A stretch of DNA of 62,776 nucleotides, counting the filler, from Stramenopiles sp. TOSAG23-3 (Eukaryota): assembly GCA_900128585.1 (NCBI GenBank). It is 8 parts of 8 records of this genome, joined end to end, with 100 filler letters (N's around TTAATTAATTAA, not from the genome) between each part and the next. Parts side by side here need not be neighbours in the genome. Positions count along the whole stretch, not along the records: positions 1 to 9,838 come from LT642874.1; positions 9,939 to 19,767 come from LT642875.1; positions 19,868 to 29,691 come from LT642876.1; positions 29,792 to 39,612 come from LT642877.1; positions 39,713 to 49,525 come from LT642878.1; positions 49,626 to 59,438 come from LT642879.1; positions 59,539 to 61,107 come from LT645680.1; positions 61,208 to 62,776 come from LT645681.1. One strand, 5' to 3'. Under the pieces are notes generated by a model that was not told the DNA's origin, did not search any database, and was given only the letters and a program-made list of their open reading frames with translations. Positions 1 through 62,776 of the stretch are shown piece after piece; position 1 is the stretch's first letter; each line of letters starts with the position of its first letter. The position numbers and the translations under genes were made by a program.

Positions 1-2
1 GG

Positions 3-461
3 GAAGAGATACTGTCGAAGAAGTCCAAGCATGCCGGCCTCGGGGACGACCTGCGCAAGAATGAAATGGAGAGGCAGCTCGACCTGCTGGCCGAGAAAGA
101 GGCCATGGTGAAGAAAATGGCGGAACAGAAAGAGATGGAGGTGACTGCGTATTGTTGCGTGGACTGCGGCTACCTGCTCGAACGGGCCCATACGAGCTGC
201 GTTCGAGACGGGCACGCCTGCCACGAAATCAAAGCCACCAAGCGCTTTTTCAAGTGCACCGGGTGCGGCCGAAGGGAATCCACCCTTGGGGCCAAGATTT
301 ACAAAAAGACGTGCATGCGCTGCAAAGGGACGTCCTGGAGGTTAGACTCGCTGTCGGGGGTTGCCACGGAAGCCAAGCGGAAAAAGTTTGACATTACAAA
401 AGACTCGCGGGCAAGCGAAAAGTCCTCGTACCTGACCGGCAGGTACTACGCAGACCGATGA
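3..461 (+). CDS. MCM10: Mcm10 replication factor, C-terminal zinc-binding region (5'-truncated)
   Basis: Frame is open from nt 3 (EEILSKKSKH...). CxxC...C...H followed by KRFFKCxxCGxR...CxxC...W matches the Mcm10 C-terminal CCCH/CCCC motifs. Confidence 0.88.
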   Translation, partial: EEILSKKSKHAGLGDDLRKNEMERQLDLLAEKEAMVKKMAEQKEMEVTAYCCVDCGYLLERAHTSCVRDGHACHEIKATKRFFKCTGCGRRESTLGAKIYKKTCMRCKGTSWRLDSLSGVATEAKRKKFDITKDSRASEKSSYLTGRYYADR

Positions 462-700
462 GGGGGGGGGGAAGGGTCGAAACGTTTTTGAGAGAGAAAG
501 ATTATGAAAAAGAGCAGCTCATAAGTTTGTGCATTTTAATGAGAAGATAAAATTTTAAGTTTAAGAGTAATTCTGGAAAAACACAAAAAAGCTGTACATA
601 TGTATACTCATAAACTTTTTTCTAAATTTCCTTGACCTGTACAAATAGATTATGGGAAAATCCACGGTTACATCGTTTTCCCGTGTGTAAAAAATTGTCT

Positions 701-1144
701 TCAAAACCCCATGTCCGCCGCAATTTCTTCGGCCTTCATGTCTTTTTCATGGGAGCTGGTCATAAACTCACAGAAATGTTCAAAGTCTTCAACGCCCAAC
801 AGGGCGTCGAGAATTGCCGTGGAGTACTTGTCCCCTTCCTCTAAGTTCTCCCGGACCGTGTTCAAAAATTCAGTTTTCGTAAGGTTGCGATCTTTCAGGT
901 AATCGGACAGGATGGCCTCCACCATCGTACAGTATACCTCGAACATGTCGTAAGCCTTGTGGGAGAACGACCCATCTTCCAGGATGGACTCCGCAAACAA
1001 AGCAGCATTGTTCATGGCAAACGCTACAAGTTGTCGTTCAATACCATTCAAAACCGCATCGATCTCGTTCGCAAACTCTACCTTTGCTTCCGTTCCAAAC
1101 ATACCGCTATCATCCTCATCATCGTAAACTCCACCATCATCCAT
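701..1144 (-). CDS. BART (ARL2-binding) domain protein, CFAP36/ARL2BP-like
   Basis: F..NN..LF...YDMFEVYCTMVEAILSDYL...EFL...LLGVEDFEHFCEFM follows the BART pattern. First ATG is at 1144; the track start is TTG. Confidence 0.72.
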   Translation of the reverse strand: MDDGGVYDDEDDSGMFGTEAKVEFANEIDAVLNGIERQLVAFAMNNAALFAESILEDGSFSHKAYDMFEVYCTMVEAILSDYLKDRNLTKTEFLNTVRENLEEGDKYSTAILDALLGVEDFEHFCEFMTSSHEKDMKAEEIAADMGF

Positions 1145-1857
1145 CGGAACGCCAAAAGCCAAGCCAACAGCTCCTCAACTCGCTCCTCCTACCTCACGAA
1201 TTATCAACACCAAACCCACTAACCACACCGTGATCGTCAACACCCACAATACAAAATGCAAACAGCAAAAAAACTAACACAATTGGTACACTTTTAAAAA
1301 ATAAAAACACGCAGTACGTTCCCTTGTAAAAAAAAACATAATCCTCTTTTTTAGTTCAATCAATAATTCATCAAAAAAAAAAAAAAAGTATGTGATAGGT
1401 AAAATTAAATACATTTATATAGTATACTAAATATCCAAGTATAAGATCCATTTTATTTTTCTTCCCTATTTTTAAACCTTTGAATGAAGAAATGGTTTTG
1501 ACGTTAGTTGGTGTTGCATTCGTTACCGATGGATTGTATTTTATTATAATATAAACTCAACTTTCATAAAAATATATGAAAGAATGTATTTGACATGAAA
1601 CATTTTTTTTTTTTTTTTTTAAATATGAGAAATTCGTTAGTTGCAAGTATTTTGAATGTAAAAGTAAACGAAATGAAGCGATAGGTTTATAGATGAACGA
1701 AACGTTTCGGTTTCCGTTTCATTGTTGATTTTTTTGAAGAGGAGAGAGAATTGTTGCGTTTGTTTGTGTTTGTGTGCATTCGTTTGCGCTCGTATACTTT
1801 TTTATTGTTGTAGCGTAAGTAACACACGGGTGGCGTGGTAGTGTGGTCTGTGGAAAG

Positions 1858-4323
1858 ATGAGCTCAAGGGGGGCCAAAGGCTTGAAGGTTTTAAAAAAGC
1901 AGAACGCAAGGAAAGCAAAAGCGAAAGCGGACAAAAAGAAAAAGGCTGAAAAGCGAAAGAAGCGGGGTGAAAAGAGAGGCGATAGTGGAAGGATTGGTGT
2001 GACAAACCGTGACCGCCAACAGGAAGGGGAAAATCCGGCAAGGCGTGGGGAAAATAATGGGAAGAAGACGCCAGGGACAGAAGAGGTGCCCGACGAAGCA
2101 CCGGTAAAGATTATGGTAGCACAATTTTTGGACGTGGTGGGCGACTCGGTCACGATTGAAAAGGCCTTGTTTTACCTGAAAAAGAAAGACTTTGATATTG
2201 AGGCAGCCATTTCTCTTTATCTTACTACACAATCCACCACTGAAGATACCGCCAACAGCGACGACGACGCTGCGAAAGAAACCGGTGCCGATACCGACGT
2301 GATCTTTTCTAGCGATTCGTTTCCCGTGGACGGAGAGTTGTCAGGGGAAGAAAAGTCAAAGTTGAAAAGCGTCGTGGATATACTGGGCGACTCGGTCACG
2401 ATGGAAAAGGCTATTTTTTACCTGAAAGAGTGCAACTTCGATGCCGACAGGGCGGTCTCATTATACTTTACCCGGCAATCTGAGGTAGAGGACGGGGGGA
2501 GTAGTGCAGATGAGGCACTGAAACGCGATAAGCTCGAGATGCTGGATCATATCACGGACAGCGACGACGACAGCGACACGGATTTGATAGACGCAGTTGT
2601 CGTTGGGGACGAGGCTCTTGTACGAATTTTGGTGGAGTCCAAGAGGACCGCATCTCACACCCTCGACTGGATGCAGTACTTGCGAAAAAAGGGTGAAAAT
2701 GGGAAAGACGCGTTTGAGACTGCCGTGGAGCTGAACTTGACTGGGATAGTGAAATTATTGCACGAGGAAGGTGCAGTGAACTTAAATGCGGAGACGCCGT
2801 CGGATGAAAACCAGTACGTCACGTCCTGTCTTGTATCAGCCGCGTCAAACGACCGTCTTCAGATGGTCAAATACCTTGTCGAGCATGGCGCCCTTTGGCA
2901 GACCAATAGTGCTGTCCTCGAGGCGGCGGTTGGAGAGTCGAGAGAATATTTGCAGTCTATTCGCTCAATTTCTGACCCTCCGCCGACCGTTGAGCAGGAA
3001 GAGGAAGAGACGCCGATGGCAGTGCATGAGAACCAACTTCGCTCCATCCCCAAAGGCAATATTGCGCCGTTCGAAGTCGAAGGTCCTCTATCGCCCACGG
3101 CAAGCACTGACGGAAACCAGCGGCAGCGCGGCAATCTCTTGGCGCTTTTGTGTTCCTGTGCAGTCGGCTTTATCATGCTTGTGGTGATGCTGCCATTGTC
3201 CTTTTCATACGTAGAGTTGACTCAGCATGGAATATTTGTCGAAAGGTACTCCCGGGCAGTGTCGTACGGCGGCAAAGTGTTCCCCCCTGGGCGCTACTTC
3301 AACGGGCTGGTCCGCGACATGGTTGTGTTTCCGAAGCGCTCCATAATTACGTACCTGAACGACACCAGTGTACGAACTATTGACGGTCTAATGTTCAGCA
3401 TCGATTTTGCCCTGCAGTACCGTCTGAAAACGGAAACACTCTACGACATGATGCTGGAGCATGGCAATTTGGAGACGCTTGATTTGCACCCATACATGGG
3501 CACGCTTGTACAAAGCCGAGCGAACGAAGTGATGTCAAAGCATAGCGGGACAAAAGTCTTGACGGACAGAGAGTTGTTAACCGCCGAGCTACAATCGGAA
3601 ATTACGAAGGAAATAGAAGGGCGGGGATTCGACGTTGTCAACGTCTTTGTGCTGAACATGGACCCGCCAGGCAAAGAGCTCGATTTGAAATTAGAAGCTA
3701 TTCTGCTGTTGAAACTGGAAGAAACACTGAAGAAAGAAGAGTTGAAATTAGAATCTATCGTCGCAGAAACTAGGCGAATGGTTGAGTACAAAGAAACGAA
3801 CCTGAGCGCGTACGTCGCTTTACACGGGGTTGAGCGAGAAATAATCGAGGCTTCCTTGGAAAAAAGTCGCTTGGGGATTTTCTACAAGACCCTCTTCCAG
3901 ACGACACTCATTCAAAACCAAAATTTGAACGCCCGGTCTGTTTACGAGAAACAGACAGAGGTTCTCAACGCCGTAAAGGAACTCCAAGTCGCGCTTGCCG
4001 AGGAAAAAAGAGAGAGCAAGGTGCTTCACACAAGAATCCCTTACATGGTGAGCAAAGCGCAGTACGAATCCTTTTTACAAAACATCTCGGCAACGGTTCA
4101 AAAAGAAGTCTCGAATCGAATACAGCGAACCGTTGCCACTGGTATCGTGACTCGTTCGAAGGCAACAAAATCGTCATTAAAGGCTTTTGACGCCGCCCTG
4201 GGCGAAACAAAGTACAACGGTGAAAGTGCCCTGGGAATCGAATGGATTGACGCGGTTGTCAACCAAGCGCAGAAAGGTATCGCATTTGACAGGTACACGC
4301 CTAAGAAGTTAGTAGGGAAATGA
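1858..4323 (+). CDS. Multidomain protein: two UBA-like domains, ankyrin repeats, TM helix, SPFH/Band-7 domain, coiled coil
   Basis: Two xFxDVVGDSVTxEKAxFYLKxxxFDxxxAxSLY repeats. Ankyrin-like TAFETAVELN and CLVSAASNDRLQMVKYLVEHGA. Hydrophobic helix, then PPGRYF...VRTIDGLMFSIDFALQYRL (SPFH). Confidence 0.8.
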   Translation: MSSRGAKGLKVLKKQNARKAKAKADKKKKAEKRKKRGEKRGDSGRIGVTNRDRQQEGENPARRGENNGKKTPGTEEVPDEAPVKIMVAQFLDVVGDSVTIEKALFYLKKKDFDIEAAISLYLTTQSTTEDTANSDDDAAKETGADTDVIFSSDSFPVDGELSGEEKSKLKSVVDILGDSVTMEKAIFYLKECNFDADRAVSLYFTRQSEVEDGGSSADEALKRDKLEMLDHITDSDDDSDTDLIDAVVVGDEALVRILVESKRTASHTLDWMQYLRKKGENGKDAFETAVELNLTGIVKLLHEEGAVNLNAETPSDENQYVTSCLVSAASNDRLQMVKYLVEHGALWQTNSAVLEAAVGESREYLQSIRSISDPPPTVEQEEEETPMAVHENQLRSIPKGNIAPFEVEGPLSPTASTDGNQRQRGNLLALLCSCAVGFIMLVVMLPLSFSYVELTQHGIFVERYSRAVSYGGKVFPPGRYFNGLVRDMVVFPKRSIITYLNDTSVRTIDGLMFSIDFALQYRLKTETLYDMMLEHGNLETLDLHPYMGTLVQSRANEVMSKHSGTKVLTDRELLTAELQSEITKEIEGRGFDVVNVFVLNMDPPGKELDLKLEAILLLKLEETLKKEELKLESIVAETRRMVEYKETNLSAYVALHGVEREIIEASLEKSRLGIFYKTLFQTTLIQNQNLNARSVYEKQTEVLNAVKELQVALAEEKRESKVLHTRIPYMVSKAQYESFLQNISATVQKEVSNRIQRTVATGIVTRSKATKSSLKAFDAALGETKYNGESALGIEWIDAVVNQAQKGIAFDRYTPKKLVGK

Positions 4324-4407
4324 GCTCTCTCTCATAAGTGAACGGGGGGGGGGCAGCGCGTGTAAATGAAAAACAAAATTTAAAAATGTCTGGGTTATTT
4401 TTAGGTC

Positions 4408-4638
4408 ATTTAAAAACAAGAAAATTGGCTGTTATTTAAGTAATGCATTTAAAAAAAATGTGTTTTAAAAAAGACAAAAGGGTTGCCAGTTCAAGAACCA
4501 AACCCCCTCCGGTTGCCTCAAACAAAATTCGTGGGCTTTCCAAAGATCCTTCCCAATTTCTAGTCAAGGGACTTAAAATATGATAATCATTGTGTAAAAT
4601 TATTACTTAAATAACAGCCAATTTTCTTGTTTTTAAAT
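4408..4638. repeat. Two copies of the dispersed 3'-end element forming a perfect 37-bp inverted repeat between convergent genes
   Basis: 4408-4444 (ATTTAAAAACAAGAAAATTGGCTGTTATTTAAGTAAT) is the exact reverse complement of 4602-4638. Confidence 0.95.
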
Positions 4639-4736
4639 ATGTTAATTTAGTTTTTCAAAAAACTATCTTATTTTTGGATTTGTAATTTAATTTCTTTGTC
4701 CCTTCATTAAAACAGTAATACCGCGCTTGGGGGTAC

Positions 4737-5942
4737 CTAGAGAGGCCATCGGGGGTAAAAATGAGCCAAGCCCTTTCGCCCGGAGGATTCTGCGAATTGC
4801 TTTTGTCTCAGTATTGATTCCTCTGGAATTGGGGGCAACGTGTAATCGTTCGCCATCACCCTCTCCATGCCCGCCCACGCAACCATAACGCCATTGTCCG
4901 TGCATAGTTCGGGGGCAGGGAATATTATATTTTTTCCCAGCGCCCTTGCCGCCTCTTTCAAATTGCTACGGACGTACTTGTTCGCCGCGACCCCGCCACA
5001 CACAACAATCGACTGGAACTGCAGTTCGGCATCGTCTTTGCAGGCATGGACGGCATTCGCAAGCCTCTGCTTCAAATGCGCAACCGCGACGCGCTGGAAA
5101 GATGCCGCAACGTTGGCTTTCACCTGGCCATCGTTCAAGTCCAGCTTTTCCGAAGCATACTTGACGGCCGTTTTCAGCCCGGAAAAGGAAAAATTGCAGT
5201 CTGTTTTGCCTCGTTTCTGTAGGGGAATTGGAAAAGGAATAGACATTTCGTCGCCGGTAGCAGCCAGGGCTTCCAAAGCGGGACCGCCGCCGGTCTTTCC
5301 GTATCCAATCCCAAGGATTCGAGCAACCTTGTCAAACGCCTCCCCCGCTGCATCGTCCAAGGTCGTCCCCAGTCTGTGGAACTCCCCGATTCCTTTGGCA
5401 ACGAGCAGAATGCTGTGCCCGCCGCTTACCACCAAAGTTAAAAATGGAAACTCTGCACGCTCCTTTGCCTGAACACGGCTTACGAGAGCGTGGGCTTCCA
5501 AGTGGTTTATAGGGACCAATGGGGCGCTCAGGTCCGTTGCAAGAGCCGTTGCCCGCTCTACGCCGACCCGCAAGCACGGCGCAAGGCCCGGTCCTGCCGT
5601 CACCGCCACAGCATCTATCGAACCCATGTCTCGCCCCGTGCCTTCCAGCTGCAACTCAATTTCTTCAAAAACGCACTGGAAATTCTTTTCATGCTCCCTT
5701 GCTGCAAGGATAGGCACAATGCCGCCGTAATCTTGGTGCACGTCCCACTGGGACGACAGGGCCTGCGCAAGAATTTCCCCACGATCGTTCACAACTGCTA
5801 TGCCGGTGTCATCGCACGATGTTTCAATTCCTAATACTAACCGTTCGCCCTCCGTTTGTGCTACAGTGAATCCTCTTCTGCTGATGCAACGGGATAAATT
5901 CTTGTCAAAGAAACGACCTGCACCACGCGAAAACGTTTGCAT
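4737..5942 (-). CDS. OSGEPL1: Mitochondrial tRNA N6-threonylcarbamoyltransferase (TsaD/Qri7/OSGEPL1)
   Basis: LGIETSCDDT, GPGL, INHLEAH, VSGGHS, DDAAGEAFDK, FSFSGLKT, GGVAAN and CTDNGVMVAW motifs. Arg-rich N-terminus resembles a mitochondrial presequence. Confidence 0.95.
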   Translation of the reverse strand: MQTFSRGAGRFFDKNLSRCISRRGFTVAQTEGERLVLGIETSCDDTGIAVVNDRGEILAQALSSQWDVHQDYGGIVPILAAREHEKNFQCVFEEIELQLEGTGRDMGSIDAVAVTAGPGLAPCLRVGVERATALATDLSAPLVPINHLEAHALVSRVQAKERAEFPFLTLVVSGGHSILLVAKGIGEFHRLGTTLDDAAGEAFDKVARILGIGYGKTGGGPALEALAATGDEMSIPFPIPLQKRGKTDCNFSFSGLKTAVKYASEKLDLNDGQVKANVAASFQRVAVAHLKQRLANAVHACKDDAELQFQSIVVCGGVAANKYVRSNLKEAARALGKNIIFPAPELCTDNGVMVAWAGMERVMANDYTLPPIPEESILRQKQFAESSGRKGLAHFYPRWPL

Positions 5943-5982
5943 ATTTATCTACCTATGTAAACACGCGGACCACACAATGCAC

Positions 5983-6026
5983 CTGCCACGCAAACTCCTC
6001 CTTCTGCCACGCAAACTCCTCCTTCT
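5983..6026. repeat. 21-bp tandem duplication upstream of OSGEPL1
   Basis: CTGCCACGCAAACTCCTCCTT occurs twice in tandem. Confidence 0.9.
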
Positions 6027-6209
6027 CCCTGTTCTCACTACAACCTATTGCACTCCCCGTACCCCAACAGTTTTCCGTTTCGTTCTTTTCTCCTCCAGAT
6101 ATACAAATAATTACGAAAAAATCCACAGCAAGCTTAGCTGAAGCAGTATCCATTCAAATCTGAAAGAAGAGGAATCGTTGATTTGCTTTTTTCATATTAC
6201 TATTGTATC

Positions 6210-6430
6210 TTTCTCTCTCTCTCTCTCTCTTCATTCTTTTAATTCTCCTCAATTTCTTCTGTCCTCCTCCTCTTCTTTCTTCTTCTTTCTTTTCTTTTTT
6301 TCTTCTTTTTCTTTCTCTTCTTTCTCTTTCTCTTTCTCTTTCTCTTTCTCTTTCTCTTTCTCTTTCTCTTTCTCTTTCTCTTTCTCTTTCTCTTTCTCAT
6401 TATTATCTCTCTTCTCTCTCTCTCTCTCTT
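6210..6430. repeat. Pyrimidine microsatellite, (TCTTTC)n and (TC)n
   Basis: Directly visible; it explains the spurious SF/LS-repeat ORFs. Confidence 0.95.
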
Positions 6431-6679
6431 ATTATATCTTCTCCCTATTAAATGTCAGTCGAACCACCACCCAACCACAACCCCAATTTTAGAGACTAAT
6501 AATAATAATATTACTGTAAATAATTATAAAATAATGGAATTAAAATATATGAGATATTGGATATTGGGAGGCATACAATATTTATGTTTTTATGTTGATA
6601 AGTATTGAGCACCCGACAATAACTTGCGTTTTGTTCGCGTCGTGCGTACGAACTACCGGTAGTAGTAGGCATAGCAACT

Positions 6680-8755
6680 ATGCTTAATTTCTTTGAGAAA
6701 GTTGGGGAAGATGTTAAGGCAACGGTAGAAGGTAGGTCACGCACACGGTCTAGTACGAACAAAGGCACTCCGAAGAGAAAGTCTTCGCTTGGGACTGGGG
6801 GGAGGAAGGGGAGAGTTTCGGGCGGGGATGCTGGCGCTGGCGCTGGCACGCCTACATCTGCGGAGAAACGCCATGCTAGTAGTATACCGAAAGAGGAACT
6901 GATGCACTTGTCAATGAAGCTGTCCAAGCGACTGAAGACGTTGGAGGCGTCGCACTCGAAAGCGCTCGGCGCGCAAAACGTTTTGGAAAATAGATGCAGT
7001 TCCTTGGAGGAAATATTGTGCGAGCTTTTTGTCTGTGCTACAGTGTCGGACAAGTCTGTGGACGACATCAGGCTGATGCTGACGGACTATTTGAGCAAGC
7101 AACAGTTGGAAAATGGCGAGGCCGGGGCAGACGACAGTAGTGAAGCGACGAAAACGTATGGGGGGGAAGCACAGGCAGAGAGCGAGGTCGAGGGCGCGCC
7201 GGATAGCAACAACGGCAGCGGTGAGCGTGAAAAAACAGTCGCCGGGGGGGGGGAATCCACCGTAGAAAACAAGGGCGCGCTGCAGCAGGAACTTGCCCAT
7301 GCGAAAAAACAGGTGGAACGGCATGTGGGGGCGACGAAGGAGCTGCGCGAACAGATAAAGAAACTTCGGGCGTCACTGGCCGACAAACGGGGCGAAGAGA
7401 CGGATTTTCAGCAGAAACTGAATACCGCAGAGGAAAAGGTGGTGCTCTTGAAGTTGCGGCTGGACAAATTAAAAGCAGAGAAGGAGCAAGAGGGCAAGAT
7501 TCACTCAAAGCTGCTCGCCGATTACAAAAACATCTCCGGGGAGCTTGCCACTGCAAAGAGAAAGTACGAATCAGAAAGGAAGGCCGTGGGTGCAAAGTCG
7601 AAAGATGTTGAGGGTTTGCAGCGGCGCGTGAAATCTATAGAAGGGGAACTGAACGACAGCCAGCTCTTGTGTGCAGAAAAGACGTCGCTGATCGGCACCA
7701 TGCGGGAGAAAATGTCTCAACGTAACATACAGGCACAAGAGTCGAAACTGAGCGATGTCAGCCAGGAGGCGGCAGACCTGAGAACAGAAGTAAGCGCGAA
7801 ACAATCCGAATGCGAGTCGCTCAAACGTCGTTTGCAAGAAGCAAACAAGGCGGTCTCGGAGGCATTGAGGGAATCACAGACCCTACGGAACGAAAACGAC
7901 GAGGCGAAATCTCGAGATATAGAGGGAAAGTCGGTAGTGAAGCGGCTGCAAAGCAAATTGGGAATTGCCATCTCCAACTCGAAAGAATCGCAGCTGGAAG
8001 CAGAGGCAGCCAAGCTTGCCGAAGCCGAAATGGCGAAAAAGGTTGAAATTGCCAATGCCCAGTTAAATGCGCTTCGAGGCATGGTGGACGAGCTGACCGC
8101 GGAGAAGAAAACGGTGGAAGAGCGCGCGATTGCGTTAAGGAATGGGCTAGAAAGCGAGAAAGCGATGAAGGCTGGCGAGCTGGAAGAAGCACGCCATGCA
8201 ATGGACGTGCTGAAAACCACGAACGCCAAGGCGCTGGCGGACCAAGAGAGACAGCTGAAAGCAACGTTTCAGAAAGAAATGGAACGCACGAAGCTGGCCG
8301 CCCAGAAAAAGTCGTCGCAGGCCATACGCCTAGTTCAAGAGAAGGATTCTGAGCTGAGCTTGATGAAGAAACAGAACATGAGATTGAAAGACGAAGTAGA
8401 GTCGGGAAGGCCAGAAGAGCGGCTCATCCTGGAATACGCCGCGGACCAAGCCAGGCGCGAATCGCAGACCAGGCTTGTGATGAACGAGCTGGATTCATTG
8501 AAAGAAAAGCTGAAGGAACGCGAAGCTACTATACTCCGGCTGCAAAAGCAGGCAGCGTCCGCGGCCAGTCAGGGGGGGGGCGAGGGGGGGGGCTACGTTG
8601 CCCAGGGACCCACGGTGAATTTAATATACTTGAAGAATGTTATCGCTCAATTCATGTCGTTTCAAGAAGGGTCGTCGGAACGAATGCGACTCGTACCTGT
8701 GATTGCCACTATCTTAAGGGATATCAAGAAAATGCAACCATCGACGACGAAGTGA
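6680..8755 (+). CDS. GRIP-domain golgin (long coiled coil)
   Basis: About 500 aa of coiled coil ending in VNLIYLKNVIAQFM...RMRLVPVIATIL, the GRIP signature. Confidence 0.85.
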   Translation: MLNFFEKVGEDVKATVEGRSRTRSSTNKGTPKRKSSLGTGGRKGRVSGGDAGAGAGTPTSAEKRHASSIPKEELMHLSMKLSKRLKTLEASHSKALGAQNVLENRCSSLEEILCELFVCATVSDKSVDDIRLMLTDYLSKQQLENGEAGADDSSEATKTYGGEAQAESEVEGAPDSNNGSGEREKTVAGGGESTVENKGALQQELAHAKKQVERHVGATKELREQIKKLRASLADKRGEETDFQQKLNTAEEKVVLLKLRLDKLKAEKEQEGKIHSKLLADYKNISGELATAKRKYESERKAVGAKSKDVEGLQRRVKSIEGELNDSQLLCAEKTSLIGTMREKMSQRNIQAQESKLSDVSQEAADLRTEVSAKQSECESLKRRLQEANKAVSEALRESQTLRNENDEAKSRDIEGKSVVKRLQSKLGIAISNSKESQLEAEAAKLAEAEMAKKVEIANAQLNALRGMVDELTAEKKTVEERAIALRNGLESEKAMKAGELEEARHAMDVLKTTNAKALADQERQLKATFQKEMERTKLAAQKKSSQAIRLVQEKDSELSLMKKQNMRLKDEVESGRPEERLILEYAADQARRESQTRLVMNELDSLKEKLKEREATILRLQKQAASAASQGGGEGGGYVAQGPTVNLIYLKNVIAQFMSFQEGSSERMRLVPVIATILRDIKKMQPSTTK

Positions 8756-8886
8756 TATAGATGTCGAATGAGAGTGACCCTGAAGCTTAACTTAAAATTT
8801 CACGATGGTACTGGGAGTCTTTATATTTTATTTTATTATGTGATATATAAGAAAACAAATTAATATACTCGTAGAGTGTATTATAT

Positions 8887-9292
8887 GTATGAGGAAGCTA
8901 AATTTAATTACTTAAATAACAGCCAATTTTCTTGTTTTTATAGAGTGTAGTACTGCTTTATATAAGTAACCTTCTTTTCATCAAAAGAATAATTCAAACA
9001 AGACGAAAGTCAAAAAAATAACGGAGCACTGCATGCACAGCGGCAAGAAGGAAAAAAGGAAAATAAATAATTATATTATATCAAGAAAATTGGCTGTTAT
9101 TTAAGTAATTAAATTTAGCGTCCTCATACCCTCAAGTTTTTAATAAAGTATTTTAAATATAATATTATTATACAGACCTATTTATAATATTATATTAATT
9201 TTAATTATAATCTTGAGAGTCTTAAAAAAACATACTATATCATTAGTTTTTTTTGATACCTTAAGTAACAGCCAATTTTCTTGTTTTTAAAT
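8887..9292. repeat. Three copies of the dispersed element, including a 48-bp inverted pair
   Basis: 8887-8934 and 9082-9129 are reverse complements with one mismatch. A third copy lies at 9260-9292 on the minus strand. Confidence 0.9.
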
Positions 9293-9361
9293 ACGGTCCA
9301 ATTTTTCGTTTTTAATCAAAATTGTCACGTCGCTAGTGTACTTCGTGCATGTTTTTTCTCT

Positions 9362-9838
9362 CTAATTTCCGCGCAGGTTTTGCGTCTCTCTTCGCGTTTT
9401 GTGAAGTTTTTTCATACGATCATAGTTTGCATACGCCTTGCTCAATTGTTTCTCCAAGGTTTCGGTGCGTTCATTTGTTGCCTTTCGAATTTCATTGTAA
9501 ATAAGTTCCACCGGGTGTGTTTCCTCATGAACGTCCGCGAAGCTGGTATCCTCGTCTTCGATTTCTGGCGTTAGTAAACCTGTCGACGTCCTAAATAAAT
9601 GTTTTTTGGTATGTGATTCCTCGCTATCCGCATCGCGGATCTCAGATACCAAAAGTCCACTTGATGACCGGAACATATTATTTCTTCTTTGCCGCCTCTT
9701 CCGCTTTTCCAAGAATCGGTATGAACTCGAGGCATTGGTTGCGTTGTTACGTTTTCTATAGACGTCTAGTTTGTGCTGCAGCAGCTCGCACCGGCGCTTC
9801 AGGCTGTTGATTTGCTTTCCCAACGTGATGTTGTTGTC
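9362..9838 (-). CDS. Hypothetical coiled-coil protein, C-terminal part (5'-truncated at linker)
   Basis: Frame is open to the contig edge. Internal repeat MFRSSSGLLVSEI / LFRTSTGLLTPEI. Confidence 0.6.
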   Translation of the reverse strand, partial: DNNITLGKQINSLKRRCELLQHKLDVYRKRNNATNASSSYRFLEKRKRRQRRNNMFRSSSGLLVSEIRDADSEESHTKKHLFRTSTGLLTPEIEDEDTSFADVHEETHPVELIYNEIRKATNERTETLEKQLSKAYANYDRMKKLHKTRRETQNLRGN

Positions 9839-9938
9839 NNNNNNNNNNNNNNNNNNNNNNNNNNNNNNNNNNNNNNNNNNNNTTAATTAATTAANNNNNN
9901 NNNNNNNNNNNNNNNNNNNNNNNNNNNNNNNNNNNNNN
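9839..9938. other. Artificial contig linker
   Basis: N44-TTAATTAATTAA-N44, giving stops in all six frames. Confidence 0.99.
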
Positions 9939-10130
9939 TTTGAGTGTAATGAGGTTTGGGAAAGAAAAGGAAAAACATTAACTTACGAAAATAATATTCC
10001 ACACGTAATTGTTTGCGTTAAAAGAAGGATTGAAAACGAAAGAGTTCCTACGAAAAGGATTGCCCCAGCCCCCTGCCACTCCCACCTTCCTTTGTAAATA
10101 CTTTTTTAGTTGGTCTTGTAGTAGTGAACA

Positions 10131-10451
10131 ATGTCCAAGCAGAACAAATTGCTTTGCGTTTCGGTGGTCTTTTTGATACTGACAAGTTTGGTGCTTTCTC
10201 GCAGAGGGGAAGAAATAGTTGAGGAGCATGCACCGTTTACAATTGATTTGCCAAAATATGCCAAAGATCGAATCAACGGATTCTTAGAGGATCACCAAAG
10301 AAATGAGATTTTCAACCAGTACCGAGAACGGCTCAACAACGAGGAGGTGAACGACTTCAAAAATTCCATGGGCGAGGCAATGAGTGAGATGGAAGTCTCC
10401 ATGTCCGAAATGTTAGGGATTGAAAAGGAGAAGAAGAAGAAAAGGCTGTGA
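10131..10451 (+). CDS. Small secreted or membrane-anchored hypothetical protein
   Basis: N-terminal hydrophobic stretch (LLCVSVVFLILTSLVLS) and coding-like composition between AT-rich flanks. Confidence 0.65.
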   Translation: MSKQNKLLCVSVVFLILTSLVLSRRGEEIVEEHAPFTIDLPKYAKDRINGFLEDHQRNEIFNQYRERLNNEEVNDFKNSMGEAMSEMEVSMSEMLGIEKEKKKKRL

Positions 10452-10540
10452 CCGATTAATGGATGGTCTGTTTAAATTTAAGAATTTCTTATCATTGATC
10501 CGTTTTCTATTTTTTTTTTATACATCTCATAACAGCCATG

Positions 10541-10772
10541 ATTTAAAAACAAAAAATTTGGCTGTTATTTAAGTAATTGCTAAGTACGACGCAAAATTTA
10601 TTTTCTTCATATACCCCGCGAAAGTGAATATGCTCCTTTTTAAAGGTTTACGCTCCTTCGTATATACTGCGAACTTATCTGTGCTTCTGAGATTTTACCA
10701 ATCAATATACCCTTGTCACTAAGTCTCGACTATATATCATTCTCATGTGTACTCCCATGCATGATCCGGAAG
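10541..10772 (+). repeat. Long copy of the dispersed repeat family
   Basis: Core motif followed by AAGGTTTACG...ACTGCGAACTTATCT...CAATATACCCTTGTCACT...CATGCATGATCCG, all shared with 48640-49525. Confidence 0.88.
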
Positions 10773-10852
10773 TAGTATTAATAGGAAAGAATTCTAATAA
10801 AAACCAAAAATATTCTGTAATATTTTTAAAAACAAGTTAATATTTCAGGCGA

Positions 10853-13525
10853 CTAGTTTAAAGTTAATGTTTGCGAATCCACTCGCCTTTTTTTAGTATT
10901 TTCAAAATATTTTGTAATTGTCTTCTGGTGGCCTTTTCTTTGAACAAGAGGTTTACGTCTTCCAATATTGCTTTGACTTTTTCCTTTCCCTTTAAACGTT
11001 TTCACAGAACCATCACTATTTAATCTTAGGTCTTTTCTAGTGAAAACTCTCGAACGCTCCCCGTTTGGTAAAACTATCACATCGTACCCACCCTCGTCGT
11101 TGAGTTTCATATTATTTCGCCGCATGTCAAGAACACAAGCTGTCGTTCTACCCCTCGCTGCTGAAATATCCATACAAATACGATTTGGATACGTCGATCC
11201 TAAGACTACGCCAGCATTCGAAAGCACACCTGCAGGCGAAGTCCAAGGCTTGTGTAAATATTTCGAAGGGAGTTTCGAAAGCTCTGGGACCCATTTTCTT
11301 GTGTAAGCTCCAGTCGGATCCTGGGATGCATTTATAGGAGACATAAAAAAATTCCATTGGTCAATCCCACACCTCCCTGCATTTTGCCACATCATTGCAT
11401 TAATGCTTATGTCCGTATCAATCAGTTCTCGATGAAAGTGATGTTCACCTTGTCTCCAGTCAATATTAAGAACTTCGCAAAGAAAAGAAGCTGCGACCAT
11501 TCTGACCGACTGATTCATCCAACCAGTCTCATGAAGTTCACGCATCCCCGCATCAACTATTGGAAAACCCGTTTTGCCTTGCTTCCACGCTTTCAGCTGA
11601 GATCTACCAGGTTCTGATGAGACACATGTCCACAGTGTCTGATCGTAATGCTTGCGTATACCAACATCACTCATTTCTGGAAAAACAATATTGTGAAAGT
11701 ATGCAAGGTCTCGCCAATACAAACGCCTGAGAAACGTCTTAGTGATACTTCGATCAGGCACTTTGTCTTTCACAGACCAGTAGACGGTGCGAGGCGAAAT
11801 TTCTCCAAAGCGAAGATGCGGTGAAAGATGTGCACTCGATGTGTCAATATCAGCCCTAGATCGCTTTTTTTCATACGCCATTAGTCCAGCTTTTGTGCAT
11901 ACTATAAACTTGCGCAGTGCGGCATGAGCGGAATCTTCCCCAATTTTCGGCCATGCTCGTAAGATATTCTTTCCCCAGTCACACCCCTTTGGCATCTTGA
12001 CAAATGCAATTTTTTCCGAAACCACTTTGATTTTTGGACGTGCTAATATCATCGGAATATCCAACGGCCGTGGCACAGTCCCTCGTTTTTCGCAAGCACG
12101 CAAAAACGGCATCAATGTTCCCCAGTGGAAGTAGCCTTTTTGCCCAGACGACAAGTTGATTGCAGACGGGTCATGCAACGCCGATGTTACAACAACTTTG
12201 GTCATAATGCCCTCTCGTCGAGCAACCTCAATAAGATTTCTATCTTCCTTCACTCCCATCCCATCGTATCGTTCGCCAAGCAAGATTGACTTTGCTCCAA
12301 CCTCTTTAGCAAAAGCAACTGCACACTTTGCCAGTCCATGTCCCTGATCATCATTCGTATAACGAACAATTAACGGGTTGTCGTAGGCATCACGAAGATT
12401 TTTGTCAAGATTCTTCAAAGATTCTTGCAACCATATTGCGCAGGCACTGTCTTCAAGGGTCCACCGGTTCTTACTTTGCCGTGACCAGATGTATAGAGGA
12501 ATGACAGGACAGTCAAGTGAGGCCGCTTGAACCATCAATGGATTATCTCGCAATCGCAATTCGTTCCGTAAAAGCATAACGACTGGCTTTTTAGTTGCCG
12601 AAGAGTCTGAGTCACCAGGTGTCAATGCTGCTTTCTCGATATCCTTCTTGGCAACCGCATTTGGTTGAATTCCATTACCTCGTTGCAGAAATTCTTTTGC
12701 TCCCAGCAGATCAGTATCCTTCCGAATGGGACTTTCAATTAAAGGAGAAACATTCATTTCATTGTAAATATCCAACACCGATTGTGCACCCTGCATGGCA
12801 CACTCAACGTTACTCAAAAACTTGGTGTCAACGAACACGCCAGTCCAGGGTCTAAATCGAAACCTATTCAACCAAATTTTTGTTGGAACAAAAATAGAAC
12901 CATACAGTTTCACGGTCCCTGTTCCATCTATACCATGGGTTTGTTTCAACCATAAAAGTTCTTCTCTAAGCAAAGAACAATTATTACTAAACTGTAACCA
13001 AATGTCGTTGACAATGCCGGTGGAAAGCTTACTACTCAGCCTTGCTCTCTCCTCCTCTCTTTTTTTTCCTTCTGGATAACATGGCGTCCACGCTACACCT
13101 ATTCGCACTCTTTGCTTCCGTGACTGGGTATTCCGTCGATGTGCTTCATGCTTTAATATTTCGATCGAATCAACCTTTTTCTTCGGAGGAGACCCACTGA
13201 TCAATAATATCCGCTGAATGCCTGAAGAATCTGCCTCGTCATAAAATTTGTTCCATCGGTCCAACAGTTTTTTCCCTGCGGCTATTTGAGCCTCTTTACT
13301 TCTTCCACAGCTGCGCCAGTTATACTTCACTGAAAAATGTACACATATGTCAATAGGATTTTTCACAGAGGCAAGAATTACCCTTGCATCCTCTATTAAA
13401 GTGTCTTCTTTAGATTTGTTCGTCAAGTTTATCCCAAGAATTTCGTTGCCCCATTTCTTTACTGCACTAACCAACTCACCTCGTGTCTTAAAGAAACTTT
13501 CAACTCTTGGTTTGCATGTATTCAT
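10853..13525 (-). CDS. Cryptochrome/photolyase, plant-like CryP/PCRY-like group, with N-terminal MetF/MTHFR-like domain
   Basis: LRNELRLRDNP, SAHLSPHLRFGEISPR, FLRRLYWRD, WKQGKTGFPIVDAGMREL..TGWM, MMWQNAGRCGIDQWNF and DPTGAYTRKWVPEL, plus a ~290-aa extra N-terminal domain. Confidence 0.92.
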   Translation of the reverse strand: MNTCKPRVESFFKTRGELVSAVKKWGNEILGINLTNKSKEDTLIEDARVILASVKNPIDICVHFSVKYNWRSCGRSKEAQIAAGKKLLDRWNKFYDEADSSGIQRILLISGSPPKKKVDSIEILKHEAHRRNTQSRKQRVRIGVAWTPCYPEGKKREEERARLSSKLSTGIVNDIWLQFSNNCSLLREELLWLKQTHGIDGTGTVKLYGSIFVPTKIWLNRFRFRPWTGVFVDTKFLSNVECAMQGAQSVLDIYNEMNVSPLIESPIRKDTDLLGAKEFLQRGNGIQPNAVAKKDIEKAALTPGDSDSSATKKPVVMLLRNELRLRDNPLMVQAASLDCPVIPLYIWSRQSKNRWTLEDSACAIWLQESLKNLDKNLRDAYDNPLIVRYTNDDQGHGLAKCAVAFAKEVGAKSILLGERYDGMGVKEDRNLIEVARREGIMTKVVVTSALHDPSAINLSSGQKGYFHWGTLMPFLRACEKRGTVPRPLDIPMILARPKIKVVSEKIAFVKMPKGCDWGKNILRAWPKIGEDSAHAALRKFIVCTKAGLMAYEKKRSRADIDTSSAHLSPHLRFGEISPRTVYWSVKDKVPDRSITKTFLRRLYWRDLAYFHNIVFPEMSDVGIRKHYDQTLWTCVSSEPGRSQLKAWKQGKTGFPIVDAGMRELHETGWMNQSVRMVAASFLCEVLNIDWRQGEHHFHRELIDTDISINAMMWQNAGRCGIDQWNFFMSPINASQDPTGAYTRKWVPELSKLPSKYLHKPWTSPAGVLSNAGVVLGSTYPNRICMDISAARGRTTACVLDMRRNNMKLNDEGGYDVIVLPNGERSRVFTRKDLRLNSDGSVKTFKGKGKSQSNIGRRKPLVQRKGHQKTITKYFENTKKRRVDSQTLTLN

Positions 13526-14151
13526 TTTGTAAAAACTTGTTAGTCGTGAGCAATCAATTTAATGGTCTTTGTCACTAGGATCAAATCTGAATAAACATTG
13601 CAAATTGTACACGAACACATATCATTTCTATAAGTATTAGATTTCTCATTTTTGTTTTGTTCTTCGTTGTTCTTTTTTCTTTCTTCTCATTTTCTTCATC
13701 ATTCACACTGTACTATTATTATTACCTGTACTACCAGGGTCTATTATTATTAATATTATTATATGTGACATAAGCAAATAGTAGGGCAAACTCATCATCA
13801 TCAATCCAACAGCAATATTATTATATTGAATAGCAGGAATACGAGGAGGTGACGAGGACTTCAAAATTTCTTTGTTTGTCGTCGTCGATGAATTTCAACA
13901 TTTTTCGCTCTTTTTTTTTCAATTGTAAAAGCTTCACAGCGCACTGAGCCCCTGTACCCCTAGCGTTAAATCTGCTTCTTGCTGTTTCCTCGTAGTCTAA
14001 ATTGAAATTGTCGGGTTGTACAGACACGACTGCAGCAATTCTTGCGATTTTGTAATTCTTATAGTATAATATTAGTATGAAAATCCACTTTTGACTTTTT
14101 AGGAGAAATATATTAATATTATGTGGATATTTGACCAATGTAAATGCTTGA

Positions 14152-15291
14152 TCAATACAAGAAAAATCTCTCAGAAACCCTTGTCTCGGCGAAGTGGGAA
14201 GGAAAGTATCGGCACAAACGATGAACCACATTTATGCGTTGCATAATGGAACGCTCTTCTGACATCAACTCTTCTAAATCCTCTTCCATTCGCACCTGTT
14301 CTTCCGCATCCGTATTGTTCAAGTAAAAATGAATATGCAATAGCTCATCAAACCGATGAAGTAGCAAAGAGAGCAAACCGAGGTCTGCAGGCTCCATTCG
14401 ATAGAGTTGCTGTGATTTGCGACCTTATCGAATATTTGCTCAATATCTCTCAGAGTCATGCGCATTTCAAATTGAGTGTTAACTCGCAATGCATCAGAAC
14501 CAAGCCGTTTGAAAACATAGTGGCCGCAGTTGTAAATTGCAGTAGCTGCCATGATCGCAGGTGCTAATGCCATAGTTTCCAGATTGAATTGGTTAGCCTT
14601 TAATAAACGATCAAATTTTCCCATTGCAACCATTATTTCTTTCTTCATGTATAATGCTTGCAGAAGCATCAACTCAATAACGTCTCCAGTTATTATATTT
14701 GTCTTCGGGTCTCGTATCTGTGTTTCCATCGTTCGCACTATGGTATCCATCTTCATTGCAGTAGAATCCGCTTCAATTTTAGCCCTAATGTCTGATGAAA
14801 GTAAACTTGGGTCTGCCTTGCCGAATGCAGTCAAAGACCCGATAAATCCCTGTTTGTCAGCGAGGGTCCTTGTGGTGTTGTAATCCCTTAAAGCGGACAC
14901 AAGAATCTGTTTTGATGCCTCAATTTCTTCTGGGTCCGTAACCTCACCATAGTCATCAAAAAATATTTCTCGAAAAAGAGTAGTGAGCGGCTCTGTAACA
15001 TGCTCTACAATAAAATTTTCAACACTTACTTTAAATTTGCTGGAGTACTCAACAATTGTTTGTTTGTTGATACCTGCTTTCTTCGCATAAATAGCTCCTC
15101 CAACCACTCCAGTGGCAAGTACGCCTCAGTAGCCAGTTGGGCTTTTTCAAGTGGGAAAATTGTGATCGCTGAGCGGCCATAAACTTCGGTACTGAGGAAA
15201 TTAATTCTCCAATATTAAGCATAAGTGCACTGGCGAAGTTAAGGCCCATCACTCTTGGACCACCATCTCTGGACACTGGCGCGCTCGAACC
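14152..15291 (-). pseudogene. NCA2/DGS1-like mitochondrial membrane protein, split by two frameshifts and 5'-truncated
   Basis: Three frames join up: ...KKPNWLLRR (to ~15120); FIVEHVTEPL...LLQALYMKKEIMVAMGKFDRLLKANQFN (15107-14400); DLGLLSLLLHR...EDLEELM (14397-14152). Confidence 0.7.
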
Positions 15292-15301
15292 CTATTTCTC
15301 T

Positions 15302-16126
15302 TCACTCGCTTGGTTCAACGTATGGTATTGTCATGTTCATAGTTGCCGTGTACAAATCATTCTCCCCCCCCCCCTTTCTTTTCACCAAAACAAGTTTCGC
15401 CCTTTTCAATTGAACGAATGCTGCCTTCCCGCCCTCCTCTTCTGTACTAATGCTGTTGTAAATGTGCTGTGAATCAATCGCGTCTGAAAACTGCCGTATA
15501 TCTACATGGAAATCGCTCGATTCCTCCAAGCAGCCCACAAAGTCTTCTACGTTCAAGCGTATCGGGTCACAGACTATGGCCACACCCTTCGCTGAGATCG
15601 ATTTCTTTATAACTTTTGCCACGTACGGTGCTGCCCCTCGGTAAAAAAGAACGTCACTCCCAATTACTAGGTCATATTTTGCTTCTTCGAAAACATCTAG
15701 CTTTTCCCAATTTCTTCTCTCGAAAGCAATCCTGTCTCCAATCAGGCCATTTGCCAAGGCACTCTTTTTCGCTATCGTAAGGGCATCTTCAACAAGGTCA
15801 GTGGCCAGAATTTTTGTATTTTTTGTCACCAAGGCACAGGTCAACGAGCAGAGTGCCCCACCGCAACCGATTTCGAGGACCTCCTTTTCTTCGATTGGCA
15901 ACCGCTTCAATAACTGGGCGAACACAATGCTACTGAACCACACATACTCCCAAAGGTCGCACTGCTTTTTTTTCATTGAAAAGTTTACACCCTTCGGGTT
16001 CTTAATATGGACCATATTTACATGCAGCGTATCGCTTTGCCCAGGACAATCGATGGGAATCTTTGACAGGCAAAGGGGGGGCAACCCAGCGTCCCCGGCT
16101 TCTCTTTCGGCAGGCACAGTTTCCAT
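15302..16126 (-). CDS. SAM-dependent methyltransferase, family 16 (METTL21/EEF1AKMT-like)
   Basis: LWEYVW..S..FAQLL, VLEIGCGG, ILATD and YDLVIGSDVLFY motifs. Confidence 0.88.
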   Translation of the reverse strand: METVPAEREAGDAGLPPLCLSKIPIDCPGQSDTLHVNMVHIKNPKGVNFSMKKKQCDLWEYVWFSSIVFAQLLKRLPIEEKEVLEIGCGGALCSLTCALVTKNTKILATDLVEDALTIAKKSALANGLIGDRIAFERRNWEKLDVFEEAKYDLVIGSDVLFYRGAAPYVAKVIKKSISAKGVAIVCDPIRLNVEDFVGCLEESSDFHVDIRQFSDAIDSQHIYNSISTEEEGGKAAFVQLKRAKLVLVKRKGGGENDLYTATMNMTIPYVEPSE

Positions 16127-16792
16127 TCTGATTCAAAACTCAAAAACCGCCCTGTACAGTTGTGGACGAGCGCGTATGAAAAAATGTTTAACCCTAAGCG
16201 CGGAATCGGATCGTTTCTGTGTACGAGTTGGGTAATCACTACAAAGTAGATGTGAAAGGCGGAAAGAAAGTCAAACCAAAAGCGCCTGTCGTTGATTGGA
16301 GTTTGTTGGGTAGTTGGTACGTACCGGCCGGTAGTAAAAAAAAATATTTTATTATTATTATTATTGGTGGAGTAGAAGAAGGAAGAATATTATTATTAGC
16401 TTACTACCTATTACCTGTACGGTACCGGTACCTATTATAGCTATTGGAAGTAGTAGTGGAAAGATGTGAAACATACGAGGAGTACATACAACAAGAATAT
16501 AATAATAAAAAATACCTCGAAAGCTATAATAAGAAACAGCAGGACAGAATGAAATTTTTTAAATTTTTATCAACAATATTATATGAGATAGACGACTAAG
16601 ATTTAGAATCCCCCCAAAAGATACAAATAATACCATGGGAACGCAGATCCCACGACCCTCTACCGGAATATATTTACAAAGTGCGAGTAAAAAAGACGGA
16701 AGATAGAAACCAAGACGAAAAAAACCCCAGAGTCATGCAGAAGTTTCGCTGAACCTCGGAACACTTTTCTGTACACTTTCCAGGTTTTGCCC

Positions 16793-19270
16793 TTACTCGT
16801 CAGGTTCCTTTTCGCGCTGTACTCCCTTCGGGGTAAGCGTAATCATAACTTTATCGTGGCTTCCTTGAAAAAGCATGTCGCCTTTGTACTCCAAGTATTT
16901 AAACTTTTTCCCACGCATCAGCATTCCGACAAGAGTGTCAGAGATGTCTTGGTACGTTACGAAAAGAGGGCCGAACGCAACACAGGGCAATCCGTCGTCG
17001 TTCACGGAACCAGTGGTAACGATTACGTGGAGCAGTTTCTTTACTTCCTTCTGGACCCACAACTTTGCCTTTGCGGCCCTGTCTGCTGCTGCGGACCCTT
17101 CTTTTGGCTTTCCGTAATTTTTGTCCTTATTTATTTTGATTCGACTTTTGACCCCTCCACCAGTGTACTTTCCGGAAAAAATGTTTGTTTTCTGCTTCTC
17201 TTCGTAGTCTCCGACCCGCTTGTTCCAGATAGCCAACCTACTCTTCAAGTCTCCCCCACCAACCTTCGCAGGCTTTAGGTCGCCAGACGTTCTTCGTTCT
17301 GCTATGACGCTTCTACGTTTCATGGCAGTTTCTTTCCTTTTCTTAAAATACGCAGCGTTTTTCTTGTCGAACTCTTTCTCTGTCTTCTTTTCCAGTTCTG
17401 CCTTGGCTTTTAGCTTCCGTGCGTCCTCTTCTTGCTTTTTCTTCTCGTCTTCAAGCCTTTTCTTCTTCTCCTCCTCGCGCTTCTTCTTCTCGTCCTCCCG
17501 CTTTTTTTGTTCTTGTTCGCGCTTCAGAGCCTCTCCCTTTTTCTTCTTCGCTTCTTCTTCTTCTAGAAGCTTTTTGGCAGCAGCTGCTTTCTGAGCCTCT
17601 TTTACTTTTTGAGCCTCCTTTACTTTCCGAGCTTCCTCTGCAACGCGAGCCGCCCTCTTCCGCTCTTTCTCGCGTCGTTCAGCCTCCTCTTTCTCCTTCC
17701 GGGCCGCCAAGTCTTCGCGCAGTTTCCGGTCCTTCTCGTCTTGCTTCTTCAAATCGCTCACCTCTTTTGCCCGGCGTTCCGCCTCTTTTGCAGCGTTCTC
17801 TTTCGCCGCCCTCTCTTTCGCAGCCTTCTCATCCTGCAGCTTTCTTGTGTAATAATCCGTTTTTTTCAGGGATGCAGGGGGCGCTCCTGGAAACCCACCT
17901 GCAGTATTCTTTGGGCCAAACCCTTGGGCGTTGGACGCGGTCCCTCCATTCTTTGGGCCGAACCCTTGGGCTTTCGTTGTGGTTGTTCCTGCCCCGAACC
18001 CCCGTGCCGCCGGCGCCGCCCCAGTTTTCTCCATTTTTTCCATTTCTACGATCAACTTGCTCATCGTAGAAGCACCCTTCTTCCCCGACACAGACTGCAT
18101 CGTCGTATGGCCGTAACGTTCCCCTAACGGGACCTTCGTGTCCAATGGCGCGGCGGCCGGGGCCTTGGGGGCTGTCGGGGTGGCGGCCTTGGGGGCTGTC
18201 GGGGTGGCGGCCTTGGGGGCTGGAGCGCTCGACGCAGCGGCCTTCGGATCATTCTTTTTCTCCGCAAGCTTCTTCAAGGACATGCGCTTTGCTTTTCGGT
18301 TCGGTGGTAAGGGTTTTAATATTTCCATGTAATCAGTTTGAACGTACCCAACGGTTCCGTGGTAGTTCACTGTCCAAAAGTCCTCGTCCAACTTCGCCAC
18401 CAGCATGACAAGTGCATTGGCGGGGACAGAGATTTCCCCTTCTACTTCTGCGTTGAAATCATAAAGCAGCATGGCCGTTCCGGGCCTTACCTGCTCAAGA
18501 GTAGAGTTGCGGATGTTGGCCGGGGTGCTCTGCTGGTGGGGAAGGGTCCCTTGCGCAGCCATGATGGGGTTGAACTGCTCGTTCTGCCGGTGTCGCGTAA
18601 CCTCAAGGCTTTCTAACTCGGTTTGAAGCTTTCTTATGATTCGGGCAATCGCGTGCATCCAGAAAAACCTCGATTGCTCGTCTTTGGTACCGAAGTAGTA
18701 GCTGGCGTTGAAGTCTGACACTTGGAAGGCAAACTGTCCACCTGGGGCATCACCGACGTAGAAATCTGCAGTGAACACAAGGACGTGTACCTCGTGCGCC
18801 TTTTCCTTGTCGTCCTTTCCACCTTCATACACCAGGATACGGTCGGGGAACAGCGCGACGTGCTGCTCGGCCCAGGACTTGCCGTGGTCCTGACTGTGCT
18901 CCAGAACGCCCTCAATGATGCTTTTGGCGTTCGCTTTCTGCTGGGCAAACACAAACACACTGAACGCCTTGATCCAGTGCTCCCTTTCCGAAGAGTTCTC
19001 GGCACCGAGCGTTAGTATTTCACCGTTCAGGAAGTATATGTCGAAAGCGTACTCGGGAATTTTCGAGTCCTTGGAGGCGTTGGGTCGAACGTCCGCTACC
19101 CCTTCCATCTTTTGCACCCCTTTGGCCTTGAAGGGGCCATGGGCAGCATCTTTCGGCGATGCGTATTTTTCCAACGTGTCGCCCCGGAGGACGTAGTAGC
19201 GCTTGACAAACGACTTTTTAAACAGCCCACCCCGTTTCAAGAGGTAGCCACGCTTGCCGGGCGTTGCCAT
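16793..19270 (-). CDS. PH-PH-SH3-coiled coil protein with C-terminal ABRA/STARS (Costars) domain
   Basis: KRGYLLKRG...KRYYVL...W (PH), a second PH domain, and LYDFNAE..GEIS...W...GYV (SH3). C-terminus YGKPKEGS...VAFGPLF..Y..ISDTLVGMLMRGKK...GDMLFQG..D.V.ITL. First ATG at 19270. Confidence 0.88.
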   Translation of the reverse strand: MATPGKRGYLLKRGGLFKKSFVKRYYVLRGDTLEKYASPKDAAHGPFKAKGVQKMEGVADVRPNASKDSKIPEYAFDIYFLNGEILTLGAENSSEREHWIKAFSVFVFAQQKANAKSIIEGVLEHSQDHGKSWAEQHVALFPDRILVYEGGKDDKEKAHEVHVLVFTADFYVGDAPGGQFAFQVSDFNASYYFGTKDEQSRFFWMHAIARIIRKLQTELESLEVTRHRQNEQFNPIMAAQGTLPHQQSTPANIRNSTLEQVRPGTAMLLYDFNAEVEGEISVPANALVMLVAKLDEDFWTVNYHGTVGYVQTDYMEILKPLPPNRKAKRMSLKKLAEKKNDPKAAASSAPAPKAATPTAPKAATPTAPKAPAAAPLDTKVPLGERYGHTTMQSVSGKKGASTMSKLIVEMEKMEKTGAAPAARGFGAGTTTTKAQGFGPKNGGTASNAQGFGPKNTAGGFPGAPPASLKKTDYYTRKLQDEKAAKERAAKENAAKEAERRAKEVSDLKKQDEKDRKLREDLAARKEKEEAERREKERKRAARVAEEARKVKEAQKVKEAQKAAAAKKLLEEEEAKKKKGEALKREQEQKKREDEKKKREEEKKKRLEDEKKKQEEDARKLKAKAELEKKTEKEFDKKNAAYFKKRKETAMKRRSVIAERRTSGDLKPAKVGGGDLKSRLAIWNKRVGDYEEKQKTNIFSGKYTGGGVKSRIKINKDKNYGKPKEGSAAADRAAKAKLWVQKEVKKLLHVIVTTGSVNDDGLPCVAFGPLFVTYQDISDTLVGMLMRGKKFKYLEYKGDMLFQGSHDKVMITLTPKGVQREKEPDE
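18162..18222. repeat. 24-bp coding tandem repeat (APKAATPT), about 2.5 copies
   Basis: GCCTTGGGGGCTGTCGGGGTGGCG is repeated. Confidence 0.9.
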
Positions 19271-19767
19271 GGAGAGGTACTGTAGCGGAAGGCGCAACGC
19301 GGTACAGTCGGTCGCGTTTTCGAAGCCAAAACGTTTAAAAGAAAGGCTAGAGAATCAACGGCAACGGTCTTTCTGTCGGACAGCACAGTAGTTTTGAACA
19401 AAACTGAAGTGTAAGGAAGCCCCTCCTTTCACTCTTTCTTATTTAAATTGGAGGCCAATAGCCGCCAACTCACAAACAAAGTGAAGAATTTTTGTCACAT
19501 TGAAGTACGACGTACGAAGAAGAAGAGGAGGAAGAAGAATAATAAAAAAAATAGGAAGAGAATATAAAATAATATTAGAAGGATGGAGAGAGGCAGCAGG
19601 CTGGCCTGCGATCCTGATGCGATCCTGCGATGCGATCCTCCTCCCTGCGATAATAAAATAAATTTTACTATAAAATAATATGACACTGTGGTAGACTACT
19701 ATGGAAGAAGTATGAAGAAGTTTTAAATTATTTGGATTCCTCGTAGGTTATGAGCTATTATGATATA

Positions 19768-19867
19768 NNNNNNNNNNNNNNNNNNNNNNNNNNNNNNNNN
19801 NNNNNNNNNNNTTAATTAATTAANNNNNNNNNNNNNNNNNNNNNNNNNNNNNNNNNNNNNNNNNNNN
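19768..19867. other. Artificial contig linker
   Basis: N44-TTAATTAATTAA-N44. Confidence 0.99.
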
Positions 19868-19869
19868 GC

Positions 19870-19953
19870 CTGTCCAAGTGCAAGGCCGAGAAGGATGCCA
19901 CTAAATGCGAAGAGAACTGCAACAAGTTGATGGACTTGTGCAAGGCGAAGTAA
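19870..19953 (+). CDS. 3' end of a gene with a Cys-rich tail (partial)
   Basis: LSKCKAEKDATKCEENCNKLMDLCKAK* at the contig start, with GC3-rich codons. Confidence 0.45.
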   Translation: MSKCKAEKDATKCEENCNKLMDLCKAK

Positions 19954-20707
19954 ATATATTCCAGTGACAGGTAACGAAAGTTTTTAATAGCATAGTGCAG
20001 GTCAGCATGCTGGAACCTTTGGAGCGAAGGTTCCGAGCGTGAGGAGATATTTAGAGAGAGGAGCGGGACGAGCGTCGTAGCGTTGTTTCTCGTGTGCGTT
20101 GTAGAAGGGAGGGCTAGGGGGCGGAAGTCCATCGGGGCGGGGGGTGCCGCGGCACTTTCCAAAGATTGAAGTGGGGGGGAGCATTAGCGAGGCCGGTGTT
20201 GGCCGAATGCCTTGGTTTGTTGCTGGCTCAGGGAGCCGTATTAACTTATATTTAACGGAGCATAAATACTTCTTACTTCAATTGAAAAAGCATATTGTGT
20301 ACTCTACTGGTATGTCATACATCGTTGAGACTTCTTTGATGTTACCAAACCCCCGGAAGCCCCGACCCCTCTGCCCCCATGCTACTCCTACGAACCCTCT
20401 CAACATTTAGAGTGGGGGGTGAAAATTTTGTAAACCCCACTGCACTCACTCCTGCATTATCATGATAAGGCAGACAAACGAATCGCATTTAGTCGTACTG
20501 TACAGATCTTCATAATAAAGCTTAAAATAACTCTACTAAAAACAGTAAAAATTATGTTTTTTTTATAAACGCGTGACGTTTAACTTCGCAAAAAGAAATA
20601 CGAACGAGACACGAATTGCCCGTGCCCGTAGCTGCTGACAATTTTGCCGCACCAACCTGGAACGACCCCAGAGGCAACTCAACCGGGGGTCGCTCATGTG
20701 AATTAGT

Positions 20708-21835
20708 TTACAAAGAAGGCGCCGGGCAGTGACTGGTTGAGGCATCTGTTCCGTTTAAAAGGATGTGAAGCCCACGATAATTGAAAGCTACAAATCCTGT
20801 TGTAAGCTCATGGTCTACGAACTCCCATAAACCCATGTTCCGAAGCCCGTGCTCTACGGAATCCAGCACGTCGAGCAAGTGCAGCACCCGGACGTCCCGT
20901 TTCTCCGTAAGGGGGTCGCACAAACCAAAACTCTTCATGTCTCGGTCCGGCAGGGGATGTGTTCCGCACGTCGTGCACGAGCAAGATGCGCACGGCTGCG
21001 CGCAGCAGTTTGTTTCGAAAGATAGAAGCACTGCCCCCGCAGTCCTCTCGGCCATCCCCTTGACGGCAATGAGCACAGAGCTGGCGCTCTCCATCATAGT
21101 GGCGCTGTTGGACTCATACGATTCCCAGTACACCCCGTCCAATAATTTTTCCTTCAGCAATGTCGAGACTAAAAATTGCTGGTCGTTGCCAAAGCTAAAA
21201 CGCAATTTTGGAAACTCATACTTTGATGTGACGGCGTCGTTCCAGAACCCTCTCATCGTTCGAAGCAGGTCCAAGTAATCCGAGAACATCAGCCCCTCAA
21301 TGTCGAAATTTGCCCCGTCAAGGTACGTTGGGTCTGGCATTTTGTCCAGGACGTCACGCATCCATTGAATCTTCACGTCAATGCTTCCACAGCACCACCC
21401 CTCCCCGGTTGAACTGCCGCGCTTGCATGCATTTTGGCACTGGCTCCCCGGCGCTGCGAACAGCGTGTCGTCAAACAAGACACGGACTTTGGCGTTAGTG
21501 CTTGTCCCGATACGTTGCGCGAAGTCAGAAAACTGGTTTGGGGAATACGAAGCGCAAGAGTACTGGTTTACAAACGAGACATTGTATTGCGTGCAGAATT
21601 GGACGAGATCGTCCGTGTTTGCTGCGTCCGTAAGAGTGTCGTAGTAAGAATACAGCCCAAACCCTCGGCTTTGAATCCGGCGCACCGTCCGGGGGCTTAA
21701 CGGCCCACCGCTCTGACGGACCTGGGTACGCAAAAAAGTAGTAGGTGCGTGCTCTCCTGCAACAAATCCTAACAAACAAAAAACAACAAAAGCAAAGCAG
21801 CCAGGAACATGCAACATACCAAAAACCTTTGCCAT
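20708..21835 (-). CDS. Secreted Cys-rich protein, possible GH18-like TIM-barrel glycoside hydrolase
   Basis: Signal peptide. YLDGANFDIEG resembles the GH18 DxxDxDxE motif. Two Cys clusters. Confidence 0.6.
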   Translation of the reverse strand: MAKVFGMLHVPGCFAFVVFCLLGFVAGEHAPTTFLRTQVRQSGGPLSPRTVRRIQSRGFGLYSYYDTLTDAANTDDLVQFCTQYNVSFVNQYSCASYSPNQFSDFAQRIGTSTNAKVRVLFDDTLFAAPGSQCQNACKRGSSTGEGWCCGSIDVKIQWMRDVLDKMPDPTYLDGANFDIEGLMFSDYLDLLRTMRGFWNDAVTSKYEFPKLRFSFGNDQQFLVSTLLKEKLLDGVYWESYESNSATMMESASSVLIAVKGMAERTAGAVLLSFETNCCAQPCASCSCTTCGTHPLPDRDMKSFGLCDPLTEKRDVRVLHLLDVLDSVEHGLRNMGLWEFVDHELTTGFVAFNYRGLHILLNGTDASTSHCPAPSL

Positions 21836-23392
21836 CGTTCCTTCCTCTTACAAAGAGAAGAAACACTAGCAAAGTCTCTGAATACACCCCGCTGTAAAGG
21901 TCTCCCCCCTTCACGCGTTTGAAACAAAAACGGACGTCTGGGAACACGAACTTGCGCTTCCGTCCTGGTCAACGTGACGCGGCTCCTATTTCAATCCCCT
22001 GGTTATGAAACAAAAGCGCTTAAACTCTAGTCGTAAGATACGTCCATAACAACCCTATCTCTAATTTTTATTGAAAATGGCTTCCTCTTCTGGATTAAAA
22101 CATGTTCTTCTTCGGCAGTACTACTTTTCCTTCATTTCTTTCTTCTTACATTTTTAATTATTTTTTTCAATAATAATTATTATTATTAATAATAATTGTT
22201 TTTTTTTTTTTGCTTCTTTTTTTTTGTTGCTGTTGCGCTTTTACTTCTTCTTCTCTTCTTTCTTCTTTCTTCTTCTTCTTGTTTGTTGTGCTGGCTCCTC
22301 TCTTTATTTAATTAATAAAAAGGTAGAATGTAGGATACCTTGATACTACATCATCATAGAATCTAGAATTAATAAGCACAGCATCAAATTCTATTTATTC
22401 TATTTTATTATTTTTGTTGTCTATATTTTATCCAATAATGTACGTACTGTTGTATACATTCTTTATTGTTCTTTCTTTGATGAAATTACAGTACCGGTAC
22501 CGGTACGAACATCATCTCTGAAGGACTTTATAAAATAGATGCAATGAAACAAACAACCCCACCCCCCCCCACCCCCTCCGGATGAGGAGTTTACTACAAC
22601 TAACTGAATGGCAGCATTGCCTGGCCTTGTATATATATATTCCATGGTCCTTGCACCGAACAAGACGAAACCGCTTCTTGATTTACATAATTTTATTAAG
22701 GTTCGTATTTATTCGTTTCATTTGTTGGGTATTTATTTATTGTATATGTTATAGAAACGTAATATTTCCTTACTACCTTGCAAGTTTGACAGTTTTAGAC
22801 TACAACCAATCGCAACTGAAGAATTCTACCAGAAGAGAAGAGAAGGGGAGGGGGAAGGCTTTATTACTACTTGAATTATTATTGTTCTTTCTTCCTTTTG
22901 ATCAAAAGAAAGTTCTTCTCCAAATTGTTACCATCCATGTCACATATTATATTTTGTTAAATAATGTATCTATAGTATATATATTAATAAAATTATTAAT
23001 TTCAATATTTGAAACATGTTTGGAGTCAATGAAGGATTACCCTGTTTTCTTCTGTGTTCTTCCCAGTTCAAACCCAATGAACCTGCTGTATTCCTGCTGT
23101 CGTTTGTCCTCTGCACAAGCAATTGAACCAACAACATTTTAACACCAGGCAGGGTGGTCGGAAAATGTTGTTGTTGTGGTGTTGTACAAAACATCATCGT
23201 AATATGTTATCTACGAAGAACCCCTTCAAGGTTTCTGCCCCCAGCTCAGGGAGGGACGGGTTGCATGCGTGTAAGGTTGGGGCTCGATACGTGGATACAA
23301 AGAAAAGAAAATCGAGGTGTACGGGTGTGAGTTTGTTCATAATCGGAACAAAAATATTGCAACGATACTACCAAACGAAACAATCAAATTTT

Positions 23393-24481
23393 ATGGAAAA
23401 TAGTATGGCACCAACAGAACCAAAGGATGGAGAGAACACTACAGTCATTGATACTGGGGCTACCAACGATATAAAGCCCGCTGGCTGGCAGCCGGAAGCC
23501 CTGCCTGCCCCCGCTGCAGGTGGTACGACTCTAGGAGAGTTGCAGAAACTAACGCCGCGCCAGGCAGAACTTAGTGGTGCCGTAACAACTCCGTCAAAGC
23601 TAGGTACCCTCGTCCAAGATACTCCCCCGTCAACAACTTCAAGCGATAGTAAACTGGCACCAACGGACGGGCCCTTGGAAGGTAACTGCTCAAACATAGA
23701 ATTGCTCCACTCTGGGTCGAAATGGTTCTGGAGGCCAAACATTCACCTTGACATAGAGATTTATGCCCTCTCAACGCCAGTGGCATGCTACGCGGCCCGA
23801 GTTAACTACAGAGACACCTCAGCAGAATTGCCTTACTTATTCTTTGACAAAGAGAAAGTCGATGCTGAAATAGACCAAGAGGCTGTTATCAAAGGGCCCG
23901 CACTGGCCCCCCACGAAGCCTTGAAACGTGCTCGAACCGGGCCCCGGCGCACAATCGATGTAGCATCGCTTTCTGAAGAAGAACGGGCTGAAAAAGTGGA
24001 AGAGGAGAGTAAAGTGCGCCAAAAGCGAGCGAATGAACAGGCATCAACCATCTGCTTGAACAAAATTGAATTGGTGAAGAACAAAGAAACTCTTGAGGTC
24101 AAAGTCTTCATCAAAGGCAGTACCATGACCGGGCATACGATAGAGCTTTCCACGACAGACGGCAATAAGGAAACCGTTGAGTCCATCCGTCTACCACGTA
24201 CACCATTTGTAAAACCAGAAAATGCTAGTGTTGCCGAGTTTCGTAGAATCAACAAACTCTTTGAAAAACACATGGACAAAGCAAAAGAGGCCCGTGCGAG
24301 TGCTGAAGACATCCATCAAGCACAAGCCGATGTAGTGGAAATGTTGAAGACAAACATTCGTCACACCATTCCAAATGCTAGAAAGAATGCAACGAAGTTC
24401 GGTAAGAAGGTATTCTCGGGCCTTAACAAATTAAAACTTATTGAAACCCGTGAGCTTTTGGCAGCAAAAGGAATTAAGTGA
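23393..24481 (+). CDS. Hypothetical protein
   Basis: Long ORF with coding composition from about ATG 23393. The upstream part of the track ORF looks like UTR, so the start is uncertain. Confidence 0.7.
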   Translation: MENSMAPTEPKDGENTTVIDTGATNDIKPAGWQPEALPAPAAGGTTLGELQKLTPRQAELSGAVTTPSKLGTLVQDTPPSTTSSDSKLAPTDGPLEGNCSNIELLHSGSKWFWRPNIHLDIEIYALSTPVACYAARVNYRDTSAELPYLFFDKEKVDAEIDQEAVIKGPALAPHEALKRARTGPRRTIDVASLSEEERAEKVEEESKVRQKRANEQASTICLNKIELVKNKETLEVKVFIKGSTMTGHTIELSTTDGNKETVESIRLPRTPFVKPENASVAEFRRINKLFEKHMDKAKEARASAEDIHQAQADVVEMLKTNIRHTIPNARKNATKFGKKVFSGLNKLKLIETRELLAAKGIK

Positions 24482-24923
24482 ACCGGTTGCAATTCCAGCA
24501 AAAATGTTCCGTGTACAGTACCTGGTACCCGCTCTTTGAGCGCAGTGTCAAGCCAGATTTATTTTTTAATTTTATAAAGTTTTAAAAAAACATTATTATA
24601 TAGTATGCTTTAAGACTCTCGCTTTATATTTTAGTGGTTTATCATAATAAATAAAAAACATTTACCGGGGGGTTTGCGCCAGAAAGCACTAATCGAACCA
24701 ATGGTCGGTCCAATTCTAAGCTAATACTGTTATGGACTCTCGTAGCTTGTGTGGGTTCAATTTGAAACCCCCTGAAAACAAAATATTTTTAAAAACACGC
24801 GGTAATTTAAATCAGTTAACAAAAGTAAAAATGGTCCTTCGTAAACTTAAACACAAGACATGACACACAGATTTCTTGAGTTAAAAAATTTAAGTTTTGA
24901 GTGAGAGAAAAGCATCAATTTTA

Positions 24924-24955
24924 ATTACTTAAATAATCAGCCAATTTTTCGTTTT
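24924..24955 (-). repeat. Dispersed 3'-end element copy
   Basis: ATTACTTAAATAATCAGCCAATTTTTCGTTTT, about 48 nt after the stop at 25003. Confidence 0.85.
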
Positions 24956-25002
24956 CTAAGAGAGTATTTTTTTTAATTTACTACTGGATGCGCTGTGCGC
25001 GT

Positions 25003-28000
25003 TCACTTCTTCTCTTCGGCACCACTGGCACCACCTGGGGCCTGGAACGTATTGACATATCTCAATCTCATGCTCGTAGGTCCTCCACGACGTGATGATA
25101 TTGAAAATCTGTTTTTGCCACCGTTCTTTGCGTGTTGAGCGGTACCTTCGTCTAAACTCACACTGCGCGACAATTTTGCTGGCAAAGGCTCTCGCGCAGA
25201 TTTACCGGAATCGCTCAAGTTCAATTTCTTGGGCACTATAGACGGTGGCTTGCGCAATGTCGAAGAAGAACTCCGAGGAGAACCACTCGGCGACCCCGGG
25301 CTCTTGGATTTTCCCATAGCAAGAGCTAGGGCTACTTCCGGTGACGGGTACATCACAGATTTAAAAGATGGAGAACCACTTCTAGATTTTGAACGAGGGG
25401 ACACAGAAGGCGGAGGCGTCGGTCCAAGATCTGCATCCGTCGGCGGGAGAACAAGCGCTGACGGCCGTCGGCGATCCTTTTTCGTCGGTGTCACTGGAGA
25501 AGACACTGCCTCCGGTGATGACTCGTTGCTCGATGATTTGGAATTGACCCACATTTTTGACTTCTCGTCGTACACAAACTTGTTTTCCCTCCCCAAATTT
25601 GCCACGACCGCTTTTTGGTTCTCATCGGCGGCACCTAGGTCAGCATCAGCAGCAGCATTGTTGTGCGCCCCGTCGGGTTTGTCTTTCCCGAAAAATGCTC
25701 CCACCGTCGATATCATTCCCCAAAATTTCCACGAATCCTCGTTCGAACCTGGCGTATTGTTTCCAGACCCATTGTCACTCACGTAAGGAGAATCCGAACG
25801 ACCCGTACCGGACGACAGTCGTCCAGACTCTGAAAATTCATCGGACGACGACTCTGTAGTGTACTCATTTTGAGACAAGTCCTCGTCCATGTACTCACTG
25901 CCACCCCGTCTACGAAGAAAATCCATCAGCTGAATCAATTGTGCAGATGGATTGCTGCTCTCGGTCGCCTTGGTGAATGCGATATCCAACGACGTTTCCT
26001 TGTTTTTATTTTGCAAATCGTAGTTAGCCCCATAATCGGCAAGTAACTTTACAAGCTTAATGTTTTCCAAACCAACCGCAATGTGCAGCGGGGAATTTCC
26101 CAATCTGTCGGTAACGTCTACAGACGCTGCGCTTTCCAAGAGAAACCTTACACAACTTTCATCGCCCGCTCGGGTTGAAATGTGGAGTGGGGTATCACCA
26201 GCCTTGTTCACTTCATCAATGTCAACATCCCCGCCGTCCGCAGCACCTTGACTGTAAAGCACCGATAACAGTTCGAGGTCTCTCTCTTTGCACGCTTGAT
26301 GCACCGCATACTTTTGCTGCGGCGCAGGCGGAACAGTGAGCTCCTGCTTACGGGGCGAGGCGATTGGGCTTGTTTTTTTCATCTGTTCTCCCAAACTATT
26401 GAGAGCAGCGTTTTCAAAGAACCTTTCCCATACATTAGCCACTCGTTGCGGGGAGGTCGGTTTGTTCTCGCTGCTGCCTTCTTCCGGGGTGTCTGGGTCA
26501 ACAGAAGTTTCAATGGGTCCTTCGCTCTTCGATAGCGAAGATGGCGCCTCCACCTTGTCGTCCGCGACGTTTTGGGCAGCTGCTTGCTCGCCCATGTATG
26601 TTTCTTCTGGCAATGTGGGGGTACTTGGTGGCACATAGCCATTGTTAGTTTTCCTACTTTCCACTGCGTGGCCAAAATGTTGCCCACTGTGTAAATTACT
26701 TTGATGGGCAACGCCTTCTTCTCCAACACTATTTGCGATAGGAGGCACTCCTTTAGGAGGTTCCCAGCTCGATTCGCCGGTCTCGGTATTGTAATAGTAC
26801 ACCGCTCCCTCTTCTGAAGTATACCCTACCCATGGTGAACTGTTATGACCCCAAGCGCTCCACATATTGATATCAACTTCTCCCCCTTCTGCGTACGAAG
26901 CCTCGGGTGGAACGCCCGATTCACCTTGCGCGCCGTACCAGGGCTGCTGCCTGCTTTCGACTGAAGCTTCCAGACGCAAGGGTTGATACTGGGCGCTAGC
27001 AACTCCGGCTACGCGGGCGGTGTCTCCTGAATACGTAGATGAATCGCTGCTGTTCTGACCCTGCAGTTCCGGGGGAACGCTATGCGGGATTCTTTCAATT
27101 TGCTCAGCAGACGGTGGGTTGTCTGGCACTGGTATTCCACCTACGGTAGGTACGTCTTCGAGGACAGTCCCTGCATAAGCCGGCGGGGCATTCTCTGCAA
27201 CGCTTTCTACAGGCTTTTCTTCTGGAAGGCCAGAACCGTGCGGTGTGCGATTCTCGTGGGCCAGGTAAGTCGCACGGGCGTTTCCATCGACGCGGCCATC
27301 GACTGCGTAAGCAGTAGAGCTGGGAAGGATCCCTGCCGTCCCGTGCGACGCAACTTCTTGGTATGTCTCTGTAAGGTGTTCGTTTTGTACTGTGTCAGCC
27401 TTTCGGCTGTCGTTTGTAGGGGCGGGCACGCTGGCTGTTTCGATAAAGCCTTGCTCAGCTGGCGCTTCCGGCGACACAGAGCCCTCGCTTTCTTCAGGTG
27501 CAGCAGCAGCTTCGTGAGCCACTGGTTTATCCGCGGGAACGCTTTCAACATTGTCGGGGTGCTCGCTTGGCAACCCGCCGTGCTCCACCTCGCCGTCACC
27601 GTATGCGTAGTGGATGCTACTGCTTTGGTTCTCCAGCTCGCTTTTTGCAGCAGCGAGTGCTGCCTCCAACTGCAAGATCCTTGTGTCAGAGTCTTCGTTC
27701 TTGGAAAGCGTCACCGACAGTCTGCGCTCATATTGCTCCAATGCCGCCGCATACTGAATCGTTTGCGTCTTCATCGCGTCTTCCACAGATGCCAACGACG
27801 TCTCCAGCGTGTGCTCCTTGTTAGCCTTCGCTTCCAGCTGCATGGATAAACCGTGGACTTGTTGTTCGCTCATTCTCGAACTTGCTCTAACCTCGTTCAA
27901 CTGTTTTTTCTGGGAAGCATTGATTACTTCGAAGCTTCTCAGTTCCATGCGAAGGCTGTTTATGGACCCCATCAACGCGTCTTCCGTGGCTTTGCTCTTG

Positions 28001-29691
28001 CTCTCCAGTGCTACGAACTGCTCGGTTAATTTAGACTTCTCCGCGGAAAGCTTCTTTATGTCCGCTTCCTGCGTTTGTGCTTGCGCTTGCACCTTTGTAA
28101 ACTGCGCATTTTTGTCACGGAGTTCCCTGCGCACGCGGTCAAGCTCTTCTTCGACTACCACCAACCTGGTCTTCAACTCTTTGTTCTCATCCGTCATCCC
28201 CATGGACTCTGCAACTAAGGCTTCGTACACGTCGCGCTCCACTTTCCCCCCTCTGACCGGGGAATAAGGATTCGGCGTAAACACGCTCGATCCCGGCTGC
28301 GCCGATATACTGCCCAAGCTTGCCAGGGGGGTGGAGGCGAGCACACTTTTCCTCGGGGACCCCGAGCTGGACCCTGCTGCCTCGCTGTCGCTGTCGCTCG
28401 ATATCAAATGCGAAACGTTTCCTCCGGCGTTTGATGCGCTTAGCAACGGTGAGTGCACGGAGGGTGGCACTTTTGTGGCCTGTACTACTGGGCGGCGGAT
28501 TTGGTCGGGTAGCATCCGTGCGGGCAACAGCGCAACGCGCTCTGCGCACCACTTTTTTCCCGCTTTGACGGCGACATCGTGCACGGTAGAACCGCTGTTG
28601 GTTTTTGTGTCCAGTATCGCTCCGTACTCGGCCAACTGCACGATGCAAGACGCGTGGCCATTGCCCGCCGCCACGTGCGCGGGAGTCTCCCCTCCCGAAT
28701 TCCTAGTCCCCGGGTTCGCGCCAAACTCTAACAAATACTGTACGCATGACAGGTCCCCCACCGTTGCCGCGAGATGAAGGGGGGAGTTGCCCTCGCGATT
28801 TTGCACGTCCAACGAACTCCCCATTGTCCTAAGGTACGAGGCCACGTCGACCGAATACTTGCCGTTTCCCCCTTTGCAGGCGTGGTGCATCACCGTGTTC
28901 CCTTCGTTGTCCAGCGTAAGAGGGTCTGCCCCTGCCTCGAACAACATTTCCATCCCTGCGAAGTATCCCTGTGCCGCCGCAATGTGCAGAGCGGTTCGGC
29001 CCGCTTTTGCATCAGGGGCGTTTGGATCGGCACCATCCCGTAGCAACTGCTGCACGTGCTCGTCCCCTTGGTAGTTGTAGGACACTGCCCCGTGCAGTGG
29101 CGCGTCCACAGAGACCCTGCGAACGGCCGGCGCTGTCCCCAGGTCGCCGCCAGGGGACGCGCTCGTCGACGGCGTCATAACGTTTCTATTATTGTGGGCA
29201 GACTTCTTGCCCGACTTACCGGCGTCCCCGTTCAGCCCGTGCGTGCGTATCTTGAGGTTCGGCTTCGGGAAGTGGCTTTTCGGGGTCCTAAATTCGTCGT
29301 CGTCGTTTTTCACCCGCCCAGCTCCCTCCGTTCCGTTAGGGCCTTTCGCCGAGACGTTGGACAGCGACGACGACGGTCGCTGGGTCCGCTTTTCGGGGGC
29401 GGACCGGGGTGGCGTGGGAAACGGAGACTCCCACTGCGATTCACCGGTCGCCCCGTTGTAATAATACGCCACCCCGTCGTCTGTCAAACACGTCGACCAT
29501 GCGGCCCACGCTACCTCCTGGGCAGCGTCAAAAACTGACGGGCTGGAAGCACCAGACTTCTTCGGCGAAGGCCTCGGGCCCTCTGGCGTCGTCGCGGACG
29601 ACGAGGACGACGCTTGACTAGTTTTTCGCACCAACTTCCCCCCTCGGTTAAGGTGCACCCCTTTCTCGGGCTGGGGCGCACTGCGAACTTC
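25003..29691 (-). CDS. WW-ankyrin-coiled coil-WW-ankyrin protein with Sec16-like C-terminal motifs (5'-truncated)
   Basis: Two WW domains (W...G..YYYN..TGES.W..P), two ankyrin clusters (GxTPLH) and a central coiled coil. Frame is open to the linker. Confidence 0.88.
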   Translation of the reverse strand, partial: EVRSAPQPEKGVHLNRGGKLVRKTSQASSSSSATTPEGPRPSPKKSGASSPSVFDAAQEVAWAAWSTCLTDDGVAYYYNGATGESQWESPFPTPPRSAPEKRTQRPSSSLSNVSAKGPNGTEGAGRVKNDDDEFRTPKSHFPKPNLKIRTHGLNGDAGKSGKKSAHNNRNVMTPSTSASPGGDLGTAPAVRRVSVDAPLHGAVSYNYQGDEHVQQLLRDGADPNAPDAKAGRTALHIAAAQGYFAGMEMLFEAGADPLTLDNEGNTVMHHACKGGNGKYSVDVASYLRTMGSSLDVQNREGNSPLHLAATVGDLSCVQYLLEFGANPGTRNSGGETPAHVAAGNGHASCIVQLAEYGAILDTKTNSGSTVHDVAVKAGKKWCAERVALLPARMLPDQIRRPVVQATKVPPSVHSPLLSASNAGGNVSHLISSDSDSEAAGSSSGSPRKSVLASTPLASLGSISAQPGSSVFTPNPYSPVRGGKVERDVYEALVAESMGMTDENKELKTRLVVVEEELDRVRRELRDKNAQFTKVQAQAQTQEADIKKLSAEKSKLTEQFVALESKSKATEDALMGSINSLRMELRSFEVINASQKKQLNEVRASSRMSEQQVHGLSMQLEAKANKEHTLETSLASVEDAMKTQTIQYAAALEQYERRLSVTLSKNEDSDTRILQLEAALAAAKSELENQSSSIHYAYGDGEVEHGGLPSEHPDNVESVPADKPVAHEAAAAPEESEGSVSPEAPAEQGFIETASVPAPTNDSRKADTVQNEHLTETYQEVASHGTAGILPSSTAYAVDGRVDGNARATYLAHENRTPHGSGLPEEKPVESVAENAPPAYAGTVLEDVPTVGGIPVPDNPPSAEQIERIPHSVPPELQGQNSSDSSTYSGDTARVAGVASAQYQPLRLEASVESRQQPWYGAQGESGVPPEASYAEGGEVDINMWSAWGHNSSPWVGYTSEEGAVYYYNTETGESSWEPPKGVPPIANSVGEEGVAHQSNLHSGQHFGHAVESRKTNNGYVPPSTPTLPEETYMGEQAAAQNVADDKVEAPSSLSKSEGPIETSVDPDTPEEGSSENKPTSPQRVANVWERFFENAALNSLGEQMKKTSPIASPRKQELTVPPAPQQKYAVHQACKERDLELLSVLYSQGAADGGDVDIDEVNKAGDTPLHISTRAGDESCVRFLLESAASVDVTDRLGNSPLHIAVGLENIKLVKLLADYGANYDLQNKNKETSLDIAFTKATESSNPSAQLIQLMDFLRRRGGSEYMDEDLSQNEYTTESSSDEFSESGRLSSGTGRSDSPYVSDNGSGNNTPGSNEDSWKFWGMISTVGAFFGKDKPDGAHNNAAADADLGAADENQKAVVANLGRENKFVYDEKSKMWVNSKSSSNESSPEAVSSPVTPTKKDRRRPSALVLPPTDADLGPTPPPSVSPRSKSRSGSPSFKSVMYPSPEVALALAMGKSKSPGSPSGSPRSSSSTLRKPPSIVPKKLNLSDSGKSAREPLPAKLSRSVSLDEGTAQHAKNGGKNRFSISSRRGGPTSMRLRYVNTFQAPGGASGAEEKK

Positions 29692-29791
29692 NNNNNNNNN
29701 NNNNNNNNNNNNNNNNNNNNNNNNNNNNNNNNNNNTTAATTAATTAANNNNNNNNNNNNNNNNNNNNNNNNNNNNNNNNNNNNNNNNNNNN
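29692..29791. other. Artificial contig linker
   Basis: N44-TTAATTAATTAA-N44. Confidence 0.99.
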
Positions 29792-30075
29792 CTTCCAGCT
29801 TTTTATTATTTATAAATTTTTTTAAATTATAAATATATTTATTCTACCCATATTATATTTATGTGTGAAGTAATAAAATAATAATAATATAAATAATTAT
29901 TATTAATAATAATTTTTGAAGAAGGGGTAAATATGAAATCTATCGATACTCTATCAGGATTTAGATGGTGTGAAAGAAATGTGCTGGTATGTTTTTACAT
30001 TGTTTTTCTTTGCAAATTAAACAAAGAAACAAAAGACTTTTCGTCTATCAATTTGCATAATACACGGACAAGATC

Positions 30076-32643
30076 ATGTTTCGAACTGTCTGTTCAGTGT
30101 TCGTTGTTTGGGGTGCGCTGGTCGATTCTGCTGCTCCAATCGGACCGGGTGGGCGGACTTGCTCTGCCTCTGGCTCAAATAATCGCTGTTACCTTGACTT
30201 TGTCGATGGAAAGAGTCGGCTGCTGACGCAAGGTCCTTTCGCTGTTGCCAGTAAGGACGAGTGTGCGATGTTGTGCGATCGACTCGGCCTCAGTCTCAGT
30301 GGAGTAGAAGACAGCAACCAGTGCTTTTGCGGGAGCGATTTCAACCCCAGCTCACCCCAGAAAGAAGTCCCTCTATCGGAGTGCAAAGAAATGGGCGAAG
30401 CGAACCGTCTTCTCGTGTTCCCGTACGGGTGTACTGGAAAGAAAATCCCTGCGTACCAAGGCTGCGTGACAGAAAAGGCAAAATCGTTCAAGTATTGCGA
30501 CATGTCTTTGTCCGCGGAGGACAGGGTCAACGCACTGATCGATTTGCTTACAACCGCAGAGAAGATTCGGCTTCTTGCCCCGAACCAAACGCTGGGGTCC
30601 ACTTGCAACGACCATACTGGTGGTGTTGAGAGGCTAGACGTTCCCAATTACATGTGGCTTGTCGAGACAAACACTGCAGTTGCTGCCTCTTGCATTGGTC
30701 CCAACAAGTGTGCGGTGGTCTTCAATGGGCCCTTGGGTCTTGGTGCATCGTTCAACCGGAGCGTGTGGGAGGAAAAGGGCCGTCTCATTTCGACGGAGAT
30801 GCGGGCGTTCAACAACCTTCATTGGCCAAGAGGGACCGGGCCTGAGGACTTTATTGGTGTCACCGGGTTCGGGCCAAACATAAATATTGCACGAGATCCA
30901 CGCTTTGGGAGGACGAGCGAGCTGCCAGGGGAAGACCCCTACCTAAATGGCCATTACGCAAAGCATATGGTGCTGGGAATGATGGAGAAAGACGACCAGG
31001 GTCACCCGAGAATGCTTCCATACTTGAAACATTTCACTGCCTACTCTACCGAAACAAATAGGGGGCACGATACTTACAACATTTCCATGCACGATTTCTT
31101 TGACACTTACCTTGCCCAGTACGAAATTGCGTTTACGCAAGGACACCCCGTCGGTGCGATGTGCAGCTACAATGCCGAGAATGGTTTTCCTTCGTGTGCG
31201 AACGATTACCTGCTGAACAAAGTCGTTCGTGAAATGTGGAACCAAACCGACGCGCACATAACCACCGATTGCGGCGCCGTCACGAACCTTCGGGGAGCTC
31301 CGATCAACGCCGCCACGGACCTGGATACCGTGCTCTTTACAATCCGAAATGGCACGGACTTGGAAATGGGCTCCAGCAACTGGATCGAACACCTTCCAGA
31401 CGCCGTTCGGTCGGGACAGGTCAGTGAAAAAGTCTTGGACGAAGCACTCCGAAGAGGGTTCATTCACCACTTTCGTGCCGGGCGCTTCGACGATTTGAGC
31501 TCGGTGGGTTGGTCGAAAGTTCCGGCGGCGGTAATCAATTCGACCGAGCACAGGAATATTCAATTCAGTGCAGGGCTGCAGTCAGTTGTCTTGTTAAAGA
31601 ACGACGAAAAAGGTGCGTTGCCGCTGGTTCGGGGGAAACGAATTGCCGTGGTTGGTCCTATGGGGGTGACTCGGTCAGGCCTGCTTAGTGACTACGCTGG
31701 GGATCAACAGTGCTTTGCTGCGAACGACGCCTGCATCCCGACTATCGCGGAGGCGATTTCTCGCTTGAACACTGGCGGGGTTACAAATAGTGCAGCCGGC
31801 GTGGACGTCAACTCGAACAGAACGGATGGAATCCCGGCGGCAATCGAGCTGGCACAGAACGCTGATGTTATTGTCCTTACGATGGGAATTGACAAGACCA
31901 TTGAGCACGAAGGAATCGACCGCGTGACGATCGATCTGCCCGGCCTACAAAACGACTTTGCCGAAAAAATGTACGAGGTAGCAAAGAAGGCTGGCAAGCC
32001 CTTGGTGTTAATTTTGTGCAATGGTGGCCCGTTGGCGATCGACGGGTTTGTTGAACAGCCCAATGGAATTGTCGAAGCATTCAACCTTGGTGGAGCTGGA
32101 TCGTATCCTCTAGCGTCACTACTGTTCGGTGACGCCAACAAATGGGGGAAGCTGCCGTACACGATCTATCCAAAGGACTACGTGAAAAAACAGTCAATGG
32201 TCAACTACGACATGGCGAAGTACCCGGGCAGAACCTACAAGTATTACCAAGAAAAGCCCGTGTTTTCTTTTGGCCATGGTTTGTCGTACACCACTTTCCA
32301 GCTTACGTGCACAAATAAGGAAAACAAAGACTCTATCATAGTAGCCTGCAATGTTGAAAACGTAGGGGGCATGGGCGGGGACGAGGTCTTGATGGTGTTT
32401 CACAGTGCCGGGGAAGACGTTCGTGACAAGGCGAGACACCCTGTGCCCATCAAGCAGCTAATCGACTTTCAGCGGGTCACGGTTTCGCACGGAACTACAG
32501 CGAGCGTCACTTTCAGCGTTGATAAATCCACAGGATTCGCGCTAGTCAACGAAGACGGACAGAAAACATTGTACAAGGGTCACCATGATTTAATAATCTC
32601 GCGTGGTCATGGAACTGATGTGAAATTTTCGTTTGAACTGTAA
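30076..32643 (+). CDS. Secreted GH3 beta-xylosidase-like enzyme with N-terminal WSC domain
   Basis: Signal peptide, WSC (C...C...C...GVE...QCFCG), PNINIARDPRFGR..E.PGEDP, KHF, MCSYN, ITTDCGAV, VVLLKND, GRTYKYY and an Fn3-like tail. Confidence 0.93.
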   Translation: MFRTVCSVFVVWGALVDSAAPIGPGGRTCSASGSNNRCYLDFVDGKSRLLTQGPFAVASKDECAMLCDRLGLSLSGVEDSNQCFCGSDFNPSSPQKEVPLSECKEMGEANRLLVFPYGCTGKKIPAYQGCVTEKAKSFKYCDMSLSAEDRVNALIDLLTTAEKIRLLAPNQTLGSTCNDHTGGVERLDVPNYMWLVETNTAVAASCIGPNKCAVVFNGPLGLGASFNRSVWEEKGRLISTEMRAFNNLHWPRGTGPEDFIGVTGFGPNINIARDPRFGRTSELPGEDPYLNGHYAKHMVLGMMEKDDQGHPRMLPYLKHFTAYSTETNRGHDTYNISMHDFFDTYLAQYEIAFTQGHPVGAMCSYNAENGFPSCANDYLLNKVVREMWNQTDAHITTDCGAVTNLRGAPINAATDLDTVLFTIRNGTDLEMGSSNWIEHLPDAVRSGQVSEKVLDEALRRGFIHHFRAGRFDDLSSVGWSKVPAAVINSTEHRNIQFSAGLQSVVLLKNDEKGALPLVRGKRIAVVGPMGVTRSGLLSDYAGDQQCFAANDACIPTIAEAISRLNTGGVTNSAAGVDVNSNRTDGIPAAIELAQNADVIVLTMGIDKTIEHEGIDRVTIDLPGLQNDFAEKMYEVAKKAGKPLVLILCNGGPLAIDGFVEQPNGIVEAFNLGGAGSYPLASLLFGDANKWGKLPYTIYPKDYVKKQSMVNYDMAKYPGRTYKYYQEKPVFSFGHGLSYTTFQLTCTNKENKDSIIVACNVENVGGMGGDEVLMVFHSAGEDVRDKARHPVPIKQLIDFQRVTVSHGTTASVTFSVDKSTGFALVNEDGQKTLYKGHHDLIISRGHGTDVKFSFEL

Positions 32644-33098
32644 TGTTTGGATAGATTTCGAATTCGAAGGTCTTCAATTATAATGTGTATACCTTGAAGT
32701 ATTTTCTTTATATACTTACTATACCCACCCAACAATGAACAAAACAAATGCACAGCATCGAGGACTCCTCGAATATTACATTATTAGTCCTATTAGCTAT
32801 AGCTACTACTATTGTATACTTTTCTCCCGTGTTGTCGTGTGTGTTGTGTTCCTCCCTCTTTTTCTATATAATTATTATCTTCTTCTTCTTCTTTCTCAAA
32901 AAAAAAAAAACACAAAAAAAAAACTCTTTTTTTTTTCTTTTGTTTATATTATAACGAATAATCCCATATATGCCTAAATCCTAAAAATACGAATAATTGA
33001 TCTATTTCTCATTCCTCTCCACACAAGAAAAGAACCGGCATGGTGGTCTAAATTGATGCGGGGTCTAGTGGTTGTTGAAGTCGTTTGTTGGCAATACT

Positions 33099-34664
33099 AT
33101 GGCGACTGCGTTTCTCCACGCGATTGTGTTTCTGGGGTTTCTGCTTCACATTTCGTTTTCATCATGGACCGGTTGCCATGAAAGAATCATGGAGATGAAT
33201 CGCAAAGAAACCGTTGAAGGTTTCTTTAGTTTGGACGAATATTGCAATTCGACAAACGTAAACTCGATGGATGAAGCGGGGAGAACGCCCCTAGGTATTG
33301 CCAGTATTTTGCTGGAAACTAAAGCGATTGAATTTTTGTTGCAACGGGGAGATGTTAGCTTGGAATTGGTCAGTGGGAAATCCTTAGGGGTAAGTAGCGA
33401 AGGCTCGTGCTTGTTTTTGAAAACTATGCTGGACATTTTGAGGCAATACAGGGTGTGGGCCGTGAAGAAGATTCTAAACCGCAATGGGCAAAACCCCATT
33501 TTTCAGAACAAAATCCACAAGAGAGCGCATGCTTTGTGGCAATCGAGCGGTCTATCGAAGATTGTGGTCTATGGCAAAAAAATATACAACCGAGTATCTA
33601 TGAACGACGTTGAAGTGGCCGTTGCCCCAAGAACCAGAGCATTTTTGCGGTCGATTCTGTCCTACCTGAAGCCTGGTTACATAAATCGAAGGGATAGGTT
33701 AAACCGTACGGCGATGCACTATGCGATGCTTATGAACAATCGTATAGCTGCAGAATTGTTCGAAGAATTTGGGGCCGAAACGATCGCGCCGGACGTCTTT
33801 GGAAATGCCCCCGACGATTACACTTATTGCCAACCGCCCCCCACACAGATGGGACAGGAAGATCGGAGAAGGTACGAAGACCAGGCCGAGGGTAAAGAAC
33901 CGTCCGACTCGTGGTCAACAGAGGTGCTCTCGGAGTTTGATGCCGACGCTTGCAACATAACCCAGGTTGACATGTCTCGTGGTGATTTCAACAAGAGCTT
34001 TTTCTTCCACCACTTTATTGTCCACCAACGACCGCTCATTTTGCGCAATGTTAATTTGTCCGCGTGGGCCGCTAAAGAACGATGGAAAAAGGGAAACTTG
34101 TTGCAAAACGAAACCTACAGCGGCATGGAGTCTTACCTGGGGAAAATTCCCTACTCGCAATTGTACGGCGGTGACCAACCCGTCGGTCCTGTCTCCATGA
34201 AACAGTTCATTGAGTACATGTCCCAAACCCGTTCAATGGAAGAAGTCCCTTTCTACTGGTTCCGGGCGATCCACAACCAGAGCGATCCCATCGTCGATGA
34301 TATCCATCCGAAGCCCTCGTTTTTAGACTCTAGCCGTTTCGAAGCGACCCCTTCGTACTGGCAACATTTTATGGGAGGCGCCGCGTCTGGGTCTTCCGCC
34401 CACCTTCACGATAGCGCTTGGAACGCGCTGCTGTACGGGAAAAAACGCTGGTTCGTTTGGGCCCCTGAACGCTCGTACACGAGCAACATGCCACCGCTGG
34501 AATGGCTTAAGTATTCGAATTGGACAGAGACCGCGAATGCTTACTTTTGCACCCAAAACAGTAACGATGTTGTCCTCGTCCCTTCGGACTTTTCCCATGC
34601 AACGTTGAACATTATGGAATCCGTCGGCGTAGCGGGAGAGTTCAAAATAAACATATTGCGATAG
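33099..34664 (+). CDS. Secreted ankyrin plus JmjC (JMJD8-like, HxH...H) protein
   Basis: Signal peptide, GRTPLGIA and RTAMHYA ankyrins, RPLILR, GSSAHLHDSAWNALLYGKKRW and VPSDFSHATLN. Confidence 0.85.
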   Translation: MATAFLHAIVFLGFLLHISFSSWTGCHERIMEMNRKETVEGFFSLDEYCNSTNVNSMDEAGRTPLGIASILLETKAIEFLLQRGDVSLELVSGKSLGVSSEGSCLFLKTMLDILRQYRVWAVKKILNRNGQNPIFQNKIHKRAHALWQSSGLSKIVVYGKKIYNRVSMNDVEVAVAPRTRAFLRSILSYLKPGYINRRDRLNRTAMHYAMLMNNRIAAELFEEFGAETIAPDVFGNAPDDYTYCQPPPTQMGQEDRRRYEDQAEGKEPSDSWSTEVLSEFDADACNITQVDMSRGDFNKSFFFHHFIVHQRPLILRNVNLSAWAAKERWKKGNLLQNETYSGMESYLGKIPYSQLYGGDQPVGPVSMKQFIEYMSQTRSMEEVPFYWFRAIHNQSDPIVDDIHPKPSFLDSSRFEATPSYWQHFMGGAASGSSAHLHDSAWNALLYGKKRWFVWAPERSYTSNMPPLEWLKYSNWTETANAYFCTQNSNDVVLVPSDFSHATLNIMESVGVAGEFKINILR

Positions 34665-34825
34665 TAGAGGGGTAGAGAGAATGCGTACAACTATAAGTTT
34701 TACGTACACTAAATCTCCTAACCCAATTGAAGCAAACTTTTTGGTTTCATATATATTTTATCATATTGTAGCTATATATAAGAAAACGAAATGAACAAAT
34801 AATGTAGACTATACTATATAATATT

Positions 34826-35247
34826 TAGAAGAAAAAAAGAAGAAGAAAAAAGAAGAAGAAGAAGAAGAAGAAGAAGAAGAAGAAGAAGAAGAAGAAGAAG
34901 AAGAAGAAGAAGAAGGAAGAAGAAGAAGAAGAAGAAGAAGAAGAAGAAGAAAGAAAAAGGAAGAAGAAGAAGAAGAAGAAGAAGAAGAAAGAAGAAGAAA
35001 GAGGAAGGAAGAAGAAGAAGAAGAAGAAGAAGAAGGAAGAAGGAAGAAGAAGAAGAAGAAGAAGAAGAAGAAGGAAAAAAAAAGAAGAAGAAGAAGAAGA
35101 AGAAGAAGAAGGAAAAAAAAAGAAGAAGAAGGAAAAAAAAAGAAGAAGAAATAAAGAGAAGAAAAAAAAAGAAGAAGAAGAAGAAGAAGAAGAAGAACGA
35201 AGGAAGCAAGCAAGAGAGAAAAGAAAAAAACGAGAAAAAAAAAGAAG
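34826..35247. repeat. (GAA)n-rich purine microsatellite
   Basis: About 420 nt of almost pure A/G; source of the poly-F/L/S ORFs. Confidence 0.97.
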
Positions 35248-35428
35248 GTACCGCACTGTATTCGTTTAAAATTAGAATCGTTGCGTACAGTTCGTTGTAG
35301 ATTGGTACAAAGTCTCCGTTGCTCTTTCATTTTTGCAATGCGTATTCTGCGAGTTACAGCCAAGGAACAGCCATTATTATACAAATTACTTTTGTACAGC
35401 GGACGAACAACGACGGTCAACTCCCGAT

Positions 35429-35874
35429 ATGGTGTCCGGCAAGTCCATTTTCATTGCGGTATTGCTCTCGTGTATCCTACCGAAAGTCGCCCAGGGCACG
35501 GGAGACCCCCCGTTGGGTGGAATGGGAGTGCCGGGCGATAATTACCAGAATTCAGTCGAAAACAGTAGAGGGTCCATGGAAGATGCGCTCCGCCAAGTCG
35601 TCCAGGATGACAGTATGAACAACGCTGCAGGGGAGGACGAGATCCAAAAAGAACTGGTTTCCACGCAAGAACCAAATAGACCTGGGTCGGGTTTGGGGCA
35701 AGTAAAAAGCAGCGATCCGACGGTGGACGACTCGATTTTGAAGAACAAGGATACGGGGAATAGGGAGATAATGAAAGAGCAGATGTGGGAGAAGGCGCAG
35801 CAGCCAGCGGCGGCCGTAATGGCAGCGAAGAAATTATTTACAAAGACGAGCGGGCAGGGAGCGGGACGGGCGAA
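35429..35874 (+). CDS. Secreted hypothetical protein (3' end lost in N gap)
   Basis: MVSGKSIFIAVLLSCILPKVAQG signal peptide; frame stays open into the gap. Confidence 0.6.
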
Positions 35875-36047
35875 NNNNNNNNNNNNNNNNNNNNNNNNNN
35901 NNNNNNNNNNNNNNNNNNNNNNNNNNNNNNNNNNNNNNNNNNNNNNNNNNNNNNNNNNNNNNNNNNNNNNNNNNNNNNNNNNNNNNNNNNNNNNNNNNNN
36001 NNNNNNNNNNNNNNNNNNNNNNNNNNNNNNNNNNNNNNNNNNNNNNN
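35875..36047. other. Scaffold gap (173 N, no linker)
   Basis: N run without the TTAATTAATTAA core. Confidence 0.98.
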
Positions 36048-36210
36048 TTTCCTTTTATATTATTTACGAAGAAAAGAAAAGCATTTTTAAATAATATATA
36101 ATAATATATTCATTTAACGCGCGCGTACATTGTTAATATTTTTTTTCAGAGACACAGAAAACTATTTTCGTAAAAAATGAAGCTAATAAAAACTATGTTT
36201 TCAGTATAAT

Positions 36211-36278
36211 AGAGATCAGTTCGCAGTACATTAATTTTAATTAACATACTTAAATAACACCCAATTTTCTTGTTTTTA
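36211..36278 (-). repeat. Dispersed element copy
   Basis: Core motif at 36247-36278 plus the AGTTCGCAGTACAT module. Confidence 0.85.
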
Positions 36279-36326
36279 TATTTTATAGACTTTTTAGGGA
36301 CGCCGTTCGGCAAGATGGACACAAGT

Positions 36327-37348
36327 TCACAGCTTGCACAGTGCCTGCTGACCTTCCCCTTGCAAACTGGCCAAAAACATTCCAAGGGGCCATTGAACAC
36401 GCAGGACGTTATGTTTCGATCCGATCTCAAAACTTGTTGAAAAATAGAATAAACAACTTCCGGAAAACATTTGAAGCAGGTTGTTGACTAGTATTGTGAC
36501 CGGCTGCCGGGCTTCTGAAAACCAGCTGATTGACGATGGGGTTCGCCCGGCCTTCCCGCCACCGCTCGTTTCTTCTGCCAGCCTGACCTTGTTGTCCTTT
36601 CCTCGCACCAAAGACAGCGTTTGGAAATGCTGCGTTATCAACTGAACGGCCTCTCGCTTGGGGACAAGCCGGTCGGCGAGGCCGGCTTCCTTCCCAATGG
36701 ACCCCGCTTCCGAGGGGCATTGTCCAGGATCAGCTTCCACATGTAATTTTCGTAAAACCTCAGATTTCCCCCATTCTCCCGCGCCTTTGCGATCGCACCG
36801 ATCAGGTTCGTGTCCAGCGACATGTACCTGTCCTCTCCCGAATCCCCGTCGGTGTAGCACACCTGTGAAGAGCTGCCCCCCGACGAGAGCACGCCGACCC
36901 TCCCGATGCCCTTTCGCCCGCCCGTCAACCTTGGCACGTTTCCGGGAAGAGCGTACTGTGCCAAGTATCGCACTGCCATCAGCTCGAACTTGGCTTCCTC
37001 CTCTCCGCTGAGTTGGACAAGGAGGGCGTCCGGAACGTTCGCCTTCAAAACTTGCCGAAACCGTGAGAGCTGAGGGGCCGACACGATACCCTCCCGCAAC
37101 GCTTTTCGAAGGCCACCAGTCGCGCCTATAATAACCCCCGTTATGGTCGCGCTGTCCTCCACCAACACCTCCTTCAGTTTACTCACCCATTCTAAATGCT
37201 CCCCTTTCGACAAGGACTGCGCCAGCGTCGGAATGATACCCGAAGAAATGTACCGGTCCTCGTGAACGAAACCGTCCTCATGAACAGAGTACACGGACGC
37301 CCTGGACGATCCTGAACCGCAGTCGACTATGCATATTCTTTTTCGCAT
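36327..37348 (-). pseudogene. GDA1/CD39-like NTPDase (apyrase) with an internal frameshift near 36705
   Basis: ACR1 VDCGSGSSRASVY, ACR2 GATGGLR, ACR3 LSGEEEA and ACR4 SSGGSSSQV lie in one frame. ACR5-like VQWPLGMFL lies in another frame ending at 36327. Confidence 0.7.
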
Positions 37349-37456
37349 GATAACGATCAGCACCGTTCCGACCAATAAAGGACACCGTCCTATTCTATGT
37401 GTTTAAATTCTTTCGTCGGGCGAACAAAAAACAACTCAGAGCAATACTACTGAGTT

Positions 37457-37499
37457 GACTGGAAAAGTTTCGACTGGAAAAAAGTTCGACTGGAAAAGT
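37457..37499. repeat. Three short GACTGGAAAA(AA)GT repeats upstream of the NTPDase
   Basis: Directly visible. Confidence 0.75.
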
Positions 37500-37586
37500 G
37501 CGGCGGGGCTCGTCGTGACTTGGTTGTGAGTAGTAAGAAGTAGTATGATATTATAGTCTCGTCTAATATATACACAGCACTGTGTG

Positions 37587-37722
37587 GAGAAGAAAAAGAA
37601 GAAGAAAGAAGAAGATGATAGAAGAAGAAAGAAGAAGAAAGAAGAAGAAAGAAGAAGAAAGAAGAAGAAAGAAGAAGAAAGAAGAAGAAAGAAGAAGAGA
37701 AAGAAGAAGAAAGAAGAAGAAG
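37587..37722. repeat. (GAAGAAGAAA)n minisatellite
   Basis: 10-bp unit, perfect over 37621-37690. Confidence 0.95.
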
Positions 37723-37844
37723 TGTTGTATCATTATACTACGGACTATGTTTAATTAATTAAAACTTGGAGTACAAGGCTACGAGGAATACATGAAAATG
37801 ATATATATTATAAAAACCAAATTATAATACACATATATTATATG

Positions 37845-37915
37845 AGAGATAAGTTCGCAGTACATGACCTGAAGATGTTTAAAAATTACTTAAATAACAG
37901 CCAATTTTTTGTTTT
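37845..37915 (-). repeat. Dispersed element copy abutting the truncated transporter
   Basis: Core motif at 37885-37915 plus GAGATAAGTTCGCAGTACATGA. Confidence 0.87.
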
Positions 37916-37936
37916 GTTGTTCCTTCTCTTTCTATA

Positions 37937-38698
37937 TTAAGATAAAGCGTAGACTAGAAGAACGTTCTCCGGGAACCCCAAACTTCTTGTCCAATTTATG
38001 ACCATTGGCATGCCTATCAGTACCAGCGCTGTGTTGGATAGCATTGACGACATTACCGAAACTGCAAGGGCCATTCGAAGAAAGCTGACGTACACAGATC
38101 GGCTTCTTCCTAGAACCCGGTTCAGAATGGATTCTATAACTCCTAAGTCGTCGATGACCCGGCAGAAAGGCTGGAAGAGCCCAACGGCAAGGATTGACGG
38201 GCTGCCGATACCACTTACTACCACCTCGTTCGTGCTAAGTTGAAAGATCAGGGTGTACGCAGTAAGAGCAAGAAACGATTGGCACACCGGGTACTCCATG
38301 ATCAGGGCCAAAAGCATTGACAGGATTCCAAACAGTGCAAGCCAAGACTGATATGAAAACTCCGGTGAATTTATTTCGAGTACAGCGCAAATTAGGCACA
38401 ACAAAAAGAGTATGGTCATACAAACCGCAAGCTTGGCGTTCTCTTTTATATTCACTGCTGTAGTTCTCTGTCTACGAAAATTTGTGACATCGATATTGCC
38501 ATCGTATTTACGAAACCCCTGTTTCCGTTTTACGGTGTTGCTTCCCTTCCGTTCGTGTACCGTCAGAAGAGAGGAGTGATCTTTCTTTGCCATAGCGTCC
38601 TTCGTGGAGTGGCCAGCAATAGCTCTCAATTCGATTTGTTTGACCAATAAGCGTGGTGATGTTCTGCCGGACGTCCGCAAACCGCTGTTCTGTATCAT
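37937..38698 (-). pseudogene. SLC13/CitMHS-type (SAC1/SLT-like) transporter, N-terminal fragment only
   Basis: TM helices, SGIGSPSILAV and MSSMLSNTALVLIGMPMVINW. The ORF stops where LxxPLSxAxxLGG is expected. Confidence 0.6.
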
Positions 38699-39410
38699 CG
38701 CGTGGTAGTAGCCGGGCCACGAAAAAATGAATTATGAATACTTTGAAGTGGAAAATAAAATGGTAATTTTAGACACTCCTTTTTTTAAAACCTGTTACTA
38801 CAAGTATTCAATGCCGGCGATCCTTTTTCTTTTGCAAATTATTAAAACCCTTCATGCAAGAACAGTAATTGGTCTACGTATATATATTAATATTTCTCGC
38901 AATTCTATAACTTACTCTAATTTTTTCTAAGGAGCTCTCTTATTTACGGCCGCAAAGAACATCTATATAATTTAATAGTCAGTCGTCGTCTGTCTATTTT
39001 GTATTATTACTCCTCATATTTATTGGATTTGATATTTGATGAAATTGCCTGTACTTTTTCACTAGGCGCAAATGTCCAAGCACAGAGCCCCGACTAACTT
39101 TTTTTGGAGAAAGTGCTAGATAGCGTGGCACAGGCGTTTATTATTTTTTTCTTACTATACAAATATATATAGGTAAATATTATAAGTACAATATTAAAAG
39201 TTTTTGCGATAAATGCGAGTTGTATTTGTAATACTGTATTTACCTATATAAATCCGTATAATAAAAAATGCCCCCAAAAAAGCCAAGTTAGGGTTACCGC
39301 TCTCTCGAAATGCATCTTCTCCTATGGATGTCACACTGTCATTATAATACTTGGTATGGTTTATCGATTTAAGTTCTCACGCTGCTGATCCAATGTACAT
39401 TTTAAAATTA

Positions 39411-39504
39411 TACTAGACTCGTCAAAGAAGTGTTCGATATGTTTATTATGTGACTAAATTACTAGACTCGTCAAAGAAGTGTTCGATATGTTTATTACGT
39501 GACT
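39411..39504. repeat. 49-bp tandem duplication
   Basis: TACTAGACTCGTCAAAGAAGTGTTCGATATGTTTATTAYGTGACT occurs twice. Confidence 0.92.
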
Positions 39505-39612
39505 GACCCGAGGGCATCAGGAGTTGTCATATTATACAACCAACCACCAGAAGAACCAGGTTCGAGGCAAAGCAAAGCCACCACACACCATACTACACCA
39601 ACAACAAAAAGT

Positions 39613-39712
39613 NNNNNNNNNNNNNNNNNNNNNNNNNNNNNNNNNNNNNNNNNNNNTTAATTAATTAANNNNNNNNNNNNNNNNNNNNNNNNNNNNNNNN
39701 NNNNNNNNNNNN
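39613..39712. other. Artificial contig linker
   Basis: N44-TTAATTAATTAA-N44. Confidence 0.99.
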
Positions 39713-40042
39713 CCTAAACCATTTACTAAGTTGGCAAACACCCCCCTCCCCCCTCCCCTACCTACCAAATGATGGAAAATAACACAACTCTATCTCCATA
39801 ACATTACATGTCCAGTGTGATGTGTGCAATATGGGAATTCAATAGAAGAACAGAATTCGCGAGAGAAATATTACCTGACAAAATAGAAGAAGTTACAGGT
39901 CTGTCAATTGTATATCATCGTCAGCTCGGTGTACACTGGTCTTGCGGCGGCAGTTTAACCAAGCAGAGGGGGGAAACGAAACTAGTTTAATCAACGCACG
40001 CATTCAATAGAATAGGAGGGGAGTGCAATCTCATCGGCTCTG

Positions 40043-41059
40043 ATGCGAGCTCCGGGCGTGGTATGGCTGATCGTCTGTGTAAGTGTATTGCTAGTTCAAT
40101 CGGCGATGGCGAAATATCAAAACCACTACAAAGTGCTTCAGGTGCCGAATAGTGCAACGACCACGGAAATAAAAAAAGCTTATCGAAAAATGTCGCGAGA
40201 GTACCACCCGGACAAGCACAGTGGAAAAACAAAGGCGGAAATCGAAGAAGCTACCCTAAAATTTATGCAAATATCCAAAGCCCACGAAATCCTCATAGAC
40301 ACCAACAAGAGGGCAATATTCGACGAAGACCTGGAGTTAGGTCTCGAGCAAGATGACGACGACCTTCCTGGCGGGGTTGGTAATATTTTTGAAAGGGAGC
40401 GTCGCGAACGCATGCGCCATCGGGCCAAGCAGAAGGCGGGATTTTTTGGAAAGTTTGACGGTATCCTTTCGTACTTCCTTCCCTTGTACTTTATTTACAA
40501 CCTGTTCGGTGCCGTGCGTCGGGGTGGTATGGCAGGGGCAGGTTCCGGGGGGGTGTTTGCCAACTTAGTAAATGGTTTAGGACTCGGTTCGATCTTAGGG
40601 CGCTTTGTCGATACCAACAATGGGCCAACCAATGCCAACCCGGCCAGCGGTGGGAATCCTGGGCCTGCATGCCTCCCTGCGGGCACACGCCTGCAGGTCC
40701 ACTCCCTTGTCAGCAAGCCCGAACTGAACGGGGCCATGGGCACTATTGTCAGCAATAAGTACGATGGGGCAAAACAGTTCGTACGGTACAATGTAAACAT
40801 CCCGAAAAGCAGCGGAGGGAAAAGCACATTGCTGGCCCTCAAGCCATCGAATTTGCGCACGGAAACGTTCAAACCGAGCGACTACGTGACTGTGGTGGGC
40901 CTGGTCAATGCCAAACAGCACAATGGAAAAATAGGGACCGTTGTAAGTTTTAACGAACAGAAAAAACGGTACAACATCACTCTTGACAATTCAACAAATC
41001 ACCAAACATTGGCGTTGAAGTATGAAAATTTAGCGTTGGCATTGCCACGTACAACATGA
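40043..41059 (+). CDS. DnaJ-domain protein with signal peptide, TM segment and two C-terminal SH3-like repeats
   Basis: HYKVL...EIKKAYRKMSREYHPDK J-domain, and two V.GL....xNG..GT.V...RY.V...LALK..NL repeats. Confidence 0.87.
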   Translation: MRAPGVVWLIVCVSVLLVQSAMAKYQNHYKVLQVPNSATTTEIKKAYRKMSREYHPDKHSGKTKAEIEEATLKFMQISKAHEILIDTNKRAIFDEDLELGLEQDDDDLPGGVGNIFERERRERMRHRAKQKAGFFGKFDGILSYFLPLYFIYNLFGAVRRGGMAGAGSGGVFANLVNGLGLGSILGRFVDTNNGPTNANPASGGNPGPACLPAGTRLQVHSLVSKPELNGAMGTIVSNKYDGAKQFVRYNVNIPKSSGGKSTLLALKPSNLRTETFKPSDYVTVVGLVNAKQHNGKIGTVVSFNEQKKRYNITLDNSTNHQTLALKYENLALALPRTT

Positions 41060-41629
41060 GGGGAGAAGCGAGAAGACTAATAACAACAGCGGTGTAATTT
41101 TTCTTTCTTTTACTACACACACACAGTACCACTGTATTTTAATAATATTTTTATTATTATTACTCCCGTACCGGTACCGGTACTGATAGTCGTCTATAAT
41201 TTAGTACGGTATATTTAGTGGAAGTTTTGATTTTATTTTTTAATACTACGTTCCTCGTACTAGACCACAACAGGTAGGAAGTACGAGGACGTCCTCTTCG
41301 TACCAGTATATTATTATATTCTTCTTGGGGGGTACAGGTACCAGGTATTAATATTAATACCGCACCTGTACCGGTATTATTATATATTACGCGTACCGCG
41401 GTAGTAGTAGTATAATAATAATACTGCATATTATTATTATTTATTTTAATAAAAAACGATGAAAATTTAAATTTAATTGGTCTGTCTGTCTGTCAAATCC
41501 AATTGTAATTAAACATTGGGTAATTATTAAAAAACACCCAACATTTTACGCACGGATGTTCACTGTGGCAAATTCGGTGTAAAAAAAAACTACCTTAGCG
41601 ACATTGGGTGAGCGGTCAAAGCGGTCAGA

Positions 41630-43261
41630 ATGGTAAGGACACGCCGTGGCAAAACCAGCGGTGCGGGACCAACTGGTACCGCGGGGGGAGAGGGGGGCAA
41701 GCGAGGGTCAAAGACGACGAGAGCTGTCCGGTCTCGTTTCCCAGCAGGGCGAAAGTCAAAAAACCTGCCACTTCCCCCGGCACTGCTGTCCAGTGATGAA
41801 GATGAGGAGGGGTATGCTGGTGCTACGACAATGACACCATCTAGCCAACCGTCGAGCCTCGTGGAGGGCGTGGGGGACGAGCTTGCGGAAGCAATGCTAG
41901 GGGATGCAGACACGAGCTTGAGCGACTCTGGGGATCGTGGTACTGACGGCGCGTCATCCAGTTCTGCCAACGGGGGGAAACGCAAGAAGAGACAGGCGGA
42001 TCCAATGGCGGAAAGTTTGGAGCGCGGAGGGACGGCATACTTCCACGCGCATAACAAACGCACCCGGTCTACGGTGACGTCGGACCAAACCATGGAGTCT
42101 TTGAACTTGCCAGGCGACGCCGAGGCACGAGACATCTATTCCCAGTTGCCAGTGAGAAATTTAGAAGACAAAGCAGTGCTGTTCAGATATTACTACTCCC
42201 AGTTTCCGCGCTGGCGACTCTGGCTAAGGCATGGCTTCAACATGATGTTCTTCGGTTTCGGATCGAAGAAGGGTCTCCTAGAGTCGTTTGTTGACTTTTT
42301 GGATGATGGGACGCCGGATGGAGCAGGCGAAGTTGTGGTCGTGAACGGATTTTCCCCCCATTTATCGGTGAAAGAAATTTTGAACGCGTTAGCAAAGCAC
42401 GTCGCGAAAATGCCAATGAACTCGGTCGCATTCAACACGGACATGGACCGCGCCCGTGCGATCGCGAAAATCGTCAACGCTCCATTCCCAGCCGCATTCG
42501 GTAGCCGTGGAGACTTCTCCACGAAGGCGGGGTCGTCCTCCGGGTCGCTCGCCCGGGCGAGTGGGGTGGGGTCAACAGCAAAAAGCGGGATCAGCGCAGG
42601 AACGTCTGGTGGGGATGGTAATGGGGGGGATGGTGTGGTGAGTCGGAGACAGCGCCGGGTCCTTGGCAACCAAGCAAGCACTGCTGCGGGCGATAGGCGT
42701 CCGTGCCGACGGTTGTACCTGGTTATCCACAATTTAGACGGGCCGTCCCTCCGATCCCCCAAAACACAAGAAATACTGAGTTTCTTGGCCGAAGGGCGCG
42801 GGATTCACATTATTGCATCCATCGACCACTTGAATGCCAGTTTCCTATGGGATCAGCGCCTTTTGCAACGATTTAACTGGTTGTGGAACGATACCACTAC
42901 GTACCTTCCATACGACAAAGAGTCCGAGTATGAAGAGGCAATCGTTGGTGGGGCGGGGGCGAATGCCGCCCGGGGCGCAGCGTTTGTTCTGAAAAGTCTT
43001 ACGCCGAACCATAGAGATATACTACGTTTGCTTGCACAGTTTCAACTAGACGAACCAACAAAGAAGGGGCTGGACTTTCACGAATTTTATACCCGTTGTA
43101 GGAACGAAATGTTGGTCAATAGTGACCAGACCTTGAGGCATCATTTGACGGAGTTTATGGACCACGCGTTGGTGAGCACTACACGGGGGGCCGATGGGAA
43201 AGAGTATTTTTTCGTCAGTTTGAAAGAAGACGTGATTCGAAATGTTATTTTGCCAAAATAA
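41630..43261 (+). CDS. ORC2: Origin recognition complex subunit 2
   Basis: FPRW..WL..GFN...GFGSKK.LL..F, VVVNGF.P, LVIHNLDG..LR, IIASIDHLNA and LRHHLTEFMDH. Confidence 0.95.
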   Translation: MVRTRRGKTSGAGPTGTAGGEGGKRGSKTTRAVRSRFPAGRKSKNLPLPPALLSSDEDEEGYAGATTMTPSSQPSSLVEGVGDELAEAMLGDADTSLSDSGDRGTDGASSSSANGGKRKKRQADPMAESLERGGTAYFHAHNKRTRSTVTSDQTMESLNLPGDAEARDIYSQLPVRNLEDKAVLFRYYYSQFPRWRLWLRHGFNMMFFGFGSKKGLLESFVDFLDDGTPDGAGEVVVVNGFSPHLSVKEILNALAKHVAKMPMNSVAFNTDMDRARAIAKIVNAPFPAAFGSRGDFSTKAGSSSGSLARASGVGSTAKSGISAGTSGGDGNGGDGVVSRRQRRVLGNQASTAAGDRRPCRRLYLVIHNLDGPSLRSPKTQEILSFLAEGRGIHIIASIDHLNASFLWDQRLLQRFNWLWNDTTTYLPYDKESEYEEAIVGGAGANAARGAAFVLKSLTPNHRDILRLLAQFQLDEPTKKGLDFHEFYTRCRNEMLVNSDQTLRHHLTEFMDHALVSTTRGADGKEYFFVSLKEDVIRNVILPK

Positions 43262-43300
43262 AATAGTAAAGTAAAGAGTAATAGTTAAGATCTAAGTACT

Positions 43301-44200
43301 TTAAACACAAATTGCTGTTATTTAGGCCCAAACTAAAATTAATGAAAAACGATACATATGTGCTGTTTACAATTGCATTTAAAAAAAAATATCTTGCGCG
43401 TGAACTCTTATTACGGTAAAATATACTGGTAGTAACTCTGTTCATTTGGAATATAACTACAGTTCTTGACCGCACTTCCTAGACTCCTAGGCGTAGTCTA
43501 GGAAGTGCGGTCAAGAACTGTAATTCCTTAGTGATTGACAACTAACGAAATTAAAAAATCCATTTTAAAGCCTATACTATAATATATAATTTGTTTTTTT
43601 AAATATGAAATGAGAGTCTTAATAAAGCATACTGCTATATAATTTTTTTTTTACAAATTTCGTAAGACTAATAAGAGTTCTTACGGATGTGTCAATCGTC
43701 GTCTATCATACTTACATATTTTAACCAAATTATAGTATGCTTCAAGACTCTCAACTCTGGCTCATTCCTTGTGTGATCTTCAAAGCAGCGGCGTAATTGT
43801 TTAATTTGATTTTTTAATTTCGTTTCGTTGGTCGTCAATCACTGAGAGGAATTATTTATATTCCAATGAGAAGAATTACTACCGAGAGTGATAAAATTTC
43901 TTTTCTTGTTAAAGGTGATCTGTACTCAACAAACCGACCCAATTTCCAGTCAAAGCCCCTGATAATTTCATCCACCGTTGGAGACTCATGTGAGTAGATC
44001 ACTTCTTCGCCGAACTCATCATATTTAGTTTCAACTCAAGAAAATTGGCTGTTATTTAAGTAATTAAAATTAATTTACTGCGAACTGAAAACTGAAATCT
44101 AGAATGGACTCCATGAACGATCCAAATCGGTAGCTGGATTAGCAATGCTGTCAAATGAACCGTAATCAACTTCCTCATCCGATATCTCACTCGTAGGTGA
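43301..44200. repeat. Composite cluster of dispersed-repeat fragments, including an inverted duplication and coding remnants
   Basis: Core copies at 43301 and 44037. 43427-43570 is an inverted copy of 43800-43885. 43909-44020 matches 61570-61680, and 44108-44192 matches 49108-49193. Confidence 0.8.
43460..43520. mobile_element. 61-bp Tc1/mariner-type mini-MITE with TA target duplication
   Basis: TA + CAGTTCTTGACCGCACTTCCTAGACT + 9-nt loop + perfect reverse complement + TA. Absent from the paralogous repeat copy near 43850. Confidence 0.75.
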
Positions 44201-44578
44201 CTCAATCCTTGTACGCTTTCCCAAGCAGCGGCGTAATAGTTTTAAAGGTGCTCGTTGTCTGTCATTATTTAGTTTATGATTCGCAGTTTATTTTACATTT
44301 CTTTCGATATTGTGACGATGAAATACGGACATTACGCAAATATTTTAGGGATGTCAGAATCGTACTTGAGGGCGTAATAATAGCGTCTTACATGTACTCG
44401 TAATTACTTAGATTTCTAATGTGTGTAATTTGTAAACCCGAAAAAAAAAAAGAGTTGGTGCACCGAAAAAATTAGCACATGCAAAATGAAAATGCGATTC
44501 TAAAAAAAATGAGGAGAATGTTGTTGAACTTCATCAAGTAAACTTTAATCTTGAACCTTCAACAACTCCCAGACCGTT

Positions 44579-45196
44579 TCAGTAGTCTTCAAGGTCCATG
44601 CCCCAACCGTTAGTACGAAGCTGCCGCTCGGTATTAAATTTACCCGATGCACCGAGGTCTGTTTTTTCCCCATTTTCCCCAACTCCTAAACGCTCCATCT
44701 GCTCCTTTGTGTACACCCAAGCTGTCCAAGTCCCCATGTTCTTGGAACCGTGGGGCATTTCTATATCTTCTCGTAGCCATATCGGGCGGTGGTCCGTTCT
44801 GCCTAATAGCGTGAGCCGACGATAATTTTCCAACGAAGAATATCGCTGGCCGTCAAAAAGCCGTCGTTCGCCGTCCAGGTGGTCAAACTCATCTTCTTCG
44901 GGATTTGAATTTTCCCCGTTTTCGTCAACTCCTAAACGCTCCATCTGCTCTTTCGTGTACACCCACGCTGTCCAAGTCCCCATGTTTTTGGTCCCGCGAG
45001 GCTTTTCAATTTCCCCACGCAGCCATTTCGGACGAAGGTCTTTTCCACCAATTAGATTCAAACGACGATACCCTCTCAAGTTCCTTACGCCAAAGGTGTA
45101 TTCCTCAAAGTCTTCATCCCCGCCAACAGAAAACCCAGTGGTGCATATACAAAGTCCACCAACGAAGACGGCAGCTATCGATAGCGCACGACTCAT
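44579..45196 (-). CDS. Secreted protein with two tandem ~55-aa repeats
   Basis: Signal peptide, then two RRLxLxGxxDxRPxWLRxxIExPxGxKNMGTWTAWVYTKEQMERLGVxENGE units. Confidence 0.8.
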   Translation of the reverse strand: MSRALSIAAVFVGGLCICTTGFSVGGDEDFEEYTFGVRNLRGYRRLNLIGGKDLRPKWLRGEIEKPRGTKNMGTWTAWVYTKEQMERLGVDENGENSNPEEDEFDHLDGERRLFDGQRYSSLENYRRLTLLGRTDHRPIWLREDIEMPHGSKNMGTWTAWVYTKEQMERLGVGENGEKTDLGASGKFNTERQLRTNGWGMDLEDY

Positions 45197-46001
45197 TAAA
45201 AAGTAAAGTTCTTAGTTTGCAACGGACGAAAATTACAACAAGTGCTGAAACGTAAAAAATGTCGATTGAACAGAGCCGTTCACGCTTCAATCAACTTTCT
45301 AAAGTGGCGGGTAACATGCAACAGTTTCTAAGAGGCGAAACAGTCGTGATATACGCGACGTCCGAACGTTGCTAATACTTTTTTGCCGCTTGTACTTTGT
45401 ACTAGCAAACTACGAGTACTGCACTACCTGCATTTTGTTGTTGTGGTGCGTGTATTTTTGTGTTTTATTTTGATGGTGATGTTGTGACGTTGTCTTAATT
45501 ACGTAGTCCTATGAACTTCTTCAAATGAAACAAAATGCTGGCAGAAGAAAAAAAATGTGCTGAAATCATTCATCATCTCACTGTTAAGTTAAAATTAGGG
45601 TATAATTTAAATTATTGGACCAATAATTCCTTAAATAAATAAATATATTTTCTTGTTTTTGTTCTTCTTCCTTCCTCCTTCCTCTCTCGCTCTCTCGTCG
45701 ACGACCTCGTATGTGGATAGGGATAGACCCGAATGAACAACAAAACTCCGGTGTTTGTTCTAAGAACAACAACGTTTTCTCCAGAGATTGCTTTTACCAC
45801 CATTGGTATATCATTCCTTGGTATTCAGTATACTGTATTTACCTAATACGGCGCGGTATTATTTACCAACAAGAAACGAAAAAAACAGTATACAAGTGCT
45901 TGAACTAAACATAGTGGTAGGAAGTAAAATCTTTCACACGACGGAGACAGTCGGACGACGAACCATTACTTCAGTGAAGTGTAGCAAGCATTTCAATCGA
46001 T

Positions 46002-47249
46002 ATGATGCGTACAATCAAAGGTTTGGTGTTAGGTTTGGTGTTAACTTTGTGCATTAGTTGTTTCTCGGCAGCTTCCCATGTTCGCAGGGAAATTCGTAGC
46101 CTTTCGGAAACGGAACGGCTTCGTGTTTTCGATGCCATGATCGTCATGAAAAAAACAAGCACGGGTGTTGGAAAGCGGCAGTATGGTAGTGATTTTATTA
46201 ACTACGACGATCTAGTGCTAAAGCATTTTGACGCGTCCGCGACGAAACCGTGTGACCAAGCACATCTAGGTGCAGCCTTTCTTGTGTATCACCGGGCGTT
46301 TTGCCTGATGTTTGAGAATTCTTTGGTAGCGATAGATTCTCGAATTCAGGGTCTACCGTACTGGGACTATAACATGGATTCGCAGCGGGGAGCGGATCCA
46401 AGGCAGTCTGTAGTATGGAGCGATACTTGGTTTGGCAGTAGTTCAGGGGACCAGTCCCAGGGCAACGCTGTCCTAGATGGGCATTTCACACGGAATGGTT
46501 GGCGAATTAAACAAAACGTAGCAAAGACACACGGTCTCTCCAACCCCTTCGACATGTTGCGCGCGCCTTTTAACAACAACCCATCGCCATACGTTACCCG
46601 CCACGATAAAGCCTGCAAAACAGTTACAAAAATAAACCTGAAGGCTTGGGAACTGTGCCTGAAGCCTCCGAATTTTCTCACGTACTACGCTTGCATCGAT
46701 CCAACCATTCACACCATGGCGCACAGTTGGCTCGGTGGCATTTGGAATACACGAATTAGTTTGCCACGACCAGTGTGTTTTGTGACGTACGCAGTTGGGG
46801 TAGAAAAGAATTGGAAAAATGACTGCATTGTTTGCCCCACCAACTGCACCTCCCCAGCGGAAGCATGTGAGTGCACCGTGTCAGACGAGTTTCGATGCCG
46901 GCTCGATAGGGCCATACTTCCCATACCAACGTACGGCGACTTTGCAGACGTTTGGACGTCCCCGAACGACCCTATTTTTTTTTTCCACCATGCCAACGTT
47001 GATAGGCATTTTATGACATGGCAAGCGCTCAAAAAGGCCGAGCCAGCGAACGAATTTGGGGGGTACCCACGGGCAAGCCTACCTTGCAAAGGCCATGGAC
47101 TGGACGACGTGATCGCTTCGGAGAACCCCTTTATGAGTGGACTTTTGCGACAGAATGACAATGCTGGGAAAGAATTTCCATTGACAATTTTTGACGTCTT
47201 GAATGCCACGACTGGTGCCAATCGCAAACAGTTTTATAGTTACGTTTAG
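46002..47249 (+). CDS. Secreted tyrosinase (type-3 copper oxidase)
   Basis: VRREIRSLS..ER, CuA H...AH....FL.YHR, LPYWD and CuB H..AH...SPNDPIFFFHHANVDR. Confidence 0.92.
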   Translation: MMRTIKGLVLGLVLTLCISCFSAASHVRREIRSLSETERLRVFDAMIVMKKTSTGVGKRQYGSDFINYDDLVLKHFDASATKPCDQAHLGAAFLVYHRAFCLMFENSLVAIDSRIQGLPYWDYNMDSQRGADPRQSVVWSDTWFGSSSGDQSQGNAVLDGHFTRNGWRIKQNVAKTHGLSNPFDMLRAPFNNNPSPYVTRHDKACKTVTKINLKAWELCLKPPNFLTYYACIDPTIHTMAHSWLGGIWNTRISLPRPVCFVTYAVGVEKNWKNDCIVCPTNCTSPAEACECTVSDEFRCRLDRAILPIPTYGDFADVWTSPNDPIFFFHHANVDRHFMTWQALKKAEPANEFGGYPRASLPCKGHGLDDVIASENPFMSGLLRQNDNAGKEFPLTIFDVLNATTGANRKQFYSYV

Positions 47250-47989
47250 TGGAAAAAAACAAGAGTTACGTTGCCAGGAAGGATGAATTGGAGACTTCAG
47301 TAGTCATATAACTTTAGATACTTGTAAATCACAGCCTCTATAATATTTTGGTTGTTTATTTCCATTTAGTGTAGAAAGAAGACGACTACACACGTAAAAA
47401 AACAACATTTAGTAGACGACTAATAAAACCCACCCCCCTCTTTTCAACCCATCAAACCCGTACGGTATTTTATACCAGGCGAACAGCAGGAAGGAATGAA
47501 GAAGAAGGCACACAGACTGTGTTTTATTATTCGAAGTACCGGAGTACCGGTATGTTTAGGTATTGTCCATTACGAATTACGAGATTACGAGGTGGAATTA
47601 GGACTTCCTCTTCTTCTTCTTCTTTGTTCTTTTTTTTTTGTTTTTTTTATTATTAGACTACTGTAATATAATAAATAATTTTTATATAGTGCTAATAATA
47701 TATTATAGTGTCACTATTATTAATACCTTGGTACAACAGAAACAACACCCGCCCACAAAAAAAAACTCCAAATTATATAATACTAGTCGTCTTCTAATAA
47801 CTATATTATTATTAATTATAAGGAAGTGGTATAACTGTGATTGAAGAAAAGAACAATAGCTCATGTGTCGGGAATAAATTCATGCTGAATTGATCGACGA
47901 ACTAACGAAACTGTTTTGTACCGTGAAGTTTGTGCCCCTCACGCACAAAGTATCCTTGGTTTTAGTTTAGCACAGAGGTACGTGTATAG

Positions 47990-48406
47990 ATGAGAGTAGC
48001 AAACCTGGGCCTCTATGGCCTGATTAGTTCAGCAGTAATTTTGATTCCCTGTGCCCTAGGTGATTCGCCCATGGGGTACGGTCGTGTTTTAGATTCGGGA
48101 GATTCTCGTACTCTACCAGCAGTACCCAAAGCGTCGCTACCCGAAGTGCCCAGTTCGGCCGATTCCTATGAAAAACGAATGCAGCAGAGTGGCCCCCCGC
48201 CTCTCCCAGACGATTTGAAAACCTCCTCGAGTGAAGCGAGTCCGAATTTTATGAAGGACGAGGCAGCATGGGAAAAACATGTGGAGAAACGCGAAGTCGG
48301 AAAGGGTAACGTTCCCAACCCAAATTTGAAAGGGTGGCTAGTGCATCCAAAGAAGGACGCCTGGTTTGGCACTCGGTGGATGCGGAGTAGACTAAACAGA
48401 TTGTAG
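47990..48406 (+). CDS. Small secreted hypothetical protein
   Basis: Signal-peptide-like N-terminus and coding composition. Confidence 0.65.
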   Translation: MRVANLGLYGLISSAVILIPCALGDSPMGYGRVLDSGDSRTLPAVPKASLPEVPSSADSYEKRMQQSGPPPLPDDLKTSSSEASPNFMKDEAAWEKHVEKREVGKGNVPNPNLKGWLVHPKKDAWFGTRWMRSRLNRL

Positions 48407-48589
48407 AAAGGGAAAAAAAATAAGAAAGGAAGGTAGGTAGGTATCGATATTTTTAAAGAATTATTAAGAGAGTGTAAGAGGAGTTCGTAATAAAATTAAG
48501 ATTTTCTTAGTTTAAAAAGAAGCTCTTCCGTACAACAACCGCTTATTTAAAAAACAATAATCCATAATGCATTAAAATAATATATTACG

Positions 48590-49525
48590 CGCGTTTTAAT
48601 TTATAGAAAAAGTGAAAATTAAGTGAACAGCACTTTTGTCCATTACAGGTTTACGTTCCTTCATGTACTGCGAACTTATCTCTGTTCCTGTGATTTTACT
48701 AATCAATATACCCTTGTCACTTAGTCTTGACTATCTAATGGATAAAAAAACCTAAAATTCAGTTTATCTAAAAACCAATTTACACTTTACACTTAAAAAC
48801 AAAAAATTGGCTGTTATTTAAAAGCAATTAAAATTTATCGTCTTTTCATGTACTGCGAAAATGAATCTGCTCCTTTTGTCCATTAAATAAAGGTTTACGT
48901 TCCTTCATGTACTGCGAACTTAGCTCTGCTCTTGTGGCTTTACTAAAAACAAATTATACATAGTATGTTTTAATAAGTCAAAAAAGAAAAGAAAAAAGAA
49001 GGTAAAACCGTTCAAGAACCCAAACTCTCCCTTGTAATAAATATAATTTGTTTTTTTTACTAATAAATATACCCTTGTCACTTAGTCTTGACTATCATTC
49101 CCATGTGTACTCCATGCATGATCCGAATCGGTAGGTGGATTTGCGTCGATGGCAAATGACCCGTAGGCAACTTCCTCATTTGATTGTCTCACTAAATTTT
49201 TAAACCCAGCCATTATTTAAAAAAAAATAATTTGCTGTTATCTACAATGTATAGGTAATTTAAAATTTATCTTCTTCATGTACCGCGAATAACTGTAAAC
49301 CTGCTTTTCTGCCCAGTGAAGTTTTGCTTCTCCTTCATGTACTGCGAATTTATCTCTGCTCCTGTGATTTTCTTTATCAACAAAGCCATTATTTTGTTTT
49401 AAATTTTTTAGATATAAACTTAAAACAAGAAAATTGGCTGTTATTTAAGTAATTAAAATGAATGTACTGCGAAGTGAACTCTAAATTGCGAACTTATCTT
49501 TGCTCTTGTGGTTTTACTAATCGAT
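48590..49525 (+). repeat. Tandem cluster of degenerate dispersed-repeat copies
   Basis: CATGTACYGCGAA recurs at least six times. Core motif at 48793 and 49420; GTTCAAGAACCCAAAC module at ~49010. Confidence 0.88.
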
Positions 49526-49625
49526 NNNNNNNNNNNNNNNNNNNNNNNNNNNNNNNNNNNNNNNNNNNNTTAATTAATTAANNNNNNNNNNNNNNNNNNN
49601 NNNNNNNNNNNNNNNNNNNNNNNNN
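49526..49625. other. Artificial contig linker
   Basis: N44-TTAATTAATTAA-N44. Confidence 0.99.
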
Positions 49626-49642
49626 CTGCACAGTACCAGTTA

Positions 49643-51487
49643 ATGAATGAAAAATACGAGGTAAAAGCGAGGGCCATGGAGATGGAGACCAATTTCAACA
49701 ATAAGTGTGCCACTATGCAGGAGAACATTCAGCAGAAGGAGCAGGCCTTTGCATCGGAAAAGCAACAAATTATCGATGCTTACGAGGAAAAAGCAATAAA
49801 GGCAAAAAAAGAAATGGAAAGCGAAATTTCTGTTTTGAAAGAAATGCTAGATTCAAATGCAGCTATTGCATCCTTCGCTCTGGAACAGAAATTAACAGAT
49901 GTGGAGTGTACCCTGAAAGCAAAATTTGAGTCGGAGAAGGAGGAGCTGGTATCGCTGTTTGCATTAGAAAAAGTAGTATTTGCCACAGAGCAAGTTGAAA
50001 AATGCAAAGCTGAGAACAAGTGCAGTATTGACACGATTGCATCCACATTTGAGGAAGAAAAAATGAAGATGTTAGACGATGCCTTCAAAAAGGTACATGA
50101 AAAAGAAGTTGAAATGAAACAAAAAATGGAGGAGCTGGAAAAATCCTTTCAAACAGAAAAGTCGAGCATTCAAGCGGAGAACAAGCAACGTGTCGAAAAT
50201 GAGACAAGCACTTTGCAAAAGCAATTGAAGGAAGTATCCGACAAATTGAAAAGTGCAAAAGAAGAGGCATCATCAGAACGTGAGAAGGTAACGTTGCTTC
50301 ACGAGGAGGAGATCACAAACTTAAAGCACGCGCACCATGCACAGCTGATCGAAAGCCAAGAGAGTGCCAAACATGCAAATAAAGACACTGTTGCTGAAAT
50401 AGCAGCGTTAAAGGCAACACACGAATCTAAAATGCTACAGCAGAAAAACAAGTTTGAAGCCGAAATGCAAATTATGGCTCAGTGCAATGAAGAAGACGCA
50501 GAGTATATTGTCACTTTACAGCAAGAAATTGCATCAAAAAATCAAGAAATTTCCGAATCAAAAACGGCCGAAGCTGAATATATGACACTTGCAACTGGAT
50601 TCGAAGTTGAAGCGAGGAACAATCAGGTTAAGTGTGGGGAACTAGAAGGCGGCATAGTTTTGAAAGAGAAGGAAATAAGTTCATTAAAGATTGAGATTGC
50701 TGAAAAGATCTCAGAAGTATCCAACCTGGAAAGCGCAGTTGAGTCTTTGAAAACAAATGAACAGGAAAACAAAGAATCTGCGGAAAAGGAGCGGTCGACT
50801 CTCACGAAGAAAATTGAAGAGCTTCAAAGCGCCATCATTACAGAAACGGAAGCATCCAAAGCCAAAAAAAAATTGGTCACAAGTCTGAGAAAGAAAATTG
50901 GTGAAATCAATGAAACGTGTAAGACCATGGGGGCAGAAAACGAACAATTAAAAACTAAATTGGTAGAAGATCAAGAGCAGCAAGAGAAGTTCAGAGAGAA
51001 GTTTAAGGAGCACTGCGTTGCCCAACTGGATCGTGCCAAACAGACATATGAAAAGCTAAAAATTAAAACCACTGTGCTTGTAGAGGAGATAAAGCAAGCG
51101 CGCGCATCAATGGAAGAAAAAGACAATGCGCTGAAAGGAGCCGTTGCAGACCACGAACAAAAATTGTCCGAAATGGCTGCCGAGATGAACAGAATTATAG
51201 AAGAAGACAAAAATCTTAAAGCTAACTTGTTTGAAAAGGGCGAAAAAATCACAGAGCTAATGGAAACAAACGCGAAACTCAAAACGCTTTGTAGCGAAAT
51301 GATGGTAGACTTGGACAAAGCAAAGCAAGAATCGGACGAAGCAATTCAACAATTGGGCGAAGCAAAGCAAGAATTGGACGAAGCAAAGAAAGAATTGGAC
51401 GAAGCAAAAAATTCAGACGAAGAATTGGACAAAGCAAAAAAGTCAGACGAAGAATTGGACGAAGCAAAAAAGTCAGACGAAGAATGA
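49643..51487 (+). CDS. Long coiled-coil protein, possibly TACC-like C-terminus (probably 5'-truncated)
   Basis: E/K-rich heptads. KEHCVAQLDRA and LKTLCSEMMVDL resemble the end of a TACC domain. Confidence 0.75.
   Translation: MNEKYEVKARAMEMETNFNNKCATMQENIQQKEQAFASEKQQIIDAYEEKAIKAKKEMESEISVLKEMLDSNAAIASFALEQKLTDVECTLKAKFESEKEELVSLFALEKVVFATEQVEKCKAENKCSIDTIASTFEEEKMKMLDDAFKKVHEKEVEMKQKMEELEKSFQTEKSSIQAENKQRVENETSTLQKQLKEVSDKLKSAKEEASSEREKVTLLHEEEITNLKHAHHAQLIESQESAKHANKDTVAEIAALKATHESKMLQQKNKFEAEMQIMAQCNEEDAEYIVTLQQEIASKNQEISESKTAEAEYMTLATGFEVEARNNQVKCGELEGGIVLKEKEISSLKIEIAEKISEVSNLESAVESLKTNEQENKESAEKERSTLTKKIEELQSAIITETEASKAKKKLVTSLRKKIGEINETCKTMGAENEQLKTKLVEDQEQQEKFREKFKEHCVAQLDRAKQTYEKLKIKTTVLVEEIKQARASMEEKDNALKGAVADHEQKLSEMAAEMNRIIEEDKNLKANLFEKGEKITELMETNAKLKTLCSEMMVDLDKAKQESDEAIQQLGEAKQELDEAKKELDEAKNSDEELDKAKKSDEELDEAKKSDEE
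51309..51484 (+). repeat. Coding tandem repeats of 21 bp (ELDEAKQ) and 30 bp (SDEELDxAKK)
   Basis: GAATTGGACGAAGCAAA units run up to the stop codon. Confidence 0.88.
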
Positions 51488-51728
51488 AAATGAAAGCGCA
51501 TACTCGCGTCAAATGTTCGTGGGGCTCTAAAAATTGTTTATATTCGTTTTAATGTAAGTAGAGATACACACCAAAAAAGAAAATAGTGTGTGCCTCTGTT
51601 ATTTAGACCACCTTCTTAATTTTTATATAAATTAAAAAAACATTATATATGAGTAACATACTATATATCATTATGATAGGCCTAGTTAGTTTGAATGATG
51701 AATACCAGAAGTCTTATTCTGGAACAAG

Positions 51729-51882
51729 GAGGAGTTTGGGTTCTTGAACGGTTTTACCTTCTTTTTGTGTCATACTATATAATTAGTGTTTTTTAATTTG
51801 TGTTCATTAGTTTTTTTATATGAGAGTATGCTGCTTTAAGACAATCTTAAATAAGAATTAACAGCCAATTTTCTTGTTTTTA
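51729..51882 (-). repeat. Dispersed element modules
   Basis: GAGTTTGGGTTCTTGAACGGTTTTACCTTC is the reverse complement of ~48998-49027. Core motif at 51859-51882. Confidence 0.85.
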
Positions 51883-51932
51883 GAATTAACAATTAAGTAC
51901 ATACGAATTAAGTACAAAATAATTACTCTCTC

Positions 51933-52619
51933 TTATTCAACAGGCTTATCAAACGCAGCGACGACATACTTAATGTTGATAAAGGCATCAGGCCCTCCTT
52001 GCCTTTCTAAGATATACAACGTTTGCACGACCAGATCTCCCAGGGTTATTTTTTCATCCGATGCCCCTCGTACTGTTCTTTTGCTTGTAAAGAAAAAGTT
52101 ACAAACTGGCAAGAGCTGAGAAAAATGCTGTACAAGGGCTTCGCCAACAAAGTTATCTTTGCACAATGCAAGTTTTTGCAAAACAACAAGTGCCCGACTA
52201 ATTATTTCTGGATTGCGCGTTTTGAAGGCACCCTTTAAGCGTAAGACACAATCGGCGATGCACGCCAAGATTCGTCTACCCCCATGGACCACAAGCGCTT
52301 TAGCCCCTTCGTACGCAATAAACTTGAAGGGCTCAGCTTGCTCCTTCAAACCATCTAGAAACACCGGCAAATAGTACGAAATGTCAAGGTGTTTAACTGG
52401 TACAAGGAATTCTATGCGTCTCCTTACACCTTGATCAATTTTAACGGGAAGGTCTCCACGATCGTAAAAAACCCTAAAAGTGGACACAGAGGTACGAGTA
52501 TTTGAGCCAAAAATATCTTTTTTCACGGCTTTTCCTGCCTTCCTTTGCTTGCGAGGTTTTCTTTGGCCATTTATAACCAGGGGCTGTAGTCCAGAGCGCG
52601 TTGGATTATTGGCAGACAT
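51933..52619 (-). CDS. PACRG: PACRG-family axonemal protein (ParcG domain)
   Basis: FRVFYDRGDLPV, LD...YLPVFLDGLKE, GEALV, QLLPV and LER.GGPDAFINIKYV. Confidence 0.88.
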   Translation of the reverse strand: MSANNPTRSGLQPLVINGQRKPRKQRKAGKAVKKDIFGSNTRTSVSTFRVFYDRGDLPVKIDQGVRRRIEFLVPVKHLDISYYLPVFLDGLKEQAEPFKFIAYEGAKALVVHGGRRILACIADCVLRLKGAFKTRNPEIISRALVVLQKLALCKDNFVGEALVQHFSQLLPVCNFFFTSKRTVRGASDEKITLGDLVVQTLYILERQGGPDAFINIKYVVAAFDKPVE

Positions 52620-53748
52620 TTGAATAGTAAACGATTGGATATGAAGAGAATTCGTTTCAGGAAGTGTTCAGCAACACGAAACAGTACGTCACTTCAGTTC
52701 TTCTGCAGACAACTATAATGATTTTAACCTTTTGATGTTGCATTATAGTACGTAGTGATAACGATATCGCATACAGTCAAAATTGTAAAATAATTCATTT
52801 CCTGATAAAAGTATATAAAAAAATAACGGTTGTTGTTTTTTGTTGTTTCTCTATTATTATTTTTTTATTCTAATTCAACTGTCTGTATGTTGTTGTTATA
52901 ATTCCAATAATAAGTATAAATAAAAAAAAATAGTTTTTTTTTGTTGCGACGACAAATCACAAACACAACACACGACGACGACTCTCATTTAACCAATATA
53001 TTTGTTCTAGTTGATTATTTTTTGAATCTAATCTTCTTCATAAAAAGGTTCACATATTTTCATAGTTTTTTTACCGTTCATCTCATCGGTTTTACCTCCT
53101 AATACGAAGAAATTATCCATATTTTATATGAAACACTGTATCATCGTAGATAGATTATGATATTCTGTAGCCGCCACATTGAAATATCAAACGAACGTTG
53201 CACGGTTTTACCGGATTAAAAATACAGGTAAACAGTGAACAAAAGGATCGATCGCCCTAAGTGTGGACCGGTTTGTACACATATTTTATCTTTGTATTAG
53301 TTCGTTACAACTTGTATATAATTTGGATTATTAATGGTACTATTTGCCTGTATTATTAAACGTTTAATTTTTCTTTTTCTTAGAGCTTTTGTACATTGGT
53401 TAATTCAATGCTATTTATATGTACGGTGTGAATGGTGGTGGTGGTTAGTATACTTTACGTATTTAATAGTATGGAATTCCCTCATAGTACTATGTACACT
53501 AGTAATTAATTAGAGTTTTTAATTGTGAGTAGTTGTTTGTTTATTAGTTTAACATACCAATAATCCTTTCTTCACACTTTTACTTCGTGTGAGTGAGTGT
53601 GTTGCATTTTTATTGTAAACGGCGTTTCGCGTTCAGCTTCGGAGCAAACAATTTAAAGTCTTACATTTCGAAGAGCAAAGAAGAGCGCCTCTAGTGAAAC
53701 AAAAATTGAAGTTCGACAGCAACAGAGTAAGTCGCCGAACAGCAATAA

Positions 53749-55995
53749 ATGGCCACAAACAAGGTTGCCCCAATGGGCGCCGAGGAGGAACTTAATCCTG
53801 TCACGAGGACCGAAACTGTCATGGACGCGCTGAACAGCGAAGGGGGCAAGAGTACCAAAAAATCAAAGTGTTCGCCCACAGAAATGATTGACCCAGACCA
53901 CCAGTGGCGTCTGCGATGGGATGCACTGCTTATGTTGTTCATCGTGTACAATGCAATTCTAGTACCAATGACCGTTGCTTTCGGAACGAAAGGGTTCTCC
54001 GCTTTGTCATACGTCGACAACGTAGCCGACTCCGCGTTTATTATCGATCTCTTTTTGTCTTTTAGGACAGGCTTCTACGTACGAGATGGCGCAGACAAAG
54101 TGCTTGTGCTCGACCAAACACAAGTAGCAGTTCGCTACCTGCGTGGGTGGTTTGTTATTGACGTGGCTGCCATCGGGATCCCTTACGGCCTCATAGACGC
54201 GTTGGAAGGAGTGGACAAAACGACGCAGTACATCTTGTCCTTGTTGGCCCTTTTGAAGCTTCTGCGTCTGGCACGTTTAGGGCGTATCCTGTCAAAATTA
54301 ATCCATTTGTCAATGGAGTACCAAAATGTGGCAAGAATTTCCAAGTTAGTGATTACATTCGTTTACGTTGCTCACTTATTCGGTTGCCTGTTTTATTTCG
54401 TCGGCGCAGCCAACGATTGCGCGGAAGTGAACCTTGCAGCGGCAAAAGCCAAGAATATTACCCTTGATCCAAGCGGACCTGAATTGAACTGCGAATGGAC
54501 CGGCGCCAACGGGATGAAAGACGTAGACATCGGGACCCAGTACATCACCTCTTTGTACTGGGGGATGATGACGGTCACCACCGTCGGTTACGGAGACATC
54601 AGCATCATGAGCTCCTCTGAAAAGGCTTATGCAACGTTTGTGATGATCGTAGCAAACGTGATGGGAGCCGTGATTTTTGGAAACGTTACGACGCTAATCC
54701 AGAATTTAAGTGCGGCGGAAAATCGCCACTCTTCGAGAACAGAAATGATTGAAGAATTGATCGAAACCCATAAAATTGAAGAATCGCTGGCCGAGCGGAT
54801 GCGAGCTACAGTAGAGTATCAATGGGAGTTAACGAAGTGTTTTGACATGGATCTGGTCCTGTCGTACATGCCCCAATCCCTGCGCGTCGAAGTGCTTATG
54901 TATGTTCATAAGCAGTTGATAATGAAAGTTCCGTTTTTTCAAGACTGCGATGATGCGTTTATTAAGACGGTCGTTTACCGGTTGAAAAGCGAGATTGCCT
55001 TAGAGGGCGATACCCTTTTTGAACAAGGAGACGCGGCCAATGAAATGTATTTCTTACGCCGAGGGCAAGTTGCCGTCGTCGCGCCGAACTCGGAGGAAAT
55101 CCTGGTTAAACTGAGCGATGGGTCTTACTTTGGCGAAATAGGGGTATTGGTTGAGTCGGGAAAGCGAATGTTTTCGATCAAAGCGCTTAAAAAGTGCGAA
55201 TATTACATGCTGACAAAAGCCGATCTTGACTGGGTAACAAATAAATTCCCTGAGTATCGAGAAGTCCTAAGGCTGGCAGCAGTTAAGCGTTTAGAAACAA
55301 GCAACAAGGCGATAAAGAACTCTCATGCTAGCAAAGTTTCCCACGGTCGTATCCTTATCGAGGTGCGTAACGTCACCGGAGCTGGCCCCGGGGTTGACAA
55401 GTTTTGCAAAGTGATTATTAAAGATCACGAACAACGCTCACCAGTTTTGGGCGCAAATAGTGCAGCCGAAAATTTTGACCTAAATTCCATCTTTAATTTT
55501 CATTTTGAAATGAAAGCACCTGAAAAAGTCGAAGATTTGCACGTAAAAGTCCACTTAATGCACAATAGAACTCTCTTGGGGGAACACCTTGTTGGCGGAG
55601 GTGAAATTCCCTTCGCTGGTATTAAGCGAGGAGAGTACAACGATCGGTGGCTAACAATAGGTAAAGGTCATGGCGGGAAAGAAATTAAGATGTACTTGAG
55701 AGTTCTAGTTCACGAGGATGGTTTGGCAGACCCAACCAACAGCCCCAACGGCGTTCTGTCTACGTTGGCCTCCAAAGATGCAGAGGATTATGATGACTTT
55801 GACTTGCCCGGTAGCAAGAAAGAAGAAACCAAAAGCAGCCCTGCGGCAACGTTAGAATCGAAAACTAACACCGTCCAGGGGTCGAACCTGGAAAGTAGAA
55901 TTGTGGCTTTAGAAACTAACATACAGGGTTTGACCGCGGTGATAAATTCGATTGCAGACAGCGTCACAAGAATTGAACAAAATTTAGAAAAATAA
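53749..55995 (+). CDS. Six-TM K+ channel of the CNBD (KCNH/HCN/plant Shaker-like) family with C-terminal C2 domain
   Basis: S4 LLKLLRLARLGR, filter TTVGYGD, C-linker and CNBD (EMYFLRRGQV...GSYFGE...R), followed by a C2-like beta sandwich and a short coiled coil. Confidence 0.92.
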   Translation: MATNKVAPMGAEEELNPVTRTETVMDALNSEGGKSTKKSKCSPTEMIDPDHQWRLRWDALLMLFIVYNAILVPMTVAFGTKGFSALSYVDNVADSAFIIDLFLSFRTGFYVRDGADKVLVLDQTQVAVRYLRGWFVIDVAAIGIPYGLIDALEGVDKTTQYILSLLALLKLLRLARLGRILSKLIHLSMEYQNVARISKLVITFVYVAHLFGCLFYFVGAANDCAEVNLAAAKAKNITLDPSGPELNCEWTGANGMKDVDIGTQYITSLYWGMMTVTTVGYGDISIMSSSEKAYATFVMIVANVMGAVIFGNVTTLIQNLSAAENRHSSRTEMIEELIETHKIEESLAERMRATVEYQWELTKCFDMDLVLSYMPQSLRVEVLMYVHKQLIMKVPFFQDCDDAFIKTVVYRLKSEIALEGDTLFEQGDAANEMYFLRRGQVAVVAPNSEEILVKLSDGSYFGEIGVLVESGKRMFSIKALKKCEYYMLTKADLDWVTNKFPEYREVLRLAAVKRLETSNKAIKNSHASKVSHGRILIEVRNVTGAGPGVDKFCKVIIKDHEQRSPVLGANSAAENFDLNSIFNFHFEMKAPEKVEDLHVKVHLMHNRTLLGEHLVGGGEIPFAGIKRGEYNDRWLTIGKGHGGKEIKMYLRVLVHEDGLADPTNSPNGVLSTLASKDAEDYDDFDLPGSKKEETKSSPAATLESKTNTVQGSNLESRIVALETNIQGLTAVINSIADSVTRIEQNLEK

Positions 55996-56560
55996 GTATC
56001 ATAAAAGAAAAAATAGTCTGAAGTATAATTATGCCAGTAAATGGACATGAGTCACAGCATAGTATTAATATTATCATAGGTGCTATAATACGTAGACGAC
56101 TAACAGTTGAATATAAAATAGATCAGTTAAGATCGTTTGCTCCCTCCATCCCATCCTCCATTCGATGGAAGAAAAAACAATGAGCATGAGAGAGAGAAGC
56201 AGCAAGCAGCAGGAACAAAACGAATAAAATAATAATTTTTTATTGAATAATCATTTAAATATCATCAAGTTTATTTTATTATATTATTATTACTACACAT
56301 CATCAATCAATACATCTCAAACAAAAGAAAATATAAGATATAGGTAATGAATATAAAAAAAATGAAATAAAAAACGAAAAATGTGATTTTGTAATGCCAT
56401 ATGAAATGCATAGGGGATGGTTTATTCCGGGATTGTATAGTTTTAGCATTGTAATAAAGTAATTGACGTAAGGTTAATTCAATCAATCTCTCTGTTTTTG
56501 GTCGTTTTCGTTGTAACAGAGACGGTAGATAGAGGCGATTTACTTTGTTGCAGTAGACCC

Positions 56561-57934
56561 ATGAGTTTTAACAGTTCAAAGAAGCCAATGGCCGAGATAC
56601 CAATAACGCCGCTTTGGGACCAAACATTTGAAAAGGCACGGTGGGAGTCCGAGTTTGCTCTTCGTGCTGGAGATGTGCGATGGCTGCAAAACGAGTTGAG
56701 AATGACACAAAACAAACTCAACGATGCGTACACTGCTGCGAGGCAAGCCGCGACTGGTGCACGCCATTCGCAGACACTCAAACTCGCTTTAGACAGCAGC
56801 ACGAACAAACTGCAACATGTTCACCAGGAACTTTTTGTTGTGCAACAAAGTCTTTCCAAAGAAAGCCAAAAGGCGGAGACATTTAAACAAAAAGCCATAA
56901 AATTGGAAGAGGAGAACAACAAACTGAAGAAAGAACTTAAAGAAAAAGTTGACGCTGAAGAGTTTTGGGACGAAGGCATCAGGGACTGCGAGAGATACGT
57001 GGCTGTTTTGACCTCAAGGCTGGACGATGCCATCCAGGGAAAGGCAGAAAACAAAAAATGGGCATTTCAGCTAGCCGCTCAACTTGATTCAACCCACCAG
57101 CGCCTGGAATCTGCTCTACGTGAAATGCAAGAGCTGAGATCGGCACTTTCAGACGTAAACGAAGAAAAAAGTATCGCGCAGGATCAAGTTGTCCTATATT
57201 CAAAAGATGTGGTGGCACTGAAGCAGAAGTACGAAACAGACGTAAAACAACTTCACCACGAAAAGGAAATCATGCAGCAGAGAATTATTTCTACGGAGAT
57301 GAGCTTCACATCTACCAAAGCCCAGTTGCTCAGCGAGCAAAAAGATCGTCAAAATATTGAGGCTAATTTGAAAGATACTGCATTGGATTTGCAAGGGACA
57401 CGAGCAGATTGGGCTACAGCTCGCACTTCTGAGAGGAAATTGCAAGAAAGGTTACAGGAAGCCGAAAAGGGCTCTAGAGAGTACGCGAACCGAATAGCTC
57501 ATTTAATATCTGAGTTTGAAGAATCAAAACAGAAACACAAAGCTGCAGAGCTAGAGTTGCAGACGATTGCGCACGCGTTGAAAGAAACAAAGTTAGGGTA
57601 CGAACGTGTTAACAGAGAGAAAGATAAAATGGAATTACAAAATGAACGGTTGCAAATGGAGTTGATCGCCACTCGAAGCGCCCTAGGAGATTTAAGGGGG
57701 GACGTGGAGCAAAGCAACCGGGCAAGACGGAATCTCGTATCGTCTCTGACTCACAGCCAGGGGTATGATAATATTTCGAACATAGAGATGGACGATGATA
57801 GCAACGAAAAGCATTCTAGTGGCGTTGACCGCGGCGACATAGAATTTCTGCAGTCTCCCATCAAGTCTCGAATAAATGGTCTAGAGCATGCCACCGTTGA
57901 TTATGCCGTCCACCGGCTCTCGAAAAAATACTGA
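56561..57934 (+). CDS. Coiled-coil hypothetical protein
   Basis: Long heptad-rich ORF; first ATG at 56561. Confidence 0.75.
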   Translation: MSFNSSKKPMAEIPITPLWDQTFEKARWESEFALRAGDVRWLQNELRMTQNKLNDAYTAARQAATGARHSQTLKLALDSSTNKLQHVHQELFVVQQSLSKESQKAETFKQKAIKLEEENNKLKKELKEKVDAEEFWDEGIRDCERYVAVLTSRLDDAIQGKAENKKWAFQLAAQLDSTHQRLESALREMQELRSALSDVNEEKSIAQDQVVLYSKDVVALKQKYETDVKQLHHEKEIMQQRIISTEMSFTSTKAQLLSEQKDRQNIEANLKDTALDLQGTRADWATARTSERKLQERLQEAEKGSREYANRIAHLISEFEESKQKHKAAELELQTIAHALKETKLGYERVNREKDKMELQNERLQMELIATRSALGDLRGDVEQSNRARRNLVSSLTHSQGYDNISNIEMDDDSNEKHSSGVDRGDIEFLQSPIKSRINGLEHATVDYAVHRLSKKY

Positions 57935-58139
57935 AAATTGTTCAAGCCGCAGGAAGAAACAGCAGGTTTCAGTAAAAAAATATTTATAAAAAAAACCAAA
58001 CAATGCGTAAAATACGTTTTGATTTTATAAAAGATAAGTGAAAAAAAGAAAACTAACCACCGTGTTGGGGGAAACTTAAAATCCTGGGATATTCTTTAAT
58101 CTAGAATTACTCAGTTTTTTTACGCGCGGTCACTCATAG

Positions 58140-58847
58140 TCATTGAAAATCATACATGTCTGTTTCGTCGAGGTCTTCCATTACAAAATCGTTTGTAGTC
58201 GATGCACCAATCATATTATTTTCGGGATGCGTACTTTTCTTGAAAAATCCATTGGAACTAACTGGTTGCTTAAAACTACTTTTTGAAATGTTAGACTTGT
58301 CAACGAGGAGCGTTTCTTCTACTACGTCAAAGGATTCCAAGCCTAGATCATCGGTTGCAAACTCATACGTCCCCCCGCCAGCACTCTTGTGCCTGTTGAT
58401 GCGAGGCGCTGCTGTCGGCTCAGATTCCTCGACATCCGCAATATTGCTTTGAGGAAGTGGAGGCGGTACGTGTTTACTCGTAAGAAATGGTGCGGTTTTT
58501 TCAACTTTCGTTGCCTTTCGATCTGTAGGAACCTTTTCAATGCTGAAGTTTTTAGATGTAGCTGAGTCTTTTTCTCCTTTGCCTTTTTTGTAGTAGTGTT
58601 GTCCCAACACCTCGAGGTATGAATTTAGCGGCTTCTTGCTAGATTTATTCTGTTTGTACAATTTCTTCCCGCCCGAACCTAAAGCTTCAGCAATATGACT
58701 TGATTTCCGAAAAGAGTTATCCTGTCGCGGGCAATCCGCATCAAACGCAGAGAGAACACCTTTTAAGCCGCGCTTCTTTAAATGTTCACGTATCATACCG
58801 TGAACAATACGTTCCACCTCCGGCCCAGAGATCTTTTTTTTCCCCAT
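58140..58847 (-). CDS. Protein consisting of a MINDY4/FAM188B N-terminal (LisH-like) domain plus disordered tail
   Basis: MIREHLKKRGLK.VL..FD...PR...LYKQNKSSKKPLNSYLEVL parallels the MINDY4 N-terminus as recalled. No catalytic domain before the stop. Confidence 0.65.
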   Translation of the reverse strand: MGKKKISGPEVERIVHGMIREHLKKRGLKGVLSAFDADCPRQDNSFRKSSHIAEALGSGGKKLYKQNKSSKKPLNSYLEVLGQHYYKKGKGEKDSATSKNFSIEKVPTDRKATKVEKTAPFLTSKHVPPPLPQSNIADVEESEPTAAPRINRHKSAGGGTYEFATDDLGLESFDVVEETLLVDKSNISKSSFKQPVSSNGFFKKSTHPENNMIGASTTNDFVMEDLDETDMYDFQ

Positions 58848-59438
58848 TGCACCGTCTGCTTGTTCCAAATTTGAAACCTACTGTCACGTGGAAATATTTG
58901 TCTAACCTAATCCAATACAAACAATATTTTGTGTTAAATTGATGTTTGTCTCTAAATCTATAGCATTGAACGCATATAAAACTTCACACAATTATGCACG
59001 TGTGAATTGAAGTGATAATTGACTTGAATTCAGGTATCACAAGATAAGTAATAAGAATTCAACCGAACCCCTTCCCGCCGGGGTAGGTAGTAGTGTGTTG
59101 ATGTTATTATTATATTTATAATAACCGATGAGAGAAGAGACGGTGTCATGATGTTTTATTCTTGTTATTACCTGCTGTGCTGACGGTATTAATATTAAAT
59201 ACAATAATAATATTTTTTAATTCTTTTATTATATAATAACGACCGTTTGATGTTGTAAATAAGGGTTTTATTTTAAAAAAAACAAGAAAGAAAGAATAAA
59301 ACCAATTCAAAATCAACAATCCTTAAATAATAAATAGGTGCCGTACTATAATAAGAAATATTAATTATTATTACAATAAAGAGTTTTGCTGCATATTAAA
59401 TAGTTCTAATATAATATTATAAGGAATCATATGTTATT

Positions 59439-59538
59439 NNNNNNNNNNNNNNNNNNNNNNNNNNNNNNNNNNNNNNNNNNNNTTAATTAATTAANNNNNN
59501 NNNNNNNNNNNNNNNNNNNNNNNNNNNNNNNNNNNNNN
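59439..59538. other. Artificial contig linker
   Basis: N44-TTAATTAATTAA-N44. Confidence 0.99.
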
Positions 59539-61004
59539 CCTGAATCGCGGTCACCTCCGAACCGACTTCCCCGGTCGCCTCCACCGTAACCTGAATCACG
59601 GCCTCCTCCAAAACGGCCTCCGCGATCGCCTCCCCTATCGCCATAACGACTACTTCCCCTTCCTGAATCGCGATCATCTCCGTAGCGGCTTCCCCTGTCC
59701 CCGCCAAAGCCTGAACTAGGTGCGTCGCCACGACCGTACCGATCCCCACGATCTCCTCGACCACCTCGATCTCCTCCGTCGCGAGAACGGTCTCCGTAGT
59801 TGTCGTTCGAACGACCGCCAAAGCGGCTTTGTGAGCTACCGCCTTGGCCTTCACCTCGGCCTTGGCCTTCTGAGCGTCTGCCCTCGTTCCCGTACGACCG
59901 TTTTTGCCACCTTCCGCCGTCTTCTTCGTTTTGCTTTGCCTCCTCCTCGGCTTTTTCTGCGGCCTCGCGTTCTTGCTCTTTGCGCAGCGTTTCTTCTTGC
60001 AACAATTTCGCTTCAAGGGCGCGCTTTTTTGCCCTTTCCAGCTTCGCGCGCCTCTTCTTGAGTTGGGCAAACAGGGTTGCCTTTTCAAGGTCCGCGTCGA
60101 GCCGTTCTTGCCGCCTCCCATACAAATGGTTGACGTAGGCTTCCCCGTGGGCATCTGCGGCGGTCAACTTCTTCCGGCTGGCGTTGTCCTTTTCCCAAGT
60201 TGCCTTGTGTTGACTACGGCGCTGGGAGTCTCGGTCGAGAAAGTAGGATTTCTCGGCATCTTTCATTTCAGCGACCCTGCTCAAAAGTTTTGGGCGCTCC
60301 TCGTCTCGCAAGGCGCGGCACAAATAATCAACCTTCCTGCTCTGTTCGCGCATCTTGGAGGCTTGCTTCCGGTGCTCTTTGATCGCCGTCTCTTGGCGGA
60401 TCTTGAGCAGCTCCTCGCCAGTCATGTTCTGCAGCTTTTGGTCGGAAATGTTGATGCCAGCTTCTTTTGCAGCGGCTCTCTTCATCTTCATGTCCTCTCG
60501 AAGCTTCAGCCGTTCTGCCAGTTCCTTCTCGCGCCGGTTCCGCTCCGCTTCTAAGCGCAGCTTCTCGTTCTCGCGGCGTTCGATCTCTTCGCGCTTGCGC
60601 TTGTCCTCCGCCTGCTTCGCTTCTTCCAGCTGGCGCTTTTCTTGAAGCTGCTTCATTGCTTCGATCTCGCCCTTTCTCAAAATGGTGTTCTTGTTTTCCT
60701 GTTCGCGAGAGCCAAAAATTGCCTTGGTGAAGCTGCTCTTTGCCCCGCTGTCGGTGGTATCGGATCCTTGCAAGCGCCGGGCCACGCGCGTCAAATTTCG
60801 AGAGAGTAGGACCAGCTGGGACCTCATGCGGGTTGTCTCCATCGTGTCGCTATCAAACCTAAGGCATTTGTTCTGGTGGTCGAACCGGACAGACAAATGG
60901 CGCGCGCGCACCGCCTGGATCAAAATTTTCTCAACCTGGTGAAATTCTAGCCCGACACCGGTGATGCTCTTCTTAAATTTCTCAATGGACATACTTTTGT
61001 AGAT
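59539..61004 (-). CDS. EIF3A: Translation initiation factor 3 subunit A, C-terminal exon (partial at both ends)
   Basis: End of the PCI domain (IYKSMSI...EK.LI.AV....L.VR.DH....LRF), MRSQL, KVDYLCRALR.EE.P.L and a G/D/R-rich repeat tail. Confidence 0.88.
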
Positions 61005-61107
61005 CTGAAAAGGGTGAAAGAAAAAAAGCGGGGTGTTAGTATCGAGATACGCCAAACAGCAAAGCAGAAGTTTCTTGAAATGTATTTATCTCCCCTGCTT
61101 CACGGAA
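61005..61107 (-). other. Spliceosomal intron 3' part with TACTAAC branch point
   Basis: Minus strand reads TACTAAC (61041-61035), a pyrimidine tract, then TTTCAG|ATC, exactly where eIF3a similarity begins. Confidence 0.8.
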
Positions 61108-61207
61108 NNNNNNNNNNNNNNNNNNNNNNNNNNNNNNNNNNNNNNNNNNNNTTAATTAATTAANNNNNNNNNNNNNNNNNNNNNNNNNNNNNNNNNNNNN
61201 NNNNNNN
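61108..61207. other. Artificial contig linker
   Basis: N44-TTAATTAATTAA-N44. Confidence 0.99.
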
Positions 61208-61306
61208 CAGGCACTTGGAATCAGCAGCGACGTGAAACATCACCATTTCAACAGTCCGAAGAAGAGCGGCAGTAGGAAAACCCCCGGTTCCGTTGGGTTT
61301 GCTTGA
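61208..61306 (+). CDS. Probable 3' end of an unidentified gene
   Basis: GC-rich open frame QALGISSDVK...GSVGFA*, followed by AT-rich DNA and the 3'-end element. Confidence 0.35.
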   Translation, partial: QALGISSDVKHHHFNSPKKSGSRKTPGSVGFA

Positions 61307-61335
61307 AAGATGAAAATGGTTAAAAAAGGTATCAG

Positions 61336-61700
61336 AAACAAAAAATTGGCTGCTATTTAGTTCAAACTAATTAAAAACGTTTAGATTGGGTACCGTTAAA
61401 TAATTGAAATACTGGGTTAAAAAAACATATTTTTTATCTTATATAGTATACTACTCTTTAAGACTCTCATTAATTTATATTTAAAAATCAATTACGATTT
61501 CTGTTCCAAACCTAAACCTAGCTTGTTTTTATTTCTCTTTCGAAATGAAGTCCCCCCTCCCCCTCTTTGTAAAGGTGATCTGTATACAAAAAATCGATTC
61601 TTCTCCCAGTCAAAGTTCCTGAAAGTTTCATCCTTCTTGGAGACTCTTGCGAGTAGATCACTTCTTCGCCGAACCCACCAGAGTCACTTGGAGAATCAAT
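61336..61700. repeat. Dispersed element modules with coding remnant
   Basis: Core motif at 61336-61360, TTTAAGACTCTC module at ~61460, and 61570-61680 homologous to 43909-44020. Confidence 0.8.
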
Positions 61701-62399
61701 CTCCCCTTTATTACCAAAACTCAAACAACTCCAGCAGGGGAATCACTCGTTTAGACTCATCAGAGTTGCCTGTAGAATCCGTTTCCACAATTGGTTTGAT
61801 CTGGGTTAAATACTTCACTTATTTCACGCAACGGCAATCGAACTGCAGTATATCTTTAGTACAACAGAAAACGAGCGCAAACATTATTTTTAAGGAGATT
61901 GTTGATTGATGAGAGAAATAATAAAATTGATGATGACGAGGCATCCTAAACAACAGTATCATACCATGAGAACCATTATTCCTCTGAATCAACCCTGGTC
62001 TCTTTTATATTAAGGATTTGTTTATGTAATGATTTAGATAATCCCTTCAGGAATAAATAAATCCTAATTTAATTTATAGTTCAAACCATTTTAGTTTAAA
62101 ATTTAAACCCAAACTTATTTATTCCCTATAAACTACTAATATCCTTAATGAAAAAGAAGAAGAAGAAAGAAATAATAATGACGACGACGACGACCCTACG
62201 CGGCGTGGCGCGTGGCGGCGGCCGGAAAGATACGCTCTACTTTTATTTTTAAACTTCGTATCTGCGTATAATTATAAATCATGTTAGAATCAAAAAGAAC
62301 CATTTCAATGAATAGAAATTACGGGATTGAAACTTTATATTGAAAACGAGATTTAATTATTGCACATACGATTTGAGAAGAAATATTCAACCAGAAATC

Positions 62400-62776
62400 A
62401 TGGCATCAGTTACCGAACGAATCACAGAGTTGGAGGCAGAGTTGGCGCGGCTGAAAGCGGTGGCTGCCTCGAATTCCGAGGACGGGGCTATCCGAGTAGC
62501 CGTTCACGGTGCTGGGGGTCGATTGGGATCGCTTATTACGAAACAACTCACGTCCGGGGGAGACAGCAAGGCATCGTTTGCTGGCTCAGTAGGTCGAGAC
62601 GCTGTTATCCCTGAAAACACAAACGTGATTGTCGACGTCACCTTGCCAGTCGGCACAAAGGCTTTGCTGCGTAAGCTAATCGACTCCGGATCCACGATTC
62701 CCGTCGTCATAGGAACCACGGGAGAAATCCCGATGGATGAGATTCGGGAGTACGGGAAACAGGCAGCGGTTGCAAT
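62400..62776 (+). CDS. dapB: 4-hydroxy-tetrahydrodipicolinate reductase (3'-truncated, absent from the ORF track)
   Basis: Manual translation gives IRVAVHGAGGRLG...NVIVDVTLPVGT...PVVIGTTG. Confidence 0.87.
   Translation, partial: MASVTERITELEAELARLKAVAASNSEDGAIRVAVHGAGGRLGSLITKQLTSGGDSKASFAGSVGRDAVIPENTNVIVDVTLPVGTKALLRKLIDSGSTIPVVIGTTGEIPMDEIREYGKQAAVA

Follow-up and report, generated by a model that had tools for sequence, protein, structure and literature searches.

A motif recurring downstream of genes in Stramenopiles sp. TOSAG23-3 is the constant end of probable retroposon inserts found mostly in convergent gene spacers

Motif copies in the window

The window, which is the whole stretch of 62,776 nt analyzed here, is made of eight N-separated pieces of the Stramenopiles sp. 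TOSAG23-3 genome (GCA_900128585.1). A short motif recurs in the spacers between its genes, and the original prediction listed 15 positions for it. A 32-mer of the motif with up to 3 mismatches was matched nine times in the window, against 0.00 matches expected from 100 shuffles. The 16-mer core with up to 3 mismatches was matched 14 times, and 13 of these matches are listed positions; the 14th, at 41526 on the minus strand, has no flanking A-run or CAAG and was treated as chance. A repeat-family search of the window gave families D6 and D7 with 15 copies, including 24918-, 51843- and the extra copy 49214+, which was absent from the original list. The copy 43301+ was detected by the core search only. 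The core search and the two families together recover each of the 15 listed positions, on seven of the eight pieces, and therefore all of them are real. Four copies (24918-, 43301+, 51843- and 61336+) are clearly degenerate. The motif was thus rightly recognized, but it is not the free-standing unit of ~35 nt that had been described: it is the constant end of inserts ranging from 22 to more than 800 nt. The inserts, with their target-site duplications (TSDs), are as follows.

4417..4445, plus: tail-only insert of 29 nt (CAAG...GTAATG), exact 32-mer match; 10-nt TSD CATTTAAAAA at 4407-4416 and 4446-4455
4596..4637, minus: tail copy of family D7, exact 32-mer, 104 nt from the stop of a minus-strand Kae1/TsaD gene; no clear TSD found in the flanks inspected
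8881..8940, minus: 60-nt insert (8907-), tail plus TAATTAAATTTAGCTTCCTCATAC..., core match; 9-nt TSD TACACTCTA at 8941-8949 and 8872-8880; antisense to its nearer gene (stop at 8755)
9073..9125, plus: tail and ~20 nt of type-A body, left end diverged to ATATCAAG; found by 32-mer, core and D6/D13
9250..9291, minus: tail copy found by 32-mer (3 mismatches) and core; the stop at 9362 lies 75 nt away, and a fragment of a second tail family (...TAGTATGTTTTT TTAAGACTCTCA) comes next
10541..10770, plus: long composite of tail, repeated GTACTGCGAAC modules and the start of a coding remnant (...ACTCCCATGCATGATCCGG); homologous to 48793-49125 (10543-10701 with 48793-48946, 10693-10768 with 49055-49125)
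24918..24959, minus: degenerate tail copy of D7 (71% identity to the reference copy); the stop at 25003 is 44 nt away
36205..36280, minus: tail and type-B body (GTACTGCGAACTGATCTC), 47 nt from the stop at 36327; 36210-36286 resembles 49483-49412
37807..37920, minus: tail and type-B body, 17 nt from the stop at 37937, found by core match and self-comparison; the only window copy in a tandem (-,-) spacer
43301..44021, plus: old, long copy found by core match, degenerate tail at 43301-43326, coding remnant (DEFGEEVIYSHESP...TRKEILSL) at 43856-44035 on the minus strand; the copy is broken up by fragments of other repeats and, at 43455-43525, by a perfect hairpin of 31 nt; 43800-44020 has 91% identity to metagenome locus L015
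44032..44265, plus: 234-nt insert of tail, short 3' UTR and C-terminal coding remnant (...SEISDEEVDYGS...SWSPF stop; 44099-44287, minus); 10-nt TSD TATTTAGTTT at 44022-44031 and 44266-44275
48790..49125, plus: long composite of tail, GTACTGCGAAC modules, a nested insert and a coding remnant; found by repeat families and self-comparison
49214..49400, plus: diverged D6 copy, tail 65% identity, in tandem with its neighbours (48793-48973 resembles 49217-49402)
49417..49525, plus: exact 32-mer and type-B body, running off the piece end
51843..51884, minus: degenerate tail copy of D7, 76% identity, 49 nt from the stop (51933) of the ParcG gene
61329..61890, plus: old, long copy found by repeat families, degenerate tail at 61329-61365; coding remnants on the minus strand at 61518-61742 and a tblastn match to P0003 residue 112 at 61890

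Constant tail, variable far end and target-site duplications

The sample was widened with at least 128 further metagenome loci that carry the exact 25-mer, a selection that is biased towards young copies. Near-duplicate loci from two assemblies were present, and 5 of 131 were removed by flank identity. Among the matches listed for these loci (131 oriented copies), the inserts have one constant end, whereas the opposite end differs from copy to copy. In 124 listed copies compared, contiguous similarity starting at the tail extended for less than 45 nt in 7, 45-60 nt in 26, 60-100 nt in 41, 100-200 nt in 32 and 200-400 nt in 18. Similarly, when locus L015 was used as a probe, the matches per 50-nt bin from the tail fell from 186 to 47, ~20, 13 and 6, then 2-5 up to 850 nt, with 0 matches beyond 850 nt.

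The body codes on the strand opposite to the motif, with its stop codon ~60-100 nt from the tail; ORFs ending just inside the tail on that strand lie at L015 (1400-1825, minus) and in the window (44099-44287, minus). This coding strand indicates that the motif corresponds to the 3' tail of a retroposon. The motif is the antisense-strand reading of the 3'-terminal ~32-37 nt of the element, and the sense-strand tail reads ...ATTACTTAAATAACAGCCAATTTTCTTG, then 4-6 T. Several variants of the 3' UTR and body (types A, A', B and C) carry the same tail, which suggests that the tail is what the copying enzyme requires.

TSDs, which the original prediction had named as a check, were found. Exact direct flank repeats of at least 11 nt within 150 nt were present in 26 of 117 copies among the matches listed, whereas permuted flanks gave a mean of 1.29 and a maximum of 4 (100 permutations) and shifted flanks gave 2. 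Repeats of at least 12 nt were present in 21 of the 117, versus 0.6 in the permuted controls. The TSD length is variable, from 7 to 18 nt in the metagenome copies listed, and window examples are the pairs beginning at 4407/4446, 8941/8872 and 44022/44266. A clear TSD is seen in only 26-39 of the 117 listed copies, the remainder being old, nested or placed in AT-rich flanks. No clean pair of filled and empty sites was found when L010 and L062 were compared, and L119 can equally be read as a tandem duplication. In the left flank, positions -7/-6 are T-rich and positions -4 to -1 are A in 101-112 of the 117 copies listed.

The TSDs, the variable far end and the copy-number gradient support one of the alternatives that had been offered originally, namely that the motif is the terminus of a mobile element. 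The motif is the constant end of mobile, retrotransposon-like inserts, most of which are cut to tiny stubs. We consider it probable that the motif is the 3' tail of a high-copy retroposon family which integrates by target-primed reverse transcription and persists in convergent spacers. In this inferred mechanism, an endonuclease would nick AT-rich DNA behind an A-run (T-rich, then AAAA, then the nick), and the freed 3' end would base-pair with the terminal U-run of the element RNA. The reverse transcriptase would recognize the common tail and copy the RNA starting from its 3' end, and copying would usually halt or be cut short within 30-350 nt. The TSD would arise from a staggered second nick.

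The flanks also bear on a DNA-transposon reading, in which the motif is a terminal inverted repeat of a MITE or DNA transposon and the pairs 4413+/4602- and 9078+/9256- are the ends of ~200-nt elements. The window does hold these two inward-facing pairs ~190-210 nt apart, and the flank sequences TTTAAA, TTAA and TA are palindromic. However, 4413+ is a 29-nt insert within its own 10-nt TSD and is therefore a solo insertion, most copies in the at least 128 loci are single-ended, the TSD length varies from 7 to 18 nt, and the far end is variable and is not an inverted tail. This reading is refuted for the copies with solo TSDs and is highly improbable overall.

Location and orientation relative to genes

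Among the 51 listed metagenome loci with both neighbours, 36 copies are in convergent spacers, 8 in (-,-), 4 in (+,+) and 3 in divergent spacers. The left neighbour ORF is on the plus strand in 53 listed loci and on the minus strand in 13, and the right neighbour is on the minus strand in 54 and on the plus strand in 8; the neighbours are varied host genes. The window shows a similar distribution: its convergent spacers total 4245 nt and contain 10 copies, its tandem spacers (5117 nt) contain 1, and its divergent spacers (3851 nt) contain 0. When the position of each copy was compared with the ORFs, no copy was found in a long ORF or a divergent gap of the window, as had been claimed. The stops said to lie just upstream of ten copies are at distances of 17-104 nt, and eight of them end ORFs of at least 130 codons (4323, 4737, 9362, 25003, 36327, 37937, 43261 and 51933); the stop at 10451 ends a 107-aa ORF, and that at 61306 ends a candidate 32-codon frame starting at a piece edge.

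The location contradicts a core promoter, which would combine an upstream element, a TATA-like TATTTAAG and, 15-28 nt further downstream, an initiator at GTACTGCGAA, and would drive downstream genes or small RNAs. The TATA-like octamer and the conserved GTACTGCGAAC found 15-28 nt downstream in a subset of copies would agree with it. However, besides the 36 of 51 listed loci that are convergent gaps, only 8 of 62 listed loci have a gene start on the downstream side of the motif, GTACTGCGAAC belongs to a repeated body module and is not a fixed-distance initiator, an Rfam search found no RNA gene downstream of the motif, and TSDs are present. A core promoter is hardly credible.

The original prediction had also offered an unusually long 3'-processing, termination or 3'-UTR RNA element, that is, a host cis-element under selection and not mobile. 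Its position downstream of stop codons and never within coding sequence, and the identity of the 25-mer at no fewer than 128 loci, are what such an element would show. Against this, individual copies are bracketed by TSDs (none clear at 4596..4637), the inserts are of variable length and run on into the protein-coding body of the opposite strand, and single spacers hold copies in both orientations (4413+/4602-, 8907-/9078+/9256-). The motif RNA has no structure in excess of shuffled sequence (z about -0.4) and no Rfam match, and the distance from motif to stop ranges from -2 to more than 1000 nt in the listed loci. Many genes have no copy, 1 of 8 convergent and 11 of 12 tandem spacers of the window being empty. 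The TSDs largely refute this reading, and it is very unlikely.

The orientation of the copies was less uniform than had been claimed. In the window, all ten gene-proximal copies of the original list are co-oriented with their nearest gene, the one exception among window copies being 8907-. This sense orientation to the upstream gene holds in the window and fails in the larger sample. In listed convergent spacers, the co-oriented gene is nearer in 25 and the other gene in 11; once the element body is subtracted, the comparison drops to 20 versus 16 (Wilcoxon p=0.23). In listed tandem spacers, 4 copies are sense and 8 are antisense. Since most copies are between convergent genes, each is also antisense to the gene on the other side, and the apparent rule of a sense element after a stop codon is a by-product of the convergent-spacer location. 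The claim that gene 3' ends are targeted in fixed orientation therefore stands for location only.

These orientation data also weigh on a variant of the retroposon reading, in which the same element is truly targeted just downstream of genes with a real bias to the gene's own orientation, for example if the integration machinery homes in on polyadenylation-type, A-rich coding-strand sequence; on this reading, some copies may by now act as terminators or poly(A) sites. Consistent with it are the 10 of ~11 co-oriented window copies at 17-104 nt from a stop, the uncorrected convergent comparison, the clustering of left-neighbour distances at 40-160 nt (33 of 53 listed loci), the left-flank consensus (T-rich, then AAAA) that resembles 3'-flank sequence, and an ATTAAA in the motif and its usual continuation, read in the gene's sense in the copies listed. 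The corrected comparison, the antisense excess in tandem spacers, the antisense copy 8907- and the mixed spacers argue against it, and we regard it as rather unlikely. Because co-orientation is nearly uniform in the window, a modest true orientation bias may exist.

Encoded protein and comparison with known elements

The element protein family has 117 database relatives, all of at most 318 aa, and N-terminal extensions reach 465 aa. In a PDB fold comparison, the best 50 matches listed were all OTU domains (best E 2e-3, with maximal match probability). The element protein is thus predicted to have the fold of an OTU-like cysteine protease; motifs read by eye and a high-scoring Atlas lead suggest that it may also contain a Ulp1-like domain. 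No reverse transcriptase or LINE-type endonuclease was found (RVT domain in 0 of 149 flanking ORFs scanned), no family member exceeds 465 aa, and a full-length or autonomous element was never seen among the recovered pieces.

L1 is a non-LTR (LINE-type) element which leaves 5'-truncated copies via target-primed reverse transcription at a TTTT/AA target. As in such truncated LINE copies, the 3' end is constant here, 5' truncation is variable, the TSDs differ in length (7-18 nt here), the nick site is AT-rich and has microhomology to the 3' end of the RNA, and copy number declines with distance from the 3' end. Most described non-LTR tails end in poly(A) or a microsatellite, whereas the tail here ends in CTTG(T)4-6, with an oligo-U run and no poly(A). 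The present copies also differ in that no RT or EN ORF was found among the recovered pieces, most have less than 100 nt of contiguous similarity, and they are confined to convergent spacers. Some non-autonomous retroposons share the 3' tail of a "stringent" LINE partner, as in SINE/LINE pairs, and the conserved ~32-nt tail on differing upstream sequences (A, A', B and C) likewise fits an RT recognition site. Unlike SINEs, the family has no tRNA, 5S or 7SL head, no Rfam match and no detected tail structure, and it carries a long protein-coding region.

As far as the available text of the sources goes, OTU or Ulp1 cysteine-protease domains are carried by Ginger1, Mutator and Helitron elements (PMC2836005), and NeSL/Utopia non-LTR elements have an N-terminal Ulp1-like domain (PMC4640811). 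The predicted OTU-like fold and the Ulp1-like-looking motifs are similar to these. In the same portions of text, Ginger1 and Mutator have terminal inverted repeats and fixed TSDs and Helitrons have no TSD, in contrast to the variable TSDs here, so none of the three fits. In NeSL/Utopia, as described there, the protease precedes RT and RLE in the same ORF, whereas here the protease has no RT after it and its ORF stops ~60-100 nt before the tail. An OTU-like protein without RT in any recovered piece indicates that the family may depend on an unseen autonomous partner.

Dictyostelium TRE elements are safe-haven retroelements adjoining tRNA genes. The present family is likewise high in copy number and occupies, in a gene-dense genome, only one class of intergenic site where insertion does no harm, but its haven is the convergent 3'-3' spacer and not the tRNA gene. 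Copies persist almost only in such spacers of this compact genome. The likeliest cause is selective removal of insertions in genes or near promoters, possibly reinforced by a preference for A/T-rich 3' flanks. The motif is an ordinary kind of genomic parasite and probably not a gene-termination signal.

Motif copies and their single fixed end

The eight pieces of the window are separated by N runs with a TTAATTAATTAA linker. Their long ORFs correspond to eukaryotic genes for housekeeping and signalling (among them ORC2, Kae1/TsaD, ParcG, photolyase, ankyrin proteins and a cyclic-nucleotide-gated channel), tightly packed and with few interruptions. When the repeated 32-mer was scanned with up to 3 mismatches, 9 matches were found in the window versus 0.00 expected from 100 shuffles. 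A scan with its 16-mer core gave 14 matches, 13 of which coincide with positions in the original prediction; the fourteenth, at 41526 on the minus strand, lacks the flanking sequence and is probably a chance match. The repeat families D6 and D7 hold 15 window copies, adding 24918-, 51843- and a previously unlisted copy at 49214+. By these three routes, all 15 positions originally named on seven of the eight pieces were verified as real. Stop codons had also been quoted beside the copies: eight of them end long ORFs and the one at 10451 ends a 107-aa ORF, while the one at 61306 terminates a frame of just 32 codons at the edge of a piece.

Metagenome contigs were scanned for an exact 25-mer of the motif, and at least 128 loci were found. 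The matches listed hold 131 copies in 128 loci, or 126 once near-duplicate flanks are taken out. Locus L055 is identical to window positions 42540-44090 (100% across 1551 nt), which indicates that the public metagenome assemblies searched include the same organism.

Alignment of the window copies and self-BLAST revealed that similarity beyond the motif often extends to one side only, the right as the motif was originally read. To the right lie repeated modules (GTACTGCGAAC..., families D10, D15 and D18), followed by a coding stretch on the opposite strand. Among the matches listed, the left end is the same throughout (an A-run, then CAAGAAAATTGGCTGTTATTTAAGTAAT), and the right end varies copy by copy. 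For 124 of these listed copies, contiguous similarity to other copies extends less than 45 nt in 7, 45-60 nt in 26, 60-100 nt in 41, 100-200 nt in 32 and 200-400 nt in 18. With the long copy L015 as a probe, the matches listed fall per 50-nt bin from 186 to 47, about 20, 13 and 6, then stay at 2-5 to about 850 nt, with 0 beyond. Copies held at one end and cut short at the other would give such a gradient.

The motif is joined to at least four different neighbouring sequences; the 131 copies among the matches listed comprise 52 type-A-like, 42 type-B/C-like and 37 short or other copies. These several partners suggest that the common sequence, read below as the 3′ tail of an element, is a required recognition site. 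A structured RNA was considered and rejected: fold z-scores were -0.4, -0.4 and +1.9, the tail has no predicted structure, and Rfam gave 0 matches in the window and in 20 metagenome loci.

Several features of the bodies were observed alongside. The type-A 3′ UTR (e.g. in loci L014, L018 and L085, about 60-75 nt right of the motif) contains the telomere-repeat-like CCCTAATCCTAAC. An A9/T9 run stands where two modules of the type-A bodies join, suggesting that template switching produced a chimera. At window 48620-49525 and 10620-10740, a module of about 60-75 nt (…CATGTACTGCGAACTTATCTCTGCTCCTGTGATTTTACTAATCAATATACCCTTGTCACTTAGTCTTGACTAT; families D10, D15 and D18) lies in loose tandem with tail copies. 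An inverted repeat of 31 nt, near-perfect and closed by a 9-nt loop (AACTACAGTTCTTGACCGCACTTCCTAGACT...), occupies window 43455-43525, within an old copy starting at 43301; among the 128 matches listed it occurs only in L055, at the same place.

Encoded protein and sense strand

The coding sequence of the bodies lies on the strand opposite to the motif as originally read, with the stop codons nearest the motif.

Body ORFs and coding remnant
L015:1400-1825, minus strand: body ORF, stop codon toward the motif
L015:1874-2245, minus strand: body ORF, stop codon toward the motif
Window 44099-44287, minus strand: coding remnant, ...SEISDEEVDYGS...SWSPF stop

The ORF strand and the stop position indicate that the motif corresponds to the 3′ end of the element transcript, read in antisense. 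On the sense strand the element ends in ...ATTACTTAAATAACAGCCAATTTTCTTG(T)4-6, that is, CTTG followed by 4-6 T.

The body ORFs belong to a real protein family, for which one search gave P0001-P0004. An exhaustive HMMER search found 117 relatives, every one a fragment of at most 318 aa. The N-terminus was extended by further fragments, giving proteins of up to 465 aa; no longer forms were found in the databases searched, and Pfam detected no reverse transcriptase (RT) in the family proteins of up to 465 aa.

Pfam matched the OTU domain (PF02338) at E 0.002-0.02, under its cut-off, and a PDB profile search gave OTU at E 0.07-0.7. The central domain was modelled with a mean pLDDT of 65.6, and the top PDB matches of the model are all OTU domains (best E 2e-3, TM 0.33-0.58); DGHCLF and HYDWL motifs were read by eye. 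The element ORF may thus encode an OTU-like cysteine protease domain, as predicted from the profiles and the model. The upstream region of the protein appears Ulp1-like by eye, and its nearest Atlas clusters are Peptidase_C48 (0.86), taken as a lead only. For C48 in this region there was no Pfam match and no PDB profile match, and the structure model (pLDDT 37) was too poor to search. A Cys-like motif precedes a His-like motif in the upstream region; Ulp1 differs in the order of its Cys and His motifs.

Target-site duplications and the class of the element

A direct repeat of the left flank brackets many copies among the matches listed. Of the 117 usable copies among these matches, 26 have an exact repeat of 11 nt or more within 150 nt; 100 permutations of the flanks averaged 1.29 such copies (maximum 4), and shifted flanks gave 2. 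At a threshold of 12 nt, 21 of the listed copies carry a repeat versus 0.6 in the control. The target-site duplications (TSDs) range from 7 to 18 nt among the matches listed.

Examples of TSDs at metagenome loci and window copies
L026: TTGTAAGAAGTTAA
L046: AAATTGTTATTA
L089: ATTACGTTAATA
L091: TGTATTCATTTTA
L099: CAGATCATAAAAA
Window 4413, plus strand: 29-nt insert, CATTTAAAAA on both sides
Window 8907, minus strand: 60-nt insert, TACACTCTA on both sides
Window 44033, plus strand: 234-nt insert, TATTTAGTTT on both sides

Over the same 117 usable copies among the matches listed, the left flank is T-rich at -7/-6 and has A at -4 to -1. The A-run is part of the TSD in several copies, which fits priming by microhomology. 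Filled and empty sites were compared at the NPRL3 locus, where L010 and L062, from two assemblies, share the motif and 1.5 kb rightward at 99.7% identity; the right flank is common and the left flanks are unrelated. The difference may reflect an additional insertion that is polymorphic, or a join made in assembly at the repeat. Locus L119 fits a nested insertion and a tandem duplication equally.

These observations were compared with the known classes of mobile element. A SINE was rejected, as Rfam gave 0 matches for a tRNA-, 5S- or 7SL-type head in the window and 20 loci, and the body carries a conserved ORF. A MITE or cut-and-paste DNA transposon with terminal inverted repeats (TIRs) was rejected on its ends: solo copies have their own TSDs, and TSD length and the far end vary. 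Helitrons lack TSDs, insert between A and T and end in a 3′ hairpin with CTRR after it; here TSDs are present and the tail has no hairpin (z -0.4). TSDs of 7-18 nt, single-ended conservation and TSDs on solo copies together rule out both TIR-type DNA transposons and Helitrons. Tandem and inverted partial copies occur, as considered in comparison with Penelope-like elements; no hammerhead or other Rfam match was found in the window and 20 loci, and no Penelope-like RT or GIY-YIG was found in the recovered copies, all of which are short of full length.

The element carries the signature of a non-LTR retroposon of the target-primed reverse transcription (TPRT) type: its 3′ end is constant, its 5′ truncation points and TSDs vary, and the putative nick site is A-rich. 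The behaviour of the motif family is like that of 5′-truncated non-LTR retroposons and of tail-sharing non-autonomous retroposons. TPRT retroposons are recognized by variable-length TSDs and by a constant 3′ end with variable 5′ truncation, both found here, and by a poly(A), A-rich or short-tandem-repeat 3′ end; the sense end here is instead CTTG and 4-6 T. As the motif was originally read, no T-run precedes the A-run other than that of the TSD itself. In the proposed mechanism, the A-rich nick site would pair with the U-rich RNA end. An RT, tail recognition by this enzyme and the nick itself are inferred. The suggestion in the original prediction that the motif is the terminus of a mobile element is supported by the TSDs, the single-ended conservation and the truncation gradient.

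Among the loci in the matches listed, Pfam found an RVT domain in 0 of 149 flanking ORFs (53 + 96). An Exo_endo_phos ORF at locus L028 was rejected as the element enzyme; it lies on the motif strand without an RT and is read as a host gene. No full-length copy was recovered among the matches listed. It may be that complete copies are scarce and missing from the assemblies, or that the family is non-autonomous.

Ginger1, Mutator and Helitron elements have been described with OTU and Ulp1 domains (PMC2836005), as have NeSL/Utopia non-LTR elements (PMC4640811). The TSDs and termini of the motif family do not fit the former, which are DNA-transposon classes. NeSL/Utopia elements carry the protease before an RT, which is not seen in the motif family. 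The motif strings were not found in print by full-text search, and for retrotransposons of compact genomes or of convergent sites the listings and abstracts searched held nothing relevant.

A second repeat terminus, (A)nCAAATTATATAGTATGTTTTAAGACTCTCA, was also observed at window 24600-24621 (plus strand), 43732-43753 (plus strand), 9215-9245 and 61440-61470, and at loci L004, L013, L038, L040, L045, L050, L078 and L109. It has 2 window matches with 2 mismatches and is exact in 8 of the 128 loci among the matches listed. Like the main motif it begins with an A-run and CAA, and it often adjoins or nests with copies of the main family. It may represent the tail of another retroposon that relies on the machinery of the main family.

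Location and orientation relative to genes

With ORFs of at least 150 codons as a proxy for genes, the neighbours on both sides are varied host genes. Among the matches listed, 53 loci have a left neighbour in the same orientation as the copy, its stop proximal, versus 13 with an opposed one (binomial p 7e-7), and the right neighbour is on the opposite strand with its stop proximal at 54 loci versus 8 (binomial p 2e-9). The 51 listed loci with both neighbours comprise 36 convergent, 8 (-,-), 4 (+,+) and 3 divergent arrangements. Three apparent cases inside an ORF (L009, L037 and L041) are spurious antisense frames. The 8 convergent spacers of the window (4245 nt) hold 10 copies, the 12 tandem spacers (5117 nt) hold 1 and the 5 divergent spacers (3851 nt) hold 0; a further 5 copies lie at piece ends. 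The concentration in convergent spacers may reflect either targeting or selection. A promoter (TATA-like plus initiator) was rejected on the location of the copies.

Ten of the copies had originally been described as facing the same way as the gene they follow. A copy between convergent genes always reads sense with respect to one of them and antisense with respect to the second. With the element body subtracted, the co-oriented gene is nearer in 20 loci and the other gene in 16 (Wilcoxon p=0.23), and tandem spacers hold 8 antisense copies versus 4 sense, both among the matches listed. The window alone is biased, with 10 gene-proximal copies co-oriented and 1 exception. A fixed orientation is not supported; a real orientation effect of modest size may exist. 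The original alternative of a 3′-end processing, termination or UTR element is not supported either: the distance from the stop runs from -2 to more than 1000 nt, orientation is mixed, and the TSDs indicate insertion (among the matches listed).

Other features of the window genes and spacers were noted. A 210-aa ORF (44579-45211, minus strand; no Pfam match) closes the convergent spacer of copies 43301+ and 44033+ and contains an internal 172-nt duplication (44653-44824 versus 44899-45070, 78% identical). A 614-aa ORF (49643-51487; no Pfam match) has in-frame 21-nt and 30-nt tandem repeats near its C-terminus, at 51311-51485. Long GAA/CTT-type and CT-rich microsatellites occupy 34780-35260, 37580-37720 and 6260-6430, one of them abutting an internal assembly gap at 35875-36047.

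A more elaborate reading would be a protease-coding retroposon (OTU-like, perhaps also Ulp1-like) without its own RT, copied in trans via an unstructured 32-nt oligo-U-ending tail and actively directed to the termination zones of convergent genes, its stubs now supplying poly(A) or termination signals in a compact marine eukaryote. We consider this full combination quite improbable.

The tail common to several bodies, the ending in oligo-U and a body that codes for a protease and in which no RT is seen would be of interest to transposon specialists. A conspicuous intergenic motif is explained as decayed mobile DNA, which averts its annotation as a terminator or regulatory RNA. The family provides a clean example of a gene-dense eukaryote tolerating a high-copy retroelement, whose surviving stubs are very short and nearly confined to sites where two genes end face to face.

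Follow-up and report, generated by a model that had tools for sequence, protein, structure and literature searches.

The standard picture of a cryptochrome is a photolyase-homology region followed by a C-terminal tail. A locus from Stramenopiles sp. TOSAG23-3 (assembly GCA_900128585.1) raises the question of what the long stretch of residues ahead of such a region is, and whether it belongs to the same protein. The window analyzed is a stretch of 62,776 nucleotides, filler included, in which eight parts of eight records are joined end to end, and the gene lies in the part taken from LT642875.1 (positions 9,939 to 19,767). The uninterrupted 890-residue open reading frame (ORF) of the original prediction was found on the minus strand, and Pfam places the start of the photolyase region close to the claimed residue 312 (Table 1). 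The motifs quoted in that prediction are all present in the translation, namely VHFS (residues 62-65), ILLISGS (106-112), IGVAWTPCYPE (142-152), RLSSKLSTG (162-170), IWLQF (175-179) and LYGSI (207-211) in the N-terminal domain (N-domain) and MMWQNAGRCGIDQWNF (711-726) in the photolyase region.

Table 1. Features of the fused gene, in positions of the window
Feature	Residues	Position	Strand	Remarks
Whole gene, 890-aa ORF	1-890	10853..13525	(-)	Uninterrupted frame; no intron found; stop codon 10853-10855
N-domain, divergent MTHFR-superfamily (beta/alpha)8 barrel	1-285	12671..13525	(-)	
Counterpart of the catalytic acid (E. coli MTHFR Glu28; Thermus Glu18; M. hassiacum Mfr Glu9)	Glu9	13499..13501	(-)	
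Replacement of MTHFR Arg118-Gly119-Asp120	Ser110-Gly111-Ser112	13190..13198	(-)	Folate-/FAD-binding Asp lost
Counterpart of pterin-binding Gln183 (E. coli MTHFR)	Gln178	12992..12994	(-)	hhalign mapping
Counterpart of Phe223 (E. coli MTHFR), folate phenyl-ring stacking	Phe224	12854..12856	(-)	hhalign mapping
Linker, predicted disordered	286-311	12593..12670	(-)	pLDDT <50 at residues 286-309 in the full-length model
Photolyase-homology region, cryptochrome-like	312-805	11111..12592	(-)	PF00875 at residues 315-485, PF03441 at residues 598-794
Conserved structured C-terminal tail	806-850	10976..11110	(-)	GGYD...VFT...R motif, beta hairpins
PIP-box-like motif QKTITKYF, then KKRR	867-874	10904..10927	(-)	

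Two adjacent genes read as one, or a chimeric assembly, could mimic such a fusion, and no RNA contig on its own runs the full length of the gene. The frame, however, is unbroken, and metatranscriptome contigs, which are strand-blind and in which DNA carry-over is possible, cover ~10829-13460 without a joint. The domain junction at ~12592 is bridged jointless and gapless by contigs from three studies (X16, 12067-12718; X17, 12322-12864; X15, 12464-12645), which also span the ~12600-12700 stretch singled out beforehand as decisive for the fusion. The upstream intergenic interval 13528-13700 has zero RNA cover in all four runs. The barrel was moreover present in 77 of the 78 closest photolyase-region homologs of at least 800 residues, among them complete transcriptome ORFs of cultured algae, and an artifact is effectively already refuted, its remaining probability being negligible. 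The gene encodes one polypeptide from a single ORF and is transcribed across the junction.

The same layout recurs when the search is started from the other end of the protein. All three matches of a length-restricted N-domain search were near-full-length fused orthologs of 894-909 residues with this arrangement, and photolyase domains were found in 10 of 11 N-domain matches of at least 590 residues. A search of 1.84 billion representative proteins gave the N-domain 422 relatives (E ≤ 1e-3), and together with the three orthologs these indicate that it is not a chance extension of the ORF. A search of protist transcriptomes, proposed as a check on the prediction, recovered the same fusion among MMETSP transcripts, and records of fused proteins carry the names of Guillardia theta, Odontella aurita, Cylindrotheca closterium, Nitzschia inconspicua, Thalassiosira exigua and Breviolum minutum. 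Judging from these sequence records, the fusion is common in diatoms, cryptophytes and dinoflagellates. The only record names seen for the fused proteins were 'photolyase', 'Photolyase/cryptochrome alpha/beta domain-containing protein' and 'hypothetical protein'.

Both photolyase domains were matched strongly in Pfam (PF00875, 5e-20; PF03441, 3e-62), and, judged by its nearest solved structures, the region is a member of the class III CPD photolyase/plant cryptochrome branch. The best match among these structures is to 4u63 (E = 3.3e-68), ahead of plant CRY2 and CRY1; as a test for plant cryptochrome proper, TIGR02766 scored 217.7 bits, short of its cut-off (603.85). The Trp triad is kept in all 58 fused homologs, as is Asn709, which stands in place of the flavin-N5 aspartate of plant CRY1/CRY2 (presumably D396 of AtCRY1). 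R601 and N715 occupy, again in 58 of 58, the positions of E. coli photolyase E274 and W384, which we take, in numbering and role, to be its lesion-binding residues; E and W are kept there in the five solved CPD photolyases aligned. With the triad kept and the two lesion-binding residues gone, the protein is probably a cryptochrome-type photoreceptor and not a CPD photolyase. Repair depends on a conserved glutamate, called essential in a passage of PMC7736829. The tail that follows is well conserved, with G813, Y814, D815 and T829 invariant in 58 sequences, predicted strands at residues 815-818 and 824-828, and pLDDT >90 at residues 801-840. Farther downstream, the pattern Q..[ILMV]..[FY][FY], which we assume to be that of the PCNA-interacting peptide, occurs in the last 90 residues of 5 of 58 fused homologs, including all three of the protein's own subclade, and in 9 of 11,600 shuffled tails.

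The N-terminus had been claimed to be globular and to resemble methylenetetrahydrofolate reductase (MTHFR). AlphaFold2 models it confidently (mean pLDDT 91.0, pTM 0.88) as eight alternating strand/helix units over residues 7-282, in the manner of an MTHFR-type (FAD-linked oxidoreductase) TIM barrel; MTHFRs headed three fold searches, and it is on MTHFR structures that the domain superposes best, which places it in the MTHFR superfamily at the level of fold. Sequence searches do not reach that superfamily directly. Residues 1-312 fall in no Pfam or NCBIfam family, PF02219 is absent among the 25 listed of 37 families matched by 65 N-domain members (Pfam, E ≤ 10), an N-domain profile gave no matches to PDB sequences at E ≤ 10, and phmmer against the PDB found no family. 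Direct hhalign comparisons returned a probability of 1% (E = 0.053) with MetF alone and 28.5% (E = 6e-4) with 30 MTHFRs. The same profile aligned to bacterial 253-residue MTHFR-like proteins with a probability of 95-96% (E = 2e-8 to 6e-9), and these proteins score 43-45 bits against PF02219 (cut-off 24) and align to 30 proteobacterial MTHFRs with a probability of 97% (E = 1.6e-11). Homology of the N-domain to MTHFR is thus only transitive, being reached via a bacterial family that passes PF02219. Profile alignments reproduced all five motif matches that had been proposed (VHFS/HLTC, ILLISGS/ALRGD, VAWTPCYPE/VAAYPE, LSSKLSTG/LKRKVDAG and WLQF/ITQF), and language-model look-alikes of the domain include clusters of MTHFR and of mycobacterial-type MTHFR (0.86-0.89). 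The architecture, together with its MTHFR-superfamily homology, is very likely correct. Language-model look-alikes (Atlas) also hint at cyanobacteria.

Residues of the barrel were mapped onto MTHFR via hhalign, superposition and bridge alignments, with residue roles taken from passages of PMC11094777 and PMC11271092. Glu9, the counterpart of the residue given a catalytic role in the passage of PMC11094777, is found in 113 of 114 family sequences. Its register was read from the first aligned residues of the superpositions, assuming a gapless opening, and the bridge alignments agree; direct alignments of the first ~70 residues instead pair the second strand of the N-domain with the first of MetF, which puts Ile32, not Glu9, on Glu28. 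The structural offsets and the bridge family favor the in-register mapping, which is adopted here. Gln183, which contacts pterin N1/N8, has its equivalent in Q178 (135/150 family sequences and 58/58 fused proteins), and Phe223 in F224 (123/148), which is part of a family motif F-R-P-W whose W227 is kept in 146 of 147. Conserved as well are H63 (123/131), S65 (121/132), E159 (151/152), K166 (151/151), K37 (122/122) and E264 (132/135), and near-invariant polar residues, including Glu9, K37, Q178 and E264, sit where the active site of a TIM barrel is found, on the C-terminal side of the strands.

Other elements of the MTHFR site are gone. Asp120, which contacts pterin N3/NH2 and lies over the flavin, is required in MTHFR catalysis according to PMC11094777, in the passage concerned, and Ser112 takes its place here. 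Among 143 family sequences this position is Ser in 72, Gly in 44, Thr in 10, Pro in 9 and Asn in 3 (138 of 143), Asp and Glu not being among the five commonest, and the neighboring G111 is kept in all 143. Of the 19 FAD-contact residues of E. coli MetF listed in a passage of PMC11271092, about nine are the same or conservatively replaced (H88, T90, L117, G119, A150, D165, K172, I181 and Q183), five are replaced by another conserved residue, one is variable and the rest are unalignable. The earlier interpretation therefore holds for the barrel structure and the motif matches but is not fully supported at the active site, and with Asp120 lost and only ~9/19 FAD contacts kept, FAD binding and catalysis by the barrel are putative. 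Its specificity is probably altered, given the replacement of Asp120, Arg118 and Tyr152.

These same replacements, and the retention of about half of the FAD contacts, would also fit a pseudoenzyme that has lost catalysis and serves only for oligomerization of the cryptochrome or for partner binding. MTHFRs are themselves oligomers, as stated in a passage of PMC3156243, and the barrel also occurs with other partners, as in one protein (P0135) that carries a ubiquitin domain and a weak cNMP-binding match below the Pfam cut-off. Such a scaffold is nevertheless doubtful. Ulva mutabilis, Neomeris dumetosa and Amorphochlora amoebiformis have stand-alone barrels, and near-invariant polar residues at the strand ends (the catalytic Glu, K37, Q178 and E264) are the pattern expected of a ligand site and not of a surface scaffold.

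The explanation we favor overall, with a probability of roughly 55%, is of one polypeptide in which an MTHFR-like barrel, joined by a flexible linker to a cryptochrome-type photoreceptor and its tail, serves that photoreceptor as a partner. The barrel appears to keep the Glu that activates folate, the Gln that binds the pterin and the Phe that stacks on the folate, a His/Ser pair next to flavin N5, and the helix-5 Glu/Lys pair that would hold the ADP part of a dinucleotide, and from these residues we infer that its most likely ligands are still a reduced folate and, along with it, FAD or NAD(P)H. It would then carry out, or at least sense, hydride-transfer chemistry at the one-carbon unit, so that the tethered barrel could work for the cryptochrome as an enzyme or as a sensor of metabolites, and the blue-light state would be coupled to the folate/one-carbon or redox state. 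The mechanism of a folate-binding coupled module is tentative, at somewhat less than even odds. A built-in folate enzyme, in which hydride transfer on a tetrahydrofolate one-carbon unit in the barrel is controlled by the cryptochrome's blue-light state or itself controls that state, seems unlikely.

The full-length model bears on two further ways in which the domains might work together. Its pTM of 0.66 and the disordered linker mean that no fixed inter-domain contact is predicted. This counts against a barrel that serves the antenna, by making, stabilizing or passing on the labile 5,10-methenyl-THF of the adjoining photolyase region or by itself holding a light-absorbing folate or flavin as a second chromophore. 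We know of no MTHFR-fold enzyme that produces methenyl-THF, and non-fused cryptochromes load MTHF without a barrel domain, making antenna service improbable. The barrel might alternatively be a flavin reductase: NAD(P)H would be oxidized as in MTHFR's first half-reaction, and the FAD of the cryptochrome would be held in a reduced or semireduced state in darkness. The conserved His/Ser pair near flavin N5 and the Glu159/Lys166 ADP pair would suit this role, as would the stable neutral radical of isolated PtCryP reported in a review passage; the conserved folate-specific Gln and Phe would not be needed for it, and the model offers no interface for the passage of electrons. We consider a flavin reductase very improbable.

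The fusion matters in several respects. Diatoms, cryptophytes and dinoflagellates have a large clade of cryptochromes, transcribed in the open ocean, whose N-terminal domain is conserved, folded and enzyme-like and goes unrecognized by Pfam and NCBIfam. CryP reportedly uses a folate antenna, according to a review passage, and the barrel partner is a relative of a folate enzyme with folate-site residues kept; the fusion may tie light sensing to folate chemistry. With 422 representative clusters, the barrels also make up a branch of the MTHFR superfamily that is new and widespread and includes stand-alone green-algal proteins. If the built-in folate enzyme were real, major marine phytoplankton would possess a direct post-translational link from light to one-carbon/methionine metabolism or, alternatively, an in-situ supply of the methenyl-THF antenna, and the stand-alone green-algal barrels would be a new class of folate enzymes.

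Compared with FAD-dependent MTHFR (MetF, PF02219; PDB 1zp3, 3apt, 6fnu, 6fcx), the N-domain has 12-16% identity and differs in Asp120 (Ser/Gly), Arg118 (Ser), Tyr152 (Asn), Asn168 (Arg) and Tyr60 (Asn), in an extra long helix 3 and in its family-specific F-R-P-W motif. Its partner is a photoreceptor, whereas that of eukaryotic MTHFR is a SAM-binding regulatory domain. Structurally farther from the N-domain than the FAD-dependent enzymes are mycobacterial FAD-independent Mfr (8bgr, 7wmz), Sphingobium S6MTHFR (7xg9) and Cthe_2304 (3ijd), which are bacterial, free-standing enzymes and not fused. The closest sequence relatives found with a named family are the bacterial ~250-residue MTHFR-like proteins (loci L114-L122), which share with it the motifs E-L-x-P/F, I-N-L-P, L-L-V-(S/T)-G, A-x-(D/N)-P-Y and Q-K-L-x-x-G; unlike the N-domain, they are prokaryotic, are ~30 residues shorter and keep the Asp (T-G-D-P). 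A gene for CysG-N-type siroheme synthase adjoins these bridge genes in five of seven loci, and no photolyase was found in the seven neighborhoods, which offer no link to light. Among 301 Pseudomonadota genomes, the N-domain profile found matches in two.

For the photolyase region, the class III CPD photolyase PhrA (4u63) is the nearest solved protein, from which the fused family differs by having Arg and Asn in place of Glu and Trp. The short C-terminal extension resembles that of CryP as described in review passages, and the intact Trp triad and the Asn at flavin N5 are likewise in keeping with the CryP/PhrA type. PtCryP is drawn in the part of PMC8591175 concerned as a photolyase-homology region with a ~70-residue tail and no N-terminal domain, so that the fusion is not typical of CryP as these reviews present it. 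Oomycete cryptochromes do have an N-terminal extension but belong to the animal-type clade (PMC13674864). The architecture had been thought undescribed, and our literature search, whose scope stopped short of subscription diatom CPF papers and supplementary figures, found no description of a barrel-cryptochrome fusion. A close parallel is offered by Dualchrome, a phytochrome-cryptochrome chimera, and by other chimeric algal photoreceptors, in which, according to a review passage, a second cofactor-binding module likewise stands N-terminal of the cryptochrome photolyase region. There the added module is a second photoreceptor, whereas the fusion described here adds a putative, enzyme-like folate/flavin barrel and is widespread, not limited to a single species.

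All motifs from which the original prediction had read a cryptochrome with an N-terminal MetF/MTHFR-like barrel (VHFS, ILLISGS, IGVAWTPCYPE, RLSSKLSTG, IWLQF, LYGSI and the MMWQN signature) were found in the translated reading frame where it had placed them. Residues 1-312 match no family in Pfam or NCBIfam, and phmmer returned zero matches to them among PDB sequences. An AlphaFold2 model of the N-domain (aa 1-285), built from an alignment of 65 family members, has a mean pLDDT of 91.0 and a pTM of 0.88 and forms the predicted barrel, its eight strands alternating with helices across aa 7-282. When this model was compared to the PDB using Foldseek, all 28 matches listed down to rank 50 were methylenetetrahydrofolate reductases (MTHFRs; E 3e-9 to 1e-6, TM 0.46-0.61). 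A Foldseek-independent fold search of 48,161 PDB representatives gave the same order, with MTHFRs at ranks 1-3, atypical MTHFR-fold proteins at ranks 4-6 and the first other fold at 16.5. Clusters of MTHFR and of mycobacterial-type MTHFR are among the protein-language-model look-alikes of the N-domain (0.86-0.89), and the clusters ranked higher (0.90-0.91) are unnamed and labelled Cyanobacteriota and Chlorophyta; this likeness, including that to the look-alike cluster labelled mostly Cyanobacteriota, is a lead only.

At the level of sequence, support for MTHFR kinship is indirect but consistent. Direct alignment of the N-domain is weak, reaching a probability of 1% (E 0.053) with E. coli MetF as sole partner and 28.5% (E 6e-4, 212 columns) against 30 proteobacterial MTHFRs gathered with PF02219 from sampled genomes. 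Two genomes among 301 from Pseudomonadota matched the N-domain profile (E 2e-5 and 9e-5), in reading frames of 253-283 aa that exceed the Pfam MTHFR cut-off (43-45 bits versus 24). A bridge is provided by short bacterial MTHFR-like proteins (246-283 aa; loci L114-L122 from Pseudomonadota genomes G147, G159, G023, G007, G035, G039 and G027) that pass PF02219 weakly, and both of its links are strong: 95-96% probability to the N-domain family (E 2e-8 to 6e-9) and 97% to MTHFRs (E 1.6e-11). In five of seven loci the bridge gene adjoins a gene for a CysG-N-type precorrin-2 dehydrogenase/siroheme synthase.

Direct alignments conflict over the first ∼70 residues of the barrel; two shift the N-domain by one beta/alpha unit, and the MetF-alone alignment pairs His63 with His88. 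The in-register pairing, in which Glu9 corresponds to Glu28 (E. coli), Glu18 (Thermus) and Glu9 (the FAD-independent M. hassiacum MTHFR, Mfr), is preferred because the eight strands occur in the same order, because the structural superpositions begin accordingly (model residue 1 on E. coli 20 and Thermus 10, model residue 4 on Mfr 4) and because both bridge alignments back it. This glutamate is described in passages of PMC11094777 and PMC3156243 as the acid activating methylene-THF.

When the query and homologs P0002-P0154 (154 rows) were aligned to the family model, Glu9 was kept in 113/114, Gln178 (Gln183, at pterin N1/N8) in 135/150, and Phe224 (Phe223, stacking on the folate phenyl ring) in 123/148. 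Next to the flavin, His63 (His88) and Ser65 (Thr90) were kept in 123/131 and 121/132, as were Gly111 (Gly119) in 143/143 and, at the ADP part of FAD, Glu159 (Asp165) in 151/152 and Lys166 (Lys172) in 151/151. Asp120 is replaced, the five commonest residues among 143 being S (72), G (44), T (10), P (9) and N (3). Also replaced are Arg118 (Ser), Tyr152 (Asn), Asn168 (Arg) and Tyr60 (Asn), and the Arg171 position is variable; about 9 of the 19 FAD contacts in the E. coli MetF list of PMC11271092, as given in its contact passage, are the same or conservatively replaced. Invariants specific to the family are Lys37 (122/122), an F-R-P-W motif with Trp227 (146/147) and Glu264 (132/135). The conserved polar residues at the C-terminal strand ends point to a putative working ligand site, whatever the ligand, and the N-domain is shown to be a barrel of the MTHFR superfamily whose pocket is conserved. 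The barrel may bind a reduced folate and a dinucleotide cofactor, and would catalyse or sense one-carbon hydride chemistry with changed specificity. Of all readings, this residue pattern argues most strongly against a catalytically dead scaffold, which we regard as unlikely, and least against folate-linked ones; among alternatives, a barrel that loads the antenna or serves as a second chromophore seems rather improbable.

Four lines of evidence (orthologs, family layout, the view from the photolyase side and RNA across the junction) establish that the fusion is real and a single transcribed gene. Used as a query among proteins of similar total length, the N-terminal 310 aa found three matches (894-909 aa), each of which contains both photolyase domains. 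Among 1.84 billion representative proteins, searched exhaustively with aa 1-312, 422 relatives score E ≤ 1e-3; 239 of them remain at 1e-10 and 32 at 1e-30. Photolyase domains follow the N-domain in 10 of 11 scanned matches of at least 590 aa; in the eleventh, P0135 (749 aa), the barrel precedes a ubiquitin domain and a weak cNMP-binding match below the Pfam cut-off. Among the best 120 relatives of the photolyase region, scored for the N-domain, it is present in 77/78 of at least 800 aa, in 10/27 of 620-799 aa, which are N-terminally cut pieces, and in 0/15 below 620 aa. Members include Guillardia theta, Odontella aurita, Cylindrotheca closterium, Nitzschia inconspicua, Thalassiosira exigua and Breviolum minutum, several members being complete reading frames in MMETSP transcriptomes, and the fusion is the rule within its clade. 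Stand-alone barrels of 278-340 aa (P0009, P0013 and P0014, from Amorphochlora amoebiformis, Neomeris dumetosa and Ulva mutabilis) suggest that the barrel was first a free protein and was fused to the cryptochrome later. Both modules also occur in other fusions; members of the photolyase-region clade in P0357 (857 aa) and P0359 (766 aa) are preceded by an ornithine-cyclodeaminase domain (PF02423) or a WHEP-TRS domain (PF00458).

The junction at ∼12592 is bridged at ≥99% identity and without a joint by metatranscriptome contigs from three studies (12067-12718, 12322-12864 and 12464-12645), and contigs span the ∼12600-12700 interval that the original prediction had named in one of its tests; these are assembled, strand-blind contigs, with DNA carry-over possible. 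Contig cover ends just inside both ends of the reading frame, and in all four runs the upstream intergenic stretch 13528-13700 lacks contigs. In run X15, one contig has a 22-base insertion immediately ahead of the stop codon, at 10859; the insertion matches P0002 (894 aa), whose last few residues differ from those of the window protein, and represents strain variation at the C-terminus. Just downstream of the gene, contig depth over 10700-10768 is much higher in three runs and contigs continue into dissimilar sequence at 10733-10735, suggestive of a repeat or a conserved element that other loci share.

Among solved structures, the photolyase region matches the class III CPD photolyase PhrA best (4u63, E 3.3e-68), with plant CRY2 and CRY1 next; its match to E. 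coli class I photolyase is far weaker, and the plant-cryptochrome NCBIfam model scores well under its cut-off. An alignment of 58 fused homologs to the photolyase of the E. coli K-12 record was read at positions W277, R226, M345, N378, E274, W384 and R342 of that enzyme. Kept in 58/58 are the Trp triad (W632, W690, W713), Asn709 (N378), W604 (W277), R555 (R226) and M676 (M345). The E274 and W384 positions hold Arg601 and Asn715 in 58/58, and the R342 position is Ser in 50/58. All five solved CPD photolyases aligned (Sulfolobus, E. coli, PhrA and Anacystis twice) keep the Glu and Trp, so these residues make the region most likely a cryptochrome or, failing that, something other than a standard CPD photolyase. 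A passage of PMC7736829 describes the conserved glutamate as essential for repair. Tethered in this way, the barrel would act on the input or the output side of the light sensor; that it instead uses NAD(P)H to reduce the cryptochrome flavin is very improbable.

Features of the gene and other long reading frames in the window
Feature	Residues (aa)	Position	Strand	Remark
Cryptochrome-barrel gene		10853..13525	-	Single unbroken ORF, 890 aa
Photolyase alpha/beta domain	315-485			Pfam
FAD-binding domain	598-794			Pfam
Tail motif GGYD...LP.G...VFT.K..R	806-850	10976-11110	-	Conserved; 45 residues after photolyase region; modelled as beta hairpins
PIP-box-like QKTITKYF	867-874	10904-10927	-	Then basic cluster KKRR, aa 878-881
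Ankyrin/WW protein		25003-29658	-	Long intron-free ORF, 1551 aa
Tyrosinase-domain protein		46002-47249	+	Long intron-free ORF
Cyclic-nucleotide-gated ion channel		53749-55995	+	Long intron-free ORF

The full-length model (pLDDT 88.5) predicts no fixed arrangement of the barrel relative to the photolyase region, given a pTM of 0.66 and a disordered linker (aa 286-309). The barrel begins at residue 7, which leaves no space for a targeting peptide. The C-terminal extension is structured rather than disordered (pLDDT >90 over aa 801-840). Its PIP-box-like motif conforms to the canonical PCNA-interacting pattern and is shared by the two closest orthologs, as QETIKNYF and QKSITSFF, and the strict pattern occurs in 5/58 fused homologs versus 9/11,600 shuffled tails, with I-x-x-[FY]-[FY] variants in several more. 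Together with the basic cluster, this motif hints at a possible nuclear or DNA-linked role. The surrounding reading frames are eukaryotic nuclear genes (ORC2, GRIP-domain, Kae1/TsaD, NCA2, Costars-PH, ankyrin-WW, cyclic-nucleotide-gated channel and tyrosinase), and six in the window of at least 250 aa have no Pfam family.

Searches of the open literature, supplements aside, found no description of this fusion of an MTHFR-like barrel to a cryptochrome or photolyase. CryP of Phaeodactylum tricornutum is drawn, in the relevant passage of PMC8591175, as a photolyase-homology region plus a ∼70-aa tail, and a 2025 review gives cryptochromes in general the same layout (PMC12558739). On these grounds we rate the protein as a member of a known photoreceptor family carrying an unrecognised enzyme-like domain, and that domain itself as a new branch of the known MTHFR superfamily.
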